Assembly: GCA_035538015.1 (NCBI GenBank) | Contig: DATLLC010000042.1 | Coordinates: forward strand, 6,450-70,449 | Source of the DNA: Vicinamibacterales bacterium | GTDB taxonomy: Bacteria; Acidobacteriota; Vicinamibacteria; Vicinamibacterales; UBA2999 | Direction of reading: 5' to 3' | DNA length: 64,000 nt | Shown: positions 1 to 64,000 of the stretch, in pieces | How positions within the stretch are numbered: the first letter of the stretch is position 1 | Layout: each line of letters begins with the position of its first letter | Notes under the pieces: generated by a model | The model's input: only the letters and a program-made list of their open reading frames with translations | What the model was told of the DNA's origin: nothing | Database searches by the model: none | Program-made: the position numbers and the translations under genes

Positions 1-261
1 CGGGTTGAGGGCGATCATGGCGTTCAGCGCCGGTCCCTGCTTGTCGTAGGCCGCCATGCGGGCGAGGTGCGCGGCGGCAATCGCCCGTGCCGTCGTACGG
101 CCCGCGGCCATGTCCTGCTGCAGGTCCTCGATCGATCGCTCGACGACCTCCAGGCTGGCGCTACCGCCGGGAGGGAGCGCGGCGGATGTTCGCGATTGCG
201 CCTCGGCGACCAGACCCACGGCCACGGCGAAACCTCCAGCCCACGCCGCGGCGGTCGACAC
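1..261 (-). CDS. Amidase-signature family protein, N-terminal part (partial, runs off the window start)
   Basis: The minus-strand reading from 261 gives V-STAAAWAGGFAVAVGLVAEA (signal-like), then SIEDLQQDMAAGRTTARAIAAAHLARMAAYDKQGPALNAMIALNP, a typical amidase N-terminus. It is absent from the ORF track because it is truncated by the window edge. The GTG start at 261 is a guess. Confidence 0.6.
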   Translation of the reverse strand, partial: MSTAAAWAGGFAVAVGLVAEAQSRTSAALPPGGSASLEVVERSIEDLQQDMAAGRTTARAIAAAHLARMAAYDKQGPALNAMIALNP

Positions 262-280
262 CCGGCCAGCCCAGCGGGGG

Positions 281-1684
<1,404 letters not shown>

Positions 1685-1713
1685 TGTTCGAGTGTACCAT
1701 CCCTGCCACAGCG

Positions 1714-2430
1714 ATGGCCCCCCGCGCTCACTGGCAATCCCTCCTGGAAGTGGTCCTCTGTTCCGGTTTCCCGACGCAGCTCGTCCTGACCGGGGTGGCC
1801 CTCATGGCGGGGCTTCGGCCGATGACTGGTGGGGGAGGATTATCCCTGCCATTCGTGGCCGCGGTCTCGGCGGCCGACACCGTCCTGCTCATTGCGCTCG
1901 TCCTCTGGTTTCTGCACATTCGAGACGAGTCACCCCAAGCGCTCTTCCTTGGTGTTCGCCCGATTCTGGCCGAGATGCGGCTCGGATTGCTCCTCGCGCC
2001 CCTCGTTGTGATCTTCATGAGCGGCGCGATCTTCTGGCTCCGCCAACTGCTGCCGAACCTGCACACGGTGCCTGAGAATCCGTTCGAGGCGCTCGCGCGC
2101 TCGCCGGCCGGCGCCTTTGCGCTGCTGCTGGTGGCCATGGTCGCCGGCGGCATCCGCGAAGAGATGCAGCGGGCCTTCCTGCTGCACCGCTTCCGCACCG
2201 ACCTCGGGGGTGCCGCCATCGGGCTGCTGCTCACGAGCGCGGCGTTCGGCATCGGCCACCTCGTGCAGGGATGGGACGCAGTCCTGGTCACCGCGGCGCT
2301 CGGTGCCTTCTGGGGTGCGCTGTTTCTCGCACGCGGCAGCATCCTCGCCGCCGTTGCCAGTCACGCGCTGGCCAACGGGACGCAGGTGCTGATCGCGTTT
2401 TTGCAGAGACCTGAGGTGTTGGGGTCTTGA
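1714..2430 (+). CDS. CPBP family intramembrane glutamic endopeptidase (CAAX protease-like)
   Basis: 238 aa polytopic membrane protein with the motifs REEMQRAFLLHRF, FGIGHL and SHALANG typical of the CPBP/Abi family. Confidence 0.85.
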   Translation: MAPRAHWQSLLEVVLCSGFPTQLVLTGVALMAGLRPMTGGGGLSLPFVAAVSAADTVLLIALVLWFLHIRDESPQALFLGVRPILAEMRLGLLLAPLVVIFMSGAIFWLRQLLPNLHTVPENPFEALARSPAGAFALLLVAMVAGGIREEMQRAFLLHRFRTDLGGAAIGLLLTSAAFGIGHLVQGWDAVLVTAALGAFWGALFLARGSILAAVASHALANGTQVLIAFLQRPEVLGS

Positions 2431-2479
2431 GGTCTTGGGGGCTTGGGTCCTGGGCTTGGGGCTTGGGTGGGGCATGGGT
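2415..2479. repeat. G-rich degenerate heptamer array (unit GGKCTTG, about 9 units) spanning the CPBP stop codon to the next gene's stop
   Basis: Read directly: ggtgttg gggtcttg aggtcttg ggggcttg ggtcctg ggcttg gggcttg ggtgg ggcatg ggtca. There are eight runs of 3 or more G within 58 nt. Confidence 0.75.
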
Positions 2480-2952
2480 CACGGATCGAAGATGGTGATC
2501 TGAGCGCGGCGACGCAGATCGCTCACCCAGTCCGCGATCTGATCTGGCCGGCGATCGTCGGCGGGGAAGCGCTGCTGCACGTAGGCCGCCACGCGAAGGT
2601 CGTCTCTGACCCAGCTGCGCAGACGCTCCGGCGTGAACCCGCCTGCCGCCAGCACCCCAGCCAGCGCCGAATCTCCACCAGCCCGATGCGTGGCCGCCGC
2701 GATCGCGGCCACGACTTGTGCCTCGGACGGCTCCGGTGGTTGATACCGTTCGGCCTCGCGGATCATCAACTCCCGATCCACGAGCCCCTGTACCATCGGA
2801 CGGTCGACGGAGGTCCCCTCCACCAACCCCAGTGCCAGCGCCGTGCGGGCGTCGGAGAGCGTCACGGTACGGCCGGACACGATGGCGAGCGTGCGATCGA
2901 TGATCTCGGCGGGTTGCGCCGCGAGCAGGAAGGCGAGGAGGAATCCGATCAC
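2479..2952 (-). CDS. Small periplasmic protein, SurA N-terminal-domain-like (putative chaperone)
   Basis: 157 aa with an N-terminal hydrophobic signal/anchor. It starts 2 nt after the bamA stop, the position usually held by skp. The similarity to the SurA N-domain is recalled, not tested. Confidence 0.55.
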   Translation of the reverse strand: MIGFLLAFLLAAQPAEIIDRTLAIVSGRTVTLSDARTALALGLVEGTSVDRPMVQGLVDRELMIREAERYQPPEPSEAQVVAAIAAATHRAGGDSALAGVLAAGGFTPERLRSWVRDDLRVAAYVQQRFPADDRRPDQIADWVSDLRRRAQITIFDP

Positions 2953-2954
2953 GA

Positions 2955-5891
2955 TCAGAACGCCTGGCCCAGCGAGATGTGCACGACCGACGCGCGCTCG
3001 CGGCTGCCGCTGGGCAGCACGCGCGGGTTCACCTTGAAGCCGAGGTCGACGCGGAGCGGGCCGATCGGCGAGCGATACCGCACGCCGAAGCCGGTGGCCA
3101 CCCGCAGTTCGCCGACCTCGATATTGCTGGCACGGCGGAAGACGTTGCCGGCGTCAACGAAGCCGACCAGACCGAGCCCCTTCCAGTAGGGCGCGCGGAG
3201 CTCGCCGTTGAGCACCATGACCCCATTACCGCCCTGCGGGAACCCCTGCGGATCCAGGGTCGCGATGGTGCCGAGCCGATCAAGCGCGAACCCGCGGACC
3301 GTCGTATCGCCGCCGGAGAAGAACCGCTCGGAGGCGGGCAGGTCCTCGACCACGTCCACCAACCGTTCGCCGTCGGCGCCCAGGACCGGATTGCCGTCCT
3401 CGTCCACCCGCGGCAACTCGTAGGCGAAGCCGTGGGCGAGGCCCACACGGGCGCCGCCCGCGACCACGAACCGGCGGCCGGGCAGCCGTCGATAGACGAA
3501 CCCTTGCAGGAACGTCTTGACGAAGCCGACCTCGGAGCCATACGCCCGGGCTGCCACCGAGGCATCCACGCCGAGCACCGTGCCGCGCGTCGGCTCGAGC
3601 ACGTCGTCGCGGGAGTCGCGGAGCACGCCGCCGAAGAACGTCGACAGTCGTACCTGTGGGAAGAGCCGGTCGATCAGCAGTCGATCCTCCGGCGCAATCT
3701 GCTCGTCGAAGATATCGGTGTTCTCGAGCGTGTAGCGTACGGTGGCCGTGAGTCCGACGCCGAATCGCCGGGCGTAGTCGCCGCGGACGCCGACGCGGTC
3801 GAAGGTGAAGCTGGCGCGAATGCCGCGCTCGAGGAAGGCGAGCGCCTGGGCGTCGCCTGGCCGGCCGAACGCGCGCGGCTCGCGGAAGGTGGCGGTCACG
3901 CGATAGTCGTTGAGCCCGTAGCCGCCGGTGTCGGTCGGGTCGGTGCTGTCCACCGCGGGATCGCGCGGTCGTAATGAGGCCCGCGCGAAGAAGCTCAGCG
4001 TGCGGTTCTTGCCCCACAGGTTGCGGCGGCTCACCTCGACGAAGCCGCGGGGCGCCACCTCGATGCGCTCGGTGGCGGGCCCTTCGTCAGCCTGGCGGAG
4101 CCGCCGCCCCACCTCCAGGCCGCCACCGTAGGTGATGGCGGTGGCGGGCGATTCCTCGACCGTCACGAGGAGGTCGCGCAGCGGCGACCCCGACCGTGGC
4201 AGATCGACGATGCGGACGCGGCGAAACAGGCCGAGCTGGCTGACCCGGCGCTGGCTCTCGGCAATCGCCTCGACGCTGAGTGGATCGCCCTGCTGAAGGC
4301 GCAGCTCGCGACGGATGACAGCGGCGTTGGTGCGCTCGTTGCCCGTGATCAGCACGTGATCCACGCGCGACTGCTCGCCCTCGCGCACCAGCCAGACGAC
4401 CGTGGCTCGGCCATCGTCGTCGATCGTCACGGACGGGGCGACGGTGGCCGCAAGGTAGCCCTGGTTCCGCAGGACCCGCTCGAGCGCGTCGCGATCGGCA
4501 TTGACCATCGGCCCATAAAAGGGCCGGCCCGCCGTCAGGCTCAACGCCTCACGAAGCATCGACTCGGGCACCTGGCGGGCGCCCTCGAGGGAGACGAGCG
4601 CCACCGTAGTCTGCCGTCCTTCGTCGATCGTGAACCGGACGTCCACCGGTCGGAAGCGGACCCCGCCATCCGCTTCCTCGGGCAGGACCTCGACCGAGGG
4701 TTTGACGCCGACGCCCTGGTATCCGCGCACGCGATACAGCTCCTCGATCGCAACCGCGATGGCGGCCACGCGGGCGTCCACGAACGCGTCGCCGCGCGTG
4801 AGTTTTACCAGCGGCTCCAGCTCCGCGGGCGGGAGCGTCGCATTGCCGACGACCGAGACGGCGTTCACGCGATGAAGCGGGCCCCGGGTCACCGTGAAGG
4901 TGAGCAGCAACTCGCCGCCGCGCATCTGGCGATCGTAGGGCGCCGTCGCCGTGCGATAGCCGCGCTCGCGCAAGTAGGCCTCGATGTTGCGGCTGCCGTC
5001 CTCGAGTAGATCCTCGTCGGCCGATCGCTCGCGGCGGACCGGGACCAGCGTGTCGCGCGCGTCGTCTGGCACGGAATCGCCCGCGTAGACCACACGCACC
5101 ATCGGTCCGATGTCCACGCGCACCTCGACACTGGCAGTGTGGTCTTCTTCCGAAAACGTGGTCGTCTCGCCAACGGACGCCTGGAAGCGTCCCTGGCCGC
5201 GCAGGTCGGTCTCGTACTCCAGCAACCGCTCCTGCAGCTGGACGCCATCGTACGGACGGCCCGGCTCCAGGCCGAGACGCGACAGGATCCGCGCCTCCGG
5301 TTCGAGCGGCGATCCGACGACGGCCGCGGAGCGGAGGGTGGTGCGCGTGCCGGCCTCGATGCGCAGCGTGAGCGTCACGGCGCCTTCCTCGGACGTCGGC
5401 GTCAGCTCCGGAGACACCACCGCCGCGCGATACCCGTGATCGCGGTAGTACGCCGTCACGGCCGACGCAAACTGCGGCGCCCGTGCGACCGTCGGCTCGC
5501 CGGTGAGGCCCGACTCGATGGCCGCGCGCAGGGCGCGCGACGCCAGATCGCCGCCGCCGGTGGTGGTCGTCCGGACGATCCGCTGAATCGGCCGCAAGAC
5601 CCAGGTCAGGACGACACCGTCGCCATCCGGCGCGGCCGCCGCGCGCAGCCGCACGTCGTCGTAGCGGCCGAGGCCGATCAGGTGATCGATGGTGTCACGG
5701 ACCGGCGCCATCGCCAGAGGCTGGCCGAGGCGCGTCTCGACCAGTTCCAGCACGCCGTCTTCCACGCCGGTGCCCTCGACCGTGCGGACACGCACGTCGA
5801 CGATCGTCTTGCCCAGCCACTGCTCGATGGCCGCCTCGGCTCGGCCGGCAAGCGCCAACAGGCCGGCCAGCAGCAGTGCCCGCCCCCGCAT
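2955..5891 (-). CDS. bamA: Outer membrane protein assembly factor BamA/Omp85 family (POTRA repeats + beta-barrel)
   Basis: The true start is MRGRALLLAGLLALAGRAEA (signal peptide) at 5891, inside the artefactual 1854-aa ORF 2955..8519. The protein has repeated POTRA-like segments and an Omp85 barrel ending ...ISLGQAF. Its ATG overlaps the tamB TGA (ATGA). 978 aa. Confidence 0.9.
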   Translation of the reverse strand: MRGRALLLAGLLALAGRAEAAIEQWLGKTIVDVRVRTVEGTGVEDGVLELVETRLGQPLAMAPVRDTIDHLIGLGRYDDVRLRAAAAPDGDGVVLTWVLRPIQRIVRTTTTGGGDLASRALRAAIESGLTGEPTVARAPQFASAVTAYYRDHGYRAAVVSPELTPTSEEGAVTLTLRIEAGTRTTLRSAAVVGSPLEPEARILSRLGLEPGRPYDGVQLQERLLEYETDLRGQGRFQASVGETTTFSEEDHTASVEVRVDIGPMVRVVYAGDSVPDDARDTLVPVRRERSADEDLLEDGSRNIEAYLRERGYRTATAPYDRQMRGGELLLTFTVTRGPLHRVNAVSVVGNATLPPAELEPLVKLTRGDAFVDARVAAIAVAIEELYRVRGYQGVGVKPSVEVLPEEADGGVRFRPVDVRFTIDEGRQTTVALVSLEGARQVPESMLREALSLTAGRPFYGPMVNADRDALERVLRNQGYLAATVAPSVTIDDDGRATVVWLVREGEQSRVDHVLITGNERTNAAVIRRELRLQQGDPLSVEAIAESQRRVSQLGLFRRVRIVDLPRSGSPLRDLLVTVEESPATAITYGGGLEVGRRLRQADEGPATERIEVAPRGFVEVSRRNLWGKNRTLSFFARASLRPRDPAVDSTDPTDTGGYGLNDYRVTATFREPRAFGRPGDAQALAFLERGIRASFTFDRVGVRGDYARRFGVGLTATVRYTLENTDIFDEQIAPEDRLLIDRLFPQVRLSTFFGGVLRDSRDDVLEPTRGTVLGVDASVAARAYGSEVGFVKTFLQGFVYRRLPGRRFVVAGGARVGLAHGFAYELPRVDEDGNPVLGADGERLVDVVEDLPASERFFSGGDTTVRGFALDRLGTIATLDPQGFPQGGNGVMVLNGELRAPYWKGLGLVGFVDAGNVFRRASNIEVGELRVATGFGVRYRSPIGPLRVDLGFKVNPRVLPSGSRERASVVHISLGQAF

Positions 5892-8800
5892 CAGAACGCG
5901 TGCCTCTTGCGTACTTCGAGCGCGTAGGTGCGGTCCTCGTTCTGCGACAGCACCCACGCCAGCGTCTCGCTCTGGTCGAACTCCAGAAGGATGATCTCGT
6001 CCCGGGTCGAGGACGAGAGACTCCGCGCATAAGTCAGATAGATGCGGTCCGAGATGCGCTTGCCGATCGTGACACGCGCCGAGGGGTTCACATTCAGGCG
6101 GGCCGACTGCTGATAGGGGTCGACCAGCAGCGGCGTGATCTGGAACGAGTCGACGCCGAACGTCTCCTGGACCACACGGCCCACTTCGGCCGACAGCGTG
6201 CCGGTGAGGGCCCGGGTGGCCCGGGCCTCGAGCAGGCGTTGCTGCCTCTCGTTGGGCCGCTGCTGGGCCGCGAGCTCCACGTCGCCGCTCGGCGTGGAAT
6301 CGCTGAACAGCATCGTCAGGATCTCGAGCGGCGGCAACGGCGGATCGGAGGTGAACTCCGGTTGAAGCCGCTCGGTCGTCCCGGCCATCCTCAGCGTCAC
6401 GCGGTAGGTCTGGCCCGGGACACGCACGCGCGTCTCGGCTTCGACATCGAAGAAGGGCTGAAGCCGGTCGGGGTTGGTGAAGTCGAGGCTGCCGCGCGTG
6501 ACGAGGTAACGGCGGCCCTCGAAGCGCACCTCGCCTTGCTCGATATCCACGCTGCCCAGCACCACCGGGCGATCGGAGGTGCCCCGCAAATTCAGATCGG
6601 CGCTGGCCACGATCCGCGCCTGATCGTTGTCGATGTGCAGCGTCGACGGCGCGACCAGGTGTAAGTCGAAGCTGATGGTCCCGGCCACGCGATCGGCCAA
6701 AGCTCCCTCGACGGCGGGGACGACCGCGCTGCTCCCCGCGAAGTCGAACAGCCCGCCGGTCGTATCGAACGGCTGCGACCAGAGCGCATTCTTCACCTGC
6801 ACCAGCCCGCTCAGGACCGGAGCCTGGCTGGGGCCTCGTAGCGCCAGGTCGGCGTCGACCAGCGAGCGCATCCCTTCGGGAAATCGCGGCCGCATGTCTG
6901 TGCCCACCGCCGTGACGTCGAACTCGCTCAACGCATAACCTGAGAGCCCGATGCGGCCGCCGAACGCCACGGCCCCGCCCGCGACGCGCCCCCGCAGTCC
7001 ATCCAGGCGCACACCACTGGCGTTGAAGGTGACGATGCCGTTGAGGGCCTCGAGCGCATGAGGGATGCCGAAGTGGCGCAGCCGCCCGTCGGAGATGAGG
7101 GCCGTACCGGACACGACCGGCGCTTCGGTCGTCCCAGTGATCCGCGCGGCGACTTCCGCGCGCCCCGAGGTCCGCACGTCCGGCAGGAACCCCTGCAGCA
7201 CCGCCAGGTTCGCCGCACCATTGGCCGAGAGCGCCAGCTCCTGTTTCCTCAAGTCCACCGAGCCCGCCAGATCGAGCTCGGTGTCCTCGCCCACGAGACG
7301 CAGCGCTTCGACCTCCAACACCTGCCGGTTCACGCTCAGCGTGATGTTGCCGGCGTTCTTCAGGCTGTAGTCGAAGAACCGGAGCTGCACATCGTCGACC
7401 TGGACGTCGACGCGCAGGGCGTCGGGGTTGTACAGCTCGCCGACGACGCGGACCGCCCCGCTGGCAATGGCCGACGTGAAGGGCGACAACTGCGGCTGGA
7501 ACGCGCGGAGGTACGGGTCGAGCGACGTGTCGGTGATGCGGAAGGACAACTCGGCATCCATTTGATCGGTGAGCGCAATGCGGCCGGTGCCCGACGCGGC
7601 CAGGCGCGTCGACGCCGCCTCGAGCTCGTAGACGAGCACGGTGTCGCGAACCGAGAGCCGCCCCGAGACCTCGCCTACGCCTTCGTCCCCGTAGAAGAGG
7701 TCGCGCACGCCGAACTTCACGTCGTAGCGCGGCAGGTCGAAGGTGCCGCTGCCGGTAGCGGCAAAGTCGACCAGTCCGGTGAACCCAGGCCCGCTCTCCA
7801 TCGCCGCCAGCGCCAGCGTCTCGACGGCCATGCCCCGCGCATCCGCGTTGAAGGAGTAGGCGCCGTTCCAGCCGACGTACGCCGCGCCGGTGACGGTGGT
7901 CCCGCCCTTGAGGACGGTCAGCCCGTCGAGCCTTACCCCGGCGCCTTCGAAGCGCAACGCGGCCTCGCCCTCGGCGAACGGCTCGCCGTAAGCCGTGCCC
8001 TGGGTGATGGCGAGCCGTCCGAAGCCGTACGGCTGCGTGTATTGGCCGTAAAGATGAAAGTCGCCCGAGACCAGGCCATCGAGGTCGTAGTCCTCGAGAT
8101 TGAAGGCTTCGAGAAAATCCTTTACGGTGCGCGATGTCACGCGAACCCGGGCATCGATTTCCTCGCCGCCATCGCGACGCGGATAGCCGAGGGAGAACTG
8201 GCCGCTCACGTCCATGCGCGACGGGCCGGCGCGGATCACCGCGCGGCTGACGTGGGCATAGTTGTTCTCGACGACGAAGTCGCCGTCCACTTCGCCCCAG
8301 GTGACGCCCCACGCACGAATTTCGCCGCCGACGAACCGGCCTTCGATGCGCGGACGCCTGAAGGTCCCCAGCATCACACCGTCGAACCGGCCCACCCCGT
8401 CGATGGGAATCGCCATGGTGCTGGCGCCGAACACCGTCATCAGCCCGGCCAACAGGCGGTCGCTCTCCTGCCAGTTCGTGCTCGTGACGCGGAACGGCAG
8501 CTTGGAGCGCTCGCCCCACGCCGTAGCCCCTTCGAACGTCACATAGGTGTCGGCGGTCGCGAGCTCGCTCGGTTCGAGGCGAATGGCGTCGCCGTCGAAC
8601 CGATAGACGAGCCGACCGCCGATCCCCACCGGGCCGAGCGGCGTGTGGTTGCTGAACGGGCCCACTTCCAACGCCCGACTCTCAGCGGCCTCGGTCGCGC
8701 CGGCCGGCAATCGAGGGCCGAGGACATCGACGCCCGGAGGCGGCGTCACGGCCACCTCGCCGTCCCCCTCGCGCGTTGCGAACTGGCCGGTCGGGAACTC

Positions 8801-9970
8801 CAGGCGATTGTGGCCCGTCGCGCGGCCGCTCACCCGCAGCCCGCGCGTTTCGAGGAGAGTGGTCAGGGCCAGCAGATCGACGTCCCGGTAGTCGACTACG
8901 AAGCGCGAGCGGGAACGCTGCCCCCGCACGTTCAATGGCGACATCAGGTAGGTGAAGTTCATGTGCCCGCCGTAGAAACGCGACGAGGCCCGGGTCACCT
9001 CGAATCGGTCGGGCAGCCAGACGAGCGAGCCCTCGAGGTCCGGGAAGCGGTAGAAATTCAGACCTGCCTCGCGGCTGTAGAAGTTGCCCTTCAGCTCGCG
9101 GCCACCCTTGAATAGATGGAAAGTGCCCTCGAACTGCCCTTCGCCGTGCAGATCGAACGTGTTGGTCGCGAAGAAGATCTCGCGCATCCGCGGGAACTGG
9201 ATCCGCGACCGGACGTGGTACAGCTGCTCGGGCCACTTGCCGAGATCGACAATCCCGGTCACATCGCTCACCGCGCCGTCGGTGACGAGCTCCATACGGT
9301 CGAACACCACTTGCGAGCCCTGGAGCTTGAAGGTGCCGACCGCCCGTGCGGTCATCGGTACGTAGTTCTGGATGGCGATGGTGCTGTCGGCGAACCGCAA
9401 GATGCCGCGATAGTCGGTCGCCTTGGTCAGGGTGACGTCGACGTTGCGCGTGATCGCACCCCAGTTGGAGCCGAAGTCGCGGTAGACGAACTCCCCCCGA
9501 TAGACGCGGAGGTACTTCAGCGTGGTCACGACCGGGTTGGGCCCGGTCCGCGGGGGCCGCGGCGGGCCGGTGACCCGGGGGAACGTCTGGCGGCCATCCG
9601 GGAACGACTCGACCACCATGCGCCAGTCGCGCATCTCGATGGTGTCGAGGAGGACTTCGCGATGGAACAGGGCACCCCAGGTGAGGGACACCTCGACGTG
9701 CTTGGCGACGAGCCAGGGATCCTCGCCCGGCCGCATGCCGTCGATGACCAGGTCCTCGAGGACGAACCGACCTCGCCCGAGCTGGACGCCGAGACGCCCG
9801 ATGCGCATCTCGCGCTCGAGCCAGTTGCCCCCGGCTCGCTCGGCGCGGGCCTTCAGCGCCGGACCGAGGTCGATGCTGACGACGCTCACCAGCACGACGG
9901 CGAGGGCGACCGCGAGCACCATCACGATCGCGCGCGCGGAGCGATAGATCGCGGCGATCAGCCTCTTCAC
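5891..9970 (-). CDS. tamB: Translocation and assembly module protein TamB (AsmA-like, DUF490 C-terminus)
   Basis: About 1359 aa with an N-terminal anchor (KRLIAAIYRSARAIVMVLAVALAVVLVSVV), a long beta-rich body, and a C-terminal DUF490-like region. I prefer the GTG at 9970 (GGAG 7 nt upstream, 4 nt after the BCCP stop) to the ORF-track start at 10000. Confidence 0.85.
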   Translation of the reverse strand: MKRLIAAIYRSARAIVMVLAVALAVVLVSVVSIDLGPALKARAERAGGNWLEREMRIGRLGVQLGRGRFVLEDLVIDGMRPGEDPWLVAKHVEVSLTWGALFHREVLLDTIEMRDWRMVVESFPDGRQTFPRVTGPPRPPRTGPNPVVTTLKYLRVYRGEFVYRDFGSNWGAITRNVDVTLTKATDYRGILRFADSTIAIQNYVPMTARAVGTFKLQGSQVVFDRMELVTDGAVSDVTGIVDLGKWPEQLYHVRSRIQFPRMREIFFATNTFDLHGEGQFEGTFHLFKGGRELKGNFYSREAGLNFYRFPDLEGSLVWLPDRFEVTRASSRFYGGHMNFTYLMSPLNVRGQRSRSRFVVDYRDVDLLALTTLLETRGLRVSGRATGHNRLEFPTGQFATREGDGEVAVTPPPGVDVLGPRLPAGATEAAESRALEVGPFSNHTPLGPVGIGGRLVYRFDGDAIRLEPSELATADTYVTFEGATAWGERSKLPFRVTSTNWQESDRLLAGLMTVFGASTMAIPIDGVGRFDGVMLGTFRRPRIEGRFVGGEIRAWGVTWGEVDGDFVVENNYAHVSRAVIRAGPSRMDVSGQFSLGYPRRDGGEEIDARVRVTSRTVKDFLEAFNLEDYDLDGLVSGDFHLYGQYTQPYGFGRLAITQGTAYGEPFAEGEAALRFEGAGVRLDGLTVLKGGTTVTGAAYVGWNGAYSFNADARGMAVETLALAAMESGPGFTGLVDFAATGSGTFDLPRYDVKFGVRDLFYGDEGVGEVSGRLSVRDTVLVYELEAASTRLAASGTGRIALTDQMDAELSFRITDTSLDPYLRAFQPQLSPFTSAIASGAVRVVGELYNPDALRVDVQVDDVQLRFFDYSLKNAGNITLSVNRQVLEVEALRLVGEDTELDLAGSVDLRKQELALSANGAANLAVLQGFLPDVRTSGRAEVAARITGTTEAPVVSGTALISDGRLRHFGIPHALEALNGIVTFNASGVRLDGLRGRVAGGAVAFGGRIGLSGYALSEFDVTAVGTDMRPRFPEGMRSLVDADLALRGPSQAPVLSGLVQVKNALWSQPFDTTGGLFDFAGSSAVVPAVEGALADRVAGTISFDLHLVAPSTLHIDNDQARIVASADLNLRGTSDRPVVLGSVDIEQGEVRFEGRRYLVTRGSLDFTNPDRLQPFFDVEAETRVRVPGQTYRVTLRMAGTTERLQPEFTSDPPLPPLEILTMLFSDSTPSGDVELAAQQRPNERQQRLLEARATRALTGTLSAEVGRVVQETFGVDSFQITPLLVDPYQQSARLNVNPSARVTIGKRISDRIYLTYARSLSSSTRDEIILLEFDQSETLAWVLSQNEDRTYALEVRKRHAF

Positions 9971-9974
9971 GGTT

Positions 9975-10487
9975 CTACTCCACAAGCACCAGCGGGGCAC
10001 CCGCCTCGACCGACTGACCCTCGACGACGCGCACCGCCTTCACCCGTCCCGCGCGCCCAGCGCGCAGCTCGTTCTCCATCTTCATCGCCTCGATGACCAC
10101 GAGACCCTGTCGCGGCTCGACGGCGTCACCCGGTACGACGAGCACCCGGACCACCTTGCCCGGCATCGGCGCGGTCACCTGCTGCGGGCCGGCGCCGGCA
10201 GCGGCCTCCCCGGCTCGCCCCCCGAAGCGAGAGACCAGGGTGCCCACCAACGCGTGGCCGTCGATGCTCACCTCGAAGGCGGCGCTCCCCGGACGCGACG
10301 TGACCGTCGCCTCCACGCTCTTCACGGGGCCGTCGCCTTCCTGGACCAGCAGCGACAACGTCTCCCGACCCACGGCGCGGGGATCGACGTCGAAGCTCCG
10401 ATCGTCAACGGCCACGTGATACCGACCGTCACGTCGATCGACATGAAGCCGCCTGACGCGCCCGCCAATCTCGAGATCGAACTCCAC
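9975..10487 (-). CDS. Biotin carboxyl carrier protein (biotinyl/lipoyl domain) of an acyl-CoA carboxylase
   Basis: 170 aa. The C-terminal biotinyl domain carries the EAMKMENEL attachment motif. It lies directly downstream of the biotin carboxylase. Confidence 0.85.
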   Translation of the reverse strand: MEFDLEIGGRVRRLHVDRRDGRYHVAVDDRSFDVDPRAVGRETLSLLVQEGDGPVKSVEATVTSRPGSAAFEVSIDGHALVGTLVSRFGGRAGEAAAGAGPQQVTAPMPGKVVRVLVVPGDAVEPRQGLVVIEAMKMENELRAGRAGRVKAVRVVEGQSVEAGAPLVLVE

Positions 10488-10514
10488 GCGTGAATCCCCT
10501 GCGGCGACTGCGCG

Positions 10515-12026
10515 TCAGCGCAGGGCGCTTTCCCTCGCCGCCTGCTGCCAGCGTGACGGCACTATGGCCCCGGTGGCCACCGGCACGGCCGCGCTCGTGA
10601 ACTGGCGCACCGCCACGGCCACCGCCGCGAGCACCGCGTGCTCGTCATCGGGTGCCGCCAGGGGTGGCCCGTTGCGCGCGCCGAGCTTGCGGTCGACGAA
10701 CGTCGTGTCGAAACGCCCTGCGCGGAAGTCCTCGTCCTCGAGGATCCAACGGAAGAACGGAATCGTAGTACGGATGCCGCGCACCTCGTATTCGGCGAGC
10801 GCGCGCTTCATCCGGGCGAGCGCGGCGGCGCGGTCGTCGCCCCACGCCACGAGCTTCGAGATCATCGGATCGTAATAGATGGGCACTTCGGCGCCTTCGT
10901 ACAACCCGCTGTCGTCGCGGATGCCTGGCCCCTGCGGCACCCTGAGGCCCCGCACCAGGCCCGGCGACGGCATGAAACCGGCGTCCGGATCCTCCGCATA
11001 GATGCGGCACTCCACGGCGTGACCACGCGGCGCCAGCAACGCCGCCGCGTCGAGCGTCAGGCGATCGCCGCGTGCGATGCGGATCTGCCACTGAACGAGA
11101 TCCACGCCAGTCACCTGCTCGGTGATGGGGTGCTCGACCTGCAGCCGCGTGTTCATCTCGAGGAAGTAGAAGGATCCGTCGGTGTCGAGAAGGAACTCGA
11201 TCGTGCCGGCATTGGTATAGCCGGCGGCGCGTGCCACCGCGGCGGCGGCGGACGTCAGCCGGGCACGCAGGTCCGCCGAGACCGCCAGCGAGGGGCTTTC
11301 TTCGACCACCTTCTGGTGCCGTCGCTGGATCGAGCACTCGCGCTCCACGAAGGGGAGCACGGTGCCGTGGTGGTCGGCCAGCAGCTGCACCTCGATGTGC
11401 CGCGGCGCCAGGATGCGACGTTCGAGATACACCGCCGAGTCGCCAAATGCCGAACCCGCCTCGGAGCGTGCGGCGCGCAGGGCGCCCGAGAGGTCGGCGG
11501 GATCCGCGACCGTGCGCATGCCCTTGCCACCACCGCCGGCCACGGCCTTCAGCATCAAGGGATAGCCGATACGTTCGGCAATCGTCCTCACCTCGGTCTC
11601 TGGCACGTCGTCGCCGATCGGCTCTTCCGTGCCTGGCACGACCGGCACGCCAGCCTTGATCGTGACTTGCCGCGCCGCCGTCTTGCTCCCCATCAGGGCG
11701 ATGGCCTCGGCCGAGGGCCCGATGAACGTCAAGTTCGCATCCCGGCAAGCGGCGGCGAAGTTCTCGTTCTCGGCCAGGAAGCCGTATCCCGGGTGGACCG
11801 CATCTGCCCCCGCACGGCGCGCGGCTTCGATGATGCGGTCGATGCGGAGGTAACTGTCGCGGGGTGGATTGGGACCGACCGGGTAGGCCTCATCGGCCAT
11901 GCGGACGTGGAGCGCGGCCCGGTCGCACTGGGAATAGACGGCGACGCTCTGAAGCCCCATGTCGCGACAGGCCCGGATGACACGGACCGCAATCTCGCCG
12001 CGGTTCGCGATCAGGATCTTCTTCAT
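10515..12026 (-). CDS. accC: Biotin carboxylase subunit (acetyl/propionyl-CoA carboxylase alpha, no fused BCCP)
   Basis: 503 aa. MKKILIANRGEIAVRVIRA N-terminus, ATP-grasp core (GGGGKGMR), and a biotin carboxylase C-domain. Confidence 0.95.
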   Translation of the reverse strand: MKKILIANRGEIAVRVIRACRDMGLQSVAVYSQCDRAALHVRMADEAYPVGPNPPRDSYLRIDRIIEAARRAGADAVHPGYGFLAENENFAAACRDANLTFIGPSAEAIALMGSKTAARQVTIKAGVPVVPGTEEPIGDDVPETEVRTIAERIGYPLMLKAVAGGGGKGMRTVADPADLSGALRAARSEAGSAFGDSAVYLERRILAPRHIEVQLLADHHGTVLPFVERECSIQRRHQKVVEESPSLAVSADLRARLTSAAAAVARAAGYTNAGTIEFLLDTDGSFYFLEMNTRLQVEHPITEQVTGVDLVQWQIRIARGDRLTLDAAALLAPRGHAVECRIYAEDPDAGFMPSPGLVRGLRVPQGPGIRDDSGLYEGAEVPIYYDPMISKLVAWGDDRAAALARMKRALAEYEVRGIRTTIPFFRWILEDEDFRAGRFDTTFVDRKLGARNGPPLAAPDDEHAVLAAVAVAVRQFTSAAVPVATGAIVPSRWQQAARESALR

Positions 12027-12044
12027 CAGACCGAAACTCTTGCG

Positions 12045-12053
12045 ATTCTATCA
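12045..12053 (-). promoter_or_regulatory. Candidate extended -10 promoter element (TGATAGAAT) for accC
   Basis: The minus strand reads TGaTAGAAT about 18 nt upstream of the accC ATG. The same TGnTAGAAT form occurs upstream of rplU. Confidence 0.35.
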
Positions 12054-12281
12054 CTTAGAGGAGACTGACCGCGCCTGTCCCGGACTCCGCCCGCACCGGG
12101 CAGGCGCAAATTCGGATGCACCACGAATGGGTGGCTCGTGGTGAGATGGGGGATGCGCCTGGGCTCCGGACGATCGGGGTGGCGTCGGGTGACAGCGCCC
12201 CTCATGACCTACCTGCTCGCGGTCGAGGGGTGCGTCGCGGCGGGACGGCCGGTTGCGGATCAACGGGACGAGGGCGTCCGC

Positions 12282-12896
12282 ATGGTGGACGAGCAACTAC
12301 GGGAACGGGGGATCCGGGATGCGCGTGTCCTCGAGGCGATGGCGCGCGTGCGACGACATCTCTTCGTGCCACCGGATCAACGCGACGCGGCCTACGGCGA
12401 TCATCCGCTGCCGATCGGCTTCGGTCAGACGATCTCGCAACCTTACATCGTCGCCTTCATGACCGAGGCGCTCGGCGTCCGGCCAACGGACGTCGTACTG
12501 GAGATCGGCACGGGGTCCGGGTACCAGGCGGCCATCCTCGGGGAGCTGGCGCGCGAGGTGTATACGATCGAGATCGTCGCGGAACTGGGTGAGCGAGCCG
12601 AGCGGACGCTGGCCGAGCTCGGATACCGAAACGTGCACGTCCGGGTGGGTGACGGCTACCAGGGCTGGCCCGACCGCGCGCCATTTTCCCGGATCATCCT
12701 CACCGCTGCACCCGAGGAAGTCCCCGGGGCCTTGGTCGATCAGCTCGCTGTGGGCGGCACGATGATTTTGCCGGTGGGTCCGGTACGTGGCGATCAGGAG
12801 CTCCGTATCCTGACCAAGACAGCGGAGGGGGTGACCACCCAGCGCAGCCTCCCGGTTCGCTTCGTGCCGATGGTGAAGCCACCCCCGGGGGCGTGA
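12282..12896 (+). CDS. pcm: Protein-L-isoaspartate O-methyltransferase
   Basis: [30 protein letters not shown], the SAM-binding motif [13 protein letters not shown], and a GAGGG RBS 7 nt upstream of the ATG at 12282. The ORF track extends to 12138, which I consider less likely. Confidence 0.9.
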
Positions 12897-13060
12897 GACC
12901 AGACTCGGACCCACGTTCCACGGATCCGCCGGAATTTCGGCACGATGACATCGCGGCGAAGTGTTCGCGTCTCGAACGGCGCTCGAACGCCCGAAACCCG
13001 AGCGAGTGCCGTGGAACGTGAATTGCGTCTTCCCCTGCTGTGGATACGAGGAGGCTCGTA

Positions 13061-13537
13061 ATGATCTCCGCTCGCTTGGTCGAACTGATCCAGAATCATG
13101 CCCCCCGCCTGACGACGGACATCGTCAACGACCTGGTGTCCAATCCGCGTACGCGCGGGTTCCAGGCGGTGCCGCGCCTGGAGCTCGAAAGCCGCATCTT
13201 CCGCGTCTATGACCATCTCGGCGACTGGATTGCCGCCGGTCCCAACTCGGTCGCCGAGGCGGAGTTCGAGGAGTGGGGGCGACGCCGCTTCGGCCAGGGG
13301 ATTGCCTTCAGTGAAATCGTCTACGCCATCATCCTGCTCAAGGCGCACCTGAGCCGCTATATCCAGGATCACGGTCTCATCGACTCGGTGTTCCCGACGA
13401 GCGAAGCCGACTACGTGCTGCCGATGCACATGCACAGCCTGCAGGAACTCAATCGCATGGTGAGCCTGTTCTTCGACCGGGCGCTCTATCATCTCGCCCT
13501 CGGCTACGAGGCGGGTGGACCTGCCGGGGGGCGGTAG
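13061..13537 (+). CDS. Hypothetical helical protein (possibly RsbRA N-terminal / globin-sensor-like domain, stand-alone)
   Basis: 158 aa from the ATG at 13061, which is preceded by AGGAGG. GC-rich third codon positions support coding. The domain assignment is tentative and from memory. Confidence 0.55.
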   Translation: MISARLVELIQNHAPRLTTDIVNDLVSNPRTRGFQAVPRLELESRIFRVYDHLGDWIAAGPNSVAEAEFEEWGRRRFGQGIAFSEIVYAIILLKAHLSRYIQDHGLIDSVFPTSEADYVLPMHMHSLQELNRMVSLFFDRALYHLALGYEAGGPAGGR

Positions 13538-13669
13538 GGCGGCGGAGCTGACTAACCCCACAATTCATTTGGGTTGACGATCCCATCAGCCCAGACTCCC
13601 GGTCGTACGTGGCCGCTTTCCATCTGATCAGCGATCAGTTGGAACGACCATTCAAGCGAGTTGAGGGGG

Positions 13670-15211
13670 TTAGAGCGGGATGTTCCCGTGCTTCTTCGGT
13701 GGGTTCTTGTCCCGCTTGCCCTCGAGTGTGGCCAGCGCCTGAATGAGTTTGCGGCGGGTCGTGCGCGGCAGGATCACCTCATCGACGAAGCCCTTTTCGG
13801 CGGCCACGTACGGGTTGGCGAACTTCTCGCGGAACTCAGAGATCTTCTGCTGCCGCATCGCCGCGGGATCCGCAGCCTTCTCGATCTCGCGCTTGTAGAG
13901 GATGTTGACGGCGCCCTCGGCGCCCATCACCGCGATCTCGGCGGTGGGCCAGGCGTAGTTGCAGTCGGTGCGGATGTGTTTGCTCGACATGACGCAGTAC
14001 GCGCCGCCGTAAGCCTTCCGGGTGATGACCGTCACCTTCGGCACCGTGGCCTCCGCGAAGGCGTAGAGCAGTTTGGCGCCGTGGCGAATGATCCCACCGT
14101 ATTCCTGGACCGTGCCTGGCAGGAATCCGGGCACGTCCTCGAAGGTCACCAGCGGGATGTTGAACGCATCGCAGAACCGCACGAAGCGCGCACCCTTCAC
14201 CGATGCGTCGATGTCGAGCGTGCCGGCGAGGTGCGCGGGCTGGTTGGCCACGATGCCGACCGGGCGTCCACCAAGGCGGGCGAAACCGACGATCAGATTC
14301 CGGCCCCAATGCTGATGCACCTCGAGGAAGAAGCCCTGGTCGGCGATGGTGTGAATCAGGTCGAGCATGTCGTAGGGCTGATTCGGCGAGGCGGGCACCA
14401 GTCCGTCGAGCGCCGTGTCCTCTCGATCGAGTGGGTCGTCGGTTGGTTGACGCGGCGCCTCGTCGAGATTGTTGCCGGGCATGAAGCCGAGCAGCTCGCG
14501 GATGAGCGCGAGGCACTCGCGATCGTCGTCGACGGCGAAGTGGGCCACGCCGCTCTTCGCGTTGTGGGTCATCGCGCCGCCCAGCGCTTCCTTGGTCACG
14601 TCTTCGTGGGTCACCCCCTTGATGACGTCCGGGCCGGTGACGAACATGTAGCTCGTCTCCTTCACCATGATGGTGAAGTCGGTGATCGCGGGTGAGTACA
14701 CGGCGCCACCAGCGCAGGGGCCCATGATGGCGGAGATCTGAGGCACGACCCCCGAGGCGAGCGTGTTGAGGAGGAAGATGTCGGCATAGCCGCCGAGCGA
14801 CACCACGCCCTCCTGGATGCGCGCCCCGCCCGAGTCGTTCAACCCGACGATCGAACAGCCGTTCCTCACGGCCATGTCCATCACCTTGCAGATCTTGGCC
14901 GCGTTGGTCTCGGAGAGCGAGCCGCCGAAGACGGTGAAATCCTGTGCGAAGGCATAGACCACCCGGCCGTTCACGCGCCCGTGGCCGGTGACCACGCCGT
15001 CACCGGGGATCACCTGCGCGTCCATGCCGAAGTCGCGGCAGCGGTGGGTGACGAGCTTGTCCACTTCCTCGAAGGTGCCCGGATCGAACAGCAAGTCAAT
15101 GCGCTCGCGCGCCGTCAGCTTGCCGGCATCGTGCTGTTTCTTCAGCCGCTCGGTACCGCCGGATTCCTCGGCGCGCCGCTCGCGGTCGCGCAAGATCTCG
15201 AGTGGAGTCAT
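13670..15211 (-). CDS. pccB: Acyl-CoA carboxylase carboxyltransferase subunit (propionyl-CoA carboxylase beta / methylmalonyl-CoA carboxyltransferase 12S)
   Basis: The real start is [19 protein letters not shown]...[12 protein letters not shown] at 15211, inside the artefactual 891-aa ORF. 513 aa with typical crotonase-fold CT motifs ([21 protein letters not shown]). Confidence 0.95.
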
Positions 15212-15228
15212 ATGTGATCTGGAGCGGC

Positions 15229-15990
15229 TCAGGCGGCCACGCATGGGTTGCTGAGGGTGCCGACGCCCGCCACCTTCACCATGTTGCGATCGCCCGGCAC
15301 CAGCGCCCCGACGCCGGATGGCGTGCCGGTGGTGATGACGTCGCCGGGGCGGAGCGTCATGAACCGCGTCACGTGCTCTACCAGGTACGGGACCGGGAAG
15401 ATCAGCTGGTTGGTGTTGGAGAGATGACGGCGCTCGCCATTCACCCAGCCCTCGATTGCCAGATCCGAGGGATCGAGCCCGATGGCAAGGCACGGCCCGA
15501 TCGGCGCGAAGGTGTCGAACCCCTTGGCGCGGGCGTACTGAACGTCCTTCGCCTGCAGCTCGCGCGCGGTGACGTCGCAGAGGCACGTGACGCCGAGGAC
15601 GTAGCGCATCGCCTCCGCGGCGCTGACGCCGGAGGCAGTGCGTCCGATGACCACCGCCATCTCGGCCTCGTGCTCGATCCGGCCGGCCCAGGCCGGGATC
15701 CGAATCGGATCTTCGGGCCCGATCACCGAGGTGGCCGGCTTGAGGAACACCAGCGGCTCGTCCGGCAGCTTCTTGTTCATCTCCGCCGCGTGGTCCTTGT
15801 AGTTCAACCCGATGGCCACGACGATCGACGGCGTCACCGGCGCCAGCCACGCGAACGATTCGTCGCGGCCGATCTCCTTGCCCGGCCAGTAGTCGCCGAA
15901 GATGTCGCCCCCGAGCCAGTAGAAGGTCTCGTCCCGCTCGAGGACGTAGCGTCCGCCCATGCCCTGCCGGGCCCGATAGATGCGATCCAT
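15229..15990 (-). CDS. Fumarylacetoacetate hydrolase (FAH) family protein
   Basis: 253 aa. The motifs [15 protein letters not shown] and EAEMAVVIG are typical of the FAH/HpcE family. Confidence 0.9.
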
Positions 15991-16023
15991 ATCCGTTCTC
16001 GCTCTCCCTGACGGCCGCGCGCC

Positions 16024-17346
16024 TCAACGCGGCGGGCGGCTGCTCTCCTCGACCCGGTTCGACTGCCCGCTCACGTTCTGCGGCGTGGCCGAATCCACAG
16101 CCACCACCGCATAGACGTAGCGCTCGCCCGGCCGCACCGCCTGATCGCGATAGGTCGTCTCGCGAATCGGCGTGGGCGTGAGCGCCTGCAGTGTGCCACC
16201 CGGCGCCGTGCCCCGCAATACGAGATACCCGGCGAGATCGGCCTCGGCGTTGGACTCCCAAATCAGATTGATGACGTCCACCCCCGCGATGGCGGCCAGG
16301 CGCTGCGGCGGCGCCGGAGGGAAGGTGTCTACCGGCGTGACGCACCCGGCCTCAGACGCCTCGCCGACGACAGGCGCGCCCGCGACCGTGTCGACCGCCC
16401 GGACGACGAAACAGCGTTCGACCCCGTAGCGGACCGGTCCAGGCACGGCCAGCTCGTTCGCGGCGACCGGCTGTTCGGAGAGTGGCCTGGGCAGCGACAG
16501 GCCGTAAGCGTCGGGGGGCGGAACCGGCTCGTTGGGCACCTCCAATACGTGGTAGGTCGTAGGCGGTGGAACCGGGCGCAAGGGCTTCGCGGGCAGGAGG
16601 GCCGGATCGCCGGCAGCAGGCGCCACGCGTGCATTCGGGGATGACGTCCATTTCACCGTCATCGCCGAATCGGTGTAGTCGAGACGCACGCCGGAGGGCG
16701 GATCGGCCGCGTTCCCTAGTGGCACGGAGACGGCCGCCGTCGGCGTGCTCAGGCGTCCCCGGGGCCCACGCGCGACGACATAGTAGAAGCGCTTCAGCGG
16801 CGCAGCGTCGGCCGGCGCGACGAGCGGACCCGTTACCGTTGGCAAGGCGCCCTCCCCTTCCCCCTCTGCATCACGCGCCGCGTCCCCGCCCGGCACGGGC
16901 GTCGGGCTGAGCGCTTCGGGCATCAGCGTCTCGCGGACCACCGCTGTTGTCCCCTGAACGAAACCCGGCGAGAGCGGCAGCGGCGGCGGCACCGGGGCGC
17001 CCTCCGGCGGAGGCGGTGGCAGCGGCAGCACCGGTTGCACGGCATACGTGCCGATCCTGACGGCCAGCTTCGTCGGATCGGGTCCGGGAGGCGGCGCAAA
17101 CCCGGTGAACGCGTACACGTCAATCTCTCCGACATCGGCCGGCATCTCGCCACTGACGTTGGCCGATGGCACGCCGAAGGACACGTAGACGTCGTTGCCC
17201 ACGCGCACGGCCTGTGGGTTGCCGGGCGCCGCGGGAATGCGGGCAACTGGGGGCAGCGGCGGCCCCTTCTTGCCACACGCCGCCATCGGGCCCGCGCATA
17301 CAGCGAGCAGCACGAGGACCGCGCGTCCTCTACTCCCCCGGTTCAC
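16024..17346 (-). CDS. Lipoprotein with Pro-rich linker and C-terminal fibronectin-III-like domain
   Basis: The proposed GTG start gives the signal [24 protein letters not shown]|GKKGPPLPP (lipobox plus the CGKKGPP lipoprotein-attachment motif). The longer ORF-track start (17622) would overlap hslU. The C-terminus ([19 protein letters not shown]...YVYAVVAVD) looks like FN3. Confidence 0.6.
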
Positions 17347-17458
17347 GTGAGTTGCGCATCCATCAGCTCTGACTCCTGCTGGAATTTCGCCGGTCTCCAC
17401 CGGATCAGCGCGCCGATGGATCCTCCACAGGACTGAGCTGAGGGGTGAAGTGACGGCT

Positions 17459-18832
17459 TCACAGGATGTAGCGGGACAGATCTTCGTTCCGCACGATATC
17501 GGCGAGCATGCGACGCACGTACACCGCGTCAATGGTAATCGATTGACCCGCAAGCTCGGGCGCCTCGAAGGACACCTCGTCGAGCAGCCGTTCCATGATC
17601 GTGTGTAGCCGCCGCGCGCCAATGTTCTCGGTCTGCTCGTTGACGCGAGTCGCGAACTCCGCGACCAGCGCGACGGCTTCGTCGGTGAAGTCGAGGGTCA
17701 CGCCTTCGGTCGCCATCAGCGCCGTGTACTGCTTGATCAGCGCGCTCCGCGGTTCGGTGAGGATGCGCACGAACTCGGCCTGGCCGAGGGCCTCGAGCTC
17801 GACCCTGATCGGAAACCGGCCTTGCAGCTCCGGAATCAGATCCGAGGGCTTGGACACGTGGAACGCGCCTGCCGCGATGAACAGGATATGGTCGGTACGG
17901 ACGATACCGTGCTTGGTGTTGACGGTGGTGCCCTCGACGATCGGCAGGATGTCACGCTGCACGCCCTCGCGGCTGACGTCCGGGCCCTGCCCGCCTTCGC
18001 GGCCGGCCACCTTGTCAATCTCGTCGACGAAAATGATGCCCGACTGCTCCACGCGCTTCACGGCCAGACGTGACACCGATTCCATGTCCACCAGCTTGTG
18101 CTGTTCGTCCGCCTGCAGGCGCTCGCGCGCCTCGGCCACCGGCACGCGCTTGCGCTTCGAGCGGCCCTGGAAGAATCCCGGCATCATGTCCTTGAGATTG
18201 AGGCCGATCTCCTCGATCGACGAGCCCTGGATGATCTCCAGCGAAGGCACCTGCCGATCCTGGATGTCGATCTCGACGACCCGGTCGTCCAGCCGGCCGG
18301 CGCGGAGCTGCTCGCGCATGCGCTCGCGCGTGCCCTGCTGGGCCTCGCGGGCTCGCGTCGGATCTTCGTCCGGCGCGGTTGGGCGAGGCGGCAGCAGCAG
18401 GTCGAGCAGTCGTTCTTCGGCGGCCTGTCCGGCCTTCCCGGCCACGTCCTTGAGCTGCTCCTCGCGAATCATGTCCACGGCGAGCTCGACGAGATCGCGC
18501 ACCATCGACTCCACGTCCCGACCCACGTAGCCGACTTCCGTGAACTTCGACGCCTCGACCTTGATGAAGGGCGACTGCGCGAGCTTGGCTAGGCGCCGGG
18601 CGATCTCGGTCTTGCCGACGCCGGTCGGGCCAATCATCAGAATGTTCTTCGGCGCCACATCGTCGGCCAGCTCGGGCGCGAGCTTCTGGCGCCGCAGGCG
18701 GTTGCGGAGCGCAATGGCGACCGCGCGCTTGGCCCGGCTCTGGCCGACGACGTACTTGTCGAGCTCGGCCACGATTTCGCGAGGGGTCAGAGTATCCACG
18801 GCGCTTGCCGAACGTTCAGGCAGGGTAATCAC
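17459..18832 (-). CDS. hslU: ATP-dependent protease ATPase subunit HslU
   Basis: [17 protein letters not shown], Walker [16 protein letters not shown], and the typical C-terminus EDLSRYIL. The GTG start overlaps the hslV TGA (GTGA), which I prefer to the ORF-track ATG at 18871. Confidence 0.95.
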
Positions 18833-19374
18833 AGTTCTTCGATCGTGAGATGGCTGTTTGTGTAGATGCAAATACCGGCGGCGACCTGCATCGACGCTTC
18901 GGCCACGGCCCGGGCATCGAGGGTCGTGTGGCGCACCAGCGCCTGGGCCGCGGCCTGGGCAAAAGCTCCGCCTGATCCGATGCCGACGATCCCCTCGTCG
19001 GGCTCGATGAGATCGCCGGTGCCCGAGAGCAGGAACATCGCCCGGTGATCGGCGACCACCAGCATCGCTTCGAGCCGGCGGAGCGCGCGGTCGGTGCGCC
19101 AGTCCTTCGCGAGCTCCACCGCCGAGCGCTCGAGATTGCCGCGGTACTGTTCGAGCTTCGACTCGAAGCGCCCGAACAGCGCAAAGGAATCGGCGGCCGA
19201 TCCGGCGAAGCCGACCAGCACCTGGTCGTTGTACAGCCGGCGAATCTTGCGCGCGCCCTGCTTGACGACGGTCGCACCAATCGTGACCTGGCCGTCGGCG
19301 GCGAGCACCGTGTGGTCGTCGCGACGGACGGCGAGTACTGTGGTCGCGTGGAAGGAGGAGTGGTCGCTGGGCAT
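18829..19374 (-). CDS. hslV: ATP-dependent protease peptidase subunit HslV
   Basis: 181 aa with the N-terminal catalytic Thr context [23 protein letters not shown]. Confidence 0.95.
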
Positions 19375-19408
19375 GCCCTCTTCGCTAGTCTCTCACGAGG
19401 ACAGGTCC

Positions 19409-19440
19409 AGGGCCCACAGAGACAAGGGCCCACAGAGACA
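19409..19440. repeat. Perfect tandem duplication of a 16-bp unit (AGGGCCCACAGAGACA x2) upstream of hslV
   Basis: Read directly: 19409-19424 and 19425-19440 are identical. The repeat lies 35-66 nt upstream of the hslV ATG, and each unit contains the GGGCCC palindrome. Confidence 0.9.
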
Positions 19441-19615
19441 CCCGCACGCCGGCGTCAGGTTTGTGCCGGTTCCGTGGCTAGCCGCCTTGGCGAAGCCACT
19501 GCTCCCTCGGTGAGTACGCCTGCCTCGTTGTCGAGGTTCGTCATGACACGACACGTCCTGCCGACCCTGCTCATGGTCGTCTGCCTGGGCAGGGGGGCCG
19601 CGCAGGCGATGATTC

Positions 19616-21037
19616 CTACTTCCTCTTCGAGAACCACCAGTACAGCGGCAGGCCGAGCGCAATGACGAACAAGCCGGCCGCGGACGGGCCCAGGGGCTGG
19701 CCGCTGGTCAGCGGCCGTCCGAGATCCGTCCACAGGGCGTTCAGCACGATGAGCAGGCAGGTGATGGCGAAGATGGCCGGAGCGACCGGATACCCCAGGG
19801 CACTGAACGGACGCGGGACGTTGGGCTCACGCCACCGCAGGACGAACAGCGCGGTGACTGCGACGCCGGCGAACAGCACCACGGTGAACCCGGTATACGT
19901 CGCGAGCGCGTTGGCCCCTCCGGACAGGACGAGGAGCGTGGACCACACCGCCTGGGCCACGATGGCATTCGCGGGCGTTCGAAACCGCGCGTGCACTTCG
20001 GCCGCCTTGTCGAAGAAGAGGCCGTCGCGCGCCATCGCGTAGTAGACCCGCGACCCCGCGAACGTGTTGCCGCTGATGCCCGCCAGCAGCCCGACGATCG
20101 AGACGACGCCCATGACATTGCCCGCCGCGGTCCCGAGCAGGCGATCGCCGACCACGTCGAGCACGCTCCCCTTCAGCTTCGCCAGTTCACCGACCGGGAT
20201 GACATAAATGTAGAGGGCGTTGAGCAGGACGTAGATGACGGTGACGGCGATGGTGCCGATGGCCAGCGCCTTGGCGACGTTCCGCGCCGGATCGCGCACT
20301 TCCTCGGCGACATAGGTGGCGGCGTTCCACCCCGAGTAAGTGAACATGATCGGGATGAGCGCGAAGAACCACGCACTGAGCGTCACCGGGCCCACCTCGC
20401 CGCTCAGGTTCGACGGCGACCCGATGCCGAACGAAAACCCGAGCACGATGAAGATCAGGAAGGCTCCCACCTTGAGGGCCGCCAGCACGTTGCTGACGAA
20501 GGCCCCGGGGCCGACACCCCGCAGGTGGACCCACGACATCAGCCAGATGGCGGCCACCGCGGTGATCGTCTGGGGTGAGACCGTCAGCGGCACCCACGGC
20601 AAGGGCACGACGAAATAGGCGGCGTCGATTGATGCCCACGGGATGAAGCGACCGAGATAGAAGGCGAGGATGGCGGCGTTGCTGGCGATGGCCCCGGTGA
20701 ACCCGGCGACAAACGACGTCCACCCGGTCAGAAATGCGGCGAGCGGCCCGTAGGCCGCATGGAGATATTGGTACTCGCCGCCGGCTTTCGGCCGCACCGA
20801 GGCGAGCTCGGCGTAGGCCATCGCGCCAGCAAAGGCCAGGGCCCCTCCGGCCATCCAGATCCCCAGGAACCACGCCGCGTCGGGGACACTCGCCGCGATC
20901 GACGGCGACAGGAACAGGATGCCGCCCCCGATCACATTGGAGACGATGATGGCGGCCGCGTCGTACGGTCCGAGACGTCGCTCGAGTGCTGACGGAGGCG
21001 TGGGCATGCGCGCGAGTATACGCGGTCGCGCGTGCAT
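19616..21037 (-). CDS. APC superfamily amino acid/polyamine permease
   Basis: 473 aa with about 12 predicted TM helices and an N-terminal IIVSNVIGGGILF motif typical of APC transporters. The start could be M11. Confidence 0.9.
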   Translation of the reverse strand: MHARPRILARMPTPPSALERRLGPYDAAAIIVSNVIGGGILFLSPSIAASVPDAAWFLGIWMAGGALAFAGAMAYAELASVRPKAGGEYQYLHAAYGPLAAFLTGWTSFVAGFTGAIASNAAILAFYLGRFIPWASIDAAYFVVPLPWVPLTVSPQTITAVAAIWLMSWVHLRGVGPGAFVSNVLAALKVGAFLIFIVLGFSFGIGSPSNLSGEVGPVTLSAWFFALIPIMFTYSGWNAATYVAEEVRDPARNVAKALAIGTIAVTVIYVLLNALYIYVIPVGELAKLKGSVLDVVGDRLLGTAAGNVMGVVSIVGLLAGISGNTFAGSRVYYAMARDGLFFDKAAEVHARFRTPANAIVAQAVWSTLLVLSGGANALATYTGFTVVLFAGVAVTALFVLRWREPNVPRPFSALGYPVAPAIFAITCLLIVLNALWTDLGRPLTSGQPLGPSAAGLFVIALGLPLYWWFSKRK

Positions 21038-21067
21038 TTCTTTACCGCTCGACGCCGATGAATTGCG

Positions 21068-21595
21068 TCAGCGCGTGAGCAGCTGGCGCTGAATCGGGTA
21101 CTCGGCCAGCTTCGCCCACACCTGCGAGCCCTGCTTGAGGAACAGCTCGACTTTGGCGTCTACGAACTGGCTGTTCTGGAGCATCTGCAGCCGCGGCGTG
21201 TCGCTCGTATAGCCGAGGGCCGACTGCAACACGAGTTGATTGGTGATCTCACCGGGAGGAAGGCCGGCGCGCGGCACCGCCCATCCGAAGTGCTCGCCCC
21301 ACATCTCGGTTTCGCCGACCCGCCGGAAGATGGCGTTGATCTGGATCGAGCGGACCGGTTCACCCGACTTGTTGCGCAACTTCAGCGAGACGCTGGGCAC
21401 CAGCTTGTTCTTGCCCCCTTCGACGATGCCCGCGTCGAACCAGCCGGTCACGACATCTGTCGGCTCGAGGGCGGCGACCGGGTCGACCGAGGGACGGCAC
21501 CCGGCGCTCGAGCCGAGCGACGCGAGAAGGAGGAGGGCTCCAACCGACGGGCCGCGCGCGCGGGCGCGCGGGATGCGGGGGTGCAAGGCAGTCAT
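21068..21595 (-). CDS. Hypothetical lipoprotein
   Basis: Signal with lipobox (GALLLLASLGSSAGC). No recognisable domain. The start (21595 versus 21634) is uncertain. Confidence 0.55.
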   Translation of the reverse strand: MTALHPRIPRARARGPSVGALLLLASLGSSAGCRPSVDPVAALEPTDVVTGWFDAGIVEGGKNKLVPSVSLKLRNKSGEPVRSIQINAIFRRVGETEMWGEHFGWAVPRAGLPPGEITNQLVLQSALGYTSDTPRLQMLQNSQFVDAKVELFLKQGSQVWAKLAEYPIQRQLLTR

Positions 21596-21759
21596 GGGCG
21601 TCCAACCCTCAGCCCACATGAGAGGTCGTTCCAACGGGCTCGCGAGTCAGTGTGACACCGGCGCTTATGACCGGGCGTCCGGGCCGATGGCATCGTCAGC
21701 TCAAGTGAATGGTGGTCGTAGTGTATGACACCAATCCGCCCCGGAAGTTCCCCCCGGTC

Positions 21760-22659
21760 TCAGAACTCGCGGACCCGGACGCGCTTGCGGGCTTCCAACT
21801 TGTCGATCCGGCCGGCCCGGTACTCCTTGAGATCCGAACCCTTGATCCGAAGCAGCACCGTGACCACTTCCTCGTACGGATCCTGCGGCGCCAACGTGTC
21901 CCTCCGCTCGTTGTCGCGTGCCGCCACGGTGAGCCACTCGTCGGAGCCGATGGTCATGGGCGCGCTGAAGTCGATCATCGCGTCGATGAGGGCGCGTTGC
22001 ACCTCCTCGGTGTAGAGCCGGTTGGTGTCCATGAGCCAAGGCATGTCGGGCAGCGGGCTGGGGGCAGCCGGCGGCGCAGCGGGCGTTGGCGTGCTCTCGG
22101 GGCGCATCATCGACGCTGACGACACCCCCGGGCCGCCGGGCGGCGGCATCCCGCCGGGCCGGCCGACGTTGGAGAACGGCGTCGCCTGGGCCTCCAGACG
22201 CGCGATGTGCGACTCGAGCGCCTGCCGGGTGGCCGGATTGGTCTCGGTCTGCACGTAGCGCCGCAGTTCCGCGAGCGCCTTCTTCGTGCTCCCATCGTCC
22301 TGCTGCAGCATCATGCGCAGGCTCCACATCATGCTCTGCCGCAGCATCGGCACCGCGACGTCGAAGAAGATGCCGTAGCTTTCGAGGTAGACGCCGCGGG
22401 CCTGCGCGTCGCCGGCCAGCAGGAACATCTCGGGCGCTACCGTCCGGAGCTCGCGGTTGAGGCGCTGCGCGCCGAACTCGACCGCGCGCGCGAGCGCGCC
22501 TTCCATCACATAGATCTGGTGCCGCAGCTCGGAGCGATCCGGGGCCCGCTCCGCCTGCGGCGCCGCGCTGTTCGCCTGCTGAGGCGCATCCTGCGCCCAG
22601 GCCGGTACGGCGCCGACAAGCGCCAAGACCACCATTCCACCTGCCACCGCGCTTCTCAT
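21760..22659 (-). CDS. Hypothetical secreted protein (downstream of the ECF sigma/anti-sigma pair)
   Basis: MRSAVAGGMVVLALVGAVPAWA signal with GGAG 8 nt upstream of the ATG at 22659. Central Pro/Gly-rich linker. No known domain recognised. Confidence 0.6.
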   Translation of the reverse strand: MRSAVAGGMVVLALVGAVPAWAQDAPQQANSAAPQAERAPDRSELRHQIYVMEGALARAVEFGAQRLNRELRTVAPEMFLLAGDAQARGVYLESYGIFFDVAVPMLRQSMMWSLRMMLQQDDGSTKKALAELRRYVQTETNPATRQALESHIARLEAQATPFSNVGRPGGMPPPGGPGVSSASMMRPESTPTPAAPPAAPSPLPDMPWLMDTNRLYTEEVQRALIDAMIDFSAPMTIGSDEWLTVAARDNERRDTLAPQDPYEEVVTVLLRIKGSDLKEYRAGRIDKLEARKRVRVREF

Positions 22660-22711
22660 TGCTCGAACTCCATCCACTCAGACGTTACCTTGTCGTGCAG
22701 GGCCGGGACGA

Positions 22712-23518
22712 TCACCGCGGCGGCGGCTGGGCCGAGACGCGCATGATGTAGTCCAGCATCTGGCGCTGTCGTGCGATCTCGGCGCCCGCACGGCCCTCGA
22801 ACTGACCGAAGCCCTGATTGATCCGGACGAGGTCGGAGCGTCGCTGCACCTCGAGATCCCGGCCGAACTGCGCGAGCCGCAACGCCAGTTCCTGCTGCTG
22901 CCGACGCTCGCTCTGCTTGATCCACTCCGCCACCCGCTGCGGCGTCACATCCGAGGGGCGAGACGGTGTGGTCGAAGACGCCGCCATCTCGGACGGCCGG
23001 GCGCTGCGAATCTCATCGCGAAGCGACGACTCGAGGTCCGCCAGCGCCGTGCGCCAGTCGGCCGAGGCTTCGGAAACGCCCGCGGCCGTTTCGCCCGTCC
23101 TCGCGGCAGGCTCGGTCGAGGCGGACGCCGCCGGCGCCATCCAACCGGTGCTGATGACCAGACCGTCGGCGCCGTAGCGAATCTGCAGGTTGGCGATCGC
23201 GAGCCCGGCCGCCACCACCAGCACCGCGGCGGCCGCGCTTGCCCATGCCGGAACGCCCGCCGGCGCCCACCACCGGCCGGGTCGCACGGCGGGTGCGATC
23301 GGTGCGGCGGCCTGGACGATGCTGAAGCCCAGAACCGCCTCGGGTGGCGTCCAGTCGGCCAGCTCCCGACGCACGCCAGACAGTGCCTGGACTTCGGCAG
23401 CGCAAGCGGTGCAGACCCGCAAGTGTTCGTCGAGGCGGCGTCGAGTGATGCCGTCGAGCTCGTCGTAGAGGTACGCGACGAGCTGTTCCTTGTCGTCGCA
23501 GAGGAGTGTCTCGCTCAT
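22712..23518 (-). CDS. Anti-sigma factor (zf-HC2 type, single TM)
   Basis: MSETLLCDDKEQLVAYLYDELD...HLRVCTACAAEV zinc-finger anti-sigma motif and a TM helix (AAAAVLVVAAGLAIA). The ATG overlaps the sigma-factor TGA (ATGA). The ORF-track 385-aa version is an upstream over-extension. Confidence 0.8.
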   Translation of the reverse strand: MSETLLCDDKEQLVAYLYDELDGITRRRLDEHLRVCTACAAEVQALSGVRRELADWTPPEAVLGFSIVQAAAPIAPAVRPGRWWAPAGVPAWASAAAAVLVVAAGLAIANLQIRYGADGLVISTGWMAPAASASTEPAARTGETAAGVSEASADWRTALADLESSLRDEIRSARPSEMAASSTTPSRPSDVTPQRVAEWIKQSERRQQQELALRLAQFGRDLEVQRRSDLVRINQGFGQFEGRAGAEIARQRQMLDYIMRVSAQPPPR

Positions 23519-24123
23519 GATGCTTTCTCTGTCGTCCGCGATCCCGCCATGCCGCGCGCCTCGAGGTGCCGCCGCAACACGCTCAAGCCCTGATACAAGC
23601 GTGTCTTGACGGTGCTGAGCGGGCAGCCCTGCATGTCCGCAATCTCCTGAAACGTCAGCCCGTGATACTCCTTCAGGACGATGGCCGTGCGCTGCTCCTC
23701 GGGCAGGTGGAGCATGGCTTCGCTCACCGTCTGGCTCAACTGATTCCGGGCCACCAGGTCCTCGATCGACTCCAGAGGGCCCTGGGCACTGGCGAGCTCG
23801 ACAATATCTACCCCTTCCGGCGCCGACACAATAGGCGTCCGTCGTTGACGACGAATCCAGTCGCGGCACAAGTTGAGGGCGATGCGATAGAGCCAGGACG
23901 AAAACTTCGCCTGGCCCTTGAACCCGGGGAGCGCGCGAAAGGCGCGGAGAAAGGTTTCCTGGCAGACATCCCGCGCGTCCTCGTCGCGCCCGATGACCCT
24001 GTAGGCCAAGGCATAAATCGGCCGTTCCCAGCGGAGGATGAGCTGGTTGAAGCTGTCAGCATCGCCCGCGACCGTGCGGGCCACGAGCTCTTCGTCTGTT
24101 GACGACGTCACATGCGGGAGCAC
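23515..24123 (-). CDS. ECF-type RNA polymerase sigma factor (sigma-70 regions 2 and 4)
   Basis: 202 aa. Region 2 (DVCQETFLRAFRAL...FSSWLYRIALNLCRDWIR) and region 4 (LTFQEIADMQGCPLSTVKTRLYQG). Confidence 0.9.
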   Translation of the reverse strand: MLPHVTSSTDEELVARTVAGDADSFNQLILRWERPIYALAYRVIGRDEDARDVCQETFLRAFRALPGFKGQAKFSSWLYRIALNLCRDWIRRQRRTPIVSAPEGVDIVELASAQGPLESIEDLVARNQLSQTVSEAMLHLPEEQRTAIVLKEYHGLTFQEIADMQGCPLSTVKTRLYQGLSVLRRHLEARGMAGSRTTEKAS

Positions 24124-24241
24124 CCAGGTTGTTCTCGCCTATTGTCTAAGACGGAAGGCATTGCGGAATAGTCGGCCGGCCACGCAGTTCACGTTCACCA
24201 GGAAGAAAAAACGGGTAAACTAGAGGACTCAGAGATACTTA

Positions 24242-24841
24242 GTGGCCACAAACTTCCCCAGCGATGAGATTTTCCTGACAACTGAGGAGGTACTGGAGTA
24301 CCTCCAAGTCAATTTACGCACCGTTTATCGCTTGATCAAGGCCGGCAAGATACCAGCCGTCCGCGTCGGGCGCCAATGGCGGTTTCGTAAGCGCGACATC
24401 GACGCCTGGCTCGACTCCCAGCGGCCGCGCAGCGATCGGCCGACGGCAATCCCGATGGACAAGCCGCAAGGGCGGGCGGGCCGGCCTCGCATCCTCGTCG
24501 TCGACGACGAGTCCAGCATCCGGGAGCTCCTCTCGAAGACACTGGCACTCGCGGAATACGAGGTGGATACCGCGCCAGATGGGCGAGCGGGCGTCGAACG
24601 ACTGCGCCTGGGCCACTACGACCTGCTGATCGCGGACCTGAAGATGCCCGGGATGGACGGCTTGTCACTGATTCGCGAGGCCAAGCGCTTCAAGGCCGAC
24701 CTCCCGGTCATCATCATCACTGGCTTCTCGACTGAGTCGAGCGCGATCGAAGCCGTGAATCTGGGGGTCGCGGGTTACCTCACGAAGCCGTTCCGAGTCC
24801 CACAGGTGCTGGCGGCGGCGGCCAAGGCCCTTGGCGAGTGA
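24242..24841 (+). CDS. Response regulator with N-terminal excisionase/MerR-type HTH and C-terminal receiver domain
   Basis: LTTEEVLEYLQVNLRTVYRLIKAGKIPAVRVGRQWRFRKRDIDAWL (HTH_17-like) is followed by the REC domain (ILVVDDE...DLKMPGMDG...TKPF). GTG start. Confidence 0.85.
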   Translation: MATNFPSDEIFLTTEEVLEYLQVNLRTVYRLIKAGKIPAVRVGRQWRFRKRDIDAWLDSQRPRSDRPTAIPMDKPQGRAGRPRILVVDDESSIRELLSKTLALAEYEVDTAPDGRAGVERLRLGHYDLLIADLKMPGMDGLSLIREAKRFKADLPVIIITGFSTESSAIEAVNLGVAGYLTKPFRVPQVLAAAAKALGE

Positions 24842-24973
24842 GGGAGTCTTAGGGCCTGGTGATTTGACGCATTGTGCGCTTTGAGGCTCGGGTTGCGGAC
24901 ATCAATCCTGTAACCCGCAGCCTCTCAGCATCCCATCTGCGTCATCCGCCGGTCATTTGCGTCATCGCCTGCT

Positions 24974-26986
24974 GTGATTCAGCTTCAATCCCTTACGAAA
25001 TCGTTCGGCGAACGCGTGCTGCTGGAGAGCGTCACCTGGCAGATCGGCGAGCGTGACCGAGTCGGGCTGTGCGGCCCGAATGGGGCCGGCAAGACCACAC
25101 TACTCAAGATGCTGGCCGACCTGGACGAGCCCGATGCCGGGGTCGTGCAGCGGCCGAACGGCCTCACGCTCGGCTACCTGCCGCAGGACGGCCTCACCCA
25201 TCGCGGACGAACGATTCTCGACGAAGCGCAGCAGGCGCTGAAGCCGCTGCTCGACATGAAGGCGGAGATGCACGCTCTCGAGGAGTGGCTGGCCGACGCG
25301 TCGCAGCCCGAGTCGGAGCACGAGGCCGCCCTCCATCGCTACTCCGAGCTGCAGGACCAATTTCGCATCTTCGACGGGTACCAGATGGACCTCAAGGTCG
25401 GATCCGTACTGGCCGGACTTGGCTTCGAGCCCGAGACCTTCGGTGACATGGCCGAGCATCTCTCCGGTGGATGGCAGATGCGGCTGGCCCTCGCCAAGCT
25501 GCTCTTGAGCGCGCCCGACCTGCTGTTGCTCGACGAGCCGACCAATCACCTCGACCTCGACGCGCGCAACTGGCTCGAGGACTTCCTGGTGGGATATCCC
25601 CACTCCGTCATCGTCGTGTCCCACGACCGCTACTTCCTGGACGCCGTCGTGACGCGCATCGCCGATCTTTCGCTCAAGACGATCACCGACTACCACTGCA
25701 ACTACTCGAAGTACCTGGTCGAGCGCGACGCGCGGCTCGAGCGCCTGCGCGAGGCCAAGCGCCGCCAGGACGAGGAGATTGAGCGCGTCGAGGCATTCAT
25801 CAGCCGCTTCCGCTATCAGGCGACGAAGGCGGCGCAGGTGCAGAGCCGCATCAAGATGCTCGAGAAGGTCGAGCGCATCGACGTGCCGCCCGAGCGCAAG
25901 CGCATCCGCTTTCAGTTCCCCGCCGCCACCAAGAGCGGCCGCACCGTGCTCGAGATCAAGCACGGGCGCAAGGCGTACGGAGCCAAGGTTGTCCTCGAAG
26001 ACGTCAACCTGCACATCGAGCGCGGCGATCGCATCGCGCTCGTCGGCCACAACGGCGCCGGCAAGTCCACGCTCATGCGGCTGCTCTCGGGCGCCGAATC
26101 GCCCGACGCCGGCGAGCGCATCGCAGGCCATCAGGTGGTGATGCAGTACTTCGCGCAGGACGAAGCCACGAGGCTCGAGCCCGCGCTCACCGTGTACGAG
26201 ACGCTGGCGGCCGGATCGCCGAACCAGATGGTTCCGGCGATTCGCAACGTCCTCGGTGGCTTCCTCTTCTCCGGCGACGACGTCTACAAGAAGGCGGCAG
26301 TGCTGTCGGGCGGCGAGCGCACCCGGCTGGCGGTGGCCCGCATGCTGCTCCGTCCCTCGAACACGCTGCTGCTCGACGAGCCGACGAATCACCTCGATAT
26401 CGACTCGAAGGAAGTGCTGCTCGACGCGCTGATCGACTACGGCGGGACGCTCATCTTCGTGTCCCACGACCGCTACTTCGTCGATCGGCTCGCCACCAAG
26501 ATCATCGACGTCGGCCAGGGCCGGGCCTCCCTGTATCCCGGCGGATACGAGGCTTTCCTCTGGCGGCAGAAGGAGCTGGCCGCCGGAGGCAATGGCGCGC
26601 CGCCCGCGTCCCGGAAGCCCGGTCCGGTCGCGGCATCCAGCCATCCGCCGCGGCGCAAGCCCGCGGTGGCGAGCGCCAGCCCTGCTCCGGCGACGGACAC
26701 CAGCCGCGACTACGCGACCAGGAAGCGCGACGATGCGGAACGCAGAAAGCGGGAGAAGTCGCGCAAGGTGCTCGAGGCACGCGTCGCCGACCTCGAGGGA
26801 CGCATCGGCGAGGCCGAGCGGGCGATCAAGGAGCTCGAGGCCCGCATGGCCGATTCATCCGCCTATGCGCGACCTGATGGCGGTCAGCCATTGATCGACG
26901 AGCACCAGGCGCTGATGTGGAAAGTCGGCGAGCTCATCGGGCAATGGGAAATGCTGACAGCCGAGCTTGAACAAAATCGTCAGTAG
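24974..26986 (+). CDS. ABC-F family ATPase (Uup/EttA-like, two ABC domains + C-terminal coiled coil)
   Basis: 670 aa with two Walker A sites (GPNGAGKTT, GHNGAGKST), two LSGG signatures, no TM domain, and a charged coiled-coil tail. Confidence 0.95.
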   Translation: MIQLQSLTKSFGERVLLESVTWQIGERDRVGLCGPNGAGKTTLLKMLADLDEPDAGVVQRPNGLTLGYLPQDGLTHRGRTILDEAQQALKPLLDMKAEMHALEEWLADASQPESEHEAALHRYSELQDQFRIFDGYQMDLKVGSVLAGLGFEPETFGDMAEHLSGGWQMRLALAKLLLSAPDLLLLDEPTNHLDLDARNWLEDFLVGYPHSVIVVSHDRYFLDAVVTRIADLSLKTITDYHCNYSKYLVERDARLERLREAKRRQDEEIERVEAFISRFRYQATKAAQVQSRIKMLEKVERIDVPPERKRIRFQFPAATKSGRTVLEIKHGRKAYGAKVVLEDVNLHIERGDRIALVGHNGAGKSTLMRLLSGAESPDAGERIAGHQVVMQYFAQDEATRLEPALTVYETLAAGSPNQMVPAIRNVLGGFLFSGDDVYKKAAVLSGGERTRLAVARMLLRPSNTLLLDEPTNHLDIDSKEVLLDALIDYGGTLIFVSHDRYFVDRLATKIIDVGQGRASLYPGGYEAFLWRQKELAAGGNGAPPASRKPGPVAASSHPPRRKPAVASASPAPATDTSRDYATRKRDDAERRKREKSRKVLEARVADLEGRIGEAERAIKELEARMADSSAYARPDGGQPLIDEHQALMWKVGELIGQWEMLTAELEQNRQ

Positions 26987-27076
26987 CTGACGGTTTTGTA
27001 ATTTCAGTCGCTTTCACAGCATAATCCAAATTCTGTAATCGCAAGCACTTAGAGCGTTCGGCAAGCGCCAGCTGGA

Positions 27077-27091
27077 GGGTACGGCCTTTGC
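27077..27091 (+). promoter_or_regulatory. Weak sigma-54-like -24/-12 element (gGGtACG-N4-TTGC) upstream of the kinase/EBP pair
   Basis: GG at 27078-79 and TTGC at 27088-91 have the canonical spacing. However, the first T and one C of TGGCAC are mismatched, and the predicted TSS would leave only about 6 nt of leader before the ATG at 27109. Confidence 0.2.
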
Positions 27092-27108
27092 CCTGCTCTG
27101 ATCGACCT

Positions 27109-28239
27109 ATGCCCATCGCCAAACAGCGCGTGCCGCCGGCTCCGACGCCCGTGTCGGCGGACTTCTTCCGCTGCCTGGTGGCCAACATGCGGAGCGGCGT
27201 CCTGGCCATCGACCGAGCCGGGCAGGTCGTCCTCATCAACGAAGAGGCACGGCGCCTCTTCCGGCTTCCCGATGAGGACTATTACGGCCGCCGAATCGAA
27301 CGGGTCCTGGGTGAACACCCCGACATCCTTAGGGTGTTGAGCGGTGTTTTCGACCGCCCGACCCTCCCGAGTCGCGCCGAGATTCGCCTCACGTCCACCG
27401 ACACGGTGGTCGGGTACAGCCTGTCGCTGGTCCGCAGCGAGGCCGGGGTCGTGATGGGCGCGACCTTGTTCTTCAAGGACCTCACCTACGTCGAGCAGGT
27501 GGAGGAGCGCGAGCGGCTGCGCGACCGGCTGGCGGCGGTTGGGGAAATGGCCGCGGTCATGGCCCATGAGATCAAGAACCCGCTGGCGGGGATCGAGGTG
27601 CTGGCCGGCCTGGTCCGCCGCAAGACGCCCGAGAACCCGGAGGCTCAGGCCCTGGTCGCCGACATCATCGGCGAAGCGAAGATGGCCAATGCCATCGTCC
27701 AGGAAGTGCTCGAGTTCGTGCGCCCCGTGCGACTCCAGGTCGAGGCGACCTCGCTGCGCGAATCGCTGGCGAACGCCATTTCGATGGCCGACGGCCAGGC
27801 CCGTCGCGGCCATGTCCAGGTGCACGTCCTGGTTCCCGAGGCGTTGCCCTTCATCCGCGCCGACCGGCACCAGCTGACACAGGTGTTCGCGAACCTGGTG
27901 ATCAACGCCTACCAGGCCCTCGAGGGCCAGGGGCATCTCCGGATCGAGGCGCGGGAGGCCCGGACGGCCGACGAAGGCGCGCTCGTCCCGGACACCCAGC
28001 ACGCGATTCGGAGCGTCGTTGTCGACGTCGTCGACAACGGCCCCGGTATTCCCGCCGACAAGGTCGAGAAGGTGTTCCAGCCCTTCTTCACCACCAAGCC
28101 GCAGGGATCTGGCCTCGGCCTCGCGATCGTCCGCAAGATCGTGGACGCGCACGAAGGCCGCATCGATCTGGCGAACGGTGAAGGCACCGGGACGTGTTTC
28201 CGGGTGACCTTGCCGGTGGAGCCCGCGCACAAGGTATAG
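27109..28239 (+). CDS. Cytoplasmic PAS sensor histidine kinase (NtrB-like)
   Basis: PAS (MRSGVLAIDRAGQVVLINEEARRLF), H-box (AHEIKNPLAGI), and HATPase N/G boxes (NLVINAYQA, DNGPGI, GSGLGLAI). No TM helix. The ORF-track TTG at 27088 is an alternative start. Confidence 0.9.
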   Translation: MPIAKQRVPPAPTPVSADFFRCLVANMRSGVLAIDRAGQVVLINEEARRLFRLPDEDYYGRRIERVLGEHPDILRVLSGVFDRPTLPSRAEIRLTSTDTVVGYSLSLVRSEAGVVMGATLFFKDLTYVEQVEERERLRDRLAAVGEMAAVMAHEIKNPLAGIEVLAGLVRRKTPENPEAQALVADIIGEAKMANAIVQEVLEFVRPVRLQVEATSLRESLANAISMADGQARRGHVQVHVLVPEALPFIRADRHQLTQVFANLVINAYQALEGQGHLRIEAREARTADEGALVPDTQHAIRSVVVDVVDNGPGIPADKVEKVFQPFFTTKPQGSGLGLAIVRKIVDAHEGRIDLANGEGTGTCFRVTLPVEPAHKV

Positions 28240-28279
28240 CCCGCGCAGGGGCGTGGAAGGCAATAGGGGACGAGCAGTC

Positions 28280-29674
<1,395 letters not shown>

Positions 29675-29710
29675 ACGTTCACGGGCCGGCGCCGCGCCAC
29701 CGGCGCCGCA

Positions 29711-30757
29711 CTACCGCGGTTCCTCGTCCGGAGGGGCCGTGGCCTTTTTCGCTCGAGGGTGGGCCTTCCGGTAGACCTCCTGCAACTGCGTGACATTCAC
29801 GTGCGTGTAGCGCTCGGTGGTGCTGAGCCGCACGTGACCGAGCAGCTCCTGGATGCCACGCAGGTCGGCGCCGCGCTGGAGCAGGTGGGTCGCGAACGAG
29901 TGCCGTAGGGCGTGCGGGCTGATGCCCATGCGCGTGCAGCAGCTCGCGACGTAACGCCGGAGCAACCGGTCCACGCTGCGCCCCGTGATCCGGTCGCCGC
30001 GCGCGTTCACGAAGAGGGGATCCTCCGGCTGCCGGCGGCCAGCTACCGGTTGCCGGTCCACCAGCATTGCCGCGCGATCCTTCATCCACGCCCGGATGGC
30101 GCCGGCCGCCACCGCGTTGAGCGGGACGATCCGCTCTTTTCCACCTTTGCCGAGGACGCGGACGCTCCGGCCGTGCAGGTCGAGGTCCTCGAGGTTCACG
30201 CCGACGAGCTCGCTCAACCGGAGGCCGGATGCATAGAAGAGCTCGAACATCGCGCGATCGCGTCGCCCCAGTGGAGTCCGAGTGTCGATGCTGTCGAGCA
30301 GGAGCGTCACTTCGCCCTCCGACAGGTGAACCGGGATGGTCTTGTCGAGCTTCGGAGCGACGGCGGCGGCCGTGGGATCGGTGTCGATGATGCCCTCGCG
30401 ACGGAGGTACTCCATGAACGCCCGCGCCCCGGAAAGCTTGCGTCCCACGGTGGCCCGCGCCTGCCCGGCGCGATTGAGCGTCGCCACCCAATCGCGAACG
30501 CTCACACCGTCGAGATCGGCCACTCGCAGCTGTGAGATCCGCACGTCGCGGCTCGAGGCCCGCCACGCGAGGTACTGCGTCACGTCACTCTCGTAGGCGC
30601 GGACGGTGTGTGCCGAGACATTCCGGTTGAGCGCGAGGAACTCGAGGAACGCCTTGAGGTGATCCCTGAGGTTCTCCGGCACCTCGGCCAGCCCGCCGCG
30701 GCCGAGCAGCCCGCGCCTGACGGCGGGTCGCGGCGGGACGCCTCTGCGCGCGGCCAT
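29711..30757 (-). CDS. xerC: Tyrosine recombinase XerC/XerD family (CodV-like position)
   Basis: 348 aa from MAARRGV. N-terminal SAM-like domain (AHTVRAYESDVTQYL) and catalytic HALRHSFATHLL...LLGHVRLSTTERYTHV. The ORF-track 505-aa version overlaps trmFO and is an over-extension. Confidence 0.9.
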   Translation of the reverse strand: MAARRGVPPRPAVRRGLLGRGGLAEVPENLRDHLKAFLEFLALNRNVSAHTVRAYESDVTQYLAWRASSRDVRISQLRVADLDGVSVRDWVATLNRAGQARATVGRKLSGARAFMEYLRREGIIDTDPTAAAVAPKLDKTIPVHLSEGEVTLLLDSIDTRTPLGRRDRAMFELFYASGLRLSELVGVNLEDLDLHGRSVRVLGKGGKERIVPLNAVAAGAIRAWMKDRAAMLVDRQPVAGRRQPEDPLFVNARGDRITGRSVDRLLRRYVASCCTRMGISPHALRHSFATHLLQRGADLRGIQELLGHVRLSTTERYTHVNVTQLQEVYRKAHPRAKKATAPPDEEPR

Positions 30758-30759
30758 GT

Positions 30760-32124
30760 TCAGCGCGCGATCAGCGCCGGCGCGGCGAGCCAATCCTGCA
30801 GCGCCGCGAGCGCACGGTCGGCGATGAGGGCCTTCTTCCGTGCCTTGTCGCGCGGCGGGTCCTGAAGAGGCTCCATGATGCCGTGCGTGATGTTGCTCGG
30901 CTGGTAGTGAGCGGGGTCGGCGTGAGAGACGTAATGGGCGAGCGCGCCCATCGCCGTCGTGCGCGGCAGCGTGCGGGGTGCCTGTCCCTGTGCGAGCGCG
31001 GCAGCATTGCGGCCGGCCAGCAACCCGGAGGCGGCCGACTCTACATAGCCTTCGACGCCCGAAACCTGGCCGGCGAAGAAGAGATCGTCGCGAAACCGGG
31101 TCTGCCACGTGGGGCGCAAGACCTTGGGCCCGCAGATGTAGGTGTTGCGATGCACCATGCCGAAGCGGACGAACTCGGCCTGCTCCAAACCGGGGATCAG
31201 CCGGAGCACCCGCGCCTGGTCGCCCCACTTGATCTGGGTCTGGAACCCCACCAGGCTGTAGTGATCGCCGGCGATCGTGTCTTGGCGCAGCTGCGCGGCA
31301 GCATACGGAAACCGCCCGGTGCGCGGGTCGGTGAGGCCGACCGGCTTCATCGGGCCGAATCGAAGCGTATCGCGCCCGCGATGCGCCATCACCTCGATTG
31401 GCAGGCAGCCCTCGAAGAACTTCACGGCGTCGAAGTCGTGCACCGTCGCCGACTCCGCTGCGACCAGCGCGTCGTAGAAGGCGTCGTACTCGTCCTTGGT
31501 GAACGGGCAGTTCAGGTAGTCGCCGTCGGATTCAGGGGCGACTGGTGCGTCGGGCGCGCGCCAGACGCTGCGGTCCCACCGTGACGCGCGGAACACCTTC
31601 GACATGTCGATGGAGTCGGCCAGCACAATCGGACTGATGGCATCGTAGAACGCCAGGTGTTCATCGCCAACGAGCCGCTGGATGTCGGCCGACAGCGCTT
31701 CGGAGGTCAGGGGGCCAGTCGCAATGATCACCGGCGACCATCCGGACTCCGGCCTGGGCACATGGTCGATCTCCTCGCGTGCGATGGTGACACGAGGATG
31801 CGAGGACACGGTCTCGGTCACGAGACGCGAGAAGAGGTGGCGATCCACGGCGAGCGCAGCGCCGGCCGGCACCCGCGCCTGGTCGGCGGCCCGCATCACG
31901 AGCGAACCGAGACGACGCATCTCCTCCTTCAGCACGCCGACCGCGTTGTCCAGCTTGTCGCCGCGGAAGGAGTTGCTGCAGACGAGCTCCGCCAGCCCAT
32001 CGGTCTGATGCACCGCCGTGGCGCGTACCGGGCGCATCTCGTGCAGCGTCACCGTTACCCCGGCTTCGGCCGCCTGCCAGGCGGCTTCGGAACCAGCCAG
32101 ACCGCCGCCAATGACGTGGATCAT
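30760..32124 (-). CDS. trmFO: Methylenetetrahydrofolate-tRNA-(uracil-5-)-methyltransferase TrmFO
   Basis: 454 aa. MIHVIGGGLAGSEAAWQ FAD motif with full-length similarity to Gid/TrmFO. Confidence 0.95.
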   Translation of the reverse strand: MIHVIGGGLAGSEAAWQAAEAGVTVTLHEMRPVRATAVHQTDGLAELVCSNSFRGDKLDNAVGVLKEEMRRLGSLVMRAADQARVPAGAALAVDRHLFSRLVTETVSSHPRVTIAREEIDHVPRPESGWSPVIIATGPLTSEALSADIQRLVGDEHLAFYDAISPIVLADSIDMSKVFRASRWDRSVWRAPDAPVAPESDGDYLNCPFTKDEYDAFYDALVAAESATVHDFDAVKFFEGCLPIEVMAHRGRDTLRFGPMKPVGLTDPRTGRFPYAAAQLRQDTIAGDHYSLVGFQTQIKWGDQARVLRLIPGLEQAEFVRFGMVHRNTYICGPKVLRPTWQTRFRDDLFFAGQVSGVEGYVESAASGLLAGRNAAALAQGQAPRTLPRTTAMGALAHYVSHADPAHYQPSNITHGIMEPLQDPPRDKARKKALIADRALAALQDWLAAPALIAR

Positions 32125-32148
32125 CGCTTGAACTGTACTTGACCGCTC

Positions 32149-34833
32149 CTATGCGCTCTTCCGTTTGCGCGCCGGCCCTTTTCGCGAGCGGCCGCCCTTG
32201 ACCGAGCCGGCGCGTGCCGCGAGCAGTTCCTGTGCCTGCGCCAGCGTGAGGGCCTCGGACGCCAGGCCCTTTGGAAGCGACGCGTTCGTCGTGCCGTCCG
32301 TAACATACGGCCCGTAACGGCCGTCGAGCACGCGTACCGGCTCACCGCTCTCGGTGTGAGCGCCCAGTGCCTTCAGCTCCGTCGGTGCGGCGCGCTGCCG
32401 ACGCATCGACTTCTTCGGTTGTGCCAGCAGCTCCTTCGCGCGCTCCAGCGACACCGTATGCACATCGTCAGTGGCCTCGAGCGACCGGAATTCCGAGCCA
32501 TGCTTCACGTAGGGCCCGAACCGGCCGACGTTGGCGATGATGATCTCCCCATCGTCACCGCTTCCCAGCTCGCGTGGCAGCGAGAGCAGCTTCAGCGCGT
32601 CGGACAGGGTGATGGATTCCTCGGTGTGCTCGCGGCCCAAAGACGCGCGCCTCGGCTTTTCAGACGAGCCGCGCTCTGGAGTTTCTCCCAGCTGCACATA
32701 GGCGCCGAAGCGGCCGTGCATCACGTACACCGGGACGCCACTCTGCGGATCCGTGCCGAGTGATCTGGGTCCCTGTGCCTTGGCCTTGAGCAGCGCCAAC
32801 GCCTTTTCCAGGGTCAGATCGGCCGGCGCCAGATCGTCGGGCAGCGACGCGCGCGGCCCATCGTCGCTGGAGTCGCCGAGTTGCAGGAACGGGCCATATC
32901 GCCCGATGCGCACACGGACCGGAAGGCTCGACTCCGGATCGCTGCCGACATCGACCACCGGGTAGCCGATGGCCTGTCCCTTGTCCTCGACCAGGTTCTC
33001 GAGCCCGTGGTGCTTGCCGTCACCGCGGTAGAACTCCTGGATGAAGTCGAGCCAGTCGCGCTCGCCGTTCGAGATGCGATCGAGGATCTCCTCCATCTCC
33101 GCCGTGAACCCGATGTCCACGTAGTCGCCGAAATGCTCCCGGAGCAGGCGCGTCACGGCAAAGGCGGTGAAGCTGGGGACGAGCGCCTTGCCCTGACGAG
33201 ACACGTACCCGCGACGCTGAATGGTGGCGACGGTAGGCGCATACGTGGACGGCCGGCCGATGCCTTCCTCTTCGAGGCGCTTCACCAACGAGGCTTCCGT
33301 GTAGCGTGCGGGCGGCGTGGTCTCGTGGCCCTTCGATTCCACCTTCACGGCGATGACGTCGGCGTCCACCTGATCGGGGGCCTGCACACGATCGCCCACG
33401 GTGAGCTTCGGCAACAGCGTCTCCTGCTCGTCGAGCTCCGCGGCCGGGTCGTCGCTCCCCTCGACGTAGGCGCGCAGGTAGCCCGCAAACTCGATGGCCT
33501 TGCCGCGGGCGGTGAAGACGCCTTCCTCCCCGCCCGGCGTCCGCCCGGTGATCTCCACCGTCGTGCGCTGCAGGCGGGCTTCGGCCATCTGCGACGCAAT
33601 CGCGCGCTTCCAGATGAGCTCGTAGACGCGCAGTTCGTCGCTCTCGAGCACGGCTTCGAGTGACTGCGCCGTTCGGCGGAAGTCGGTCGGGCGAATCGCC
33701 TCGTGTGCTTCCTGGGCGTTGCGCACCTTGGTCTGATACTGCCGAGGGCCTCTGTAGTAGTCCGCACCGTACATGTCGCGCACGGCCTGGCCGGCCTCGC
33801 CGAGCGCCTTGTCGCTGAGCGTGGTGGAGTCGGTGCGGTGGTAGGAAATCAGGCCTTCCAGGTCCCCACCGCCGATGTCCACGCCCTGGAACAGGCGCTG
33901 CGCCACCTGCATCGTTCTTTCGGCCGAGAAGCCGAACTTGCGATTGGCCTCCTGCTGAAGCGTCGAGGTGGTGAAGGGCGGCGCCGGGCGTTGTGTGAAG
34001 GGCTTTTCCTCGACGCCTGTAATGGTCCAGGGCAGCCCGCGCATCAGGCCTTCGCGAAGCGCGTTGGTTTCGACGTCGGTCCGCAGGTGCCGCACGCGCC
34101 CGCCGCCGAGCTCGCCCTTGCTGTCGAAGTCCTTGCCCGTGGCGACGCGCTCGCCGGCCACACGCACCAGCGTCGCCCCGAAGTCGCGGCCCTCGGCCCT
34201 CAGCGTCGCTTCGATGTCCCAGTAGGCGGCCGAGCGGAAGGCCATCCGCTCTTCCTCGCGCTCGACGATGAGCCGCACGGCCACGCTCTGCACGCGTCCC
34301 GCGCTCAGGCCGGTCTGCACCTTCTTCCAGAGCACTGGCGACAGCGTATAGCCGTAGAGTCGATCGAGGATGCGCCGGCTCTCCTGCGCCCGCACCAGGT
34401 TCTCGTCGACGTCCTCGTGTGCTTCCGCGAGCGCGTGCTTGATGGCCTCTTCCGTAATCTCGTGGAACACGATCCGCCGGACCTTCACCTTCGGCTTGAG
34501 GATCTGCTTGAGGTGCCAGCTGATCGACTCCCCCTCGCGGTCCGGGTCGGTGGCGAGGATGACTTCCGACGCATCCTTGAGCGCGGCTTTGAGGGCGGTG
34601 ACGTATTTCTTCTTGTCGGCGGGGACGACGTAGTACGGCGTGAACTCACCCTCGGTGTCGACCCCGAGCCGCCCCCAGGGCTTGCCCTTGATCTCCTTGG
34701 GCACCTCCGCGGCCGATTCGGGCAAGTCGCGCACGTGGCCATAGCTGGCCTCGACTCGGTAGTTGTTGCCGAGAAAACGCGCGAGTGTCCGGGCCTTGGC
34801 CGGTGATTCGACGATGACGAGTGGCTTGGCCAT
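32149..34833 (-). CDS. topA: DNA topoisomerase I
   Basis: 894 aa. TOPRIM start (LVIVESPAKARTLARFLG), active-site region (SYHRTDST), and a long C-terminal repeat region. Confidence 0.97.
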   Translation of the reverse strand: MAKPLVIVESPAKARTLARFLGNNYRVEASYGHVRDLPESAAEVPKEIKGKPWGRLGVDTEGEFTPYYVVPADKKKYVTALKAALKDASEVILATDPDREGESISWHLKQILKPKVKVRRIVFHEITEEAIKHALAEAHEDVDENLVRAQESRRILDRLYGYTLSPVLWKKVQTGLSAGRVQSVAVRLIVEREEERMAFRSAAYWDIEATLRAEGRDFGATLVRVAGERVATGKDFDSKGELGGGRVRHLRTDVETNALREGLMRGLPWTITGVEEKPFTQRPAPPFTTSTLQQEANRKFGFSAERTMQVAQRLFQGVDIGGGDLEGLISYHRTDSTTLSDKALGEAGQAVRDMYGADYYRGPRQYQTKVRNAQEAHEAIRPTDFRRTAQSLEAVLESDELRVYELIWKRAIASQMAEARLQRTTVEITGRTPGGEEGVFTARGKAIEFAGYLRAYVEGSDDPAAELDEQETLLPKLTVGDRVQAPDQVDADVIAVKVESKGHETTPPARYTEASLVKRLEEEGIGRPSTYAPTVATIQRRGYVSRQGKALVPSFTAFAVTRLLREHFGDYVDIGFTAEMEEILDRISNGERDWLDFIQEFYRGDGKHHGLENLVEDKGQAIGYPVVDVGSDPESSLPVRVRIGRYGPFLQLGDSSDDGPRASLPDDLAPADLTLEKALALLKAKAQGPRSLGTDPQSGVPVYVMHGRFGAYVQLGETPERGSSEKPRRASLGREHTEESITLSDALKLLSLPRELGSGDDGEIIIANVGRFGPYVKHGSEFRSLEATDDVHTVSLERAKELLAQPKKSMRRQRAAPTELKALGAHTESGEPVRVLDGRYGPYVTDGTTNASLPKGLASEALTLAQAQELLAARAGSVKGGRSRKGPARKRKSA

Positions 34834-34852
34834 TAGGTGGTCGTTGAACAGC

Positions 34853-35734
34853 CTACGTTAGCACGCGGCTTCCAACCCGCAGGAATCTGGCGGATCCAAT
34901 GCGCCGGATCTCGCCTGTCAGCTCCTGCTGAAGCAACCGCGCCAGGACCGCCTGCGGCAGTTCGCCGGTTTCTCGAACCACATCATCCAGTGTGAACTCA
35001 GTCAGCTCGGGGGACGCGGCCGAGCCTGGATCCAGGCGCGCACGTGACGCGGCCCAGCCCATCTCGAGCAGGATGTCATCCGCCGTCTCGACCAGAGTGG
35101 CGCCGTCCCTGATGAGCAGGTGGCCGCCCCGGTTACACTGACCCGCAACCCGCCCCGGCACGACCATCACGTCCTTGCCCTGATCGAGCGCCATGCCGGC
35201 GGTGATGAGAGCGCCACTCTTCTCGGGAGCTTCGACCACCACCACGGCATCGGACAAGCCGCTGACGAGGCGATTGCGGCGAGGAAAGAGGCCGGCTTGC
35301 GGCGGCGTGTCCGGTGGGTACTCCGAGATCACGGCGCCCGATGCAAGCATCCGCTCGGCCAGGCTTTCATGCTCGGCCGGGTAGAGACGCTGCAGGCCCG
35401 AGCCGAGCACCGCGATGGTCCGGCCCCCGGCATCAAGAGCTGCCCGATGCGCGGCCGCGTCGATCCCGCGCGCCAGTCCGCTGACCACCACCACGCCTGC
35501 CCGTGCGAGGCCGTCGGCGATGCGTCGCGCGGCTTCGAGCCCGTCGCGCGTCGCGGCACGTGAGCCGACCACGGCGATCGAGGGCTCGTCCATCCTTGGC
35601 AGGTGGCCGGGCTCGCCGCGTATCCAGAGGACGGCCGGCGGATCGGGAATGCAGGTCAGTCGGAGGGGAAAAGCGATCGCGCCGTTGGCAAGACAGAGGT
35701 CCTTCATGTACCCGACAGCTCCTGCCGGCGTCAT
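34853..35734 (-). CDS. dprA: DNA-processing protein DprA (Smf)
   Basis: 293 aa. Rossmann-like DprA core (IAVVGSRAATRDG...VVVSGLARGIDAAAH...VVVVEAPEKSGALITA). It lacks the long N-terminal SAM domain of some homologues. Confidence 0.9.
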   Translation of the reverse strand: MTPAGAVGYMKDLCLANGAIAFPLRLTCIPDPPAVLWIRGEPGHLPRMDEPSIAVVGSRAATRDGLEAARRIADGLARAGVVVVSGLARGIDAAAHRAALDAGGRTIAVLGSGLQRLYPAEHESLAERMLASGAVISEYPPDTPPQAGLFPRRNRLVSGLSDAVVVVEAPEKSGALITAGMALDQGKDVMVVPGRVAGQCNRGGHLLIRDGATLVETADDILLEMGWAASRARLDPGSAASPELTEFTLDDVVRETGELPQAVLARLLQQELTGEIRRIGSARFLRVGSRVLT

Positions 35735-35790
35735 GACCTCCGAACATCCAGCCTACACCCGAAGCGGTTTGGATGCGCCAGGCAAATCGC

Positions 35791-35819
35791 TTGATGCACC
35801 TGGGGGCTGTCGCTATAGT
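35791..35819 (+). promoter_or_regulatory. Candidate sigma-70 promoter (TTGATG-17 nt-TATAGT) for the TPR gene
   Basis: -35 at 35791-96, a 17-nt spacer, and -10 at 35814-19. The ATG is at 35834, implying a very short leader. Confidence 0.4.
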
Positions 35820-35833
35820 GGCGAAAGAGAGCC

Positions 35834-36196
35834 ATGCCTGCCCGCCTCCTGACGCTCGCGTTAGCCGTCCTCATCGCCACGGCGGGTCCCGCCTGGGCAC
35901 AGCAGCGAGGACAGGCCAAGGAGCAGGTCGAATTTGGTGTCCAGGTGGCGCAGCGCGGTCTCTGGCGTGAGGCGATCTACCGTTGGGAACGCGCCACCCA
36001 GCTGGATCCCACCTACGCTGCCGCGTTCAACAACCTTGCGGTGGCTTATGAGCAGGAAGGGCAGCTGGACAAGGCGCGGGCCGCGTACGAGAAGGCCGTC
36101 GCCCTCGAGCCGAACAACTCGCTCATCAAGCAGAATTTCGACCTGTTCAAGGAACTCAATGATCGAGCGGCTCAGAAAGACGGTCGTCAGCCTTAG
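35834..36196 (+). CDS. Secreted TPR-repeat protein
   Basis: 120 aa. Signal MPARLLTLALAVLIATAGPAWA and TPR-like repeats (AAFNNLAVAYEQEGQLDKARAAYEKAVALEPNN). Confidence 0.75.
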   Translation: MPARLLTLALAVLIATAGPAWAQQRGQAKEQVEFGVQVAQRGLWREAIYRWERATQLDPTYAAAFNNLAVAYEQEGQLDKARAAYEKAVALEPNNSLIKQNFDLFKELNDRAAQKDGRQP

Positions 36197-36986
36197 CCTG
36201 GTGGCCGGCGCGCTGGCCTCCGGCTGCGGGGGCGGCGGCTACGTCGAGATTCCGATTCAGACGCCGATAGCGCCAAAGCTGGATATCTCGCCGTTCCAGC
36301 GGGTGTACGTGGCGGGCTTCCTGGCCGGCGCCAACGACGACGTCGACGCCAACATGGAGACGGTGCGGCTGCTGCGAAGCCAGCTGCGCAACAAGAATGT
36401 TCTGCGGGTCGTGGACGCCGATACCGTTCCGCTCGCCGAGCGCGCGCTCGAGGAGGCCGGTGCGCCCGAAGCCGCTTCGGCCGCCGCGGCGCCCCCTCCG
36501 GCGCCCGCCGAAAATGCTCCGGTCACCGAGGCGCCCGACGGCCAGCTGCCGGCGGTGCAGCAGGAGAGCGATCTCGATCGCTATGCCAAGGTCTTCGACG
36601 ACAAGGAATACTGGAAGCAGATCGGCGACGAGCACGAGCAGGCGCTGATCGTGACTGGTTCGGTGCTCTTCGTACCCCATGCCCGGTCAGGGTTCGTGCA
36701 GCGCGAGCAGGAGACCTACGACTCGTTCGGACGCCGGGTGGTGGTCCCGACCCGCAGCTACATGGAGCGCAAGGGCTACATCCTGCGCCCGACTTTCGTG
36801 TTCATCGACGGGCGCACCGGCGAGCAGCTATACAGCGAGTCGTTCCGGGAGGAAATCCTCTACAACTCCAACCAGCAGACCCCGGCCCTCTCGTCCTATT
36901 TCGAGCTCATGGACCGGCTGCTTCCGACCTTCCTCAACACGTTGAGTGCACAGAAGATACGTGGAAATCGGGTGCTCTTGAAGTAG
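36159..36986 (+). CDS. Hypothetical lipoprotein
   Basis: The true start MIERLRKTVVSLSLVAGALASGC (lipobox) lies inside the ORF-track 35934..36986. It overlaps the TPR gene end by 38 nt. No known domain recognised. Confidence 0.6.
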   Translation: MIERLRKTVVSLSLVAGALASGCGGGGYVEIPIQTPIAPKLDISPFQRVYVAGFLAGANDDVDANMETVRLLRSQLRNKNVLRVVDADTVPLAERALEEAGAPEAASAAAAPPPAPAENAPVTEAPDGQLPAVQQESDLDRYAKVFDDKEYWKQIGDEHEQALIVTGSVLFVPHARSGFVQREQETYDSFGRRVVVPTRSYMERKGYILRPTFVFIDGRTGEQLYSESFREEILYNSNQQTPALSSYFELMDRLLPTFLNTLSAQKIRGNRVLLK

Positions 36987-37048
36987 GGCACGGCCGGGAG
37001 GCGCCGCTGCTGGTCACGTGGTCCTGAACGGGTCCGGCGAAGCCGCTG

Positions 37049-37057
37049 TGCTAGAAT
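37049..37057 (+). promoter_or_regulatory. Candidate extended -10 promoter (TGcTAGAAT) of the rplU-rpmA operon
   Basis: Read directly, 64 nt upstream of the rplU GTG. No convincing -35 element. Confidence 0.4.
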
Positions 37058-37068
37058 CAGTGGTTCCT

Positions 37069-37096
37069 GCGCCTTGCGGGCACGCATGCAAGGCGC
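37069..37096 (+). promoter_or_regulatory. 5'-leader stem-loop upstream of rplU (9-bp perfect stem GCGCCTTGC/GCAAGGCGC, 10-nt loop)
   Basis: Perfect inverted repeat at 37069-77 / 37088-96, located between the candidate promoter and the GGAGAG RBS. Confidence 0.4.
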
Positions 37097-37120
37097 TCCC
37101 ATTTCGAGCGGAGAGATACC

Positions 37121-37435
37121 GTGTTTGCCATCATCAAGGCCTCGGGCCGCCAGTTCCGCGTCGAGCCCGGCGCGATCATTGCCGTTGACGGACATACCGG
37201 CGAAGCTGGTGCCCCGGTTTCCTTCGACCAGGTGCTGCTCGTCGGCAAGGACGCCGGCGAAGTCCTCACCGGCACGCCCTTCGTGGACGGCGCCAAGGTC
37301 GTCGGCGTGATCGACCGCACCGACAAGGGCAAGAAGGTCCGCGTGTTCAAGAAGAAGCGCCGCAAGCAGTACCGTCGCACTCAGGGCCATCGCAGCCTGC
37401 TGACGCGCGTGCGCATCACCGACATCCAGGCGTAG
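37121..37435 (+). CDS. rplU: 50S ribosomal protein L21
   Basis: [17 protein letters not shown]..., 104 aa, GTG start, GGAGAG RBS. Confidence 0.95.
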
Positions 37436-37439
37436 GACC

Positions 37440-37697
37440 ATGGCCACAAAAAAAGGACAGGGCAGCTCTCGCAACGGACGCGACTCGAACTCTCAGCGCC
37501 TCGGCGTGAAGCGCTTCGACGGGAACCTCGTGACCGGTGGATCGATTCTCGTCCGCCAGCGCGGCCGGAAGTACAAGCCGGGGCAGAACGTCGGCCTGGG
37601 CAAGGATGACACGTTGTTCGCCAAGGTTCCGGGGCGCGTGAAGTTCGAGGACCACGGCTCGCGTGGCCGGTTCGTCTCGATTCACCCGGTCGAGTAG
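37440..37697 (+). CDS. rpmA: 50S ribosomal protein L27
   Basis: [28 protein letters not shown]..., 85 aa. Confidence 0.97.
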
Positions 37698-39442
<1,745 letters not shown>

Positions 39443-39493
39443 TGGCCGGTTCACCGCGTACGCCCCGCAGCCGAATCCTGGAGACCGGATTGC

Positions 39494-39916
39494 ATGACTC
39501 AGCCCAGCCCTCGACCGTCACGTAGGACGTCCGCCAGGACCGCCGGCGCCAGCCGGCCGCGGCTGCCGAAGCCGGTGCAGATGGCGGTGGACGCCGCAAC
39601 GGGCAAGAAAGGGCTGGACGTCGTGGTGCTGGACCTGCGAAAGAGCGACGCGTTCACCGACTTCTTCGTGATCGCGACGGGGGCCAGCCCGCGGCAGGTG
39701 CATGCGATTGCCGATGGCGTGGAGATGGCGCTCAAGGGCGCGAACGTGCGCCCGTCGAACGTGGAGGGCTCGAAGCGCGCCGAGTGGGTGCTGCTCGACT
39801 ACTTCGACTTCGTCGTGCACGTCTTCTCGCCGTCGGCCCGCGCGTTCTACGGGCTGGAGCGCCTGTGGGCGACGGCCAGGCACATCTCGATCGACGACAG
39901 CCCCGCCGACTCCTGA
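39494..39916 (+). CDS. rsfS: Ribosome silencing factor RsfS (iojap family)
   Basis: 140 aa. LDVVVLDLRK...TDFFVIATGASPRQVHAIAD...WVLLDYFDFVVHVF. Confidence 0.9.
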   Translation: MTQPSPRPSRRTSARTAGASRPRLPKPVQMAVDAATGKKGLDVVVLDLRKSDAFTDFFVIATGASPRQVHAIADGVEMALKGANVRPSNVEGSKRAEWVLLDYFDFVVHVFSPSARAFYGLERLWATARHISIDDSPADS

Positions 39917-39937
39917 CACGGCATCCGGGACACGGCG

Positions 39938-40702
39938 ATGAGCCGGTGGCGCAGCTGGGCGAACCAGGCGCTGGCAGGGCTCTTCGCACCGGCCTGCGTG
40001 GCCTGTCAGGAACCGCTGGCCCACCCGACCGAGGGCGCCGTCTGTGCGGCCTGCTGGGATCGTCTGTCCCGCTTCACGCCGCCCGTGTGCGCGACGTGCG
40101 GCATCCCGTTGCCGTCGTGGCGGCGCTCGTGCCTGGATGCGGGCCGCTGCGCCCGGTGCCGCCGCCGAGCGACCGTGTTGACGCGCCAGGCCGCCATCGG
40201 GCCGCACGAGGGCGTGCTCCGCAGCGTCGTGCACGCCCTCAAGTACGACGCGCGCCTGTCGACCGCCGCGCCGCTGGCGGCGTCCATGCGCGTCGCCGGC
40301 GCCGACCTGTTGCGCGATGCCCATACGGTGGTGCCGGTGCCCTTGCATCGCGTCCGGGCGTGGTCCCGCGGCTTCAACCAGGCGGCGCTGCTCGCCCGGC
40401 ACCTGGGCCCACCGGCGTATCCCCTCCTGGCACGGACCCGCGCCACGCCGCCGGCAGGCTCACCTGCGGCGGCGAGACGGCACCGGAACGTGCGTGAAGC
40501 GTTTGCCGCCAGGCGCTGTATCGTCGATCGCGTCGTGCGGGCCACGTCGATCCCCGTCGCGGACCTGATTGTCGTGCTCGTCGATGATGTCTGCACGACC
40601 GGCGCCACGCTCGATGCGTGTGGCCGGGCGCTGCGGGCGGTGGGTGTCGGCGAGGTCCGGGCCCTTACGGCGTCGCGAGTCGTGACCGGACCTCGCGGAT
40701 GA
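39938..40702 (+). CDS. comF: ComF family protein (phosphoribosyltransferase domain, N-terminal Cys-rich zinc ribbon)
   Basis: CVACQEPL...CAACWDRL, then CATCGIPL...CARC, and the PRTase motif VLVDDVCTTGATL. Confidence 0.85.
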   Translation: MSRWRSWANQALAGLFAPACVACQEPLAHPTEGAVCAACWDRLSRFTPPVCATCGIPLPSWRRSCLDAGRCARCRRRATVLTRQAAIGPHEGVLRSVVHALKYDARLSTAAPLAASMRVAGADLLRDAHTVVPVPLHRVRAWSRGFNQAALLARHLGPPAYPLLARTRATPPAGSPAAARRHRNVREAFAARRCIVDRVVRATSIPVADLIVVLVDDVCTTGATLDACGRALRAVGVGEVRALTASRVVTGPRG

Positions 40703-41261
40703 CATGGTCCGCCACCGCCTCCACCGGCTGCTGCCCGTCGATCAGGAGCCAATCCGGCGCTTCGGCCTGGCGCTGGTAGCTCGCCCGCACCCGGGACAAG
40801 AGCGGCAGGTCACGCTCGAACTTGTCGCGCGCCGCCTGCTTGCGCTGCAGCGACACCTGAGGCGGAATGTCGAGGACGATGGTGAAGGTGGGGCGTGGCA
40901 GGTGGCGCTGCACATCCCGCAGCCACACCGGGTCGAGGCCCTGCGCCTCGCCGTAGGCGATGCTCGAAGCGAGGTAGCGGTCGCAGATGACGATGGCGCC
41001 AGCGGCGACCCACTCGAGCACGCGCGGGCGGAACTCGTAGCGATTGGCGATGTAGAGCAGCTGCAGCGTGTCCGCCTCGTATTGGCGCTCGCCTTGCAGC
41101 GCCTTCCCGATCTCGGTCCCGATCGCGGTCTGGTACTCAGGGAACGACAGGAACTCGACCCGCCTCCCCTCGGCACGGAGGCCGGCGGCGAGCCGTTCCG
41201 ACTGCGTTTGCTTGCCGCTCTGATCGAGGCCTTCGAAGGCGAGGACGTGTCCCTGCATCAT
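40665..41261 (-). CDS. tmk: dTMP (thymidylate) kinase
   Basis: 198 aa. The P-loop reads FEGLDQSGKQTQ, with a DRY-like motif (CDRYLASS). Confidence 0.92.
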   Translation of the reverse strand: MMQGHVLAFEGLDQSGKQTQSERLAAGLRAEGRRVEFLSFPEYQTAIGTEIGKALQGERQYEADTLQLLYIANRYEFRPRVLEWVAAGAIVICDRYLASSIAYGEAQGLDPVWLRDVQRHLPRPTFTIVLDIPPQVSLQRKQAARDKFERDLPLLSRVRASYQRQAEAPDWLLIDGQQPVEAVADHVIREVRSRLATP

Positions 41262-41295
41262 GTCTGGCTGGATCCGCAGATTCCCCGGTCGTCGG

Positions 41296-42546
41296 TCACT
41301 CCGACTCGAGAGCGAGCATGTCCTCGAGCGTCTGACGGCGGCGGATCACGCGCCAGTTGCCGCCATCGACCAGCACCTCGGGCGGCAGGGGCCGGCGCAG
41401 GTAGTTGGACCCCATGACCGCGCTGTAAGCGCCGCAATCGCGGATGACGACGAGGTCGCCCACCTCCATCGGAGGCAGGATGCGGTCGCGCGCGAAGGTA
41501 TCGGTGCTTTCGCAAATCGGTCCGACCACGTCGCAGGCGATCGGCGTGCCGGGCCGATCGTGCACCGCCTCGATGCGATGGAACGCACCGTAGAGCGCCG
41601 GGCGCATCAATTCGGTCATGCCGGCGTCGAGCACCACGAACCGCTTGGCGCCGGGCAGGTGCTTCACGTCCACGACCCGCGCCAGCAACATGCCGGCGGC
41701 GCCGACCAGCACGCGGCCGGGCTCGATCGCGAGCTTCAATCCGCTGCGCCCGGCAGTCGCCACGATGCGGCGGACGTATTCTTCCGCATCGGGGGCCGGT
41801 CCGCCGTCGTAGGCGATGCCGACTCCCCCGCCGAAGTCGAGGTGCTCGATGGCCAGGCCGTCGCCGCGGAGCGCCTGGGCGAGGGCGACGACCGCTTCGG
41901 CGGCGCGCTGGAGCGGATCGAGCGACGTGATCTGCGATCCGATGTGAACGTGGATGCCGACGGCGCGCAGCGACGGGCGCTCGGCGATGGCGCGGAACAG
42001 GGACGGGGCCATGTCGATCGGCACGCCGAACTTGTTGTCCTTGAGGCCGGTCGAGATGTGCGGATGGCTTAGTGCGTCGATGTCGGGATTCACCCGCAGG
42101 GCCACGCGTGCGACGGCGCCGCGGTCGGCGGCCAGGTGCGCGAGCCGATCGAGCTCGCCCGGCGATTCCACGTTGATGGCGAGCAGGTCGAGCGCGATCG
42201 CCCGTTCCAGCTCGTCTCCGCGCTTGCCCACCCCCGTGAAGACGATCTCGTCCGGCCGGAAGCCGCAGCGCAGGGCGACCTCGACTTCGCCCATCGAATT
42301 GGCGTCTGCGGCGCTGCCAAGCGCCCGCACGAGACGAACGATGGCCAGGGCGGAGTTGGCCTTGAGCGCGTAATGGATCGCGTGGGGTGCCGTCCCGAAA
42401 GCGGCGTCGAGCCGATGGTAGGCCGATCGCAGGACGTCGGCGTTGTAGACGTAGGCGGGGGTGCCGACCGCCGCGGCGATCGCCTCGATCACCGGGGGCT
42501 CGGCCACCGCTGCGCCGCGCGTCTGCGCGTCGCGTGAGACACTCAT
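41296..42546 (-). CDS. lysA: Diaminopimelate decarboxylase
   Basis: 416 aa from MSVSRDAQ. GTPAYVYNADVLRSAY, PLP lysine context (YALKANS), and the C-terminal CESTD motif (GPICESTD). Confidence 0.93.
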   Translation of the reverse strand: MSVSRDAQTRGAAVAEPPVIEAIAAAVGTPAYVYNADVLRSAYHRLDAAFGTAPHAIHYALKANSALAIVRLVRALGSAADANSMGEVEVALRCGFRPDEIVFTGVGKRGDELERAIALDLLAINVESPGELDRLAHLAADRGAVARVALRVNPDIDALSHPHISTGLKDNKFGVPIDMAPSLFRAIAERPSLRAVGIHVHIGSQITSLDPLQRAAEAVVALAQALRGDGLAIEHLDFGGGVGIAYDGGPAPDAEEYVRRIVATAGRSGLKLAIEPGRVLVGAAGMLLARVVDVKHLPGAKRFVVLDAGMTELMRPALYGAFHRIEAVHDRPGTPIACDVVGPICESTDTFARDRILPPMEVGDLVVIRDCGAYSAVMGSNYLRRPLPPEVLVDGGNWRVIRRRQTLEDMLALESE

Positions 42547-42756
42547 CAGCCCGAGATCATAGCGCGGGTATGCGGCCGGAGGCCCTGGGTTTTCGTGGTA
42601 TTCTGGCCCCGCCTGCCGGGGGATTTCAGCCCCACGGTTCACTCGAGTTGAGGATGCCATCAGCCCGCACTCTCCGCCGCTTGCGCCCGGTGCCGTCGAC
42701 GCCGCGGGCGGTTGGACTCGCCACTCGAGCGCACTGAGGGGTTGGATCCGCGCCTC

Positions 42757-43356
42757 ATGCCAGATCCGTCACCGGTTCCCACGGACGCCATCGATGCGTT
42801 GATCCAACGCTGCCTGGCCGGCGATCAGCAGGCGTGGGAGGAGATCGTCAGGCAGCACCGCCGGAAGGTGTTCAACATCGCCTACAAGTTCACCGGCAAG
42901 CACGACGAGGCCGAGGACCTGACGCAGGACATCTTCCTCAAGATCTTCAAGTCGCTGCACACCTTCGATCGGCGCGCCAATTTCCAGACGTGGCTGGTCA
43001 GCGTGTCGCGCAACCTGTGCATCGATCACTACCGCAGCGTGCGCAAGGAGCGCGAGACCATCGATCGTGATGTCGATGCCGGAGAGCTGATGCCCGCCGC
43101 GTCGACCCCGAGTGCCTATGCCGAGCTCGAGCAGCGCGGCCGGGTCGAGCTGCTGCGCCGCGCCCTGGCGGAGCTGCAGCCGACGCTGCGCAGTGCCGTC
43201 ATGCTGCGTGACATCCAGGAGCTCTCCTACCAGGAAATCGCCGACCGGCTACAGCTGCCGGAAGGCACCGTCAAGTCCCGCATCAACCGCGGCCGAACCG
43301 AACTGGCGCGCCAGATCCAGCGGCTGCGCGATGAACTCGAAGGGGTACGAGGATGA
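42757..43356 (+). CDS. ECF-type sigma-70 family RNA polymerase sigma factor
   Basis: Region 2 (EDLTQDIFLKIFKSLHTF...FQTWLVSVSRNLCIDHYR) and region 4 (LSYQEIADRLQLPEGTVKSRINRGR). I prefer the ATG at 42757; the ORF-track TTG at 42712 is possible. Confidence 0.88.
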   Translation: MPDPSPVPTDAIDALIQRCLAGDQQAWEEIVRQHRRKVFNIAYKFTGKHDEAEDLTQDIFLKIFKSLHTFDRRANFQTWLVSVSRNLCIDHYRSVRKERETIDRDVDAGELMPAASTPSAYAELEQRGRVELLRRALAELQPTLRSAVMLRDIQELSYQEIADRLQLPEGTVKSRINRGRTELARQIQRLRDELEGVRG

Positions 43357-43694
43357 ACCTCACGACCGACCGCTCCCACGACATCGCCATCGTCCGTATC
43401 GGCGAGACGCGCATCATGTATCCACTGCTGCAGGAGTTCTCCGCGGCGGTCACGGGCCTGCTGGCCAGCGGGGATCGTAAGGTGCTGATCGACCTGTCGA
43501 AAGTCCCTTATGTGGACTCGGCCACGATCGGCTGTCTCATGGATCTCTACCGGCAGACATCCGCCGCCGGCGGGGTGCTGCGCCTCGCCGGCGTGCAGAA
43601 GCGCGTCGAGACGATGCTGACCATGACCGGCGCGCACAATTTCCTGAAGATGTTTCCCGACGAGGCGACTGCCGTCCAGAGCTTCGGGGGTTAA
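43353..43694 (+). CDS. STAS-domain protein (anti-sigma-factor antagonist, SpoIIAA/RsbV-like)
   Basis: 113 aa. ...VLIDLSKVPYVDSATIGCLMDLYRQ...LRLAGVQKRVETMLTMTG is a typical STAS core with a DSA(T) phosphorylatable-site context. The ATG overlaps the sigma TGA (ATGA). Confidence 0.85.
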   Translation: MNLTTDRSHDIAIVRIGETRIMYPLLQEFSAAVTGLLASGDRKVLIDLSKVPYVDSATIGCLMDLYRQTSAAGGVLRLAGVQKRVETMLTMTGAHNFLKMFPDEATAVQSFGG

Positions 43695-43696
43695 CC

Positions 43697-43966
43697 ATGC
43701 GCAGTATCAAGACCACCACCGGGAAGGAGATCGGGCTCGACGGCGACCTGCTCGCCATCCTCGAGGCGCTCTTCCACGAAGTCACGGCCAAGGTGCTCGA
43801 AGGCGGCACCTACGAGGACATGAACCGCGAGATCAACTACCTCGTCTCGCAGATGGGCGATGATGACCTGCGGGCGTACCTCGCGGAAAGCCTGTTCCTC
43901 AACCAGGTGAAGTACGAAAACGATCGCCTCGAGCAGTACATGAAGAAGAAGTTGCACCAGAAATAG
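43697..43966 (+). CDS. Hypothetical small acidic helical protein (89 aa), no family recognised
   Basis: It starts 2 nt after the STAS stop and ends 33 nt before the radical-SAM ATG. GC-rich third positions. No Cys and no TM helix. Predicted all-helical from composition. Confidence 0.65.
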   Translation: MRSIKTTTGKEIGLDGDLLAILEALFHEVTAKVLEGGTYEDMNREINYLVSQMGDDDLRAYLAESLFLNQVKYENDRLEQYMKKKLHQK

Positions 43967-43999
43967 GTCGACGGCCGGTTGCCGACTGCCCGGTACACG

Positions 44000-45364
44000 A
44001 TGTCCGAGAACTATCTCGCCACCCGCTACACCTGTTCCTGGCCTCACTCCATCGCGGTCATGCTCTGCGACGGCCGCATCGTCTGTGGTTGCGCGGACCC
44101 GTACGCGCAGCGGGTGCTCGGCGACGTGCGGACCACGTCGATCGCCGACGTCTGGCAGGGACCGACCGCGCGGCAGCTCCGCGTCGACCTGAATGCCGGC
44201 GGATCGTCCTTCTGCGGCGATTGTCCACTGAAGCTGCCGCTCGGGCCCGGGGACGCGATTCCCCAGCGCGACGTGAACGTCGGTCCGCTGCCCAGCCGGC
44301 TTTACATCGAGTGCACCGCCGCCTGCAACATCTCGTGCTTCCAAGCGTGCTGCGCGCCGGAGACCGGCATCACGAGGACGCGCCAGGCGGGGATGCTCGA
44401 CTGGGATCTGTTCACGCGGGCCGTGGACGAGGCCGGTGGCTCGCTCGTCCGCATCGACTTCTTCAATTACGGCGAGGCGTTCCTGCACAAGCGGGCGGTC
44501 GAGATGTGCGAGTACATCAAGTCGAGGTTCCCGCACATCTACCTGTACACCAGCACGAACGGACTGGCGCTCACCGAGGAGAAGGCGCGGCGGCTCGTCC
44601 ATTCCGGCATCGACGAGGTCACCTTCTCGATCGACGGCGCGTCACAGGACGCCTACGTGAAGTACCGCCAGCGAGGGAACTTCGACAAGGCGCTGGCGAA
44701 CCTGCGGGCCATGGCCGACGAGAAGCGCAAGAGCGGGCGCGACGTGCCGCACCTGAACTGGCGCTACATCCTGTTCAACTGGAACGATGCGGACGAGGAG
44801 ATGAACAAGGCGCGCGAGATCGCTGCCGAGGTCGGCGTCGATCGGCTCTGCTGGGAGATTACCGATCACCCGGAAGACTCTTACTCACGCCGCTTCGCCC
44901 CGGGCACGCCGGACTACGAGCGGATCCGTCACGAAATCTGGGACATGAGCGGGCTCGGCAACGCGATTCCCGGAACCACCCCACGGGCGCAGATCGACGT
45001 CCGCGCGCTGATTCCAGGCTTCCCGCTTCGCGCCAGAGCGACGCAGCCGGTGAGGGTCAAGACCCGCGTGAAGAACCTCTCGGGCCGCCCGTTCCGGGCC
45101 CAGGCGAGCTACGGCCGACGCCTGGTCCGCCTCGGGGCGCAGTTGATGGGCGAGGACGGCACGATAATCGACCGGGATTACGCCCGGGCCTGGCTGCCTG
45201 GGGATATTGCTCCTGGCGGCGTGGCGGAGGTCGTGATGGAAGTGCTCGCCCCCGAGAAACCGGGGCGCTACGCGCTGAAGTTCGACCTTGTCAGCGAAGG
45301 CATCGACTGGTTCGAGAAATGCGGTTCTCAGACCACCACCAAGACACTCGTGGTCCGCGCGTAG
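44000..45364 (+). CDS. Radical SAM-fold enzyme with N-terminal Cys-rich (SPASM/twitch-like) domain and C-terminal Ig-like domain
   Basis: Core motifs: CTAACNISCFQACC cluster, NYGEAFL (GGE-like), TSTNGLAL and FSIDGASQDAYVKYRQRGNFDKA. N-terminus: CDGRIVCGC...LGDV..SIADVW...CGDCPLK. The C-terminus (RYALKFDLVSEGIDWFE) resembles NBR1/CARDB-like Ig domains. A TTG at 43979 is an alternative start. Confidence 0.8.
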   Translation: MSENYLATRYTCSWPHSIAVMLCDGRIVCGCADPYAQRVLGDVRTTSIADVWQGPTARQLRVDLNAGGSSFCGDCPLKLPLGPGDAIPQRDVNVGPLPSRLYIECTAACNISCFQACCAPETGITRTRQAGMLDWDLFTRAVDEAGGSLVRIDFFNYGEAFLHKRAVEMCEYIKSRFPHIYLYTSTNGLALTEEKARRLVHSGIDEVTFSIDGASQDAYVKYRQRGNFDKALANLRAMADEKRKSGRDVPHLNWRYILFNWNDADEEMNKAREIAAEVGVDRLCWEITDHPEDSYSRRFAPGTPDYERIRHEIWDMSGLGNAIPGTTPRAQIDVRALIPGFPLRARATQPVRVKTRVKNLSGRPFRAQASYGRRLVRLGAQLMGEDGTIIDRDYARAWLPGDIAPGGVAEVVMEVLAPEKPGRYALKFDLVSEGIDWFEKCGSQTTTKTLVVRA

Positions 45365-45380
45365 GGTGGCAGGGGGGACT

Positions 45381-45450
45381 ATTGATGATTGATGATTGGC
45401 GATTGATGATTGATTGGCGATTGGGCGATTGCGCCATTGCATTCAATTGC
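45381..45450. repeat. Degenerate tandem heptamer array, unit NNGATTG (about 9 units), one orientation only
   Basis: Read directly: attg atgattg atgattg gcgattg atgattg attg gcgattg ggcgattg cgccattg... It begins 17 nt after the radical-SAM stop codon. Confidence 0.8.
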
Positions 45451-45464
45451 GCGGACGCGGGCGC

Positions 45465-45748
45465 TCAGGGTTCGCGCGACGCCGTATAGGCGGCGTTCGC
45501 GACCATTGTCGTCGACCGTCAGTCGCTCCACCGCCGCCTGCATGAGCGCCGCCCAGGCGCCCTTCCTGTTACCTGCCTGGAAGTCGAACAGCTGCCGCAC
45601 CGTGTAGCTCGGTGAGCGCCGGCCAGCGGCCGCACGGGCCCGAGGCCTTTCAGGTCCGGCTCCGCGGCCGGCGGCGGCGGGTCGGTCTGCGCCCCAAGTG
45701 CACTCCCGCCGCCGCGATCAACACGCTCGCAACCACACGAATGCTCAT
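45465..45748 (-). pseudogene. Possible frameshifted remnant of a small secreted class-I cytochrome c-like gene (no CXXCH left)
   Basis: AGGAG-N7-ATG at 45748 opens MSIRVVASVLIAAAGVHLG (signal). The coding sense then continues in two other frames (AQTDPPPPAAEPDLKGLGPVRPLAGAH / YTVRQLFDFQAGNRKGAWAALMQAAVERLTVDD / MVANAAYTASREP*). Three 1-nt shifts are needed, two of them at homopolymer runs. Confidence 0.4.
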
Positions 45749-45822
45749 CTCCAGGCTCCTGATTCGGCATTCTACGGTCGAGACGACAACGGTCCGGACG
45801 CCGCGGCCGTCCAACCGAGGTC

Positions 45823-48297
45823 ATGAGTGCCCTGAGCGCCGCGCTCCGCCAGCTGCGTCAACACCCCGGCTTCGCCCTGATCACCGTGCTCGTGCTGGGC
45901 CTTGGCACGGGATCGGCCACCGCCGTCTTCACCGTGGTCGATGCCGTCGTCCTGCGACCCCTCCCCTACAAGGAGCCAGATCGGCTGGTGACGATCTGGG
46001 ACACCAACGCAGCGCAGGCGCTCGGCCACGATCGGATCTCGCCGGTCAACTTCATGGATCAGCGGGCGCTTCCGGTGTTCGAGGATGCCGCCGCCTGGTG
46101 GCGCCCGGGTGTGAACCTGACCGATCCAGGCCGGGACCCGATGCGCGTGACGACGATCGAGGCGAGCGGGAACCTCTTCGACGTGCTCGGCATTCGCCCG
46201 CAGCTCGGCGACGGCTTCCCGGCGGGAGGGCCGCTGTTCGCCCGCGGCGAGCCGCTGGCCGTCATCAGCGACCGTCTCTGGCGGGAGCGGTTCGGCGGCG
46301 ACCGGGGCATCCTGGGCCGGCCGATTCTGCTGAACGGCTCTGCCTACCTGGTCGCGGGCGTCATGCCGGCGGGCTTTCATTATCCAGACGACGTGGATGT
46401 GTGGCAGCGACTGCAGTGGGACATGACGCAGCACAGCCGGCAGGCCCACTTCATGGAAGCGGTCGCGAGGCTCAAGGCTGGCGTGACCACCGAGCAGGCC
46501 CAGAGCGCCGTGGATGCGCTGTGGATACGGCTCGAACAGGATTTTGGCCAGACCCGCAACAGCCCCGGCAAGGGCTGGGGCTCGCGGCTGGTGCCCCTCC
46601 TGGACGAACAGCTCGGCTACTATCGCCCGGCCTTGATGGTGCTGTTCGGCGCGGTGGGCCTGCTCCTCACCATCGCCGTCCTCAACGTCGCCTCTCTGCT
46701 CCTCACCCGCTCGCTCGCGCGCGAGCGCGAAATCGCCGTGCGTGTGGCCCTTGGGGCCTCGCCTCGACAGTTGATCCGGCAGTTGATGGCCGAGAGCCTC
46801 GTCCTCTCGGTCGCGGGCGCCATCGTCGGGACGGCCGCGGCCGTCGCCGCCCTGCCCCTCATCCTCGCCGTCATGCCGGTCGAGATCCCACGACTCCAGG
46901 AGGCGAGCGTGAATGCGCGTGCGCTGGCGCTCGGCCTGCTGGTGGTCGGTGTGACGACCGTCGTCTTCGGGCTGGTCCCGGCGCTGCTGCTGCTCAAGCG
47001 GCAGGTCGCCGTTGATCTCAAGTCTGGTGAGCGCGGCAGCTCACGCGGTGCGCGCCGGTTGTACTCCGTGCTGGTGACGGCCGAGGTCGCGCTCGCGTGC
47101 GCGCTCCTGGTGAGCTCGGCTCTGCTGGTGCGCACCGTTCAGCAGATGGTGCGAACACCGGTCGGCGTGAACGCGGACGATGTGCTGATGACGACCGTGC
47201 AGCTCATGCTCCCCGCGGCGCCACGCGGCACGTCAATCCGCGACCAGTGGCTGCCGGTCGCCGAGACCCACGCGCAGATCGTGGAGGCCATTCGCCGTCA
47301 GCCCGGGGTCATCGCTGCGGGCGCGAGCAATTTCCTACCGCTCGAGATCGGCTGGCGGCAGCCGTTCGTGCTCGACGGACAGCCCTGGCCTACTCCCATC
47401 GATGATGCGCCGCAGGTGCAGATGCAGAGCGTCAGCGACGGCTACCTGGAGACAATGGGCGCCGCACTGGTAGAAGGGCGCCTGTTCACGCCCTTCGACA
47501 ACGCCGGCACCGCCGGGGTGATCGTCGTCAACGAGACCTTCGCCAGACAGCACCTGCCAGAGGGGCGTGCCGTGGGGACCGTCGTGCGTCTGCACACGAG
47601 CAGCATCGGGCCGCTCGGCGTCAACCTGAAGGCGTCGGCCACTCACGAGCCGGCCGGGCAGGCCTTCGAGGTGATTGGCGTGGTGCGGGATGTTCGCAAC
47701 GTCCCGCTCGGCCAACGCACCGAGCCGGCGTTCTTCACGACCACGCGCCAGTACCCGTTTTCAGAGGTGTTCCTGGCGGTCCGGGCCACGGACTCGGCGA
47801 CGGCGCTCTCGGCGATTCGGGACGGCCTCCGGTCGGTGGCCCCACAGGTACCGATGGCGGCAGCTCGGACTTGGGGAGACCGCTTTGCGTCGCGGACTGC
47901 CGAACCTCGGTTGCTGATGGTGCTGCTGTTGTTCTTCGGCGCGGTTGCGGCGGCGCTCGCCGCCCTTGGCGTCTACGGGTTGTTCTCGTGGGCCGTGGCC
48001 CAACGAACGCGGGAACTGGCCATCCGCCTTACGCTGGGCGCCCGGCCCCTGCGCGTCGGCGGGGCGGTGCTGGCGCAAAGCGTGCTGCTCATCGGGGCGG
48101 GCCTGGCCGTCGGGTTGGTCGTCGTACGCCTGTCGGAGGCCGCCCTCGCACGGGTGTTGTACGAGGTGTCTCCGTCCGACGCCGGGTCGATCGTGATGGC
48201 CGCGGGCGTGCTGATTGCTGCCGCGATCGGCGCATGCCTGCCGCCGGCCGTGAAGGCCATGCACGTCAACCCGGTGGACGGGTTACGGGCTGACTAG
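45823..48297 (+). CDS. ADOP family duplicated FtsX/MacB-type permease (two MacB_PCD + FtsX modules, no ATPase partner nearby)
   Basis: 824 aa. The N-terminus LRQLRQHPGFALITVLVLGLGTGSATAVFTVVDAVVLRPLPYKEPDRLV is the hallmark of the acidobacterial duplicated orphan permease family. There are two four-helix FtsX modules. Confidence 0.92.
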   Translation: MSALSAALRQLRQHPGFALITVLVLGLGTGSATAVFTVVDAVVLRPLPYKEPDRLVTIWDTNAAQALGHDRISPVNFMDQRALPVFEDAAAWWRPGVNLTDPGRDPMRVTTIEASGNLFDVLGIRPQLGDGFPAGGPLFARGEPLAVISDRLWRERFGGDRGILGRPILLNGSAYLVAGVMPAGFHYPDDVDVWQRLQWDMTQHSRQAHFMEAVARLKAGVTTEQAQSAVDALWIRLEQDFGQTRNSPGKGWGSRLVPLLDEQLGYYRPALMVLFGAVGLLLTIAVLNVASLLLTRSLAREREIAVRVALGASPRQLIRQLMAESLVLSVAGAIVGTAAAVAALPLILAVMPVEIPRLQEASVNARALALGLLVVGVTTVVFGLVPALLLLKRQVAVDLKSGERGSSRGARRLYSVLVTAEVALACALLVSSALLVRTVQQMVRTPVGVNADDVLMTTVQLMLPAAPRGTSIRDQWLPVAETHAQIVEAIRRQPGVIAAGASNFLPLEIGWRQPFVLDGQPWPTPIDDAPQVQMQSVSDGYLETMGAALVEGRLFTPFDNAGTAGVIVVNETFARQHLPEGRAVGTVVRLHTSSIGPLGVNLKASATHEPAGQAFEVIGVVRDVRNVPLGQRTEPAFFTTTRQYPFSEVFLAVRATDSATALSAIRDGLRSVAPQVPMAAARTWGDRFASRTAEPRLLMVLLLFFGAVAAALAALGVYGLFSWAVAQRTRELAIRLTLGARPLRVGGAVLAQSVLLIGAGLAVGLVVVRLSEAALARVLYEVSPSDAGSIVMAAGVLIAAAIGACLPPAVKAMHVNPVDGLRAD

Positions 48298-48308
48298 GTG
48301 AATGGCCT

Positions 48309-48487
48309 CCATTGGTGATTGATGATTGGTGATTGACGATTCATTGAATGATTGGGCGATTGAACCATCGGGCCATTCGTGATTGGCGCCGCCACCCGCC
48401 CAATCGCTCAATCGAATGAAGCATTGCGCCGATCGTCAATCAGCCGATGAATCGCCAGATCATCAATCGCCAATCGTCAATGGTCAA
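48309..48487. repeat. Imperfect palindrome (about 180 bp) built from NNGATTG heptamers (left arm) and CAATCNN heptamers (right arm)
   Basis: Read directly. The arms align in heptad register (GATTG cores pair, variable dinucleotides mostly do not). The element fills the whole spacer between the convergent ADOP and asparaginase genes. Confidence 0.8.
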
Positions 48488-48497
48488 GCGCGCGGGC

Positions 48498-49562
48498 TCA
48501 GTAGGTGTCGAAGGCGCGCTGGAGACCCTGGCGGTCTTTCGTCCTGGTGAGGGCCAGCATCAGGAGCACGCGCGCCTTGTTCGGCGACAGGTCGCGCGCG
48601 AGAACGGCACCCAGGCCCTCGGTGGGATCGCCGACGATCCGACCACCCGGCACGTGCGAGGCGACAACGGCCGCGACGCTCGCATCGACCGCACGCTGAA
48701 CGGCGGCACGTCCTCCCGGACTGAGACGGCCACCGGCAAAGGCGGCAAACACCACACCAGCCGGCTTCGACGTGAGCACGCCGTCCATCAAGGCCGGATT
48801 GAAACCCGGATAGTCGTAGAGCATCGCCACCTCTGGCAGCCTGTCGGCCCTGGAAACGTCGAACTCGCTTGCCGTGGTGTGTGCCCGAAGGGGTGCGCGA
48901 TAGAAGGTCACTCCGTCCGGATCCACGAACCCGAGAAACCCTAATTCGGGCGAGCGGAAGGTCTCCACCCGGCGGTTGTCGGTCTTCCACACGTCACGGG
49001 CGGCGGCGATGTGCTCGTTCAGCGCGACGAGCACCCCCTTGCCGACCGCTTCGTCCGACACCGCCACCCGTACGGCATTCAGCAAGTTAGCCGGGCCATC
49101 GGCCGAGATCTCGTTGGCCGATCGCATCGATCCGGTGAGAACCACGGGGCGACGATCTCGGACGGTGAGGTTCAGGAAGTAGGCCGTGTCCTCGAGCGTG
49201 TCGGTGCCGTGGGTGATGACGATGCCGCGCAAGCCGGGATCCGCGGCGAAGCGCTGGTTGACGCGGCCGGCCAGGGTCAGCCAGTGCGCGGGGGTGATCT
49301 GCGACGACCCGACCCGGCTCACCTCTTCGACGCTCACGGCCGCATGCTCGTTCAACTGCGGCACGGCCGCGACGAGCGACGACCCGTCCTGCATCGAGGC
49401 GCCAAGCCGGCTGGCAATGGTGCCGCCGGTGGTGAGGATGATGATGCGCGGGCGAGCCGGCGCCTGAGCGCGTGCCGACACAGTGAGTCCGACGAGCCCG
49501 GTGCTGAGCATCACCACGATGCCGATCAGCACAAGCCCGTCCCGTCCAGGACGCGCGATCAT
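48498..49562 (-). CDS. ansB: Secreted type II L-asparaginase
   Basis: N-terminal signal/anchor, then IIILTTGGTIAS (catalytic Thr motif) and HGTDTLEDTAYFL. The ATG overlaps the upstream gene's TGA (ATGA). Confidence 0.93.
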   Translation of the reverse strand: MIARPGRDGLVLIGIVVMLSTGLVGLTVSARAQAPARPRIIILTTGGTIASRLGASMQDGSSLVAAVPQLNEHAAVSVEEVSRVGSSQITPAHWLTLAGRVNQRFAADPGLRGIVITHGTDTLEDTAYFLNLTVRDRRPVVLTGSMRSANEISADGPANLLNAVRVAVSDEAVGKGVLVALNEHIAAARDVWKTDNRRVETFRSPELGFLGFVDPDGVTFYRAPLRAHTTASEFDVSRADRLPEVAMLYDYPGFNPALMDGVLTSKPAGVVFAAFAGGRLSPGGRAAVQRAVDASVAAVVASHVPGGRIVGDPTEGLGAVLARDLSPNKARVLLMLALTRTKDRQGLQRAFDTY

Positions 49563-50887
49563 TGGCCGGCGACCCCACGCGACGTATTGGCGAGCGCCGC
49601 CGGCAGGTCGGTCACCGTGTCACGCAGGATCTCGGCGATCGCGCGTCGATCTGCTAGGGACAGGTGGGCGGATACGGTCGCCGACGGGGGGCTGTCCAGG
49701 ATAGCAAACACGCGACGGTACACCGCTTGACGGACTTCGGTCGGCAGGCCGGTGAAGGCCTCGGAGTAGAGCAGGTAGCTGCACGAGTACTTGAGCAGCC
49801 GCCGGGTCAGCTCCATCTGCGCACATGAGCGGCCACGGCGGTCAGCGGGCGCCCTTGCCGCCAGCGCCTCGGCAAAACCGGCCCGCGGCGTCACCTCGAA
49901 GGCGAGTGGCGCCTCGCCCACGAACAGCACGTACTCGGCGAGGTCGTTGACCTGCTCCTGCACCGATGCGGCGTCGGCCAGTGGACGCGACTCTGCGGCC
50001 GCGATCCGGGCCTCCCAGTTCAACCGGGTGATCAGGTTCAGGCCGTGCGCCTGATGGTCGAACGTCATCAGGGCGGCAAGATCACTCTCGGTGCTCAGAT
50101 ACCGGCCGTCGGGGGTGCGGTTCAGCCACTCGATGAAGACATGGTCCGAAAGAATCGTGGGACCCGACGTCGGATGGGTCGTGACGGTGATGTTGCCCAG
50201 GTGGCCCAGCGGCCCGTACGGCGGCGCGGTCGCTCTGCCGGTCACGAACCAGCCGCCCCATCGTTCGGTGTGCGGAGTCCGGTGGTTCACCGTGACGGTG
50301 CCCAGGCTCGGCATGAGCTGACCGTCGCCGCCCACCATGTTGCTGCGGTCGATGAAACCCGGGATCTCGAGCGTCGACGTGGAGAGATGGCAGGTCAGGC
50401 AGTTCGTCCGCCGCACGAAGGTGGGCGGCATCGGAGCGCGCTGGTCGAGCGTGTAGAACATCACCCCCTGCTGCGGATCGTGTGACGCGATCTCCAGCGA
50501 GGTTGCGCCCGGGATGTAGCCGACAACGACCGACCCGTTGAAATACAAGGCGCGGGGGTTGGCCGGCCCGGTGTGCTCACGCTGCAGGCCGGTCTTGGAA
50601 AACACCAGCAACTGCGACGCGATCGGAATGTCGAGGGCCTTCAGGACCGGCTCCAGGTAACCGGTGCCCACCTCCGGCATCAGGACCAGGCCGCCGGTGG
50701 CGATCCGCTCGTTGACCCCGGCCACCCGGTCCACGGGCGGGCGCTCGGCGTAGCGGATGGCGGGATGCTCGTCGAGCGTGCCCGCGAACGGCACTCGCGA
50801 CTGCCCAATCAGGGAGGCGGACGCCACCAGGGCCAGGCCGAGCGCGGCGCCGCCGAGCCAGATCGGCCGCCGCCCCAGAGAAGTCAT
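49559..50887 (-). CDS. Hypothetical secreted protein with a single CXXCH haem-binding motif
   Basis: 442 aa. Signal MTSLGRRPIWLGGAALGLALVASA. One CLTCH motif. No family recognised. Confidence 0.65.
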   Translation of the reverse strand: MTSLGRRPIWLGGAALGLALVASASLIGQSRVPFAGTLDEHPAIRYAERPPVDRVAGVNERIATGGLVLMPEVGTGYLEPVLKALDIPIASQLLVFSKTGLQREHTGPANPRALYFNGSVVVGYIPGATSLEIASHDPQQGVMFYTLDQRAPMPPTFVRRTNCLTCHLSTSTLEIPGFIDRSNMVGGDGQLMPSLGTVTVNHRTPHTERWGGWFVTGRATAPPYGPLGHLGNITVTTHPTSGPTILSDHVFIEWLNRTPDGRYLSTESDLAALMTFDHQAHGLNLITRLNWEARIAAAESRPLADAASVQEQVNDLAEYVLFVGEAPLAFEVTPRAGFAEALAARAPADRRGRSCAQMELTRRLLKYSCSYLLYSEAFTGLPTEVRQAVYRRVFAILDSPPSATVSAHLSLADRRAIAEILRDTVTDLPAALANTSRGVAGQ

Positions 50888-50899
50888 GCCGCGATCTTA

Positions 50900-53647
<2,748 letters not shown>

Positions 53648-53684
53648 GTCGCCTCCTTGGGCGATTCAGTATACGCTTCGGCGC

Positions 53685-54260
53685 ATGCACCGCTCGCGCG
53701 TGGGTGTGGCGATGGTGGTCGTGTGGATGTGTGTCGTAGCAACCGTTCGCGCCCAGGATGACGTGCAAGCGAAGATGCAGGAATGGAACAAGGCGCTCGG
53801 CGTCGAGTGCACGCACTGCCACCTCGACGGTCAGTGGAACCTGGCCTACCTTCCCACCTTCGACCTCGCGTATCGCATGCAGCGGATGGTCAACGAGCTG
53901 AATGCCGGGCCGCTGAAGCCGTACGGCGGCATCACCTGCAATACCTGTCATCAGGGGACGCTCACACCGCCCAAGATCACGCCGGAACAATGGCAGCGGG
54001 ACGCCAAGCGCTACGAGGCCGTGTTCGGCGGTGACAGCTCGCTGGCCCTGCAGATGGGTGTGTTCACGGCCTCGCTCGGCGTGGGCTGTTTCCACTGCCA
54101 CGACCCGAGCGACTGGGGCTCCGACGACAATCCGATGAAGGCCGTCGGGCGGCGCATGCGCGGGATGGTGGGCGGCATCAACAAGCATTTCGCCGGCGTC
54201 AAAAATCCCGAGATTGGGTGCATGGCCTGCCATCAGGGGAAGCCCAAACCGGGACGGTAA
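53685..54260 (+). CDS. Tetrahaem cytochrome c, photosynthetic-reaction-centre cytochrome subunit-like
   Basis: 191 aa from MHRSRVGVAMVVVWMCVVATVRA (signal). It has four CXXCH motifs (CTHCH, CNTCH, CFHCH, CMACH), each preceded by a Met-containing helix (MQEW, MQRM, LQMG, MRGM), as in the PF02276-type fold. Confidence 0.85.
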   Translation: MHRSRVGVAMVVVWMCVVATVRAQDDVQAKMQEWNKALGVECTHCHLDGQWNLAYLPTFDLAYRMQRMVNELNAGPLKPYGGITCNTCHQGTLTPPKITPEQWQRDAKRYEAVFGGDSSLALQMGVFTASLGVGCFHCHDPSDWGSDDNPMKAVGRRMRGMVGGINKHFAGVKNPEIGCMACHQGKPKPGR

Positions 54261-54328
54261 CACCGCCACGAGCCGGAACGAAACAGAGCGCGAATCAGCG
54301 ATCGGAAGGGATCCGCGGGAGGCAATGT

Positions 54329-55048
54329 ATGAACAGACGGCAACTACTGACTGGCGTGCTGGCTGCCCCGATGGCGCTGGGACTCGACCTCGAGGCACAA
54401 GAGGGCGGCGCCCCGGATCCATCGCTCTACATCCCGAAGGCGCACCTGGTCGAGGATCGCGCGTTTCTGCACGACTTCATGGACGAATACGCATTCGTGG
54501 ACCTGGTGACGACCAGCCCGACGTTGCGGATTACTCACATCCCCACGTTCCTGGAGCGAGCCAGCGGACGCTTCGGGACGGTGTTCGGGCACATCTCCGC
54601 CCAGAACCCGCAGCGCGCGGCGTTGGACGGCACCCACCCGGCCGTGATCGTCTTCCGCGGGCCGCATGGCTACATCTCGCCCGCCTGGTACGGCAAGAAG
54701 GACGTGGTCCCAACCTGGAACTTCGCGGTGGTGCACGTGTCGGGCCGGCCGAAGATGATCGACGGGCCGGACGCGACCCGCGCGCTGCTCGCGCGTCTGA
54801 TCCGGAAGTTCGAGACCAAGTCGGGCACGAGCTACGACTTCGACTCGCTGCCCGCCGACTACGTAGCCGGCATGATGAAGGGCATCGTGCCGTTCTCGAT
54901 GGAGATCGACGCCATCGAAGGCAAGTTCAAGCTTGGTCAGGAGCGCCAGGCCGCGGACCGCGACGGCGTGGTCCAACACCTGCAGACCGCCAAGCCGCAC
55001 GAGCGCACGCTACGGGAGTTGACCGAGGCCTTCTACGCAAGGAAGTAG
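54329..55048 (+). CDS. PaiB-family FMN-binding protein with twin-arginine (Tat) signal peptide
   Basis: ATG at 54329 with a GGGAGG RBS. MNRRQLLTGVLAAPMALGLDLEAQ is a Tat-type signal. The body (ISPAWYGKKDVVPTWNFAVVHVSG...IEGKFKLGQ) is typical of the PaiB/FMN_bind_2 family. Confidence 0.85.
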   Translation: MNRRQLLTGVLAAPMALGLDLEAQEGGAPDPSLYIPKAHLVEDRAFLHDFMDEYAFVDLVTTSPTLRITHIPTFLERASGRFGTVFGHISAQNPQRAALDGTHPAVIVFRGPHGYISPAWYGKKDVVPTWNFAVVHVSGRPKMIDGPDATRALLARLIRKFETKSGTSYDFDSLPADYVAGMMKGIVPFSMEIDAIEGKFKLGQERQAADRDGVVQHLQTAKPHERTLRELTEAFYARK

Positions 55049-55127
55049 AGCCAGACTCTGGGTGACCGACCGAAGAGGCGCAATCGGCCAACCAGCGACC
55101 CGTCGCAGCTAGCGGCCCGTAACCGCT

Positions 55128-55322
55128 GAATCGGTATCTGATGATCTCTTGATCGGGTGACGTTGTGATGGATCTGGCGATCGGATGATCTGGTGATCGG
55201 ACGATCATCTGACGGATCTATCTGGGCCGGATAGATCGAGAGATAGATCAGGTCGATCACCAGATCACCAGAGCGATCACCAGATCACCACCTCGAGACA
55301 TCAACAGATATCGTTATCTGGA
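55128..55322. repeat. Imperfect palindrome (about 195 bp) built from NNGATC(G/T) heptamers, centre hairpin GATCTATC-N7-GATAGATC
   Basis: Read directly. Left arm: ...gatctggcgatcggatgatctggtgatcggacgatc... Right arm: ...gatcaccagatcaccagagcgatcaccagatcacca... It lies between the convergent PaiB-like and CoA-ligase genes. Confidence 0.75.
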
Positions 55323-55330
55323 CCACTAGA

Positions 55331-56902
55331 CTAGGCCCTCAGCTTGAAACGCTGGGTCTTGCCCGTGGCGGTCTTCGGCAGGTCGGCCACGAAGTGAATC
55401 CAGCGCGGGCGCTTGTAATCGGCCAGCCGCTCGCGCACGAACTGCTGCAGTTCCGATGCGAGCGACGGCGTGGGCTGGGCGCCGGGGTTGAGGACGACGA
55501 ATGCCTGGGGCTTGACGAGACGATCCTGATCGAGGTGTCCGACCACGGCACACTCGCGCACAGCAGGATGCCCGGTCAGAGCGTTCTCGACCTCCACCGG
55601 GCTCACCCAGATGCCGCCGACCTTCAGCATGTCGTCGGCGCGGCCCGCATGCCAGTAGTACCCGTCGGCATCCTGGTGGTACTTGTCGCCGGTTCGAATC
55701 CAGTGGCCCTCGATCGTCGCCTTGGTGCGTTCATGCTGGTTCCAGTAGCACGCGCAGATCGAGTCGCCCTTGATCAGCAGGTTTCCCACCTCGCCGGTCG
55801 GCACCGGCGCGCCGGCCTCATCGACCAGACGCGCTTCGTAACCGGGCACGATCTCCCCGCTCGATCCCGGCCGGGCACGGCCGGCCCGATTGGCGATGAA
55901 AGTGTGCAGGACCTCGGTCGAGCCGATGCCGTCGAGAATCTCGATGCCGAAGCGCAGCTTGAAGCGATCGAAGAGGGCCGCCGGCAAGGCCTCGCCGGCC
56001 GACAGGGCCAGCCGTACACTCGACAGGTCGAAGTCACGCGCGCCGCCTGACTCGTGCGCGAGCAGCATGCCGTAGTTGGTCGGCACGGAGAACAGCAAAG
56101 TCGGGCAATGACGCTCGATGATCTCGTAGATGGCCGTGGCCGTCGCCGGCCCAGGCCACAGGATGCTCGTGCCACCGACCGACAGCGGGAAGTACAAGGC
56201 ATTGCCCAGACCGTAGGCGAAGAACAGCTTGGCCACGCTGAAGCACCGGTCGCGCTCCGAGATCTCGAGGACGTGCCTGGCGTAGGCCGAGGCGCAAACG
56301 ACCATGTCGTGCTGGAGGTGCACGCAGCCCTTGGGCGGCCCGGTGCTGCCGGACGAATAGAGCCAGAACGCCGCATCGTCCCTCGAGGTTGGCGCCGGGT
56401 CACCGGCGTTCCCGGACTGGGCGATGACCTCGTCCAGCGCAAGCGCGCCGTCGCCAGGTGCCCCGTCCGCAACCAGCACGTGTTCGATGCCACGGCGTTG
56501 CGCGAGCGGAATCGAGTGCCACACCGGCAGCAGCGCCGCGCTCACCACCGCCACGCGGGCCCTGCAGTCGTGCAGGACGTACGCCACGTCGGCGGCCTTC
56601 CACATCGTGTTCACCGGCACCGGCACGGCGCCAGCACGGATGGCGCCCCAGAACCCATAGAAGAACGCCGGGCTGTCGAGGAGCCAGAGCAGGACGCGCT
56701 CTTCCCGCCGCATGCCGAAGCCAGCCTGGAGCGCCTCTCCGACGGCAGCGACGCGCGCGGCCAGTGCGGCGTAGGTGACGCGCTCGGCGCCGCACTCGAC
56801 GGCGATGCGATCGCCACGTCCTTCTCGCAGGTGGCGGTCGACGAAGTAATCAGCGGCGTTGAAGGTCGCCGGAAGCTCCGGCGCCGACCGATCGTCCAAC
56901 AC
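55331..56902 (-). CDS. Benzoate-CoA ligase family AMP-forming acyl-CoA synthetase
   Basis: 523 aa. FNAADYFVDRHLREGRGDRIA N-terminus, AMP-binding motif LYSSGSTGPPKG, and C-terminal KTATGKTQRFKLR. Confidence 0.9.
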   Translation of the reverse strand: MLDDRSAPELPATFNAADYFVDRHLREGRGDRIAVECGAERVTYAALAARVAAVGEALQAGFGMRREERVLLWLLDSPAFFYGFWGAIRAGAVPVPVNTMWKAADVAYVLHDCRARVAVVSAALLPVWHSIPLAQRRGIEHVLVADGAPGDGALALDEVIAQSGNAGDPAPTSRDDAAFWLYSSGSTGPPKGCVHLQHDMVVCASAYARHVLEISERDRCFSVAKLFFAYGLGNALYFPLSVGGTSILWPGPATATAIYEIIERHCPTLLFSVPTNYGMLLAHESGGARDFDLSSVRLALSAGEALPAALFDRFKLRFGIEILDGIGSTEVLHTFIANRAGRARPGSSGEIVPGYEARLVDEAGAPVPTGEVGNLLIKGDSICACYWNQHERTKATIEGHWIRTGDKYHQDADGYYWHAGRADDMLKVGGIWVSPVEVENALTGHPAVRECAVVGHLDQDRLVKPQAFVVLNPGAQPTPSLASELQQFVRERLADYKRPRWIHFVADLPKTATGKTQRFKLRA

Positions 56903-57013
56903 AGGACCTCAGAACCCCTCCAGCGGAGATCTCAGGCTACCCGCGGCTGCCAGCGCGGCGTAGAAAGAGAGGATTCCGAGTCAGCCGCGGCTTCCCCTCT
57001 GCGTCGCTTCGAA

Positions 57014-58222
57014 TCACTTGCCCAGATTCTCGTACCAGCGGACGGCGCCACTACCCCCTGTGCACAGCAGGTCGCTGCGGCGATCGCCGTTCACGTCCAC
57101 GGCCACGCACCCGTTCATCGCGGCGGATTCCTCGATCCGCTGGTACTGCCAGGTCCCAGTCGCCGCATCGTCCGGCGCATAGAACACGTGAACGCCACCA
57201 ATCGGTGCGTTCGGGCTGTTCTGAGACGGCCGGCTGTTGTCGTTGGCCACCACATCGTCACGGCCGTCGCCGTTCAGGTCCACGACGGCCACCTCATGGC
57301 CGCTCACGACCTTGTCGAAGATGACGCGGCGCTGCCACTGGCCACCCTTCTCGGTGTACACGACGACTTCATTGCCGTGCCACGGTTCGACCGACGCGAA
57401 GAACTTGCGGCCGTCCTGCCGGCCGACGCCGACGTCGCTCGCACCCAGGCGCGGCGCCTTCTCGACGTGACCGGCGGAAAGGAGCTGCTTCTCGAACTTC
57501 ATGGTCGCTCCGCTGCCTGACGCGCGATAGACCGCGATGCCCTCGAAGCTCGCCACGAGCAGCTGGTCGCGGGCCCCTCCATCCCACTTCGCCACCCGCA
57601 CACGATGGATGATGCCCGGAATGTCCTCGGTGATCGCGTGACGCGTCCAGTCCTTGGGGCTGTACCAGAACACCGACGCCTTGTCCTGATCGTAGGTGGG
57701 GGCCAGGCCCTTGGGACCGATCAGCGGCGCGTTGACCAGCTCCTCGGTGCCGTCGCCGTCGAAGTCGGCCCAGGCGACGTGATGCGATGTGGGAAATGCG
57801 TCCACGCGCTCCACTTTCCACGGCTGGCGTGGGTCGCCCTCATGCCGGGCGAGCCAGTTCAAGCCCTCGCTCTTGCCTGGAACCATTGCAAACCCGCTCT
57901 GGAAGGCAATCTCCGGTACGCCGTCCTTGTCCACGTCGTGCATCGCCTGGTTCACCACCTGCCGGGCGTCCGGCACGACGATGTGGCGCACCCAGGTGGG
58001 GTTCTCGTACCACGCCACTTCGTTGACCGACAGCGAGTTGGCGACGACGTCGGGCTTGCCGTCCTGGTTGAAGTCGGCGACGGCCACGGCGTAGCCACCG
58101 CGGAAGTCGGCGTCGATGTCGTGAGGGGCGAACCGTACCGGCCCGGCGGCCGGAGCGCCGCTCAACGAGACGGCGAGGGCGAGGGTGGCCAGCCCGCCGG
58201 CGGCCAGGGATGCGTAGGTCAT
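57014..58222 (-). CDS. Secreted FG-GAP/VCBS repeat (beta-propeller) protein
   Basis: Signal peptide followed by repeated Ca-binding-like motifs: DFNQDGKPDVV, DVDKDGVPEIA, DFDGDGTEELV, DLNGDGRDDVV, DVNGDRRSDLL. Confidence 0.85.
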   Translation of the reverse strand: MTYASLAAGGLATLALAVSLSGAPAAGPVRFAPHDIDADFRGGYAVAVADFNQDGKPDVVANSLSVNEVAWYENPTWVRHIVVPDARQVVNQAMHDVDKDGVPEIAFQSGFAMVPGKSEGLNWLARHEGDPRQPWKVERVDAFPTSHHVAWADFDGDGTEELVNAPLIGPKGLAPTYDQDKASVFWYSPKDWTRHAITEDIPGIIHRVRVAKWDGGARDQLLVASFEGIAVYRASGSGATMKFEKQLLSAGHVEKAPRLGASDVGVGRQDGRKFFASVEPWHGNEVVVYTEKGGQWQRRVIFDKVVSGHEVAVVDLNGDGRDDVVANDNSRPSQNSPNAPIGGVHVFYAPDDAATGTWQYQRIEESAAMNGCVAVDVNGDRRSDLLCTGGSGAVRWYENLGK

Positions 58223-58262
58223 GCCCCATCATCGTCATCTCCCGGGGGCTGTCAAGAGCCGG

Positions 58263-58292
58263 TTGTCGGAGCTTTTCCCAACCTGCTAGAGT
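58263..58292 (+). promoter_or_regulatory. Candidate promoter (TTGTCG-18 nt-TAGAGT) placing the TSS at or next to the PQQ dehydrogenase ATG (leaderless?)
   Basis: The -10 element ends 7 nt before the ATG at 58300. No Shine-Dalgarno sequence is present in between. Confidence 0.3.
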
Positions 58293-58299
58293 GTGCGCC

Positions 58300-60303
58300 A
58301 TGCATGCCACCATTCGCTCCCGGGCCGGCCGATTCGGCCTCCTCGCCATCCTCGCCACGGCCGCGCTCCCGCTCTCAGGGCAAAACGGGAACGTGATTTC
58401 GCGCGGCACGCAAGACGGCCAGTGGCCGACCTACGGCGGCGACCTCCAGAGCCGGCGCTACTCGCCGCTCTCGCAGATTGACGCGACCAATTTCGGCAAA
58501 CTCGAAATCGCCTGGCGTTTCAAGACGGAGAACCTCGGGCCGGCTCCCGAGTTCCAGCTCCAGGCCACCCCGCTGATGATGAACGGCACGCTCTACTTGA
58601 CCGCCGGCTCCCGCCGCGCGGCCGTGGCCGTCGATGCGGCCACGGGTGAGATGAAGTGGATGCACAGCATCAACGAGGCTGAACGGGGTGCCGCCGCGCC
58701 GCGGCGGCTCTCGGGCCGCGGCCTCTCGTACTGGAGCGACGGCAGCGAGGAGCGGATCTTCTACGTCACGCCCGGCTACCACCTGGTGGGCCTCGACGCA
58801 AAGACCGGCCAGCGCCTGGCCGGCTTCGGTCACAACGGCATCGTCGATCTCAAGTTGGAGATGGATCAGGAGATGGACCCCGTGAAGGGCGAGGTCGGCC
58901 TGCATGCCGCCCCCATCGTCGCGGGGAACACGCTCATCATCGGCGCGGCGCACGTGGAGGGCGGCGCGCCGAAGAGCCGGACGAACCAGAAAGGCTTCGT
59001 CCGCGGCTACGACGTGCGCACTGGCAAGCGCCTGTGGATCTTCCACACCATTCCGGCAAAGGGCGAATTCGGCAACGACACCTGGGAGAAGGACTCCTGG
59101 ACCTACTCGGGCAACACCGGCGTCTGGGCCCAGATGACCGTAGACGAAGAAAACAACACAGTGTTCCTGCCGGTGGAGATGCCGACGGGGGACTACTACG
59201 GCGGCCATCGCCCCGGCAACACGCTCTTCTCTGAAACCCTCGTCGCGGTGGACCTGACGACCGGCAAGCGCAAGTGGCACTACCAGTTCGTGCACCACGG
59301 CATCTGGGATCACGACCTGCCGTGCGCTCCGATCCTGGCGGACCTCATGGTCGATGGCAAGCAGATCAAAGCGGTGGCGCAGCCGGCCAAGCAGGGCTGG
59401 GTCTACGTCCTGGATCGCATTACAGGGCAGCCGGTGTGGCCGTTCGAGGAGCGGCCGGTCGAAAAAGGCGATGTGCCCGGCGAGCAGTACTCACCGACAC
59501 AGCCATTCGTCACCAAGCCGCCACCGTTCGAGCGTCAGGGCGTATCGATTGACGACCTGATCGACTTCACGCCGGAGCTCCGCGCCGAGGCGGTGAAGCT
59601 GGTGGAACGCTACAAGATCGGCCCAATGTTCACGCCGCCGGTCGTGAGCAAGTGGGAGGGCCCGCTGGCCACGCTGATGCTGCCCAACGTGACGGGCGGC
59701 GCCAACTGGCAGGGCGGATCGCTCGACCCCGAAACGAATATGTTCTACATCTTCTCCAACACGAACGTGGCGGCCCTGGGGCTGGCGCCGGGCGATGGCG
59801 TGAAGTCCGACATGCTGTTCGTGCGGGGCTTCGCCTCCGACCCGGCCGACAAGAGTGGGCGTCCGGGGTTCCCGAATACGACCGTACAGGGGCTGCCGCT
59901 GATCAAGCCCCCGTACGGACGGATCACCGCGCTCGACCTCAACAAAGGGGAGCTCGTCTGGCAGATCGCGCATGGCGACACGCCGGACAACATCAAGAAC
60001 CACGCTGCGCTGAAGGGCGTCAACATCCCGCGCACGGGCCGCCAGGGCCGCATCGGCGTGCTGACCACCAAGACGCTCGTGATCGCCGGCGAAGGCGGCA
60101 TGGCCACCACGCCGAAGGGCCAGGGCGCCATGCTGCGTGCGTACAACAAGGCGACAGGGGATGAGGTGGGCGCCGTATACATGCCAGCGCCGCAGACCGG
60201 GTCGCCGATGACCTACATGCTGAACGGGCAGCAATACATCACGGTGTCGGTGAGCGCGCCGGGCTTCGCGGGCGAGCTGCTGGCGTTCAAGCTGCCGAAG
60301 TAG
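58300..60303 (+). CDS. PQQ-dependent dehydrogenase (glucose/quinate-type 8-bladed propeller), secreted
   Basis: 667 aa from MHATIRSRAGRFGLLAILATAALPLSG. WPTYGGDLQSRRYSPLSQI and repeated W-motif blades. The ORF-track start at 58210 overlaps the divergent gene. Confidence 0.9.
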   Translation: MHATIRSRAGRFGLLAILATAALPLSGQNGNVISRGTQDGQWPTYGGDLQSRRYSPLSQIDATNFGKLEIAWRFKTENLGPAPEFQLQATPLMMNGTLYLTAGSRRAAVAVDAATGEMKWMHSINEAERGAAAPRRLSGRGLSYWSDGSEERIFYVTPGYHLVGLDAKTGQRLAGFGHNGIVDLKLEMDQEMDPVKGEVGLHAAPIVAGNTLIIGAAHVEGGAPKSRTNQKGFVRGYDVRTGKRLWIFHTIPAKGEFGNDTWEKDSWTYSGNTGVWAQMTVDEENNTVFLPVEMPTGDYYGGHRPGNTLFSETLVAVDLTTGKRKWHYQFVHHGIWDHDLPCAPILADLMVDGKQIKAVAQPAKQGWVYVLDRITGQPVWPFEERPVEKGDVPGEQYSPTQPFVTKPPPFERQGVSIDDLIDFTPELRAEAVKLVERYKIGPMFTPPVVSKWEGPLATLMLPNVTGGANWQGGSLDPETNMFYIFSNTNVAALGLAPGDGVKSDMLFVRGFASDPADKSGRPGFPNTTVQGLPLIKPPYGRITALDLNKGELVWQIAHGDTPDNIKNHAALKGVNIPRTGRQGRIGVLTTKTLVIAGEGGMATTPKGQGAMLRAYNKATGDEVGAVYMPAPQTGSPMTYMLNGQQYITVSVSAPGFAGELLAFKLPK

Positions 60304-60351
60304 ACGGCGGTTCTCGAGCTTCTCGGAGTTCGCGGGGTTGCTACGGGCGAT

Positions 60352-60387
60352 GCGTCGGCCGTTCTCGGACGGCCGGCGCTCTTTCCT
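60352..60387 (+). terminator. Candidate intrinsic terminator after the PQQ dehydrogenase gene
   Basis: An 11-bp stem (GCGTCGGCCGT / ACGGCCGGCGC, one G-T pair) with a 6-nt loop, followed by the pyrimidine/T-rich tract TCTTTCCTCC. The T-run is weak. Confidence 0.45.
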
Positions 60388-60390
60388 CCG

Positions 60391-60440
60391 TCCGCACCCG
60401 CCCGCACCTGCCGGCACCTGTCCGCACCTGTCCGCACCTA
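60391..60440. repeat. Five tandem degenerate decamers (TCCGCACCYG-type) abutting or overlapping the stop codon of the CBM9/DUF5916 gene
   Basis: Read directly: tccgcacccg cccgcacctg ccggcacctg tccgcacctg tccgcaccta. Confidence 0.8.
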
Positions 60441-63125
60441 GCGCACCGGTATCCAGAACGTCGTCTTCACGACGAACAGGTTGGGCCCCGGCGCCGTCAC
60501 CGAGCGGAACATGTCGCGGACGCCCACAAGGTCGCCAATCACCTCGGTGTTGGAGAGGCTTTGCTGCCACACCACAAACAGCGTGCTGCCGGGCCGCCAT
60601 TCCCAACGCAGGACGACGTTGGAACGGTACGAGAGACTGTTGAAGTCGCGGTTCCGTAGTGTGAACGTCGAGCCGTCCGCGGTCACCGTCTGGCTGCCGT
60701 CCGGATTCGTGACGAGCGTCGTGCCGTTGGTGCCGTACAGCAGACGTTCCCGGCTCTGCGGAGCCAGCAGCTCGCCGTAATCGTAGTAGTGGCCGGACGC
60801 TGCGAAGGGCTCGGCGTACACGTCGAGGTTCATGTCGGGCTTGACGGTGTAGCCCATGCGGAAGCGTGTGGAAATGGTGCTGCGGTCGATGTAGCCGAAG
60901 ACGTAGCGCGAGCCGTAGGTCTCCGGGCGCCCGTTGGGCAGAGTGGTGACGTATTGCTGCGGCTCGGTCACGCGTTCGTAGAGCGGCTCGACCGAGAGCT
61001 GCCACCGCGGCGCGGGCCGGAACGACACCGTGCCCGTCACCCTCTGCTGGGACAACCCATCCTCGTTGTTGGCGAGAATGGCATTGGCCGTTAGGCGGGT
61101 CTGAGCCGCCAGCCGGTTGCCCAGGTTGATCTGCGTGTTCCAGCCCGGTCCCCGGCCCATGAGCGGGCCACCGCGCGTGAGCGAGACGCTGGTCAGCGTG
61201 GGCACACGCGCCACGGCCACCGAGGCTGTCCAGAAGTTGGCGAACGTCACGTTCATGGTTCCCCGCAGCCGCCCGTCCTGACGCAACATTCGCAGCGTGG
61301 CGTCGTTCGAGACGTCGAACTGGACGTAGTAATTGCGGAACAGACGGCCCGGCTGCGTCTCGCGGTAGCGGATGTTCCCGGCCATCAGCAGGCCGTCGGC
61401 GCCGGTCAGCTGCGCGAAGTCGTTGGTCTCGAAATTCACCGAGTCGATCTTGGTGTTGGCGCCCCACAGCCAATGCCGGCCACTCGTGCGATCGAAGTTC
61501 GCCTGCAGGGTCCAGCCGGGCAAGGACGTGAGCGTGCGGTCGAGGGGCGCGTAATCACGATCCGGGCGCTGTGCGAAGTGCGCGCTCGTCATCTGGACCC
61601 GGGTCATCGCCCCCTCGCTGCCGTTCACGAGCGACCCGCCCCCGGCGGCGCGGAACTCGTACTCGCCGCCCCTGAAGCGGAGCAGCGTATTGCCGGCCAG
61701 CGCGACGGCGTTGCGCGTGTAGATCGAGGCGAGGGGGTCGTCGTGGGCGAAGTCGCGATGGACCCAGCTGGCCAGGAGGCCAGCCGTCGAGGCGTTCGGC
61801 CCGAACTCCTGCAGCACTCTGGCCAGACCGTAGTACGCACGGGGCGCGACCCGGATGGTGCGGTCGGTCCCCATCTCCGCATTGGACACCTCCGCGGTCT
61901 CGCTGGAGGTCGCTGCGGCGAGGAACCCCAGCGAGGTTTTCGATGGCAGGCGTCCGGTCAGCTTCGTCGCGCCCAGGATGGTGGTGGACGAGGGATAGTC
62001 CACGAAGTCGTCCTGGGCTGGCCCGAGCGCGCGCGCGCCGATTCGCCGCGAGTAATAGAAGTTGGGGTGGCCGATGTTGAACAAGGCCGCACCCTCTATG
62101 AAGAACGGGCGCCGCTCGGTGAACCGCGTCTCGAAGGCCGTGAGATTCACCTCCGCCGGATCGGCTTCGACCTGGCCGAAGTCCGGGTTGATCGTGACGT
62201 CGAGCGTGAGGTTGGGTCCGATGCCGATCTTCATGTCCGCGCCGGCACGCGTATTGAGATTGGCACCTTGGAGGAACGGGTTGACTCCCGCCGACCGCCC
62301 GTAGAGCGTGGCCGCCTCCGCCACGTAGGGCAGCAGCTCGATGCGGCGGGCCGGCCGCACGTCCGCGACGCCCTGCAGGTCGCCGAACCTCGACGCCCAG
62401 GCACGGACGGTGCGCGGGATGAGCACCCAGGTGTCCTCCTCGTTGATGCTCGGGCGGAAGCGCTGGATGTTGAGGCCCCAGGTCAGGACCTCTTCCGGGT
62501 TGAAGCGCAGCTGGGTGAACGGGATCCACAGCTCGGCCGACCAGCCGTCGGCATCGATCGAGGTGCGCGCCCCCCACACGAGGTCGTAGCCGGCGTCGAA
62601 GGTCTCCTCGGTATCGGTGGCGTGATAGCGATCGAGGCGGACGCCGGACGCCGTGACCCCGAGGACGATCGAAGTGCGGCGGTCGAGGAAGGTATCGAGC
62701 GCGATGAGGATATGTTCGGCCTGGTCGGAAACGTCACGCCGGCCGAGCGGGGCCTGGATCTCACGTGCGTTTCGGGCCCACATGCGAGCCCCGACGTAGA
62801 AGGCGGCACCGTCGTAGGCGAAGCGCACTTCCATGTCGTCGGTGGGGCGCGCGCCCTGCTCCGGCTCCTTCTGGATGAAGTCGACGACGGCGGGCGTACG
62901 CACCCAGACGGCTTCGTCGAGCCGGCCGTCCACCCGGATCGTGTCGCTCTGGACGCGGGTCGCGGTGGCCCGCTTCCGCTCCGCTGGCGACGGAGGCTCC
63001 GAGCCGGCGATCGCGATCTGCCCGCCCGGCGCCGCGGGTGACTGCGCCGAGACCCCTCCCGGCCAGCCTCCCGCGAGCAGGGCTCCAGCACATAGGACGC
63101 GGCCAATCACACCGGCGCGGCGCAC
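60438..63125 (-). CDS. CBM9-like (DOMON-type) domain + DUF5916 beta-barrel outer-membrane protein
   Basis: 895 aa. Signal peptide, then DGRLDEAVW...FIQKEPEQGARPTDDMEVRFAYDGAAFYVGARM (family-9 carbohydrate-binding-like), and a long beta-rich C-terminus ending in an aromatic-rich strand. Confidence 0.8.
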   Translation of the reverse strand: MRRAGVIGRVLCAGALLAGGWPGGVSAQSPAAPGGQIAIAGSEPPSPAERKRATATRVQSDTIRVDGRLDEAVWVRTPAVVDFIQKEPEQGARPTDDMEVRFAYDGAAFYVGARMWARNAREIQAPLGRRDVSDQAEHILIALDTFLDRRTSIVLGVTASGVRLDRYHATDTEETFDAGYDLVWGARTSIDADGWSAELWIPFTQLRFNPEEVLTWGLNIQRFRPSINEEDTWVLIPRTVRAWASRFGDLQGVADVRPARRIELLPYVAEAATLYGRSAGVNPFLQGANLNTRAGADMKIGIGPNLTLDVTINPDFGQVEADPAEVNLTAFETRFTERRPFFIEGAALFNIGHPNFYYSRRIGARALGPAQDDFVDYPSSTTILGATKLTGRLPSKTSLGFLAAATSSETAEVSNAEMGTDRTIRVAPRAYYGLARVLQEFGPNASTAGLLASWVHRDFAHDDPLASIYTRNAVALAGNTLLRFRGGEYEFRAAGGGSLVNGSEGAMTRVQMTSAHFAQRPDRDYAPLDRTLTSLPGWTLQANFDRTSGRHWLWGANTKIDSVNFETNDFAQLTGADGLLMAGNIRYRETQPGRLFRNYYVQFDVSNDATLRMLRQDGRLRGTMNVTFANFWTASVAVARVPTLTSVSLTRGGPLMGRGPGWNTQINLGNRLAAQTRLTANAILANNEDGLSQQRVTGTVSFRPAPRWQLSVEPLYERVTEPQQYVTTLPNGRPETYGSRYVFGYIDRSTISTRFRMGYTVKPDMNLDVYAEPFAASGHYYDYGELLAPQSRERLLYGTNGTTLVTNPDGSQTVTADGSTFTLRNRDFNSLSYRSNVVLRWEWRPGSTLFVVWQQSLSNTEVIGDLVGVRDMFRSVTAPGPNLFVVKTTFWIPVR

Positions 63126-63131
63126 AGTCAG

Positions 63132-64000
63132 TTACTTCTTGGGCAACTCGAACACGTAGAGCGTGTGTCCGTAGGCCGGAGGCTGAATCTCCGGCGCGAT
63201 GGTTTGCGGCACGAGCCGGGGACTGCCGCCGCCCACGCCGGTGGTCACCGCAACGTACTGTCTGCCGTTGGCGGTGAAGCTGACCGGGTAACCCTGCACC
63301 GCGGTGTTGAGCCGCGTTTCCCAGAGCACATCGCCGGTGCGCACGTCGAGCGCGCGGAAGTAGCGCGAGAGATCGCCGATGAATACCACCCCTCCCCCGG
63401 TCGAGAGCGCCGCGGTCAAATAGGGGGCCCGCTGATCGCGCGTCCACACCTGGCGAAGCGTGTTCACGTCGTAGGCCGCGAGCTTGCCGATGTTGCCGTT
63501 GCTGCCGGGCATCTCGAAGAAGCGGCGCCCCGCCGCGGTCCCGCCGGACCCGGGCGTGAACTCCACCTTGCGCGCGGCAATCTCCATGCACGACTGCGAC
63601 AGCGGAATGATCAAAAGGCGTTCACCTGGGTGATAGCTCATCGCCTGCCAATTGTGTCCGCCCTCGGTGCTGGGGCACGCGCCCAGCCACTCGTCGATCT
63701 TGTGGTCCTTGATGTCGTCTCGGTACTCGGGCACGCCGGTCTCCGGATCGATGCGCGTGAACACGTTCTGGAACACGGTCTCGCGGTGCCCCATGAATCG
63801 GCCGGTTCGGCGATCGAGCTTCCACAGGATGCCGGCCTTGCCAATGTTGAAGACCACCTTGTCCTGGCCGATGTCCACCAGGACGCGCTCGAACACCTCG
63901 TCATGATCGAGCGATTCGGCCGGGATGTGCTGGTAGTGCCAGGCCAGCGTCCCGTCCGCACCGCGGAGCGCCACCGTCGAAGCGCCATACAGCGACGCAT
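63132..64000 (-). CDS. PQQ-dependent dehydrogenase, methanol/ethanol family, C-terminal part (partial, continues beyond the window end)
   Basis: The frame stays open upstream of the ORF-track start (…[25 protein letters not shown]…). C-terminal propeller blades; the protein ends ...YVFELPKK. Confidence 0.85.

Follow-up and report, generated by a model that had tools for sequence, protein, structure and literature searches.

Degenerate tandem-repeat arrays at gene ends in a Vicinamibacterales genome and its relatives resemble the intergenic heptamer repeats of Xanthomonas and Nostoc

Five conspicuous arrays of short tandem units lie in the stretch of 64,000 nucleotides that we analysed (hereafter the window), and they are probably independent cases of one lineage-wide, satellite-like class of repeats (LSSR), driven by slippage and tolerated at gene ends. 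This is a known kind of array, described in Xanthomonas and Nostoc, that is now seen in a soil acidobacterium. The arrays adjoin gene ends generally and are not found solely between convergent genes.

Methods

The source genome is that of a soil bacterium of the Vicinamibacterales (Acidobacteriota) and has a GC content of 67%. The DNA examined from this genome consisted of the 64 kb window and short flanks. Arrays in the window were detected with Tandem Repeats Finder (TRF) and by direct reading of the sequence. Genes were taken from a codon-based call and, for the spacer near 45 kb, also from the public gene call of a 99.5%-identical contig (L153). The scan of relatives covered 1.25 Mb, that is, 62 related genome loci and the window (genome sample). 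The second sample was made up of metagenome loci, in which a single orthologous hot spot and less reliable gene calls are confounding factors and the spacers are long and probably mis-annotated. Frequencies by spacer class were counted for spacers of 30-400 bp only, and the window was excluded from the counts for the relatives.

Results

Arrays of the window

The arrays and the two hairpins next to them are listed below.

2412..2479, plus strand: direct array of about nine degenerate GGKCTTG units of 7-8 nt (TRF periods 7, 8 and 16), G-rich strand on plus.
45381..45450, plus strand: direct array of about ten heptamers, ATTGATG/ATTGGCG with core GATTG, without an inverted partner.
45475..45501, no strand assigned: ordinary GC-rich hairpin (predicted fold) directly downstream of the preceding array; context only.
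48309..48388, plus strand: left arm of a double array that begins 12 nt past the stop of an ADOP permease gene; about 11 heptamers with core GATTG.
48399..48487, minus strand: right arm of the same double array, CAATC-core heptamers on plus (GATTG on minus), ending 10 nt before the stop of an asparaginase gene.
55132..55225, plus strand: left arm of an octamer array, GATC-containing units GATCTGGY/GATCGGAY.
55229..55321, minus strand: right arm of the octamer array, GATCACCA units on plus.
60352..60379, no strand assigned: ordinary 12-bp GC hairpin followed by TCTTTCCTCC, between the stop of a PQQ-dehydrogenase-like gene (60303) and the 10-mer array; context only.
60390..60439, minus strand: direct array of five 10-mers, AGGTGCGGAC on the minus strand.

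All five arrays had been reported in an initial annotation made from the sequence, and TRF, direct reading, core counts and shuffles agree that they exist and lie far above chance. Core counts within them exceed the window background 10- to 70-fold (Poisson p 3e-6 to 3e-15). In the 62 related loci and the window taken together, arrays occupy about 10% of the spacers of at least 30 bp as compared to about 0.2% after shuffling (62 of 651 real spacers; shuffled spacers give 0-2, about 1). The same arrays recur in the independent metagenome assemblies L073, L153, L154 and L155-L162, and on this basis they are genuine and not assembly artefacts. As in the LSSR class, units of 5-11 nt stand head to tail in copy numbers above chance (TRF, Poisson test and shuffles). 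In three window arrays, periods of 14 and 16 nt outscore those of 7 and 8 nt in TRF. The weaker sixth array proposed earlier at 13552-13673 gave no TRF row and is merely a two-copy GATCAG motif inside small hairpins.

The 2412-2479 array occupies a whole convergent spacer of 48 bp. It includes the final six codons of an Rce1-like protease gene together with the stop (2428-2430), and at the other side it ends at the stop of a 157-aa gene (2479-2481). Of the five, this array alone has canonical G-quadruplex potential. The 60390-60439 array is given as five copies of GTCCGCACCT with 87% matches (TRF), and its first unit runs into the TAG stop of a DUF5916 gene (60438-60440). Both cases bear out the earlier statement that the arrays start at or overlap stop codons. 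The hairpin at 60352-60379 is the more conventional terminator candidate at this junction (60303/60438). Shortly beyond the edge of the window, this species has a further array of the family, with core CGCACC and about 10 units, which takes up a co-directional spacer (L156, 14567-14726).

Only two of the five arrays are palindromic. The arms of 48309-48487 are predicted to form a hairpin of about 85 bp (-82 kcal/mol), and the units of one arm do not mirror those of the other in their order (z -0.9 relative to unit-permuted arms). The whole GATC-octamer double array, octamers and then their complement, spans 55128-55322; its arms are predicted to form a hairpin of about 95 bp, with a folding energy of -122 kcal/mol for the spacer (z -5.8). 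Here the arms mirror each other in unit order (z -5.3) and so point to a genuine inverted duplication. In 85 kb of this one genome there are at least four unit families that are unrelated to one another.

Eight convergent junctions had been counted in the window, and seven of them are indeed convergent, four with an array. The eighth, 45364/45465, is not: we found no minus-strand ORF of at least 30 aa ending near 45465, the codon-based call likewise has none, and the public gene call of contig L153 places no gene inside the 458-bp spacer. The array at 45381-45450 therefore lies between two plus-strand genes. It begins 16 nt past the stop of a radical-SAM gene, so that the order is stop codon, array, then the 45475-45501 hairpin.

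Searches against known element types

Covariance models of Rfam 15 gave no match at gathering thresholds in the whole window, which was one of the checks recommended by the initial annotation, and nothing relevant at E<=1 over the arrays. A tRNA scan found nothing. A terminator scan of window positions 1-60000 reported no array, and the hairpin-plus-U-tract sites in that range were not above shuffles; nor does any array there take the intrinsic-terminator form of a short GC-rich stem-loop followed by a U-tract. In the 64 kb and flanks, the arrays have no conserved imperfect palindrome of 20-40 nt, as REP elements would, and nothing in common beyond a core of 5-7 nt. No RAYT gene was found among the 20 window proteins scanned. 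The array ends are ragged and abut stop codons, unlike the fixed terminal inverted repeats flanked by target-site duplications of MITEs, and strains differ by single units and not by whole elements.

Position relative to genes

Among the window spacers of 30-400 bp, arrays are present in 4/6 convergent, 0/18 co-directional and 0/7 divergent ones. In the related loci, with the window excluded, the corresponding values are 17/78 (22%), 32/310 (10%) and 5/122 (4%), with p 0.012 and 1e-4. The proposed tie to convergent junctions is thus real both in the window and in the 62 related loci, but it is not specific, and by absolute count co-directional spacers hold most arrays. The class rates rise approximately in proportion to how many gene 3' ends a spacer has, and the rate per gene 3' end is about equal (23/212 vs 35/394, p 0.47). 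The scan by intergenic class suggested in the initial annotation gave this bias in the genome sample only; in the metagenome sample, with its repeated hot spot and long, probably mis-annotated spacers, 16% of spacers carry arrays in every class. Divergent spacers, with the fewest arrays in the genome sample, are near that same value in the metagenome sample, where the figure is confounded by the hot spot. Arrays are almost never genic. They are widespread in the 62 related loci, and the case in which they would be unique to this window, considered at the outset, does not apply.

In convergent spacers, 21/23 arrays lie within 15 nt of a stop. Arrays also adjoin gene starts and fill intercistronic spacers. 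Their length ranges from about 25 to 275 bp. Periods of intergenic arrays are mainly 7 nt (41 arrays), 8 nt (23) and 9 nt (7). Genic arrays have periods of 6, 9 or 12 or are GC-only low complexity, and the rare genic arrays of 7 or 8 nt are located at ORF ends or at miscalled starts. Heptamers therefore predominate and units that are not a multiple of three are kept out of coding DNA, as is the case for the LSSR class.

Comparison of strains and relatives

In two of the five arrays, strains that are 99.4-99.5% identical are set apart by precisely one unit of 7 nt. L155 (99.4% identical) carries an additional GGGCTTG (+7 nt) in the 2412-2479 array together with A2474T, and the four other loci across this junction (L156, L157, L158 and L162) match the window there. 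L153 (99.5% identical) has one extra ATTGGCG unit (+7 nt) in the 45381-45450 array, a GGG insertion and one substitution; over 4.3 kb, all three of its indels relative to the window fall inside array spacers. At the 48309-48487 site, both L153 and L154 have a 3-nt deletion at 48305-48307 and two substitutions. The 55049-55330 array is identical in a 99.5%-identical strain (L073), and hypermutability is therefore not uniform.

We also compared orthologous spacers, as had been advised. Position and unit family are kept at 88-94% identity, with a same-family array in the same place and in another copy number (L001/L013, L002/L021/L009, L014/L015). This difference in copy number between related genomes is a further property of the LSSR class. 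At about 76% identity (about 24% divergence), arrays are absent or replaced. The orthologous ADOP/asparaginase junction carries a 200-bp GATTG double array in the window, a 41-bp GGTTCTC array in L010 and plain GC hairpins in L002 and L009; the spacer is just 3-7 bp in L003 and L005, and the genes overlap in L001 and L013.

Polarity, inverted pairs and unit families

In the genome sample, 62/80 arrays (62:18, p 8e-7) have their G-rich strand next to the ORF on its 5' side, and in convergent spacers this G-first polarity amounts to 30:5. The metagenome sample, with its poorer gene calls and hot spot, gave 20:16, which is not significant. A sense-strand G-rich bias near stops, oriented by transcription, was also considered and dropped, since the co-directional skew is only 18:15 (not significant) and the ORF-anchored rule fits. 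A canonical G-quadruplex is possible in 18/82 arrays, and the remainder still keeps the polarity (48:14). Therefore, G-quadruplex formation cannot be the unifying property.

Inverted double arrays occur in about 13/63 array-bearing spacers, two of them in the window, and unit order is mirrored in 5/8 double arrays. Several unit families recur across spacers and genomes, namely GATTG, GATCKG, GGGTTCT, GGGCTTG, AGCCTGA, AGGCAGA and CGCACC. Clustering of families by single linkage on shared 6-mers chained 59/71 arrays into one cluster, and we therefore used only the contrast within and between loci: 6-mers are shared by 31.5% of array pairs from different spacers of one locus as compared to 4.3% between loci. 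Units TGATTGA and TGATC give stops in all frames; this is not a general property, as the AGGCAGA and AGGTGCGGAC families are without any. Along an array, units drift in gradients (L071, L002).

Discussion

Origin of the arrays

Of the four explanations offered by the initial annotation, a by-product of replication slippage is the best supported, by way of the whole-unit indels in near-identical strains. Slipped-strand mispairing over one or two units would make the arrays grow and homogenise them. A whole array may be duplicated in inverted orientation (template switching) to give an inverted double array, after which each arm would slip separately. The distribution would then mirror the places that tolerate expansion which shifts frames or disrupts promoters. 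Where the genome is compact and its spacers are tiny, an array consequently looks as if it occupied everything from one stop codon to the other. Purely local slippage accounts neither for the recurrence of the same unit families in different spacers and genomes nor for the [G-rich][C-rich] polarity.

Relation to published repeats

The closest published counterparts are the tandem G-rich heptamers GGGAATC of Xanthomonas and GGGGA(C/T)T of Nostoc PCC 7120, in runs of 2 to about 26 units (Rehm 2015, PMC4692102). These are strongly intergenic and rare between divergent ORFs, often overlap a stop codon or lie within 50 nt of it, and are nearer to the 5' ORF (about 28 nt) than to the downstream ORF (160 nt); their G-rich strand is near the ORF on its 5' side in any gene orientation (PMC4692102). 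Convergent-orientation pairs form inverted repeats, 70-75 per genome, and in related genomes such as Xcc and Xac the position is kept and the length is variable (PMC4692102). Location, stop proximity, polarity, inverted pairs and length variation are all found again in the Vicinamibacterales arrays. However, the latter belong to another phylum, have several unit families per genome instead of one dominant family, often have units of 8-10 nt, and are degenerate rather than near-perfect. Rehm 2015 stresses a G-quadruplex-forming unit with four or more G3 tracts (PMC4692102), whereas such a unit is found in just 18/82 Vicinamibacterales arrays and 1/5 in the window. The G-quadruplex requirement is a trait of the published examples and not of the broader LSSR class.

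As reported by later papers, Mrázek 2007 found that heptanucleotides are the most abundant or most over-represented LSSR, a class with units of 5-11 nt, in large high-GC genomes of non-pathogens, and that LSSR stay outside coding DNA except where the unit length is divisible by three (via PMC4679880, PMC4692102); polymerase slippage was proposed as their cause (via PMC4679880). As far as these secondary accounts go, the Vicinamibacterales period spectrum, genic/intergenic split and unit indels agree with that class, although LSSR are defined there as near-perfect runs and our arrays are degenerate. We found no mention of Acidobacteriota arrays in the accessible literature on such repeats. Mazel et al. 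reportedly described in 1990 the cyanobacterial STRR (short tandemly repeated repetitive) heptanucleotides, which form several families per genome and are tandem and non-coding. The arrays share with STRR the several families and the tandem non-coding arrangement, and differ in lineage and unit sequences. The TAACTGA direct repeats of marine Beggiatoaceae are intergenic heptamer arrays with one unit sequence (MacGregor 2015, PMC4679880), mainly just upstream of start codons and almost never inverted (PMC4679880). In contrast, the Vicinamibacterales arrays have many unit families, common inverted pairs and a gene-end location. Units with stop codons occur in both (TAACTGA; here TGATTGA and TGATC), and such arrays can therefore overlap a gene end by only a few units.

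Alternative explanations

The arrays could instead be selected terminators or 3'-end stabilisers without a U-tract, with long repeat-unit hairpins that stop polymerase from either side and protect mRNA 3' ends; with the G-rich arm ahead of the C-rich one, the RNA:DNA hybrid inside the polymerase would be pyrimidine-rich and weak at the time of hairpin closure. We consider this unlikely as a general account. In its favour, the arrays, like intrinsic bidirectional terminators, come immediately after stops, and they are enriched at gene 3' ends; two in the window form strong predicted hairpins readable from both strands. The G-first polarity in convergent spacers and the conservation at 88-94% identity point in the same direction. 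Hairpin-plus-T-run terminators are not above shuffles (4 vs 7.2, 9 vs 8.8 and 5 vs 7.6). However, the arrays are without a U-tract, and the stems would be 85-95 bp as compared to 5-15 bp in intrinsic terminators. In the window, three arrays out of five lack an inverted partner and form no hairpin, with structure not beyond chance (z -0.7 and -0.3), and two of these three adjoin an ordinary GC hairpin that could terminate in their place. The same junction in relatives has no array or even overlapping genes, arrays also abut gene starts and fill intercistronic spacers, and the arms of 48309-48487 are unmirrored. A terminator role is plausible only for the two hairpin-forming arrays: RNA that reads through these palindromes from one side or the other would form hairpins of 85-95 bp, and in a genome lacking hairpin-plus-U-tract terminators they probably impede read-through, as a side effect and not as their raison d'être.

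It is improbable that the arrays are the product of a dedicated polar process common to distant phyla rather than of passive slippage. In such a process, repeats may be added to the 3' ends of intergenic breaks that are then rejoined. The direct outcome would be G-rich strands that face away from the ORFs on both flanks, and inverted arms of the same family that are not unit-by-unit mirrors. Alternatively, U-tract-independent bidirectional terminators or insulators may have been built from repeated units.

REP/BIME/REPIN elements of proteobacteria are extragenic and hairpin-forming, and are over-represented behind the final gene of operons and in convergent spacers; they can stabilise upstream mRNA and are copies of a single imperfect palindrome (about 20-40 nt) that a RAYT transposase disseminates. 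A non-autonomous mobile family of REP/REPIN or MITE kind, internally repetitive and inserting at gene ends, would account for unit families common to different spacers and genomes, for the mirrored inverted arms, and for a placement like that of REPs. We regard it as very improbable, since the arrays share neither a full-length consensus (the window arrays have no common palindrome) nor fixed ends, vary in unit number and widely in length, show unit gradients, differ between strains by single units and not by presence or absence of an element, and fall into at least four unrelated families. Moreover, about 20 of some 53 window proteins were scanned and none is transposase-like or RAYT-like. 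The REP/MITE-like family put forward earlier is poorly supported on these grounds.

Very improbable, too, are binding platforms for a DNA- or RNA-binding protein, in which regularly spaced cores such as GATTG, GATC or CGCACC would attract a regulator, a nucleoid protein or a factor that depends on methylation. The cores show fewer changes than the 2-3 variable positions (pooled chi-square p 0.003, from only three indel-free arrays), and the 10-mer CGCACC family has a helical period and a second locus just upstream of a sensor-kinase gene, but many unrelated cores stand side by side in one genome, there is no known candidate protein, arrays appear and vanish at a junction with no change in the neighbouring genes, and copying of a variant unit by slippage gives the same mismatch skew, so that the core/variable pattern is not diagnostic.

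Implications

Slippage-driven arrays tolerated at gene ends thus remain our preferred reading, and nothing in these arrays shows a new biological mechanism. Cyanobacterial heptamer arrays near gene ends have reportedly been known since 1990. Those of Xanthomonas and other large GC-rich genomes were reported between 2007 and 2015, in part as summarised by later papers (PMC4692102, PMC4679880). The Acidobacteriota case makes the phenomenon phylogenetically broad, with boundary position, G-strand polarity, inverted pairs and unit-number variation in common. It weakens the G-quadruplex explanation of the published cases, as there are many unit families here and most are unable to form a G-quadruplex; the polarity rule is a constraint for any future mechanism. 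In soil metagenome-assembled genomes, the arrays inflate spacers, supply or overlap stops, and can mislead gene callers and terminator predictors, and their unit-number polymorphism could serve as a strain marker.

Gene Calls and Convergent Junctions

The genes of the window (GC content 67%) were called with a self-trained codon model, which yielded 53 genes, with convergence at seven junctions. A search of 185,579 species genomes placed the closest relatives among Vicinamibacterales/Acidobacteriota metagenome-assembled genomes, with 74-77% protein identity. The initial annotation had counted eight convergent junctions, of which seven are borne out by the gene calls, but there is no convergence at 45364/45465. 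An ORF search found no minus-strand ORF of 30 aa or more ending there, the self-trained caller placed no gene in 45365-45822, and the matching stretch of the 99.5%-identical contig L153 is also gene-free in the public gene call.

Convergent junctions (gene calls) and arrays (Tandem Repeats Finder, TRF) in window coordinates.
2431-2478, convergent junction
13538-13669, convergent junction
29675-29710, convergent junction
40665-40702, convergent junction, gene overlap
48298-48497, convergent junction
55049-55330, convergent junction
60304-60437, convergent junction
2412-2479, array
45381-45439, array
48311-48341 and 48427-48487, paired arrays
55171-55206 and 55255-55290, paired arrays
60390-60439, array

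The flanking genes are ordinary housekeeping and metabolic genes (Rce1-like protease, carboxyltransferase, radical SAM enzyme, asparaginase, FMN-binding protein, benzoate-CoA ligase family protein, PQQ-dehydrogenase-like protein and DUF5916 protein), and an ADOP-family duplicated permease is encoded at 45823-48297. The 38-nt overlap at 40665-40702 involves a double-zinc-ribbon/phosphoribosyltransferase (ComF-like) gene and the thymidylate kinase gene. The ADOP and asparaginase genes overlap likewise in the relatives L001 and L013. Such overlapping 3' ends leave no space for any terminator there in this lineage.

Arrays of the Window

Direct reading agrees with the unit sequences originally assigned to the five arrays. 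Compared to the remainder of the window, core motifs are enriched 10- to 70-fold in the arrays (Poisson p 3e-6 to 3e-15). A weaker sixth array proposed at 13552-13673 gave no TRF row, and its GATCAG motif occurs in two copies only, inside small hairpins. Only two of the five arrays are palindromic, those in the spacers 48298-48497 (fold -82 kcal/mol, z -2.8) and 55049-55330 (-122 kcal/mol, z -5.8). The arrays at 2412-2479, 45381-45450 and 60390-60439 are direct. When folded, the spacers of the 45381 and 60390 arrays are no more structured than expected by chance (z -0.7 and -0.3), and ordinary GC hairpins (45475-45501 and 60352-60379) lie beside two direct arrays. In three window arrays TRF scored a period of two units (14 or 16 nt) higher than that of one unit, as expected if copying takes one or two units at once.

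The minus strand of 48459-48487, in the right arm of the GATTG array, holds a sigma-70-like match (TTGACC, 17 nt, GATGAT; 9/12, a consensus match only); arrays with TTGA/GATGAT-like units are prone to generate matches of this sort. At 19409-19440, 35 nt upstream of a proteasome-family (HslV-like) gene (18829-19374), lies a perfect 2 x 16-bp tandem duplication (AGGGCCCACAGAGACA), which the initial annotation had also pointed out; it is not a short-period array.

Survey of Spacers in Related Loci

We surveyed the window and 62 genome loci (1.25 Mb in total) with one gene caller and one TRF setting (periods of 5-12, 3.5 copies or more). Retrieval was by the ADOP protein, so the loci were not selected for arrays. 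Arrays were found in 62 of the 651 spacers of at least 30 bp, compared to 0-2 after shuffling. The periods of intergenic arrays are 7 (41), 8 (23) and 9 (7). These arrays are excluded from coding DNA, where the arrays detected had periods of 6, 9 or 12 or were GC-only low complexity.

Array-bearing spacers of 30-400 bp (convergent; co-directional; divergent).
62 genome loci without the window: 17/78; 32/310; 5/122
Window alone: 4/6; 0/18; 0/7

Arrays are rare in divergent spacers of the genome sample (without the window, Fisher p 1e-4 for convergent versus divergent and 0.012 for convergent versus co-directional). However, the rate per gene 3' end is equal in convergent (23/212) and co-directional (35/394) spacers (p 0.47), so that the association is with gene ends and promoter-free DNA and not with convergence itself. 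The original observation is largely right, with an excess at convergent junctions both in the window and in the genome loci, but its reading in terms of convergent junctions was too narrow. The regular expression of the initial annotation matched 11 times in the 1.25 Mb, six times in co-directional spacers, four times in convergent ones and once at a contig edge, with no divergent and no truly genic match.

A further sample, 433 kb from 35 metagenome loci, was taken around homologues of the ligase gene. Heptamers were again dominant (23/38 arrays). The class bias failed to replicate in this sample (16% in each class), and no significant polarity was seen. The sample has two confounders: a single spacer immediately upstream of the ligase gene carries arrays of differing units in many genomes, and there are long spacers that probably hide uncalled genes. 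The ligase spacer is a positional hot spot whose sequence is not conserved: it carries short-period arrays upstream of benzoate-CoA-ligase-family genes in many unrelated soil metagenome contigs, with a different unit each time (GGCTCCC, AATGCAA/TTTGCAT, CTCTGTGA, TGGTGCGAT, GAGGACACA and others). The window's own copy (56903-57013) has no array.

Hot-spot arrays (contig, coordinates).
L075, 447-492
L077, 9887-9975
L081, 9885-9981
L088, 9896-9924
L096, 4922-4984
L109, 9910-9940
L111, 9828-9887
L128, 9933-9976

Polarity and Inverted Arms

Each array was oriented to read G-rich and the nearer flanking ORF was scored. In the genome sample the 5'-side ORF was nearer in 62 of 80 arrays (p 8e-7; co-directional 31:9, convergent 30:5), whether the ORF boundary was a start or a stop. 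Spacers consequently read G-rich array, then C-rich array from either strand. The polarity is not relative to transcription, since the sense-strand skew in co-directional spacers is 18:15. Canonical G-quadruplex potential was present in only 18/82 arrays, and the polarity is equally strong without it (48:14). L071 is one of the few loci with a double array in the reverse order. In loci L002 (18648-18807) and L021 (18161-18229) an array that is C-rich on the sense strand reaches directly to the called ATG of a gene on the minus strand, and nothing resembling a Shine-Dalgarno sequence separates the two; translation there begins without one, or else the start has been miscalled.

The units of one arm of double arrays were permuted and the sequence refolded. 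Mirror order was significant for the 55049 array (z -5.3) and for those of L025, L056, L071 and L004, and not for the 48298 array (z -0.9) and L017. Most double arrays are thus true inverted duplications of a whole array; non-mirrored arms may have diverged since by independent slippage or have had a separate origin.

Strain Differences and Turnover

Same-species contigs (exact-protein look-up) compared to the window.
L155, 99.4%, window 1-12950: 2412-2479 array with one more GGGCTTG unit and one substitution
L156, L157, L158 and L162, 99.2-99.9%, parts of 1-12952: no difference at the 2412-2479 junction
L153, 99.5%, 45364-49676: 45381-45450 array with one more ATTGGCG unit, GGG inserted and one base substituted
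L153 and L154 (48265-50825), 99.5-99.6%: left edge of the 48309 array altered by a 3-nt deletion and two substitutions
L073, 99.5%, 49781-59631: 55049-55330 unchanged

L153 and the window differ by three indels, each of them in an array spacer. L155 also has single-base insertions at ~3683 and ~8026 (window coordinates), the TamB-like (5891-9970) and Omp85-like genes being split in its public gene call. Long-read assembly error is the probable source of these two insertions, an explanation that is unlikely for the 7-nt unit insertion of the same assembly. At 88-94% nucleotide identity (L001/L013, L002/L021/L009, L014/L015) array position and family are kept, and copy number and unit variants differ. 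At the ADOP/asparaginase junction the window carries a GATTG double array of 200 bp; the orthologous junction in relatives of ~76% identity has a GGTTCTC array of 41 bp, plain hairpins of GC, spacers of 3-7 bp or genes that overlap. Whole units are gained and lost, and arrays persist with resizing and then turn over, which together is micro- or minisatellite behaviour.

Unit Families

The cores GATTG, GATCKG, GGGTTCT, GGGCTTG, AGCCTGA, AGGCAGA and AGAAGTCG recur across spacers and genomes, and 6-mers are shared by 31.5% of array pairs between spacers of one locus compared to 4.3% between loci. Local slippage alone is insufficient for this recurrence. Along single arrays the unit drifts, from AATCACT to AATCCCTG in L071 (17272-17546) and from GGGGCTT through GGGTCTT and GAGTCTT to AGCCTGA in L002 (18640-18875), so that neighbouring families intergrade. 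The 10-mer family of 60390-60439 recurs in the same species, just beyond the window start, as about ten degenerate CGCACC-core units (L156 14567-14726; L155 14575-14734) occupying the entire co-directional spacer from an amidase gene to a sensor-kinase gene and reaching the ATG.

Origin of the Arrays

The arrays are a known phenomenon in a new lineage. Rehm et al. 2015 (PMC4692102) found that GGGAATC units in Xanthomonas and GGGGA(C/T)T units in Nostoc form repeats that are intergenic, frequently overlap the stop codon, lie on average 28 nt from the 5'-side ORF and 160 nt from the downstream ORF in any gene orientation, and occur between convergent (16%) and divergent (7-8%) ORFs. Each genome has 70-75 convergently oriented pairs forming inverted repeats, position is retained and length variable between Xcc and Xac, and no function was found. 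The arrays of our lineage share this anatomy. They differ in having several unit families per genome, many units of 8-10 nt, degenerate copies and mostly no G4 potential. Full-text literature searches turned up no account of such arrays from Acidobacteria. According to the summaries in PMC4679880 and PMC4692102, Mrázek et al. 2007 found heptanucleotides to be the most strongly over-represented class of long simple sequence repeats, typical of large genomes with high GC, and proposed polymerase slippage. Any novelty would sit in what causes the polarity and the recurrence of families.

We propose that an array is born in a minimal spacer, is homogenised and resized by slippage, and is eventually lost; tiny ancestral spacers would explain why it fills the gap and abuts stop codons. 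Slipped-strand mispairing is most likely the engine, inverted duplication most likely gives double arrays, and selection against frameshifts and promoter disruption probably confines arrays to gene ends.

The two predicted 85-95-bp hairpins probably hinder read-through from either side. As a general explanation of the arrays, however, a selected terminator function is unlikely, since direct arrays exist, ordinary hairpins adjoin arrays and some relatives have no spacer at the junction at all. The 10-nt period of the CGCACC family equals that of the DNA helix, which makes phased protein binding conceivable for that family; at least four unrelated families within 85 kb argue against one sequence-specific factor or one mobile element. 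The suggested REP/MITE-like element family is very unlikely, given the lack of a shared palindrome (REP/REPIN) or fixed ends in the 64 kb and flanks covered and the single-unit polymorphism.

Rfam scans of the window identified the arrays with no known RNA, and none of the arrays qualified as a canonical terminator in a scan of the first 60 kb, where hairpin-plus-T sites are not above chance. The sole strong site of the window is 29714-29742 (12 pairs, then CCTTTTTCGC), at the convergent junction after a sigma-54 activator gene and overlapping the 3' end of a tyrosine-recombinase (XerC/D-like) ORF; TRF places a 2.2-copy 14-mer at 29686-29716.

Follow-up and report, generated by a model that had tools for sequence, protein, structure and literature searches.

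Radical-SAM enzymes are recognized and annotated mainly by their CX3CX2C motif. Some of these enzymes have non-canonical motifs: ThiC (CX2CX4C), HmdB (CX5CX2C), QueE (CX14CX2C) and Elp3 variants. To our knowledge, CX3CX4C, i.e., the spacing described below, is found in none of them. By definition, the SPASM/twitch domain extends the core at its C-terminal end, and most SPASM/twitch enzymes of the RiPP/maturase type modify peptides or proteins.

The best solved relative of the protein described here is BtrN (2-deoxy-scyllo-inosamine dehydrogenase of butirosin; PDB 4m7t/4m7s), the founding twitch-domain enzyme. Homology extends over the radical-SAM core as well as the one-cluster twitch domain. 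The two proteins differ in that: (i) BtrN carries its twitch domain at the C-terminus, the present protein at the N-terminus; (ii) the motif of BtrN is canonical (CNRTCWYC), while the loop is two residues longer here; (iii) the barrel of BtrN is shorter and the Ig-like domain is missing there; (iv) identity is low, and a butirosin-type gene cluster is absent here. As described in a review (PMC13459092), the SPASM domain is appended C-terminally and carries two auxiliary clusters. The SPASM enzymes (anSME, CteB, SuiB, PqqE and MftC; PF13186/TIGR04085) share with the protein the xTNG and SxDG motifs of the core. The SPASM model is matched above threshold here, and CteB and anSME are among the structural matches; in contrast, the SPASM domain of these enzymes is C-terminal with two clusters, while that of the protein is N-terminal with half of the pattern. 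The curated NCBIfam model NF033640 («N_Twi_rSAM») has the same permuted layout, i.e., twitch domain first; as far as we know, the function of its members is also uncharacterised.

The window, i.e., the whole stretch of 64,000 nucleotides that was analysed, comes from a member of the Vicinamibacterales, which are abundant and poorly cultured soil bacteria. All coordinates given below are those of the window and all features are on its + strand. The gene (44000..45364) is complete and codes for a protein of 454 residues, as defined by the list of open reading frames and by the N-termini of homologues, which begin at the Met encoded by the ATG at 44000. An in-frame TTG further upstream (43979; ORF 43979/44000..45364) finds no support as a start among the homologues. 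The GC3 of the gene (0.88) is equal to that of the neighbouring genes. At E<=1e-5, 3435 homologues were found; the family comprises thousands of metagenomic proteins and occurs in no fewer than 480 species genomes, and it is spread over the Acidobacteriota classes, judging from the names of the matched genomes. On the basis of its sequence, the protein is a real and strongly conserved radical-SAM enzyme of Acidobacteriota.

Domain organization and permuted order

The protein is made of three parts, i.e., a SPASM match (aa 12-76), a Radical_SAM core match (aa 104-244) and a probable NBR1-type Ig-like domain (about aa 330-453). All 44 orthologues scanned carry both the SPASM and the Radical_SAM domains. 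The AF2 model of the whole protein (pLDDT 91.1, pTM 0.87) displays a (beta/alpha)6 core and a beta-sandwich. Neither this model nor the sequence contains transmembrane or markedly hydrophobic segments.

The radical-SAM core, which the first-pass annotation had recognized, is a partial (beta/alpha)6 barrel (44297..44935, aa 100-312). It is defined by PF04055 (aa 104-244, E 4.7e-12, 46.8 bits vs. a cutoff of 29.5), by the AF2 model (six beta-alpha units with alternating strands and helices, pLDDT 91), by invariant columns and by Foldseek, which matches the model to the cores of viperin, CteB, MoaA and anSME. The conserved motifs of the core are NYGEAF (GGE-type, 44465-44482), TSTNG (44549-44563), FSIDG (44624-44638), WEITDHPE (44852-44875) and, on beta-5, RYILFxWND. 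The SAM-binding motifs YGE, S-TNG and S-DG are invariant across orthologues. The protein thus has the profile, the barrel and the SAM-binding motifs of the radical SAM superfamily, but not CX3CX2C. In our main reading it is an active, cytoplasmic radical-SAM enzyme; the invariant SAM-binding motifs speak for activity, SAM cleavage itself being predicted.

The N-terminal domain (44033..44227, aa 12-76) is an auxiliary Fe-S domain of the twitch type (half-SPASM), as indicated by the Pfam SPASM model (PF13186, E 1e-7, 32.6 bits vs. a cutoff of 21.5, profile positions 1-67) and by a profile alignment to BtrN. Its only cysteines are C12, C23, C29, C31 and C72-x2-C75, and none follows C75 in the domain. 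C12, C29, C31, C72 and C75 are invariant, while C23 is present in most sequences. The full SPASM pattern of seven or eight cysteines (CX9-15GX4C ... CX2CX5CX3C ... C), which serves two auxiliary clusters, was not found: the CX2CX5CX3C half is missing. Beyond the core match, the protein contains only C284 and C441, and no SPASM-type domain lies C-terminal to the core (aa 12-76 for the domain, aa 100-312 for the core). Since the CX2CX5CX3C half is absent, the domain is predicted to bind at most one auxiliary cluster and is, from its sequence, a one-cluster half-SPASM. The earlier description of a cysteine-rich, SPASM/twitch-like N-terminal domain is retained, narrowed to a twitch-type half-SPASM. 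A Pro/Gly-rich linker (44228..44296, aa 77-99), defined by the AF2 model and the alignment, leads from the twitch domain to core strand beta-1; it has no regular secondary structure in the model and its columns are variable in the alignment.

When the family profile is compared with the PDB, BtrN ranks first (E 9e-18), and the closest solved relatives include the sugar/cyclitol enzymes BtrN and BlsE. Residues 22-135 of BtrN (core) align to aa 99-210, and residues 182-263 (twitch) align to aa 5-83 (domain E 1.7e-7). The two segments are thus aligned in swapped order, which shows the permuted domain order directly. Cysteines are found at the four auxiliary-cluster ligand positions of BtrN, i.e., C12, C29 or C31, C72 and C75. 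The homology of the N-terminal domain with the C-terminal twitch domain of BtrN is therefore strongly supported at the level of the alignment. A literature search on N-terminal SPASM/twitch domains and on circular permutation returned nothing relevant.

The permuted order has a precedent in NF033640, as judged by profile alignment: the N-terminal 70 residues or so of relatives of the family align to positions 2-75 of the 398 of this profile. The protein falls outside this family, with a score of 26.5 bits vs. a cutoff of 170 (27-54 bits for ten relatives). The relative nearest to the model (P0240) has the canonical motif CNLQCPDC. The best NCBIfam similarities, both below threshold, are to TIGR04317 and TIGR04311 (putative metalloenzyme maturases), with 96.4 and 80.2 bits vs. 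cutoffs of 380 and 400, and are limited to the core region (aa 97-283). Membership in a characterised NCBIfam family was rejected on the scores for the protein and for ten distant relatives, and the protein is accepted by no curated family model. The first-pass annotation knew of no described family with this combination of domains. This holds in that no characterised family with the same layout takes in the protein, and must be corrected in that the permuted order itself exists in NF033640.

The C-terminal domain (44987..45358, aa 330-453) is probably an Ig-like beta-sandwich of the NBR1/N_BRCA1_IG type, as had been proposed. It is all-beta in the AF2 model, and Foldseek matches this model to human NBR1 (4ole, E 2.6e-6), the C-terminal 120 residues or so being predicted to share the Ig-like sandwich fold of the NBR1 FW domain. 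PF16158 (N_BRCA1_IG) is below cutoff in the protein itself (aa 374-433, E 0.0095, 16.9 bits vs. 28) and is matched in 16/44 orthologues at E<=0.01 (best E 8e-7). An invariant block, KFDxVSEGIDWF, is found in the domain. Bacterial PF16158-repeat proteins match aa 369-449 and are thus related in sequence. They differ in that PF16158 is repeated in these large, probably extracellular proteins, while here a single copy is fused to a cytoplasmic Fe-S enzyme.

Spacing of the cluster-binding cysteines

The cluster-binding segment (44312..44353) is defined by sequence and conservation and reads C105-TAA-C109-NIS-C113-FQA-C117-C118, letter for letter as in the first-pass annotation. CX3CX2C is absent from the entire protein, as had also been noted: none of its 14 cysteines forms part of such a triad. 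The cluster motif that had been proposed, CX3CX3C, is not the one that is conserved. In the orthologue alignment, C109 (44324-44326), C113 (44336-44338) and C118 (44351-44353) are invariant in the 44 orthologues (35-92% identity), i.e., CX3CX4C, and eight cysteines in all are invariant over this range. The five cysteines of the segment are all invariant only among closer sequences (12/12 at 75-91% identity); outside a few lineages, C117 gives way to V, A, S, T, H or P. C118 is kept in 135 of 148 distinct motif strings. In the clade of the window itself (the «CAPET» clade), CNQAVC and CNQAIC variants are found: C117 is lost, C118 never.

The spacing of the third cysteine was also compared in 87 cluster representatives (50% identity): X4 only in 34, CC in about 31, X2 in 14, X3 only in 4 (e.g., CNLDCHYMCF and CNLNCPTPCG, among distant representatives) and X5 in 2. 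Distant relatives that share the N-terminal domain thus have spacings of X2, X3, X4 or X5. It is strongly supported by this conservation that the SAM-cleaving [4Fe-4S] site is the loop after beta-1, held by C109, C113 and C118; the CX3CX4C loop exceeds the canonical one by two residues. The cluster loop has the lowest confidence of the model (pLDDT 65-71 at aa 110-130). C105 and C117 are lineage-specific extras. In the searchable library, CX3CX4C or CxxxCxxxxC was connected with radical SAM in no paper. ThiC, HmdB, QueE and the Elp3 variants likewise have a three-cysteine site with an altered spacing and are known to retain SAM-cleavage chemistry. Unlike in these enzymes, the spacing of the third cysteine varies here from X2 to X5 among subfamilies of one architecture.

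CX3CX4C is preferred to CX3CX3C because C118 is invariant and C117 is replaced within the same clade. C117, present in this protein, could still ligate the cluster in place of C118, C118 then having another role. In favor of this, C117 is invariant in the 12 closest homologues and an X3 cysteine stands alone in four distant cluster representatives, so that an X3 loop is possible in a branch of the superfamily. However, C118 is invariant in 44/44 orthologues while position 117 is variable outside a few lineages, and the CAPET clade contains sequences without C117 and none without C118; CX3CX3C is thus unlikely to be correct even for the 454-residue protein. It is far less probable still that the protein is a degenerate «pseudo-SAM» protein or an assembly artefact. 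The absence of the canonical motif and a weak match to the pseudo-SAM model TIGR04347 would agree with this, but that match amounts to 41.7 bits vs. a cutoff of 525, hundreds of independent assemblies share the motif unchanged, the SAM-binding motifs and eight cysteines are invariant over 35-92% identity, and GC3 is native. Sequencing error or pseudogene was ruled out by conservation and GC3, conservation effectively refuting it: the odd spacing is no local idiosyncrasy of this assembly.

Gene neighbourhood

Three conserved genes precede the radical-SAM gene: (i) an ECF-type sigma factor (42712..43356; Pfam Sigma70_r2 and r4_2, synteny); (ii) a STAS-domain protein of the anti-sigma-antagonist type (43353..43694; Pfam STAS E 3e-16, synteny), whose gene overlaps that of the sigma factor by 4 nt; (iii) a conserved 89-aa protein (43697..43966; 4963 homologues, AF2), whose gene is separated from the radical-SAM gene downstream by 33 nt. 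These three genes and the radical-SAM gene follow each other in the same order in about 77 of 80 Vicinamibacterales genomes, as they do at most metagenomic loci from this clade. In some Vicinamibacterales loci (L076, L084, L152 and L156) the 89-aa gene is missing or the order is interrupted, and the gap between the 89-aa and radical-SAM genes varies from 33 to about 240 nt. The ECF sigma gene is regarded as context, its functional link to the radical-SAM gene being putative.

The 89-aa protein consists of a beta-hairpin and three helices (AF2 pLDDT 83) and contains no Cys. Conservation runs through its entire sequence, as in a folded protein, with a variable C-terminal tail. It has no Pfam or NCBIfam match, and its AF2 model has no fold match in the PDB (best E 0.6). 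No homologue of it was seen near the orthologues outside Vicinamibacterales (41-50% identity, other Acidobacteriota lineages). The roles of anti-sigma factor and of substrate were considered for this protein and rejected, domain and fold matches being absent and the homologues clade-restricted. The homologues all come from the same clade; their JGI label, «phage gp29-like», is uninformative.

In other lineages, orthologues are found (i) within a GT4-GT4-GT4-[rSAM]-GT4-Bac_transf cluster; (ii) overlapping a polysaccharide deacetylase or an SGNH hydrolase gene; (iii) adjoining inositol-1-P synthase, KpsF-like, GT and UDP-Glc dehydrogenase genes (inositol-1-phosphate synthase being adjacent in L003); (iv) next to or near CDP-alcohol phosphatidyltransferase genes in four lineages (adjoining and divergently oriented in L117 and L111, close by in L088, L089 and L094). 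Other neighbours are a RecR-Roadblock-GTPase set (one clade) and LVIVD, PKD, FHA and DUF4214 proteins. No neighbour is common to all lineages: tblastn of ten candidate neighbours against all loci gave lineage-restricted synteny. Nothing credible was found around the gene as to riboswitch, other RNA, promoter or terminator.

Putative function

Our main reading, to which we give a probability slightly above one half (about 0.55), is that of a permuted twitch enzyme (auxiliary domain, linker, core, Ig-like domain), whose substrate would be, as a best guess, an envelope sugar or polyol. The N-terminal domain would bind one auxiliary [4Fe-4S] cluster and, by analogy with C-terminal twitch domains, may pack against the opening of the barrel. 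Reductive cleavage of SAM would give a 5'-deoxyadenosyl radical that would abstract hydrogen from the substrate, and the auxiliary cluster may then take or relay an electron, leading to dehydrogenase or epimerase-type chemistry by analogy with BtrN, anSME and NeoN. Candidates for H-donor and base are the spare invariant cysteine (C29 or C31) and the invariant D289-H290, and the Ig-like domain may help to hold the substrate or a partner. The most speculative step is the substrate, which would be non-peptide, i.e., a sugar or polyol that is part of a glycoconjugate of the cell envelope or of a lipid head group. It is proposed because relatives include BtrN and BlsE, because glycosyltransferase, deacetylase and CDP-alcohol transferase genes are neighbours, and because no RRE or PqqD domain was detected in the Pfam scan of the protein. 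The heterogeneity of the neighbourhoods counts against it, as does the similarity, below threshold, to TIGR04317 and TIGR04311, since such maturases would act on proteins or cofactors. The link to envelope polysaccharide modification suggested in the first-pass annotation is thus compatible with the neighbourhoods of some distant orthologues, without being established.

A peptide or protein maturase, modifying the 89-aa upstream protein, another protein or a metalloenzyme, is improbable. It is true that the gene order with the 89-aa gene is kept in about 77/80 Vicinamibacterales genomes, that the best core similarities are to TIGR04317 (96 bits) and TIGR04311 (80 bits), and that CteB and SkfB are among the structural and sequence matches. 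However, all NCBIfam scores are far under the cutoffs, and a RiPP maturase would be expected to have an RRE and a co-conserved precursor: no RRE/PqqD domain is present, and the 89-aa protein has no Cys and no obvious core peptide, looks folded throughout apart from its variable tail, is not found beside the orthologues of other Acidobacteriota (41-50% identity), is missing or separated in the four loci named above and lies at a variable distance. An enzyme modifying a lipid, i.e., an acyl or alkyl chain or a phospholipid head group typical of Acidobacteriota membranes, is equally doubtful. The distribution of the family over the Acidobacteriota classes, the CDP-alcohol phosphatidyltransferase genes (adjoining in L117 and L111, near in L088, L089 and L094), the inositol-1-phosphate synthase gene in L003 and the presence of GDGT-MAS (7tom) among the Foldseek matches are in its favor. 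On the contrary, the likeness to GDGT-MAS is limited to the generic core (rank 30, rmsd about 13 A), the protein has no transmembrane or markedly hydrophobic segment, the small CDP-alcohol transferases could be housekeeping pgsA, and no such neighbour is found in the window or in Vicinamibacterales loci.

The envelope sugar or polyol reading can be extended to a more complete one, which is unlikely to be right in all four of its parts: (i) the protein would found a family that spans the phylum Acidobacteriota; (ii) its SAM cluster would be held by CX3CX4C, the spacing having drifted from X2 to X5 in an architecture with an N-terminal twitch domain; (iii) the recurrent extra pair of cysteines (C105 or C106, plus C117) would be a redox or metal site gating activity; (iv) the reaction would be an undescribed radical modification (e.g., an oxidation or epimerisation) whose target is an inositol or sugar head group on an envelope lipid or glycan, with the enzyme under ECF-sigma control in Vicinamibacterales.

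The family breaks both rules, i.e., CX3CX2C and a C-terminal SPASM/twitch domain, yet keeps every other hallmark of an active enzyme. It is thus a natural test case for how much geometric freedom the SAM-cluster loop has and for whether an auxiliary-cluster domain works from the other end of the barrel. The enzyme is near-universal in Vicinamibacterales, and its product is probably, as a best guess, an undescribed component of their cell envelope.

Domain architecture and conservation

The radical-SAM gene is a single ORF of the window (44000-45364, + strand) encoding 454 aa. The in-frame TTG at 43979 is not supported as a start, homologue N-termini beginning at the Met of 44000. GC3 (0.88) is similar to that of the adjoining genes, thus the gene is a native coding gene. 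The word-indexed search gave 3435 homologues; the best 120 of them are full-length, have 75-99% identity and come, where named, from Vicinamibacterales or Acidobacteriota. When the 50%-identity cluster representatives were searched exhaustively with HMMER, 323 clusters matched at E<=1e-30, and relatives are encoded in 480 stretches of GTDB species genomes. SPASM and Radical_SAM matches are both present in 44/44 orthologues (35-91% identity). This conservation excludes a sequencing error or a pseudogene, and the cysteine spacing is no local idiosyncrasy. The finding is real and its description in the first-pass annotation is largely right: all the strings cited there (NYGEAFL, TSTNGLAL, FSIDG, CDGRIVCGC, LGDV..SIADVW and CGDCPLK) are found.

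Radical_SAM (PF04055) matches aa 104-244 (E 4.7e-12, 46.8 bits vs. a cutoff of 29.5). The SAM-binding motifs, i.e., YGE (157-159), S/T-TNG (185-188) and S-x-DG (210-213), are intact and invariant, in agreement with the core recognized at first reading. The AlphaFold2 model built from a 44-sequence alignment (pLDDT 91.1, pTM 0.87) comprises: (i) a small beta/alpha N-domain; (ii) a linker (aa 77-99); (iii) six beta-alpha units (aa 100-312); (iv) an all-beta domain (aa 330-453). Its lowest-confidence region is the cluster loop (aa 110-130, pLDDT 65-71). The radical-SAM structures that Foldseek retrieves from PDB (viperin, CteB, MoaA, SkfB, SuiB, NifB, anSME, DesII, AprD4 and GDGT-MAS) match merely as generic cores, at TMq about 0.33, and no solved structure is closely related to the protein as a whole. 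In the same search the C-terminal domain matches human NBR1 (4ole, E 2.6e-6), and 16 of the 44 orthologues match PF16158; both results support the Ig-like domain proposed previously. The Pfam match to N_BRCA1_IG (aa 374-433, E 0.0095) is sub-threshold, and large PF16158-repeat proteins align to aa 369-449 only. KFDxVSEGIDWF is an invariant block of this domain; D289-H290, part of the WEITDHPE block, is invariant too.

SPASM (PF13186) matches aa 12-76 (Pfam, E 1e-7, 32.6 bits vs. a cutoff of 21.5). When all PDB sequences are searched, the top match of the family profile is BtrN, a twitch-domain radical-SAM enzyme (E 9e-18), in two separate stretches: its N-terminal core (residues 22-135) aligns with family aa 99-210 and its C-terminal twitch domain (residues 182-263) with aa 5-83. 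A single-sequence search gives the same picture. Both Fe-S-related parts are thus homologous to those of BtrN but in reverse order, the twitch domain being C-terminal in BtrN and N-terminal here, which demonstrates the permutation directly. The Cys aligned to the BtrN twitch domain are C12, C29/C31 and C72-x2-C75, positions which we take to be those of its four auxiliary-cluster ligands. No CX2CX5CX3C was found downstream of C75, thus the domain is a one-cluster twitch (half-SPASM). The Cys-rich N-terminal domain of the first reading, left there as SPASM or twitch, is therefore a twitch and not a full SPASM. Only C284 and C441 follow the core, thus a second auxiliary domain at the C-terminus is absent.

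The protein stays below the cutoff of every NCBIfam model: TIGR04317 gives 96 bits (cutoff 380), TIGR04311 80 bits (cutoff 400) and NF033640 («N_Twi_rSAM») 26.5 bits (cutoff 170). Ten distant relatives are likewise accepted by none, and their N-termini match the NF033640 profile over its positions 2-75. An N-terminal twitch domain is common to NF033640 and the present protein, yet by sequence score the two families are distinct. A curated N-terminal-twitch family thus exists and the layout has precedent; the earlier statement that no described family is known holds for the protein but not for its permuted layout. In the searchable literature, no paper was found that describes a radical-SAM enzyme with an N-terminal SPASM or twitch domain, or one with a CX3CX4C motif. 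In a review as recent as 2026 (PMC13459092), SPASM domains are by definition extensions of the C-terminus, whereas the domain is N-terminal here. Five distant paralogues (P0204, P0213, P0216, P0231 and P0246) are N-terminal-twitch radical-SAM proteins with CX3CX4C that carry between one and four DUF4214 repeats as a C-terminal fusion. The genes adjoining a distant paralogue at locus L174 also encode DUF4214 proteins, and some distant paralogues adjoin PKD and FHA protein genes.

Cysteines of the cluster loop

Nucleotides 44312-44353 encode C105-TAA-C109-NIS-C113-FQA-C117-C118, exactly as first transcribed, and a scan of the whole protein (14 Cys) finds no CX3CX2C, as claimed. The five loop Cys are invariant in the 12 closest sequences. 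Across the 44-sequence alignment, C109, C113 and C118 of the loop and C12, C29, C31, C72 and C75 of the N-terminal domain never vary, while position 105 is mostly Pro and position 117 is variable. A survey of 429 family sequences yields 148 distinct motif strings, of which 135 contain C118, 68 contain C117 and 70 contain an additional Cys just upstream of C109. In the window's own «...CAPET» clade, the variants CNQAVC, CNQAIC and CAQAVC have lost C117 and none has lost C118. From these alignments the family motif thus reads C109-X3-C113-X4-C118, i.e., CX3CX4C; the CX3CX3C(X3CC) proposed earlier had merged this triad with the lineage-specific C105 and C117.

Among 87 cluster representatives (50% identity) with a recognizable CNxxC, most of which carry the N-terminal Cys-rich domain, the spacing from second to third Cys is X4 only in 34, X3 and X4 («CC») in about 31, X3 only in 4, X5 in 2 and the canonical X2 in 14. 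The third-Cys position is unusually plastic in this branch of the superfamily. The extra upstream Cys occupies position 105 in Vicinamibacterales and position 106 in a different clade. It tends to co-occur with C117 (both in 58 of the 148 strings, upstream Cys only in 12, C117 only in 10, neither in 68); the pairing is seen in at least two separate lineages and either Cys is lost singly. The two could form a disulfide or an additional ligand pair.

Gene neighbourhoods

In the window, the radical-SAM gene follows an ECF sigma factor gene (42712-43356, +), a STAS protein gene of anti-sigma-antagonist type (43353-43694, +, 4-nt overlap) and an 89-aa protein gene (43697-43966, +), after a 33-nt gap. 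This gene order is conserved in about 77/80 Vicinamibacterales genomes and across the majority of the clade's metagenomic loci (exceptions: L076, L084, L152 and L156), but not beyond. The flanking genes appear ordinary: a lysA-like (diaminopimelate-decarboxylase-like) gene, divergent from the sigma gene (41296-42660, -), and, after a 458-nt spacer, an 824-aa MacB/FtsX-type duplicated permease (45823-48297, +). This spacer contains an AT-rich island (45381-45439; genome 67% GC) of imperfect tandem heptamers, i.e., ATTGATG about 5 times, then GATTGGC/GATTGGGC, with no Rfam family or terminator found there.

The 89-aa protein has no Pfam or NCBIfam match and 4963 homologues, all top ones from the same clade. 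It is Cys-free and conserved over its full length, with a variable tail. Its AF2 model (beta-hairpin and three helices, pLDDT 83) has no PDB match. No anti-sigma factor or RsbW-type kinase is recognizable in the module (42712-43966), and the 89-aa protein might be this missing anti-sigma partner.

Outside Vicinamibacterales, the settings of orthologues of 41-50% identity differ. Some lie inside a GT4-GT4-GT4-[rSAM]-GT4-Bac_transf cluster, not far from a CDP-alcohol phosphatidyltransferase gene, and others near GT4, GT2, MraY-type and DegT genes. At L003 the divergent neighbour is inositol-1-phosphate synthase, with KpsF-like, GT, methyltransferase and UDP-glucose dehydrogenase genes near. Elsewhere the orthologue overlaps a polysaccharide deacetylase or an SGNH hydrolase gene, or is 3' of an LVIVD-repeat protein gene. 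Small CDP-alcohol phosphatidyltransferase genes (185-199 aa) are divergent from the orthologue or <3 kb from it in four lineages (L117 2520-3077 and L111 3103-3657, both divergent; L088 5456-6055; L089 10943-11524; all on the - strand); the window has none. In another Acidobacteriota clade, RecR, Roadblock/LC7 (MglB-like) and small Ras-like (MglA-like) GTPase genes directly precede the orthologue, stop and start codons abutting or overlapping (L104 4197-5991; also L096, L100, L102, L106-L110, L112, L115 and L171). No neighbour is universal across the orthologue lineages. Envelope glycan and phospholipid genes recur, which is not decisive.

Proposed function

C109, C113 and C118 would bind the SAM-cleaving [4Fe-4S] cluster in a loop that exceeds the usual length by two residues. 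A single auxiliary [4Fe-4S] cluster would be held by C12, C29 or C31, C72 and C75, and the domain carrying it may dock at the barrel opening despite its N-terminal attachment. The 5'-dA radical would take a substrate H atom and, by analogy with BtrN, anSME and NeoN, the auxiliary cluster may handle the second electron, leading to dehydrogenase or epimerase chemistry. The spare invariant Cys and D289-H290 are candidate H-donor and base, and the Ig-like domain with its invariant block may bind the substrate or a partner. Most speculatively, the enzyme would act on a sugar or polyol belonging to an envelope glycoconjugate, since the nearest solved relatives (BtrN and BlsE) act on sugars, glycan and phospholipid genes recur as neighbours and the protein has no RRE.

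A less probable rival is a maturase whose target is a protein or peptide, perhaps the 89-aa neighbour. Outside Vicinamibacterales the enzyme occurs without this neighbour, which has the look of a folded protein partnering the sigma/STAS module, not of a RiPP precursor. Another unlikely rival is a lipid-modifying enzyme, the CDP-alcohol phosphatidyltransferase genes being the phospholipid genes in question. Less probably than C118, C117 may be the cluster ligand in this particular protein; for this reading, an X3-only spacing does exist among the cluster representatives, and against it, the C117-less variants of the clade keep C118. An inactive pseudo-enzyme is effectively excluded, as conservation argues against it.

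Each single feature has precedent. It is the combination of an N-terminal twitch, a third Cys that is non-canonical in position and mobile in evolution, and an Ig domain of NBR1 type, in an uncharacterized and widespread radical-SAM family, that makes a clear, testable oddity for radical-SAM enzymology.

Follow-up and report, generated by a model that had tools for sequence, protein, structure and literature searches.

The STRR repeats, whose units are CCCCAGT, TTGGTCA and CAACAGT, are tandem heptanucleotides of heterocystous cyanobacteria and were reportedly described by Mazel et al. in 1990. A further comparison for the sequence analysed here is with the heptameric G-rich repeats, with the unit GGGAATC in Xanthomonas and GGGGATT or GGGGACT in Nostoc. 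Each genome has about 185 such loci (89-93% intergenic), at a mean distance of 28 nt from the ORF on their 5' side and 160 nt from the downstream ORF (Rehm et al. 2015, PMC4692102). Each Xanthomonas genome holds 70-75 inverted pairs of these repeats in convergent orientation; the repeats are rarer between divergent ORFs, they differ between Xcc and Xac, and most of them are transcribed, with transcripts starting or stopping at the G4-capable repeats more than at control repeats (PMC4692102). The published survey found neither a function nor a link to mobile elements (PMC4692102). For most genomes in the survey of Mrazek et al. 2007, as that work is cited in PMC4692102 and PMC4679880, heptanucleotides are the commonest kind of long SSR, and polymerase slippage was proposed as the cause. 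In marine Beggiatoaceae, TAACTGA heptamers form oriented direct repeats, mostly of 2-6 copies in forward orientation directly upstream of start codons, with one inverted pair; cold-shock, S1 and CsrA proteins were proposed as their binders, without evidence (MacGregor 2015, PMC4679880).

The window, by which we mean the whole 64,000-nt stretch of DNA that was analysed, carries at positions 48309-48487 about 12 GATTGNN-type units on the + strand and then about 12 on the − strand. We propose that two degenerate heptanucleotide tandem arrays with the unit GATTGNN make up this feature as an inverted ("convergent") pair, and that they belong to the class of intergenic heptameric long SSRs, together with GGGAATC, GGGGATT/GGGGACT and the STRRs. 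Each array has the 5' end of its G/T-rich strand set against the end of its own ORF. From the sequence, the feature is probably a member of that class in another phylum, with a spacer that is not of the G4 type. Read in another phase, GGGGATT is GATTGGG, so the Nostoc repeat is itself a GATTGNN unit. The arrays resemble the Xanthomonas and Nostoc heptamers in being intergenic 7-nt tandem units with an ORF by the 5' side of the G strand, in that convergent inverted pairs are common and few lie between divergent genes, and in varying among close relatives; they differ in that the present arms have about 12 units and are strongly degenerate towards the centre, in a spacer that is mostly AT, GT, GC or AC, and in their acidobacterial host, the closest homologues with a name being from Vicinamibacterales. 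Four marks of the class are found here: head-to-tail 7-nt units, two or more in number (Tandem Repeats Finder and GATTGNNGATTG counts); a non-coding position with the G strand starting no more than about 50 nt from its 5' ORF neighbour (12, about 10 and 15 nt); convergent inverted pairs (the element itself and 61/61 of the GATTG pairs listed); and variation in length and sequence beside conserved flanks (L472, L473 and distant relatives). Four or more consecutive GGG-bearing units, the mark of the G-quadruplex subset, were not found in the element.

STRRs, which are dispersed and have a unit characteristic of each genome, are intergenic tandem heptamers like the present arrays, but the unit sequences and the phylum differ, and the TAACTGA arrays are likewise intergenic heptamers with a strong orientation to ORF ends and a scattered phylogeny, whereas the present arrays come after stop codons and are paired. 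The REP unit is an imperfect palindrome of 20-40 nt that carries a GTAG or CGTC tag and is associated with a RAYT transposase. REP, BIME and REPIN sequences share with the element an intergenic position, often at gene 3' ends, inverted doublets, foldability and a role as rearrangement hot spots; here, in contrast, a direct 7-mer serves as the unit and only the element as a whole is palindromic, and we found no GTAG or CGTC tag at the element ends and no palindromic unit. By analogy with these sequences, the element might stabilise mRNA 3' ends or terminate transcription weakly. Intrinsic terminators and the "hairpin clusters", as the latter are outlined in PMC8355165, also place stable RNA structure right after stop codons, but the element has neither a short GC-rich stem nor a U-tract, and its structure is not conserved among strains; a consensus scan of 48298-48497 found no stem followed by a T-run on either strand. 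Rfam returned no match at gathering scores in the whole window, and at the locus, searched with E up to 10, only noise with E>0.4. The element is not a REP, a REPIN, a MITE, an intrinsic terminator or a member of an Rfam family. A MITE was rejected on the grounds that there is no target-site duplication and that there are no terminal inverted repeats beyond the arrays; a direct repeat of 15 nt that flanks the element (family D3) is part of the conserved coding end of each gene and is therefore coincidental. CRISPR, retron and attC were set aside (the anatomy has no spacers, and no reverse transcriptase or integrase was seen nearby), as was a small ORF (every frame of the G strand contains stops). 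A literature search for the unit strings returned only primers.

Anatomy of the element and its kin in the window

The features to which we refer below are the following.

45380-45465, + strand: third array, of the same family, single-armed, 3 kb from the palindrome
45823..48297, + strand: ADOP family duplicated permease gene, whose stop codon abuts the left arm
48309-48394, + strand: left arm, G/T-rich, about 11-12 GATTGNN-type units (from the sequence and Tandem Repeats Finder)
48395-48487, − strand: right arm, of the same array family as the left arm (from the sequence and an inverted-repeat search)
48427-48440 and 48468-48481, no strand assigned: direct repeats of 14 nt, 41 nt apart (CGCCGATCGTCAAT and CGCCAATCGTCAAT)
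48498..49562, − strand: type II L-asparaginase gene, whose stop codon abuts the right arm

The first-pass annotation had described 48309-48487 as a palindrome of about 180 bp in heptad register, AT-richer than its surroundings and lying between an ADOP permease gene and an asparaginase gene. The sequence is as described, its GC content is 51% against about 69% nearby (0.51 vs about 0.69-0.73 in the flanks), and a protein-family scan, which covered only five window ORFs, those adjoining the arrays, agrees with both gene names. The element fills the 200-nt gap between the two stop codons. Its left arm starts with CCATTG, 12 nt past the permease stop codon (48295-48297), and the left half reads CCATTGGT, GATTGAT, GATTGGT, GATTGAC, GATTC, ATTGAAT, GATTGGGC, GATTGAACC, ATCGGGCC, ATTCGTG, ATTGGCGCC. 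On the − strand, the right arm begins about 10-15 nt past the asparaginase stop codon (48498-48500) and reads CCATTGAC, GATTGGC, GATTGAT, GATCTGGC, GATTCAT, with further units after these. The 7-nt register that had been ascribed to the arms holds exactly for about four outer units in each arm but fails for the inner ones, which are 5-9 nt long, GC-richer and, in the left arm, degenerate; Tandem Repeats Finder called period 7 at 48311-48341 and 48450-48487, with 4.4 and 5.3 copies. The inverted-repeat arms comprise 46 nt with 72% complementarity and 25 nt with 80%. The pattern GATTGNNGATTG has 7 matches in the 64-kb window against 0.12 expected (0/100 shuffles reach 7), and every match lies either at the palindrome site or at 45387-45423. 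Because the spacer is mostly AT, GT, GC or AC and few units carry a GGG run, a G-quadruplex is not expected; the GGG runs of the element are isolated (GATTGGGC, and GGGCC at 48371-48375). A consensus scan gave one weak promoter-like site on the − strand in the right arm (TTGACC-17-GATGAT, 9/12).

More copies of an arm had been anticipated, and one was found in the third, same-family array at 45380-45465, which reaches from 15 nt past the stop codon (45362-45364) of a radical SAM gene to the stop codon (45465-45467, − strand) of a cytochrome c gene remnant. In global alignment the left arm scores 39 against the third array and 26 against the right arm, and the left arm and the third array have odd-length units in a common order and an identical GATTGGGCGATTG block. 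When 398 GATTG arrays from other genomes served as controls, 0/398 reached the score of the left arm with the third array, while the scores of the other two pairings among the three arrays were matched by 5/398 and 4/398; for the distal halves of the three arrays, controls at or above the score numbered 2/398, 27/398 and 3/398, which is marginal. A CCATTG start is common to all three arrays (the third array has CTATTG in the window and CCATTG in L472), as is the odd-length unit order 7,7,7,7,4/5,7,8,9. Across about 74 kb of this genome (the window plus L478), the three arrays lie at two loci, and no further GATTG array was found in 9.7 kb of added sequence left of the window.

Next to the third array, 45468-45653 (− strand) is a frameshifted remnant of the C-terminal 60 or so residues of a dihaem cytochrome c, a gene that is intact in the relative L166 (598..1566). 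The rest of this gene is replaced in the window by the ADOP permease gene; the region from the radical SAM gene to the asparaginase gene has therefore been rearranged, and its borders are the two GATTG array loci.

Transcripts leaving either gene would, in this strain, fold into a long imperfect hairpin. The predicted fold of the + strand has −79.3 kcal/mol (z −3.30 vs dinucleotide shuffles) and that of the − strand −80.3 kcal/mol (z −3.26), so both strands outfold their shuffles, at z about −3.3, which is one of the tests that the first-pass annotation had set for its palindrome. The regular ladder that it had drawn, with 5-bp helices separated by 2x2 loops, is not what is predicted: in the + strand fold, which has 66 pairs (29 GC, 29 AU and 8 GU), the cores are fused by G-U pairs, giving 12-13-bp helices. 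When the third array is combined with the right arm, the chimera folds at −94.4/−87.1 kcal/mol on the two strands, compared with −77.0/−76.9 kcal/mol for the native arm pair in the same comparison, and a perfect palindrome made from the left arm at −174 kcal/mol. Since the chimera outfolds the native pair, the arms are not co-adapted and, judging by the arm sequences, exact arm pairing is not kept by selection. The palindrome is the outcome of two arrays of the same family in opposite orientation; with one array for each of the convergent genes, the pair reads as a 180-bp palindrome. From the earlier interpretation, the inverted repeat, the folding above chance and the existence of more copies are thus retained, and the hairpin geometry as the thing that matters is not supported, the chimera with the third array folding better than the native arms.

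Turnover among strains and relatives

Three metagenome contigs with a 100% identical asparaginase (L121, L465 and L466) have kept the element, and L121 matches about 7 kb of the window with 99.65% identity. No change in unit number was seen among the four near-identical contigs, and L121, L465 and L466 differ from the window only at the outer left edge of the element. Of the 21 differences between L121 and the window in the 7 kb, 5 cluster in 26 nt at 48290-48315, one of them a 3-nt indel; this junction between array and ORF looks like a local hot spot.

In L472, which has 97.7% nucleotide identity to the window across 19.3 kb, 41 nt of the asparaginase-side arm are missing, exactly one period between CGCCGATCGTCAAT and CGCCAATCGTCAAT; it is the biggest indel across the 19 kb, and the loss of one period is what would be expected of slippage or unequal recombination. 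For the gap that remains in L472, the predicted folding is on a par with that of shuffles (z −0.87 and −0.91). In L473, whose asparaginase gene is 96-98% identical at the nucleotide level, only CCATTGACGATTGGCGA, the first two units, is common with the window past the stop codon, and beyond it the loop is another one and the arm consists of AAATCGT/CAATCGT units; this contig stops short of the next gene. At L473 1560-1695, total divergence from the window starts inside heptad unit two or three, which suggests a junction of recombination or rearrangement at the array.

At larger distances the arrays are absent. We found no GATTG array in the asparaginase-ADOP gaps of L123, L124/L168 and L148 (73-79% protein identity), where the gap is 30-70 nt compared with 200 nt in the window, and none in the orthologous radical SAM gap of L166, which is 53 nt compared with 100 nt in the window. 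The asparaginase-ADOP gap of L124/L168 (4967-5030; 78% identity) holds instead a GAGAACCY repeat of period 8. The comparison of strains and relatives thus indicates that the arrays are young and lineage-specific, and that their flanks are far more stable. Between direct repeats inside the arrays, blocks of units are added or dropped, and array turnover is much faster than that of the flanking genes. Conservation in relatives, on which the first-pass annotation had also staked its palindrome, is contradicted by the arm cut by 41 nt in L472, by the two units left in L473 and by relatives at 73-79% identity that have no array. The segment 48309-48487 is fast-evolving simple-repeat filler between unrelated metabolic genes, and its annotation as a conserved regulatory RNA or protein scaffold is unwarranted.

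GATTGNN arrays across genomes

Four consecutive GATTGNN units occur at no fewer than 120 loci (at least 120) in a species-representative genome collection, in many phyla, where about 1 would be expected by chance according to our own arithmetic (2 x 596e9 / 4^20). The hosts among the matches listed include Acidobacteriota, Planctomycetota, Chloroflexota, Cyanobacteria and Bacteroidota, as well as Xanthomonadales, Desulfobacterota, Verrucomicrobiota, Gemmatimonadota and others. With phyla taken from the record titles, the family spans at least 10 phyla, well past the Xanthomonas and cyanobacterial cases in the literature. The scan gives no sign that the GATTG core is special, since composition-matched control cores are abundant too: in viral contigs, heptad arrays of four units number at least 120 loci for GATTG, at least 120 for GTTAG and 44 for GTATG. 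Individual genomes have their own favoured unit, such as GATTGCA in Oscillochloris and GATTGCG in a Pirellulaceae MAG.

The layout of array, loop and inverted array was seen at many GATTGNN loci, and it has a constant polarity. Among the matches listed, the G/T-rich arm comes 5' in 38 GATTG pairs vs 1 in genomes and in 23 vs 0 in viral contigs, and the G-rich arm comes 5' in 14/14 pairs of the control core GTTAG. The sole exception (L039) is a third array that adjoins a normal pair, so that among the listed pairs polarity is invariant, at 61/61 for GATTG and 14/14 for GTTAG. The GATTG pairs sit a few nucleotides from both neighbouring ORFs and lie between convergent genes in 15 cases, co-directional genes in 24 and divergent genes in 3 (n=42, among the matches listed). 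Single arrays are nearer to the ORF at the 5' side of the G strand in 97 cases vs 46 and, between co-directional genes, the C/A-rich strand is the sense strand in 73 vs 36, all neighbour counts being based on crude gene calls (longest ORF plus a GC-frame test). That each arm is a sense-strand array after a stop codon was rejected as a rule for the class because it is too narrow; class-wide, what lies at the 5' end of the G strand is equally often the start codon of an ORF on the other strand. The 5' half of the G strand is more regular than the 3' half in 85 vs 48 arrays (Wilcoxon p = 0.0014), and the three arrays of the window share this class-wide pattern of a regular 5' half and a degenerate 3' half.

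Two loci have an unusual organization. In Oscillochloris sp. ZM17-4 (L031 2946-3243), a higher-order tandem repeat of about 69 nt runs through four periods, each of which consists of a heptad array (GATTGCA/GATTGTT) and a 34-nt unique block, and the closing arm is TGCAATC x4. In a Phycisphaerae MAG (JAUWNI010000005.1; L039 6700-6990), GATTG/CAATC arrays, a complete inverted pair among them, lie in frame within an uninterrupted Ser/Thr kinase ORF, between HRDVKSSNILL and DFGLA, adding about 30 residues to a loop. Palindromes of this kind are therefore tolerated in transcribed and translated sequence.

The polarity rules of the class are not accounted for by slippage. Together with phylum spread and ORF-proximal regularity (85 vs 48, p = 0.0014), none of which slippage alone explains, they are concrete, testable constraints on the function of the arrays and on the mechanism by which they spread.

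Weighing the explanations

Taken as a whole, the account of the element as a convergent pair of heptameric SSR arrays is one in which we have good, if incomplete, confidence. The arrays would have arisen and changed by slipped-strand mispairing or unequal recombination, and the hairpin may be a generic U-tract-less barrier or 3'-end protector between convergent genes; alternatively, an AT-richer spacer might merely hinder convergent read-through or shield 3' ends. A terminator or stabiliser role is something we purely infer. That the hairpin itself is selected, as a bidirectional, U-tract-independent terminator or as a 3'-end stabiliser of both convergent mRNAs in the manner proposed for REP/BIME or "hairpin clusters", we regard as possible but unlikely. 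Folding above shuffles on both strands and the filling of the convergent gap speak for it, as do the placing of GATTG pairs (15/42 convergent, 3/42 divergent), the sole arm substitution in L121 (48315 G>A), which converts a G-U into an A-U pair, and the starting and stopping of Xanthomonas transcripts at G4-capable repeats (PMC4692102). Yet neither arm is followed by a T-run or co-adapted to the other, L472 has lost 41 nt from one arm only and with them its fold (z −0.9), the native −77 kcal/mol is under half of the −174 kcal/mol of a perfect palindrome, and a comparable palindrome lies within the intact L039 ORF. A putative protein-recognition scaffold, in which regularly spaced GATTG cores would recruit several molecules of a regulator or of an RNA-binding protein, such as one that has a cold-shock or S1 domain, seems to us very improbable: the 5-nt core is constant beside a variable 2-nt spacer and recurs in many phyla, and cold-shock, S1 and CsrA-type binders were proposed for TAACTGA (PMC4679880), but unit number and sequence differ even between strains that are 97-99% identical, relatives with the same genes have no array, the control cores also form arrays of four units (GTTAG at least 120 loci, GTATG 44) and the neighbouring genes are unrelated in function.

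Two further explanations address origin and orientation. Because a shared CCATTG start and odd-unit order are not predicted by slippage in situ, copying of a whole element of about 86 nt fits them better, and we consider as a doubtful alternative that the arrays are a non-autonomous dispersed or mobile polar unit (CCATTG, regular heptads, a degenerate GC-rich tail) copied to ORF ends, singly or as REPIN-like inverted doublets, with slippage altering the copies only later. The CCATTG start, unit order and identical GATTGGGCGATTG block common to the three copies point this way, and so do their lineage-specific presence in gaps that are longer by about the length of the element (100 vs 53 nt and 200 vs 30-70 nt), the favoured unit of each genome (GATTGCA in Oscillochloris, GATTGCG in the Pirellulaceae MAG), the in-frame arrays of the L039 kinase gene, and the duplication of array and 34-nt unique block together in L031. 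It is at odds with the lack of a target-site duplication and of terminal inverted repeats other than the arrays, with the five array-side ORFs scanned, among which no transposase was identified, with a distal-half likeness barely above controls (2/398, 27/398 and 3/398), with the shared-tail pattern GATTGGGCGATTGNNCCAT, whose 5 matches in viral contigs are all chance matches in coding sequence, and with the published survey, which made no mobile-element link (PMC4692102). Translational or Rho punctuation, in which selection would see the orientation of an array and so give the universal arm polarity, strikes us as improbable. The G/T-rich strand, supplying TGA in all frames, would suit sites after a stop codon, and the C/A-rich strand, without start and stop triplets and rut-like, sites before a start codon. 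The G strand of the three arrays does carry, in 90 nt or so, 7-9 stop triplets and 9-13 start triplets, where the C strand carries 1-2 and 3-4 and the window overall 1.5 and 3.3; an in-frame TGA lies within 6-7 codons of each of the three stop codons, the C/A-rich strand is sense in 73 vs 36 single arrays between co-directional genes, and 5/5 short-period arrays of the window follow a stop codon immediately, with the G-rich strand as sense. Such selection is an orientation filter, though, which provides neither origin nor function, the gene calls are crude (longest ORF plus GC-frame test), and GTTAG arrays have the same polarity with stop triplets on both strands. The rival explanations are compatible with one another. 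From the defined 5' end, the regularity on the ORF side with distal decay and the G/T-rich arm coming first, it could also be argued that short-period arrays in general form a widespread, polar class anchored at ORF ends and copied by some mechanism or kept as gene-end punctuation, giving stops in every frame behind ORFs and rut-like leaders free of starts ahead of them. We hold this to be quite unlikely; if true, the arrays would be more than passive products of slippage.

Other short-period arrays lie in the same genome. A second heptamer family, with about 7 units of TTGGGGC / CTTGGGG at 2419-2478, fills the gap from the stop codon of a + strand ORF (2428-2430) to that of a − strand ORF (2479-2481), and its G-rich strand is the sense strand of the + strand gene. 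A second simple-repeat palindrome at 55130-55320, in the convergent gap 55049-55330, combines G/T-rich units of 8 nt, TGATCTGG / TGATCGGA, in its left part with GATCACCA units in its right part and GGATCTATCTGGGCCGGATAGATC in the centre; in comparison with L472 it too is an indel hot spot (23, 23, 9 and 6 nt). At 60390-60439 there is a 10-nt array, GTCCGCACCT x5, which on the − strand, as AGGTGCGGAC, starts at the stop codon of the − strand gene (60438-60440) and has regular units by the ORF and degenerate ones farther off. A related GCACCT/GTCCGCACC array is found at L478 13300-13455, in the same genome and at least 60 kb from the array at 60390-60439, directly upstream of the start codon of a sensor kinase.

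What the first reader, a model, noticed from the sequence alone, without database searches (positions are those of the whole stretch)
55128..55322. About 195-bp palindrome of GATC-containing heptamers between the PaiB-like and CoA-ligase genes
The architecture is the same as the 48.3-kb element but the core is GATC(G/T): GGTGATCG, GATGATCT, GGCGATCG on the left and GATCACCA, GATCACCAGAGC on the right. The centre holds a perfect hairpin, GATCTATC-tgggccg-GATAGATC, plus a second GATAGATC copy.

I count at least 15 GATC tetranucleotides in under 200 bp by eye. If the organism has a Dam-like or GATC-specific restriction-modification system or a SeqA/MutH-like reader, this would be an extreme methylation-site cluster. 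The heptamer differs from the GATTG family by one or two positions, which suggests a diverged member of the same superfamily.
Basis: seen in the sequence. Interest (0 to 1): 0.55.

Follow-up and report, generated by a model that had tools for sequence, protein, structure and literature searches.

The report
Mirror octamer-repeat hairpin between convergent genes
The GATC-rich stretch is a real 218-bp imperfect palindrome whose arms are tandem copies of an 8-base unit and its reverse complement. It is one example of fast-evolving "mirror repeat" hairpins that sit at many gene junctions in Acidobacteriota and in at least one phage contig, and nothing points to a methylation hub.

Summary
There are 14 GATC, not 15 or more, in 55143-55286, and the period is 8 nt, not 7.

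The element (about 55113-55330) lies between the stop codons of a PaiB-like gene and an AMP-binding CoA-ligase gene. It folds as a long imperfect hairpin on both strands (z about -6).

The spacer is hypervariable:
- Relatives at about 81-88% DNA identity have the two stops 3 nt apart.
- Strains 96-99% identical carry four alleles: empty, a non-repetitive palindrome A, an intermediate A', and the GATC form B.
- Shared blocks between alleles indicate B arose in place by tandem duplications in both arms.

Mirror arrays recur in other Acidobacteriota contigs and IMG/VR contigs, one of them a confirmed phage. They use the same GGTGATC/GATCACC unit, mixed GATC/GATTG units, or unrelated "private" units. 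In 29 of 33 scorable pairs the G-rich arm comes first.

GATC is not enriched genome-wide. It is lost in some alleles and interchanges with GATTG. No methyltransferase gene is in the window.

Best reading: a gene-junction RNA hairpin acting as 3'-end barrier or insulator, with GATC a by-product. The function is inferred, not shown. Precedents exist in Xanthomonas and Geobacter. I rate it a new variant of a known, unexplained kind.

The parts
54218..55048 (+). PaiB-like (FMN_bind_2) gene. Homologues are 239 aa, so the true start is probably near 54329. Stop codon TAG at 55046-55048.
   Evidence: Pfam E = 7.5e-46; homologue lengths.
55049..55108 (.). Proximal spacer segment ('layer 1') with small local hairpins. 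It is the only spacer sequence present in the 'empty' allele L048.
   Evidence: Alignment of alleles; folds. It differs at 12 of 64 positions from L048, versus 3.8% at third codon positions.
55109..55112 (.). Left-boundary CTAG. It corresponds to the stop-codon CTAG of the empty allele.
   Evidence: CTAG is rare in the window (16 occurrences, Markov ratio 0.30).
55113..55136 (.). Outer left arm CGGCCCGTAACCGCTGAATCGGTA, shared with alleles A (L046) and A' (L065).
55137..55214 (.). Left (5') arm with G>C. It consists of tandem 8-nt units (TGGYGATC / GGAYGATC) with a 16-nt super-period, plus a diverged 44-nt internal duplication. It holds 7 GATC.
   Evidence: Direct-repeat families D1 and D2; Tandem Repeats Finder; autocorrelation and GC skew +0.30.
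55215..55237 (.). Central perfect hairpin GATCTATC-tgggccg-GATAGATC, the apex of the palindrome.
   Evidence: Inverted pairs I11 and I15; minimum-free-energy structures.
55242..55249 (.). Second GATAGATC copy.
   Evidence: Direct-repeat family D7.
55254..55290 (.). Right (3') arm with C>G: (GATCACCA)2-GAGC-(GATCACCA)2, a 20-nt tandem duplication. It holds 4 GATC.
   Evidence: Direct-repeat family D3; Tandem Repeats Finder; GC skew -0.22. 23 of 24 nt are identical to a single-copy block in allele A'.
55291..55325 (.). Outer right arm CCTCGAGACATCAACAGATATCGTTATCTGGACCA. It is an imperfect complement of 55113-55160 and homologous to the right ends of A and A'.
   Evidence: Inverted pair I1.
55326..55334 (.). 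Right boundary CTAGACTAG. CTA at 55331-55333 is the TAG stop codon of the CoA-ligase gene.
55331..56902 (-). AMP-binding (acyl-CoA ligase-type) gene, convergent with the PaiB-like gene.
   Evidence: Pfam E = 2.4e-77 and 2.8e-22.
48298..48497 (.). Sister element: a mirror array of (TGATTGR)n and (YCAATCR)n between the convergent ADOP-type permease and asparaginase genes.
   Evidence: A 41-nt right-arm indel separates it from the sister strain L065.
45381..45450 (.). Essentially one-armed GATTG heptamer array after the stop of a radical-SAM/SPASM gene.
   Evidence: Nearly unchanged in L065: two substitutions just upstream of the array and a 3-nt indel just after it.

Best explanation
The element is one member of a lineage-wide class of gene-junction palindromes in Acidobacteriota. 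These also occur in IMG/VR contigs of similar G+C, one of which is a confirmed phage. In each element, one arm is a tandem array of a 7-8-nt unit and the other arm is an array of its reverse complement.

SHOWN:
- It lies exactly between two convergent stop codons.
- It is absent from relatives at about 81-88% DNA identity.
- Within a 96-99% identical strain cluster it exists as four alleles: empty, A, A' and B.
- B shares homologous blocks with the non-repetitive palindromes A and A', and differs from them mainly by tandem duplications: a 44-nt duplication and a 16-nt super-unit on the left, and a 20-nt duplication on the right.
- The sister 48.3-kb element changes arm length by a 41-nt slippage-type indel between 9-nt direct repeats.
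- The same architecture recurs with the same unit and with unrelated units at many gene junctions elsewhere.

INFERRED mechanism:
- A simple palindromic spacer at the gene junction is lengthened by slipped-strand tandem duplication within each arm. This is the fastest mutational route to a longer stem.
- Variants that keep or extend arm-to-arm complementarity persist.
- When either convergent gene is transcribed, the RNA folds into a long imperfect hairpin that starts at or near the stop codon.
- That hairpin acts as a U-tract-less pause/termination site, a 3'-exonuclease barrier or a transcript insulator.
- The G-rich arm emerges first, so the C-rich arm is paired as soon as it is made. This would deny Rho a C-rich loading site.
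- The GATC density is a by-product of the amplified unit. GATC is self-complementary and CGATCG-type seeds were already present in A'. It is not the selected feature.
For: Anatomy and fold:
- Sequence, repeats and folds. The hairpin z-score is about -6 on both strands, and 71% of the bases in 55113-55330 are paired in the + strand structure.

Gene context:
-.

Turnover at the junction:
- L043 and L044 have TAGgacCTA with no spacer.
- L048 is the empty allele, L046 carries A, and window/L017/L042/L047 carry B. L065 carries A'.

Block homology between A' and B:
- 23 of 24 nt in the right-arm block, 38 identical positions across a 52-column alignment of the right ends, and 27 of 34 in the left block (z about 3 against shuffles).

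Slippage in a sister element:
- A 41-nt indel between ATCGTCAAT repeats in the 48.3-kb element.

Other unit arrays at the same orthologous junction:
- L001/L005, L002/L018, L003, L019, L050.

Same GGTGATC/GATCACC mirror arrays elsewhere:
- L051, L061, L062, L063, and L067, L071, L072, L079.

Private units at many junctions:
- About seven of 17 called gaps in L063 hold a mirror pair, and several more hold one-armed arrays.
- Seven consecutive junctions from terminase to beyond the head-tail adaptor in phage contig L076 carry arrays. This argues against sequence-specific protein recognition and, given phage packaging limits, for some function.

Orientation:
- The G-rich arm is first in 13 of 13 pairs in the first set and 16 of 20 scorable pairs in the second.

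Constraint:
- Among B carriers, substitution density in B is 7 of 654 sites against 103 of 3406 at flanking third codon positions (Fisher p = 0.003).
- Arrays show no copy-number change at about 1-3.5% divergence: B in L017, L042 and L047, and L063 versus L064.
Against: - No transcript, 3'-end or structure-probing data exist. The RNA-level function is inference only.
- There is no U-tract or canonical terminator.
- Relatives manage with no spacer at all, so the element is dispensable.
- Three of the five substitutions at paired positions among B alleles break pairs, and no compensatory change is seen.
- Allele A' folds no better than shuffled sequence (z -1.1 and -0.8).
- The low substitution density in B is confounded by a local low-diversity tract. 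L017 has no SNP between 54865 and 55901, and the three pairwise comparisons are not independent.
- The arms are not exact mirrors. GGAY units on the left have no complement on the right, so selection may act on units rather than on pairing.
- In phage operons, termination at every junction seems counterproductive. The class may therefore have a different or additional role, such as RNA processing or translational coupling.
Confidence: 0.5

Rival explanations
1. Non-functional mutational by-product. Slipped-strand duplication of 7-8-nt units (too long for mismatch repair to correct), together with intrastrand template switching in palindromes, generates and symmetrises arrays. The arrays are merely tolerated in spacers.
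For: - The element is dispensable.
- Four radically different alleles exist in one strain cluster.
- Arms expand independently: a 41-nt indel in the sister element and perfect GGAACTG repeats only in the left arm of L050.
- No compensatory substitutions are seen.
- One-armed arrays exist at window 2412-2478, 45381-45450 and 60390-60439.
Against: - Arrays occupy seven consecutive junctions of a size-constrained phage structural operon.
- There is a strong orientation bias, 29 of 33.
- Substitution density inside B is reduced.
- Copy number is stable at about 1-3.5% divergence.
Confidence: 0.2
2. DNA-level element. The arrays are cooperative binding sites for a DNA-binding protein, comparable to ribbon-helix-helix (RHH) operators or centromeres or to a nucleoid protein. 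Alternatively they extrude a cruciform that organises or insulates the chromosome.
For: - Tandem 7-8-bp units in direct and inverted orientation are the binding format of RHH proteins: omega heptads WATCACW, MetJ 8-bp metboxes and ParG ACTC-N4 boxes (from my memory). The unit GATCACC contains ATCAC.
- The same unit recurs in several unrelated contigs.
- Unit identity is kept better than arm complementarity.
- Geobacter metallireducens paired tandem sites were interpreted as binding sites for global regulators (PMC2700814).
- The DNA-parameter fold is stable at -61 kcal/mol.
Against: - Ten or more unrelated units occur within 20 kb of one genome, and again in one phage. This would need one protein per junction.
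- No RHH, ParA or regulator gene lies next to the element.
- The recurrence of GGTGATC was found by searching for that unit, so it reflects ascertainment.
Confidence: 0.1
3. Non-autonomous transposable element (MITE), for example derived from IS630/Tc1-mariner or IS5, that inserted at a CTAG or TA target overlapping the stop codon.
For: - An empty site exists in L048.
- CTAG is present at both borders, and CTAG is rare in the window.
- Allele A has terminal inverted repeats matching at 24 of 27 positions.
- G+C is lower than in the genome (0.50-0.56 against 0.67).
Against: - CTAG is self-complementary and is part of the palindrome, so it cannot be called a target-site duplication.
- The ends are not found anywhere else in the window or in about 400 kb of related loci.
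- Copies of the GATC family elsewhere do not share these ends.
- The A, A', B series indicates evolution in place.
- The analogous TA-duplication reconstruction for the 48.3-kb element is refuted by the conserved ...FDTY terminus of asparaginase.
- No transposase is present in the window.
Confidence: 0.05
4. GATC methylation hub, the first reader's idea: a cluster read by a Dam-dependent system (SeqA/MutH-like) or targeted by a GATC restriction-modification system.
For: GATC density is about ten times the window background.
Against: - There is no genome-wide GATC bias (ratio 0.92).
- GATCs are lost in sister alleles.
- GATC interchanges with GATTG.
- The period is 8 bp.
- The architecture is shared with units that contain no GATC.
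- No methyltransferase, SeqA or MutH gene is in the window. SeqA and MutH are, to my knowledge, confined to some Gammaproteobacteria.
Confidence: 0.03
5. Scar of break repair by a repeat-adding polymerase. Both 3' ends of a double-strand break are extended with a G-rich short repeat (telomere-healing-like or reiterative synthesis) and then joined, which gives head-to-head arrays.
For: - The G-rich strand runs 5' to 3' towards the centre on both sides in 29 of 33 pairs.
- Telomere-like G-rich one-armed arrays exist, for example TTGGGGC-type at 2412-2478.
Against: - B is explained by duplications of pre-existing A'-like sequence.
- Exceptions to the orientation rule exist.
- No candidate enzyme has been identified.
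- The arms differ in their variant units.
Confidence: 0.03

Closest known systems
Paired 'convergent' GGGAATC heptamer arrays of Xanthomonas campestris and X. axonopodis (Rehm et al. 2015, PMC4692102)
   Same: - Intergenic tandem arrays of a 7-nt unit.
- 70-75 cases per genome in which one array on the + strand and one on the - strand lie close together in convergent orientation, able to form stem-loops or cruciforms.
- Array length varies between species.
- Most arrays are transcribed.
- Function is unknown.
- The G-rich-arm-first arrangement appears to be the same. This is my reading of 'convergent'.
   Different: - Xanthomonas uses a single G-tract unit genome-wide, and it was studied as a G-quadruplex former.
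- Here the unit is an 8-nt GATC-containing sequence with no G-tract.
- Each junction tends to have its own unit.
- The class here is also found in a phage contig.
Geobacter metallireducens class 1-3 'putative global regulator binding sites' (Aklujkar et al. 2009, PMC2700814)
   Same: Pairs of sites on opposite strands at variable distance. Each site consists of 3-5 tandem octa-, nona- or heptanucleotide repeats (GTTGCTYN, TCTCCGTS[Y], MTYCTGA) and is intergenic.
   Different: - There are only three or four unit classes, each in 8-24 pairs per genome.
- They were interpreted as protein (IHF/HU-type) binding sites.
- Here the units are largely private to each junction, which argues for a structure-based role.
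Cyanobacterial STRR heptamers and Beggiatoaceae TAACTGA direct repeats (PMC4679880)
   Same: Tandem hepta-type units confined to intergenic DNA, often abutting start or stop codons. They are lineage-specific and unexplained.
   Different: Those are overwhelmingly one-directional arrays (169 direct sets against 1 inverted set in the Beggiatoa genome). The present element is a mirror pair that forms a long hairpin.
REP/BIME/REPIN elements and MITEs (for example Correia elements)
   Same: Extragenic palindromic DNA, often between convergent genes, that folds into hairpins in transcripts and can stabilise 3' ends or terminate transcription. They show presence/absence polymorphism.
   Different: - REPs and MITEs are dispersed copies of one conserved sequence, mobilised by a transposase such as a RAYT (REP-associated tyrosine transposase).
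- This element has no other copy of its ends.
- It is built from 8-nt tandem units.
- It appears to have evolved in place.
RHH-protein operator and centromere arrays: omega heptads WATCACW, MetJ metboxes, ParG ACTC-N4 boxes (from my memory)
   Same: Contiguous 7-8-bp units in direct and inverted orientation. The unit GATCACC contains the ATCAC core of the omega heptad.
   Different: - Those arrays occur once or a few times per replicon, next to their cognate gene.
- No such gene is present here.
- Unit diversity across junctions is too high.
Dam/SeqA GATC clusters (for example at oriC in E. coli)
   Same: Local GATC over-density.
   Different: - The period is 8 bp.
- The GATCs are not conserved.
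- There is no genome-wide GATC signal.
- The location is a convergent 3' spacer in a housekeeping region, not an origin.

Membership tests
Paired (mirror) intergenic hepta-/octanucleotide tandem arrays (Xanthomonas GGGAATC pairs; G. metallireducens class 1-3 sites) | Two tandem arrays of a 7-9-nt unit, one on each strand, in close proximity | tested here: met
   The left arm carries TGGYGATC/GGAYGATC units and the right arm GATCACCA units, about 40 nt apart.
Paired (mirror) intergenic hepta-/octanucleotide tandem arrays | Intergenic location | tested here: met
   It lies between the stop codons at 55048 and 55331.
Paired (mirror) intergenic hepta-/octanucleotide tandem arrays | Convergent orientation, with the G-rich array 5' of the centre on both strands | tested here: met
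   GC skew is +0.30 in the left arm and -0.22 in the right arm. The class-wide count is 29 of 33.
Paired (mirror) intergenic hepta-/octanucleotide tandem arrays | One or a few unit sequences reused many times in the same genome | tested here: inconclusive
   Only one GATC-family element and two GATTG-family elements occur in 64 kb. Other arrays in the window and in L063 and L076 use different units. A whole genome was not available.
Paired (mirror) intergenic hepta-/octanucleotide tandem arrays | G-quadruplex-forming G-tracts (the Xanthomonas type) | tested here: not met
   The repeat units (TGGYGATC, GGAYGATC, GATCACCA) contain no run of three or more G.
Dam/SeqA/MutH-type GATC methylation cluster | Local GATC density far above background | tested here: met
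   14 GATC in 195 bp against a window mean of 1.48.
Dam/SeqA/MutH-type GATC methylation cluster | GATC sites conserved among alleles and relatives | tested here: not met
   GATC becomes GACC and GGTC in L047 and GGTC in L042. GATTG units substitute for GATC units in L061.
Dam/SeqA/MutH-type GATC methylation cluster | Sites phased on one helical face (the requirement is recalled from memory) | tested here: not met
   The dominant spacing is 8 bp.
Dam/SeqA/MutH-type GATC methylation cluster | dam, seqA or mutH genes present, and 6mA at GATC | not testable with these tools
   No such gene is among the roughly 50 ORFs of the window. No whole genome or methylome was available.
MITE (IS630/Tc1-mariner- or IS5-derived) | Terminal inverted repeats | tested here: met
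   The outer arms pair. In allele A the ends match at 24 of 27 positions.
MITE (IS630/Tc1-mariner- or IS5-derived) | Target-site duplication | tested here: inconclusive
   CTAG flanks both sides and the empty allele has a single CTAG. Because CTAG is its own reverse complement, it may simply be the end of the palindrome.
MITE (IS630/Tc1-mariner- or IS5-derived) | Multiple dispersed copies sharing the same ends | tested here: not met
   No other copy of the end was found in the window, with up to 3 mismatches allowed. A shorter 9-nt core of the end, searched exactly, was seen in allelic loci plus a few isolated matches of chance size in unrelated loci. Other GATC-family arrays have different ends.
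REP/BIME/REPIN | A conserved 20-40-nt palindromic unit present in many copies, with a RAYT transposase | tested here: not met
   The arms are 8-nt tandem units and the element is single-copy in the available sequence. No transposase is in the window.
Rho-independent (intrinsic) terminator | G+C-rich stem-loop followed by a U-tract | tested here: not met
   The scan found 0 terminator-like sites in 54900-55500. No T-run flanks the stem.
RHH-type operator/centromere array | Adjacent cognate RHH or ParA gene, and few sites per replicon | tested here: not met
   The neighbours are metabolic genes. Mirror arrays with other units occur at many junctions.
Known RNA families (Rfam 15) | Match at the family's gathering score | tested here: not met
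   No hit at gathering score in the window. The only hit is a sub-threshold generic-hairpin match to plant MIR3444 (22.8 bits against a gathering score of 80).

The most novel reading that the evidence does not exclude
Acidobacteriota and their phages may punctuate gene junctions with a dedicated hairpin system.
- Each junction grows its own 'private' mirror array of 7-8-nt units by tandem duplication.
- This gives long, register-tolerant RNA hairpins that do not cross-pair or recombine with other junctions.
- These hairpins would replace canonical U-tract terminators. They would define transcript 3' ends, insulate neighbouring genes, or couple stop and start codons.
- The G-rich-arm-first polarity would be selected to keep the C-rich arm from serving as a Rho loading site.
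- In the GATC family the G-rich unit GGUGAUC is also complementary to the 16S rRNA 3' tail GAUCACC (from my memory), so this family could in addition hold terminating ribosomes.
Probability: 0.25. Interest if true: 0.8.

Novelty: new variant of a known kind. Interest (0 to 1): 0.55.

Why it matters
If the inferred role holds, these mirror arrays would be a major and largely undescribed layer of gene-boundary signalling in a dominant soil phylum and in its phages. They would also give a clear example of how functional RNA hairpins can evolve rapidly through tandem duplication rather than point mutation.

In practical terms:
- They explain contig breaks (L045 ends at the palindrome's left edge) and spurious 'PDH[PQ]ITRS' repeat ORFs in metagenome protein catalogues.
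- They caution against reading dense GATC clusters as methylation signals.
- They offer hypervariable, strain-resolving markers: four alleles within 96-99% identity.

Even if the arrays are non-functional, the strong orientation rule demands a mechanistic explanation.

Tried and rejected
1. IS630/Tc1-type TA or CTAG insertion.
- For the sister 48.3-kb element I reconstructed an ancestral shared CTAG, which predicted an asparaginase ending ...FDT*. About 65 homologues all keep the terminal aromatic residue, and 47 end ...DTY. The reconstruction is rejected.
- For the finding itself, the CTAG...CTAG borders cannot be told apart from palindrome ends.
- The ends have no other copies.

2. Known RNA families. 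None at gathering score. The only hit is a sub-threshold plant miRNA-precursor match typical of any long hairpin.

3. tRNA or tmRNA genes. None.

4. Canonical promoters or terminators in the spacer. None.

5. Similarity to plasmids or phage records. None. An exact 25-base right-arm pattern in viral contigs also gave no hit.

6. Compensatory substitutions among B alleles. Not seen; 3 of 5 changes at paired positions break pairs.

7. Hypermutable contingency locus. Rejected for B, because unit number is identical in four strains up to about 3.4% diverged, and in L063 versus L064.

8. Purine-rich-first as a universal rule. It holds for most pairs but not for the GATC family. G>C-first also has 4 exceptions, mostly tight hairpins with a 1-3-nt loop.

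9. A single conserved protein-binding motif across units (for example RGTGAY). The resemblance is too loose to claim.
Full report
**1. What is there**

The window has 67% G+C. Its closest relatives are Acidobacteriota/Vicinamibacterales genomes assembled from metagenomes. The genes are housekeeping: topA, dprA, xerC-like, hslVU, L21/L27, obg, tmk, acetyl-CoA carboxylase parts and TamB/BamA-like. No transposase or DNA methyltransferase is present.

The finding lies in the 282-bp spacer between two convergent genes. One is a PaiB-type FMN_bind_2 gene with its stop at 55046-55048. The other is an AMP-binding CoA-ligase gene with its stop codon CTA at 55331-55333.

The spacer G+C drops to 0.50-0.56, and GC skew switches from positive to negative at its centre.

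**2. Checking the observation**

- There are 14 GATC at 55143-55286, spaced mostly 8 nt apart. Other 195-bp windows average 1.48, with a maximum of 6.
- Dinucleotide-preserving shuffles of the region already give 8.2 +/- 1.9. Much of the excess over local composition is the repeated unit itself.
- Autocorrelation peaks at 8 and 16 nt in the left arm and at 8 and 20 nt in the right arm. The unit is an octamer, not a heptamer.
- The left arm is [TGGYGATC GGAYGATC]x2, preceded by a diverged 44-nt duplicate. The right arm is [(GATCACCA)2 GAGC]-type, a 20-nt duplication.
- The apex is the perfect hairpin GATCTATC-N7-GATAGATC at 55215-55237, followed by a second GATAGATC.
- The spacer folds into one long imperfect hairpin on either strand: -122 and -130 kcal/mol, z -5.75 and -5.62.
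- With DNA parameters the same fold has -61 kcal/mol.
- No Rfam family, tRNA, promoter-like or terminator-like site is present.

**3. Comparative anatomy of this junction**

Orthologous junctions were recovered through the PaiB protein.

- Relatives at about 81-88% DNA identity (L043, L044) have TAGgacCTA, with the two stops 3 nt apart and no spacer.
- More distant relatives carry different short-unit arrays at the same place:
  - TAGGC-plus-hairpin units and their mirror image in L002/L018.
  - GAGCGAGGCCT-type units in L001/L005.
  - AGCCCAG in L003.
  - GGAACTAGGAAGC in L019.
  - A textbook (GGAACTG)n-CTAG-(TTCCTAA)n palindrome in L050.
- Within the strain cluster that is 96-99% identical to the window, there are four alleles:
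  - L048 is 'empty'. It has only the first 59 nt and runs ...GTCGCAG-CTAG-GCCC.
  - L046 carries A, a palindrome of roughly 160 bp that is not built of repeated units.
  - L065 carries A', a mosaic of A-like and B-like blocks.
  - The window, L017, L042 and L047 carry B, the GATC form.
- A' and B share several blocks:
  - A 24-nt right-arm block, 23 of 24 nt identical.
  - The right end, 38 identical positions across a 52-column alignment.
  - A left block, 27 of 34 identical, z about 3 against shuffles.
- B's extra length is accounted for by tandem duplications in each arm. I therefore conclude that B evolved in place from an A/A'-like palindromic spacer.
- The CTAG at both borders cannot be scored as a target-site duplication. 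CTAG is self-complementary and extends the terminal inverted repeat. Whether the empty allele is ancestral or a palindrome deletion between the CTAGs is unresolved.

**4. Tempo**

- Unit number in B is identical in four strains up to about 3.4% diverged.
- L017 has 43 SNPs in 6.8 kb and none in the spacer.
- Pooled over the three B-carrying comparisons, substitution density in B is 7 of 654. At flanking third codon positions it is 103 of 3406 (Fisher p = 0.003).
- The comparisons share branches, and the element sits in a local low-diversity tract. This is compatible with constraint but does not prove it.
- Three of five substitutions at paired positions break pairs.
- Two GATCs are lost in L047 and one is gained in L042.
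- In the sister 48.3-kb element, strain L065 lacks 41 nt (about six heptamers) of one arm between 9-nt direct repeats. Arms therefore change length independently by slippage.

**5. The element belongs to a class**

The window holds further short-unit arrays at gene 3' ends:
- GATTG/CAATC mirror pair at 48298-48497.
- GATTG, one arm, at 45381-45450.
- TTGGGGC-like at 2412-2478.
- (GTCCGCACCT)5 at 60390-60439.

Other copies of the GATC family were found in two ways.

First, I searched with the translation of (GATCACCA)n. This found spurious 'PDH[PQ]ITRS' ORFs in many metagenome contigs. Their DNA shows the same architecture:
- L051 lies between divergent genes.
- L061 has GATC and GATTG units mixed.
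- L062 and L063 carry further examples.

Second, a pattern scan of IMG/VR gave 14 more loci. Four of them are full mirror pairs.

In L063, about seven of 17 called spacers hold a mirror pair with its own unit, and several more hold one-armed arrays. Units include TAGAAGC, GGAGTCA, AGTGACA, AGGTGTC, ACGCAAAG, CACAGAG, CACCAAGG and GATCGGGT. This holds whatever the gene orientation.

L076 is a genuine phage structural module, with terminase, portal, protease and head-tail adaptor. Seven consecutive gene junctions carry such a hairpin. Several of them run from a few bases after the stop codon to just before the next Shine-Dalgarno sequence or start codon.

Across automatically detected pairs, the arm 5' of the centre has G>C in 13 of 13 pairs in the first set. 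This includes B. In the second set it does so in 16 of 20 scorable pairs. The exceptions are mostly tight hairpins with 1-3-nt loops.

**6. Interpretation**

The diversity of units within one genome argues against sequence-specific protein or transposase recognition. It favours a role, or a generating process, that depends on self-complementarity.

Presence at consecutive junctions of a packaging-limited phage operon argues for function. So do the orientation bias and the reduced substitution density.

My best explanation (confidence about 0.5) is as follows.
- The element is a gene-junction RNA hairpin.
- It grew by tandem duplication within the arms of a simpler palindrome.
- At this convergent junction it serves as a U-tract-less barrier or insulator for both transcripts.
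- The G-rich-first polarity would leave no exposed C-rich RNA for Rho.

All functional steps are inferred. No expression data were available.

The main rival (0.2) is a tolerated mutational by-product. DNA-level protein binding or cruciform formation (0.1), a MITE (0.05), a methylation hub (0.03) and a break-healing scar (0.03) are less likely, for the reasons given under each rival.

**7.

The kinship with the GATTG element is supported.

The methylation-cluster idea is not supported:
- GATC is at expectation genome-wide (ratio 0.92). CTAG, by contrast, is strongly avoided (ratio 0.30).
- The GATCs are not conserved.
- The 8-bp phasing is unsuited to readers that need sites on the same helical face.
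- Most members of the class have no GATC.

Methylation itself remains untested.

**8. Relation to what is known**

- Paired 'convergent' heptamer arrays were described in Xanthomonas: GGGAATC, 70-75 pairs per genome, transcribed, function unknown (PMC4692102).
- Paired tandem octa-, nona- and heptanucleotide sites were described in Geobacter metallireducens and proposed as regulator-binding sites (PMC2700814).
- One-directional heptamer arrays are known from cyanobacteria and Beggiatoaceae (PMC4679880).
- I found no description for Acidobacteriota, for the GGTGATC unit, for junction-private units or for phage operons.

I therefore rate it a new variant of a known but unexplained kind.

Noticed in passing
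window 48298-48497: A GATTG/CAATC mirror heptamer array lies between the convergent ADOP-type permease and asparaginase genes. The sister strain L065 lacks 41 nt (about six units) of the right arm between ATCGTCAAT direct repeats. A TAGGTG direct repeat flanks the element, but it is not a target duplication, because the asparaginase C-terminus ...FDTY is conserved.
   Followed up: yes
window 45381-45450: A GATTG heptamer array of about 9 units follows a radical-SAM/SPASM gene, with only a vestigial right arm (CAATTG/CAATGC). It is nearly unchanged in L065: two substitutions just upstream of the array and a 3-nt indel just after it.
   Followed up: partly
window 2412-2478: A G/T-rich array (TGAGGTCT / TTGGGGC units, telomere-like) fills the whole 48-bp spacer between a CAAX-protease-like gene and a convergent ORF. 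There is no mirror arm.
   Followed up: no
window 60390-60439: (GTCCGCACCT)x5 directly abuts the CTAG stop of the DUF5916 gene. The same spacer also has GTTCTCG-type units like those in L001.
   Followed up: no
window, whole: CTAG is strongly under-represented (16 occurrences, Markov ratio 0.30), and several of the 16 are stop codons at array borders. TTAA occurs only once.
   Followed up: partly
L063 6677-15242: In this 26-kb Acidobacteriota-like contig, about seven of 17 called intergenic spacers carry a mirror array with a private unit, and several more carry one-armed arrays. In spacers between same-strand genes the arms typically begin within about 10 nt of the stop codon and end about 10-30 nt before the next start codon. 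This could bring stop and start codons together.
   Followed up: partly
L076 4500-12660: This IMG/VR contig is a phage structural module (terminase, portal, protease, head-tail adaptor). Tandem-unit hairpins occupy seven consecutive gene junctions. One example is TGA-acag-(GTCGTTG...)(CCAACGA...)-tGGTGGAGGcaaaaATG.
   Followed up: partly
window 55137-55290; L051, L061, L071: The G-rich unit GGUGAUC is complementary to GAUCACC in the conserved 3' tail of 16S rRNA, and is part of the extended Shine-Dalgarno complement AGGAGGUGAUC. The 16S sequence is from my memory. The C-rich arm therefore mimics the rRNA tail. This was not tested.
   Followed up: no
L017 versus window 54865-55901: A 1036-bp SNP-free tract is centred on the element, in a strain that otherwise differs at 1 site per 159 bp. 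This suggests recent recombination or hitch-hiking of the B allele.
   Followed up: partly
L001 and L005 (same MAG, two contigs): The PaiB/CoA-ligase junction region is nearly identical on two contigs of one MAG. This is either a real duplication or an assembly or binning redundancy.
   Followed up: no
L045 (contig end at ...ACCGCTGAA): A short-read contig ends at the left edge of the palindrome. These elements probably fragment metagenome assemblies and generate spurious ORFs (PDH[PQ]ITRS repeats) in protein catalogues.
   Followed up: partly
window 19409-19440: A perfect 2 x 16-nt direct repeat (AGGGCCCACAGAGACA) lies in the spacer upstream of hslV, on the + strand just past its start codon.
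   Followed up: no
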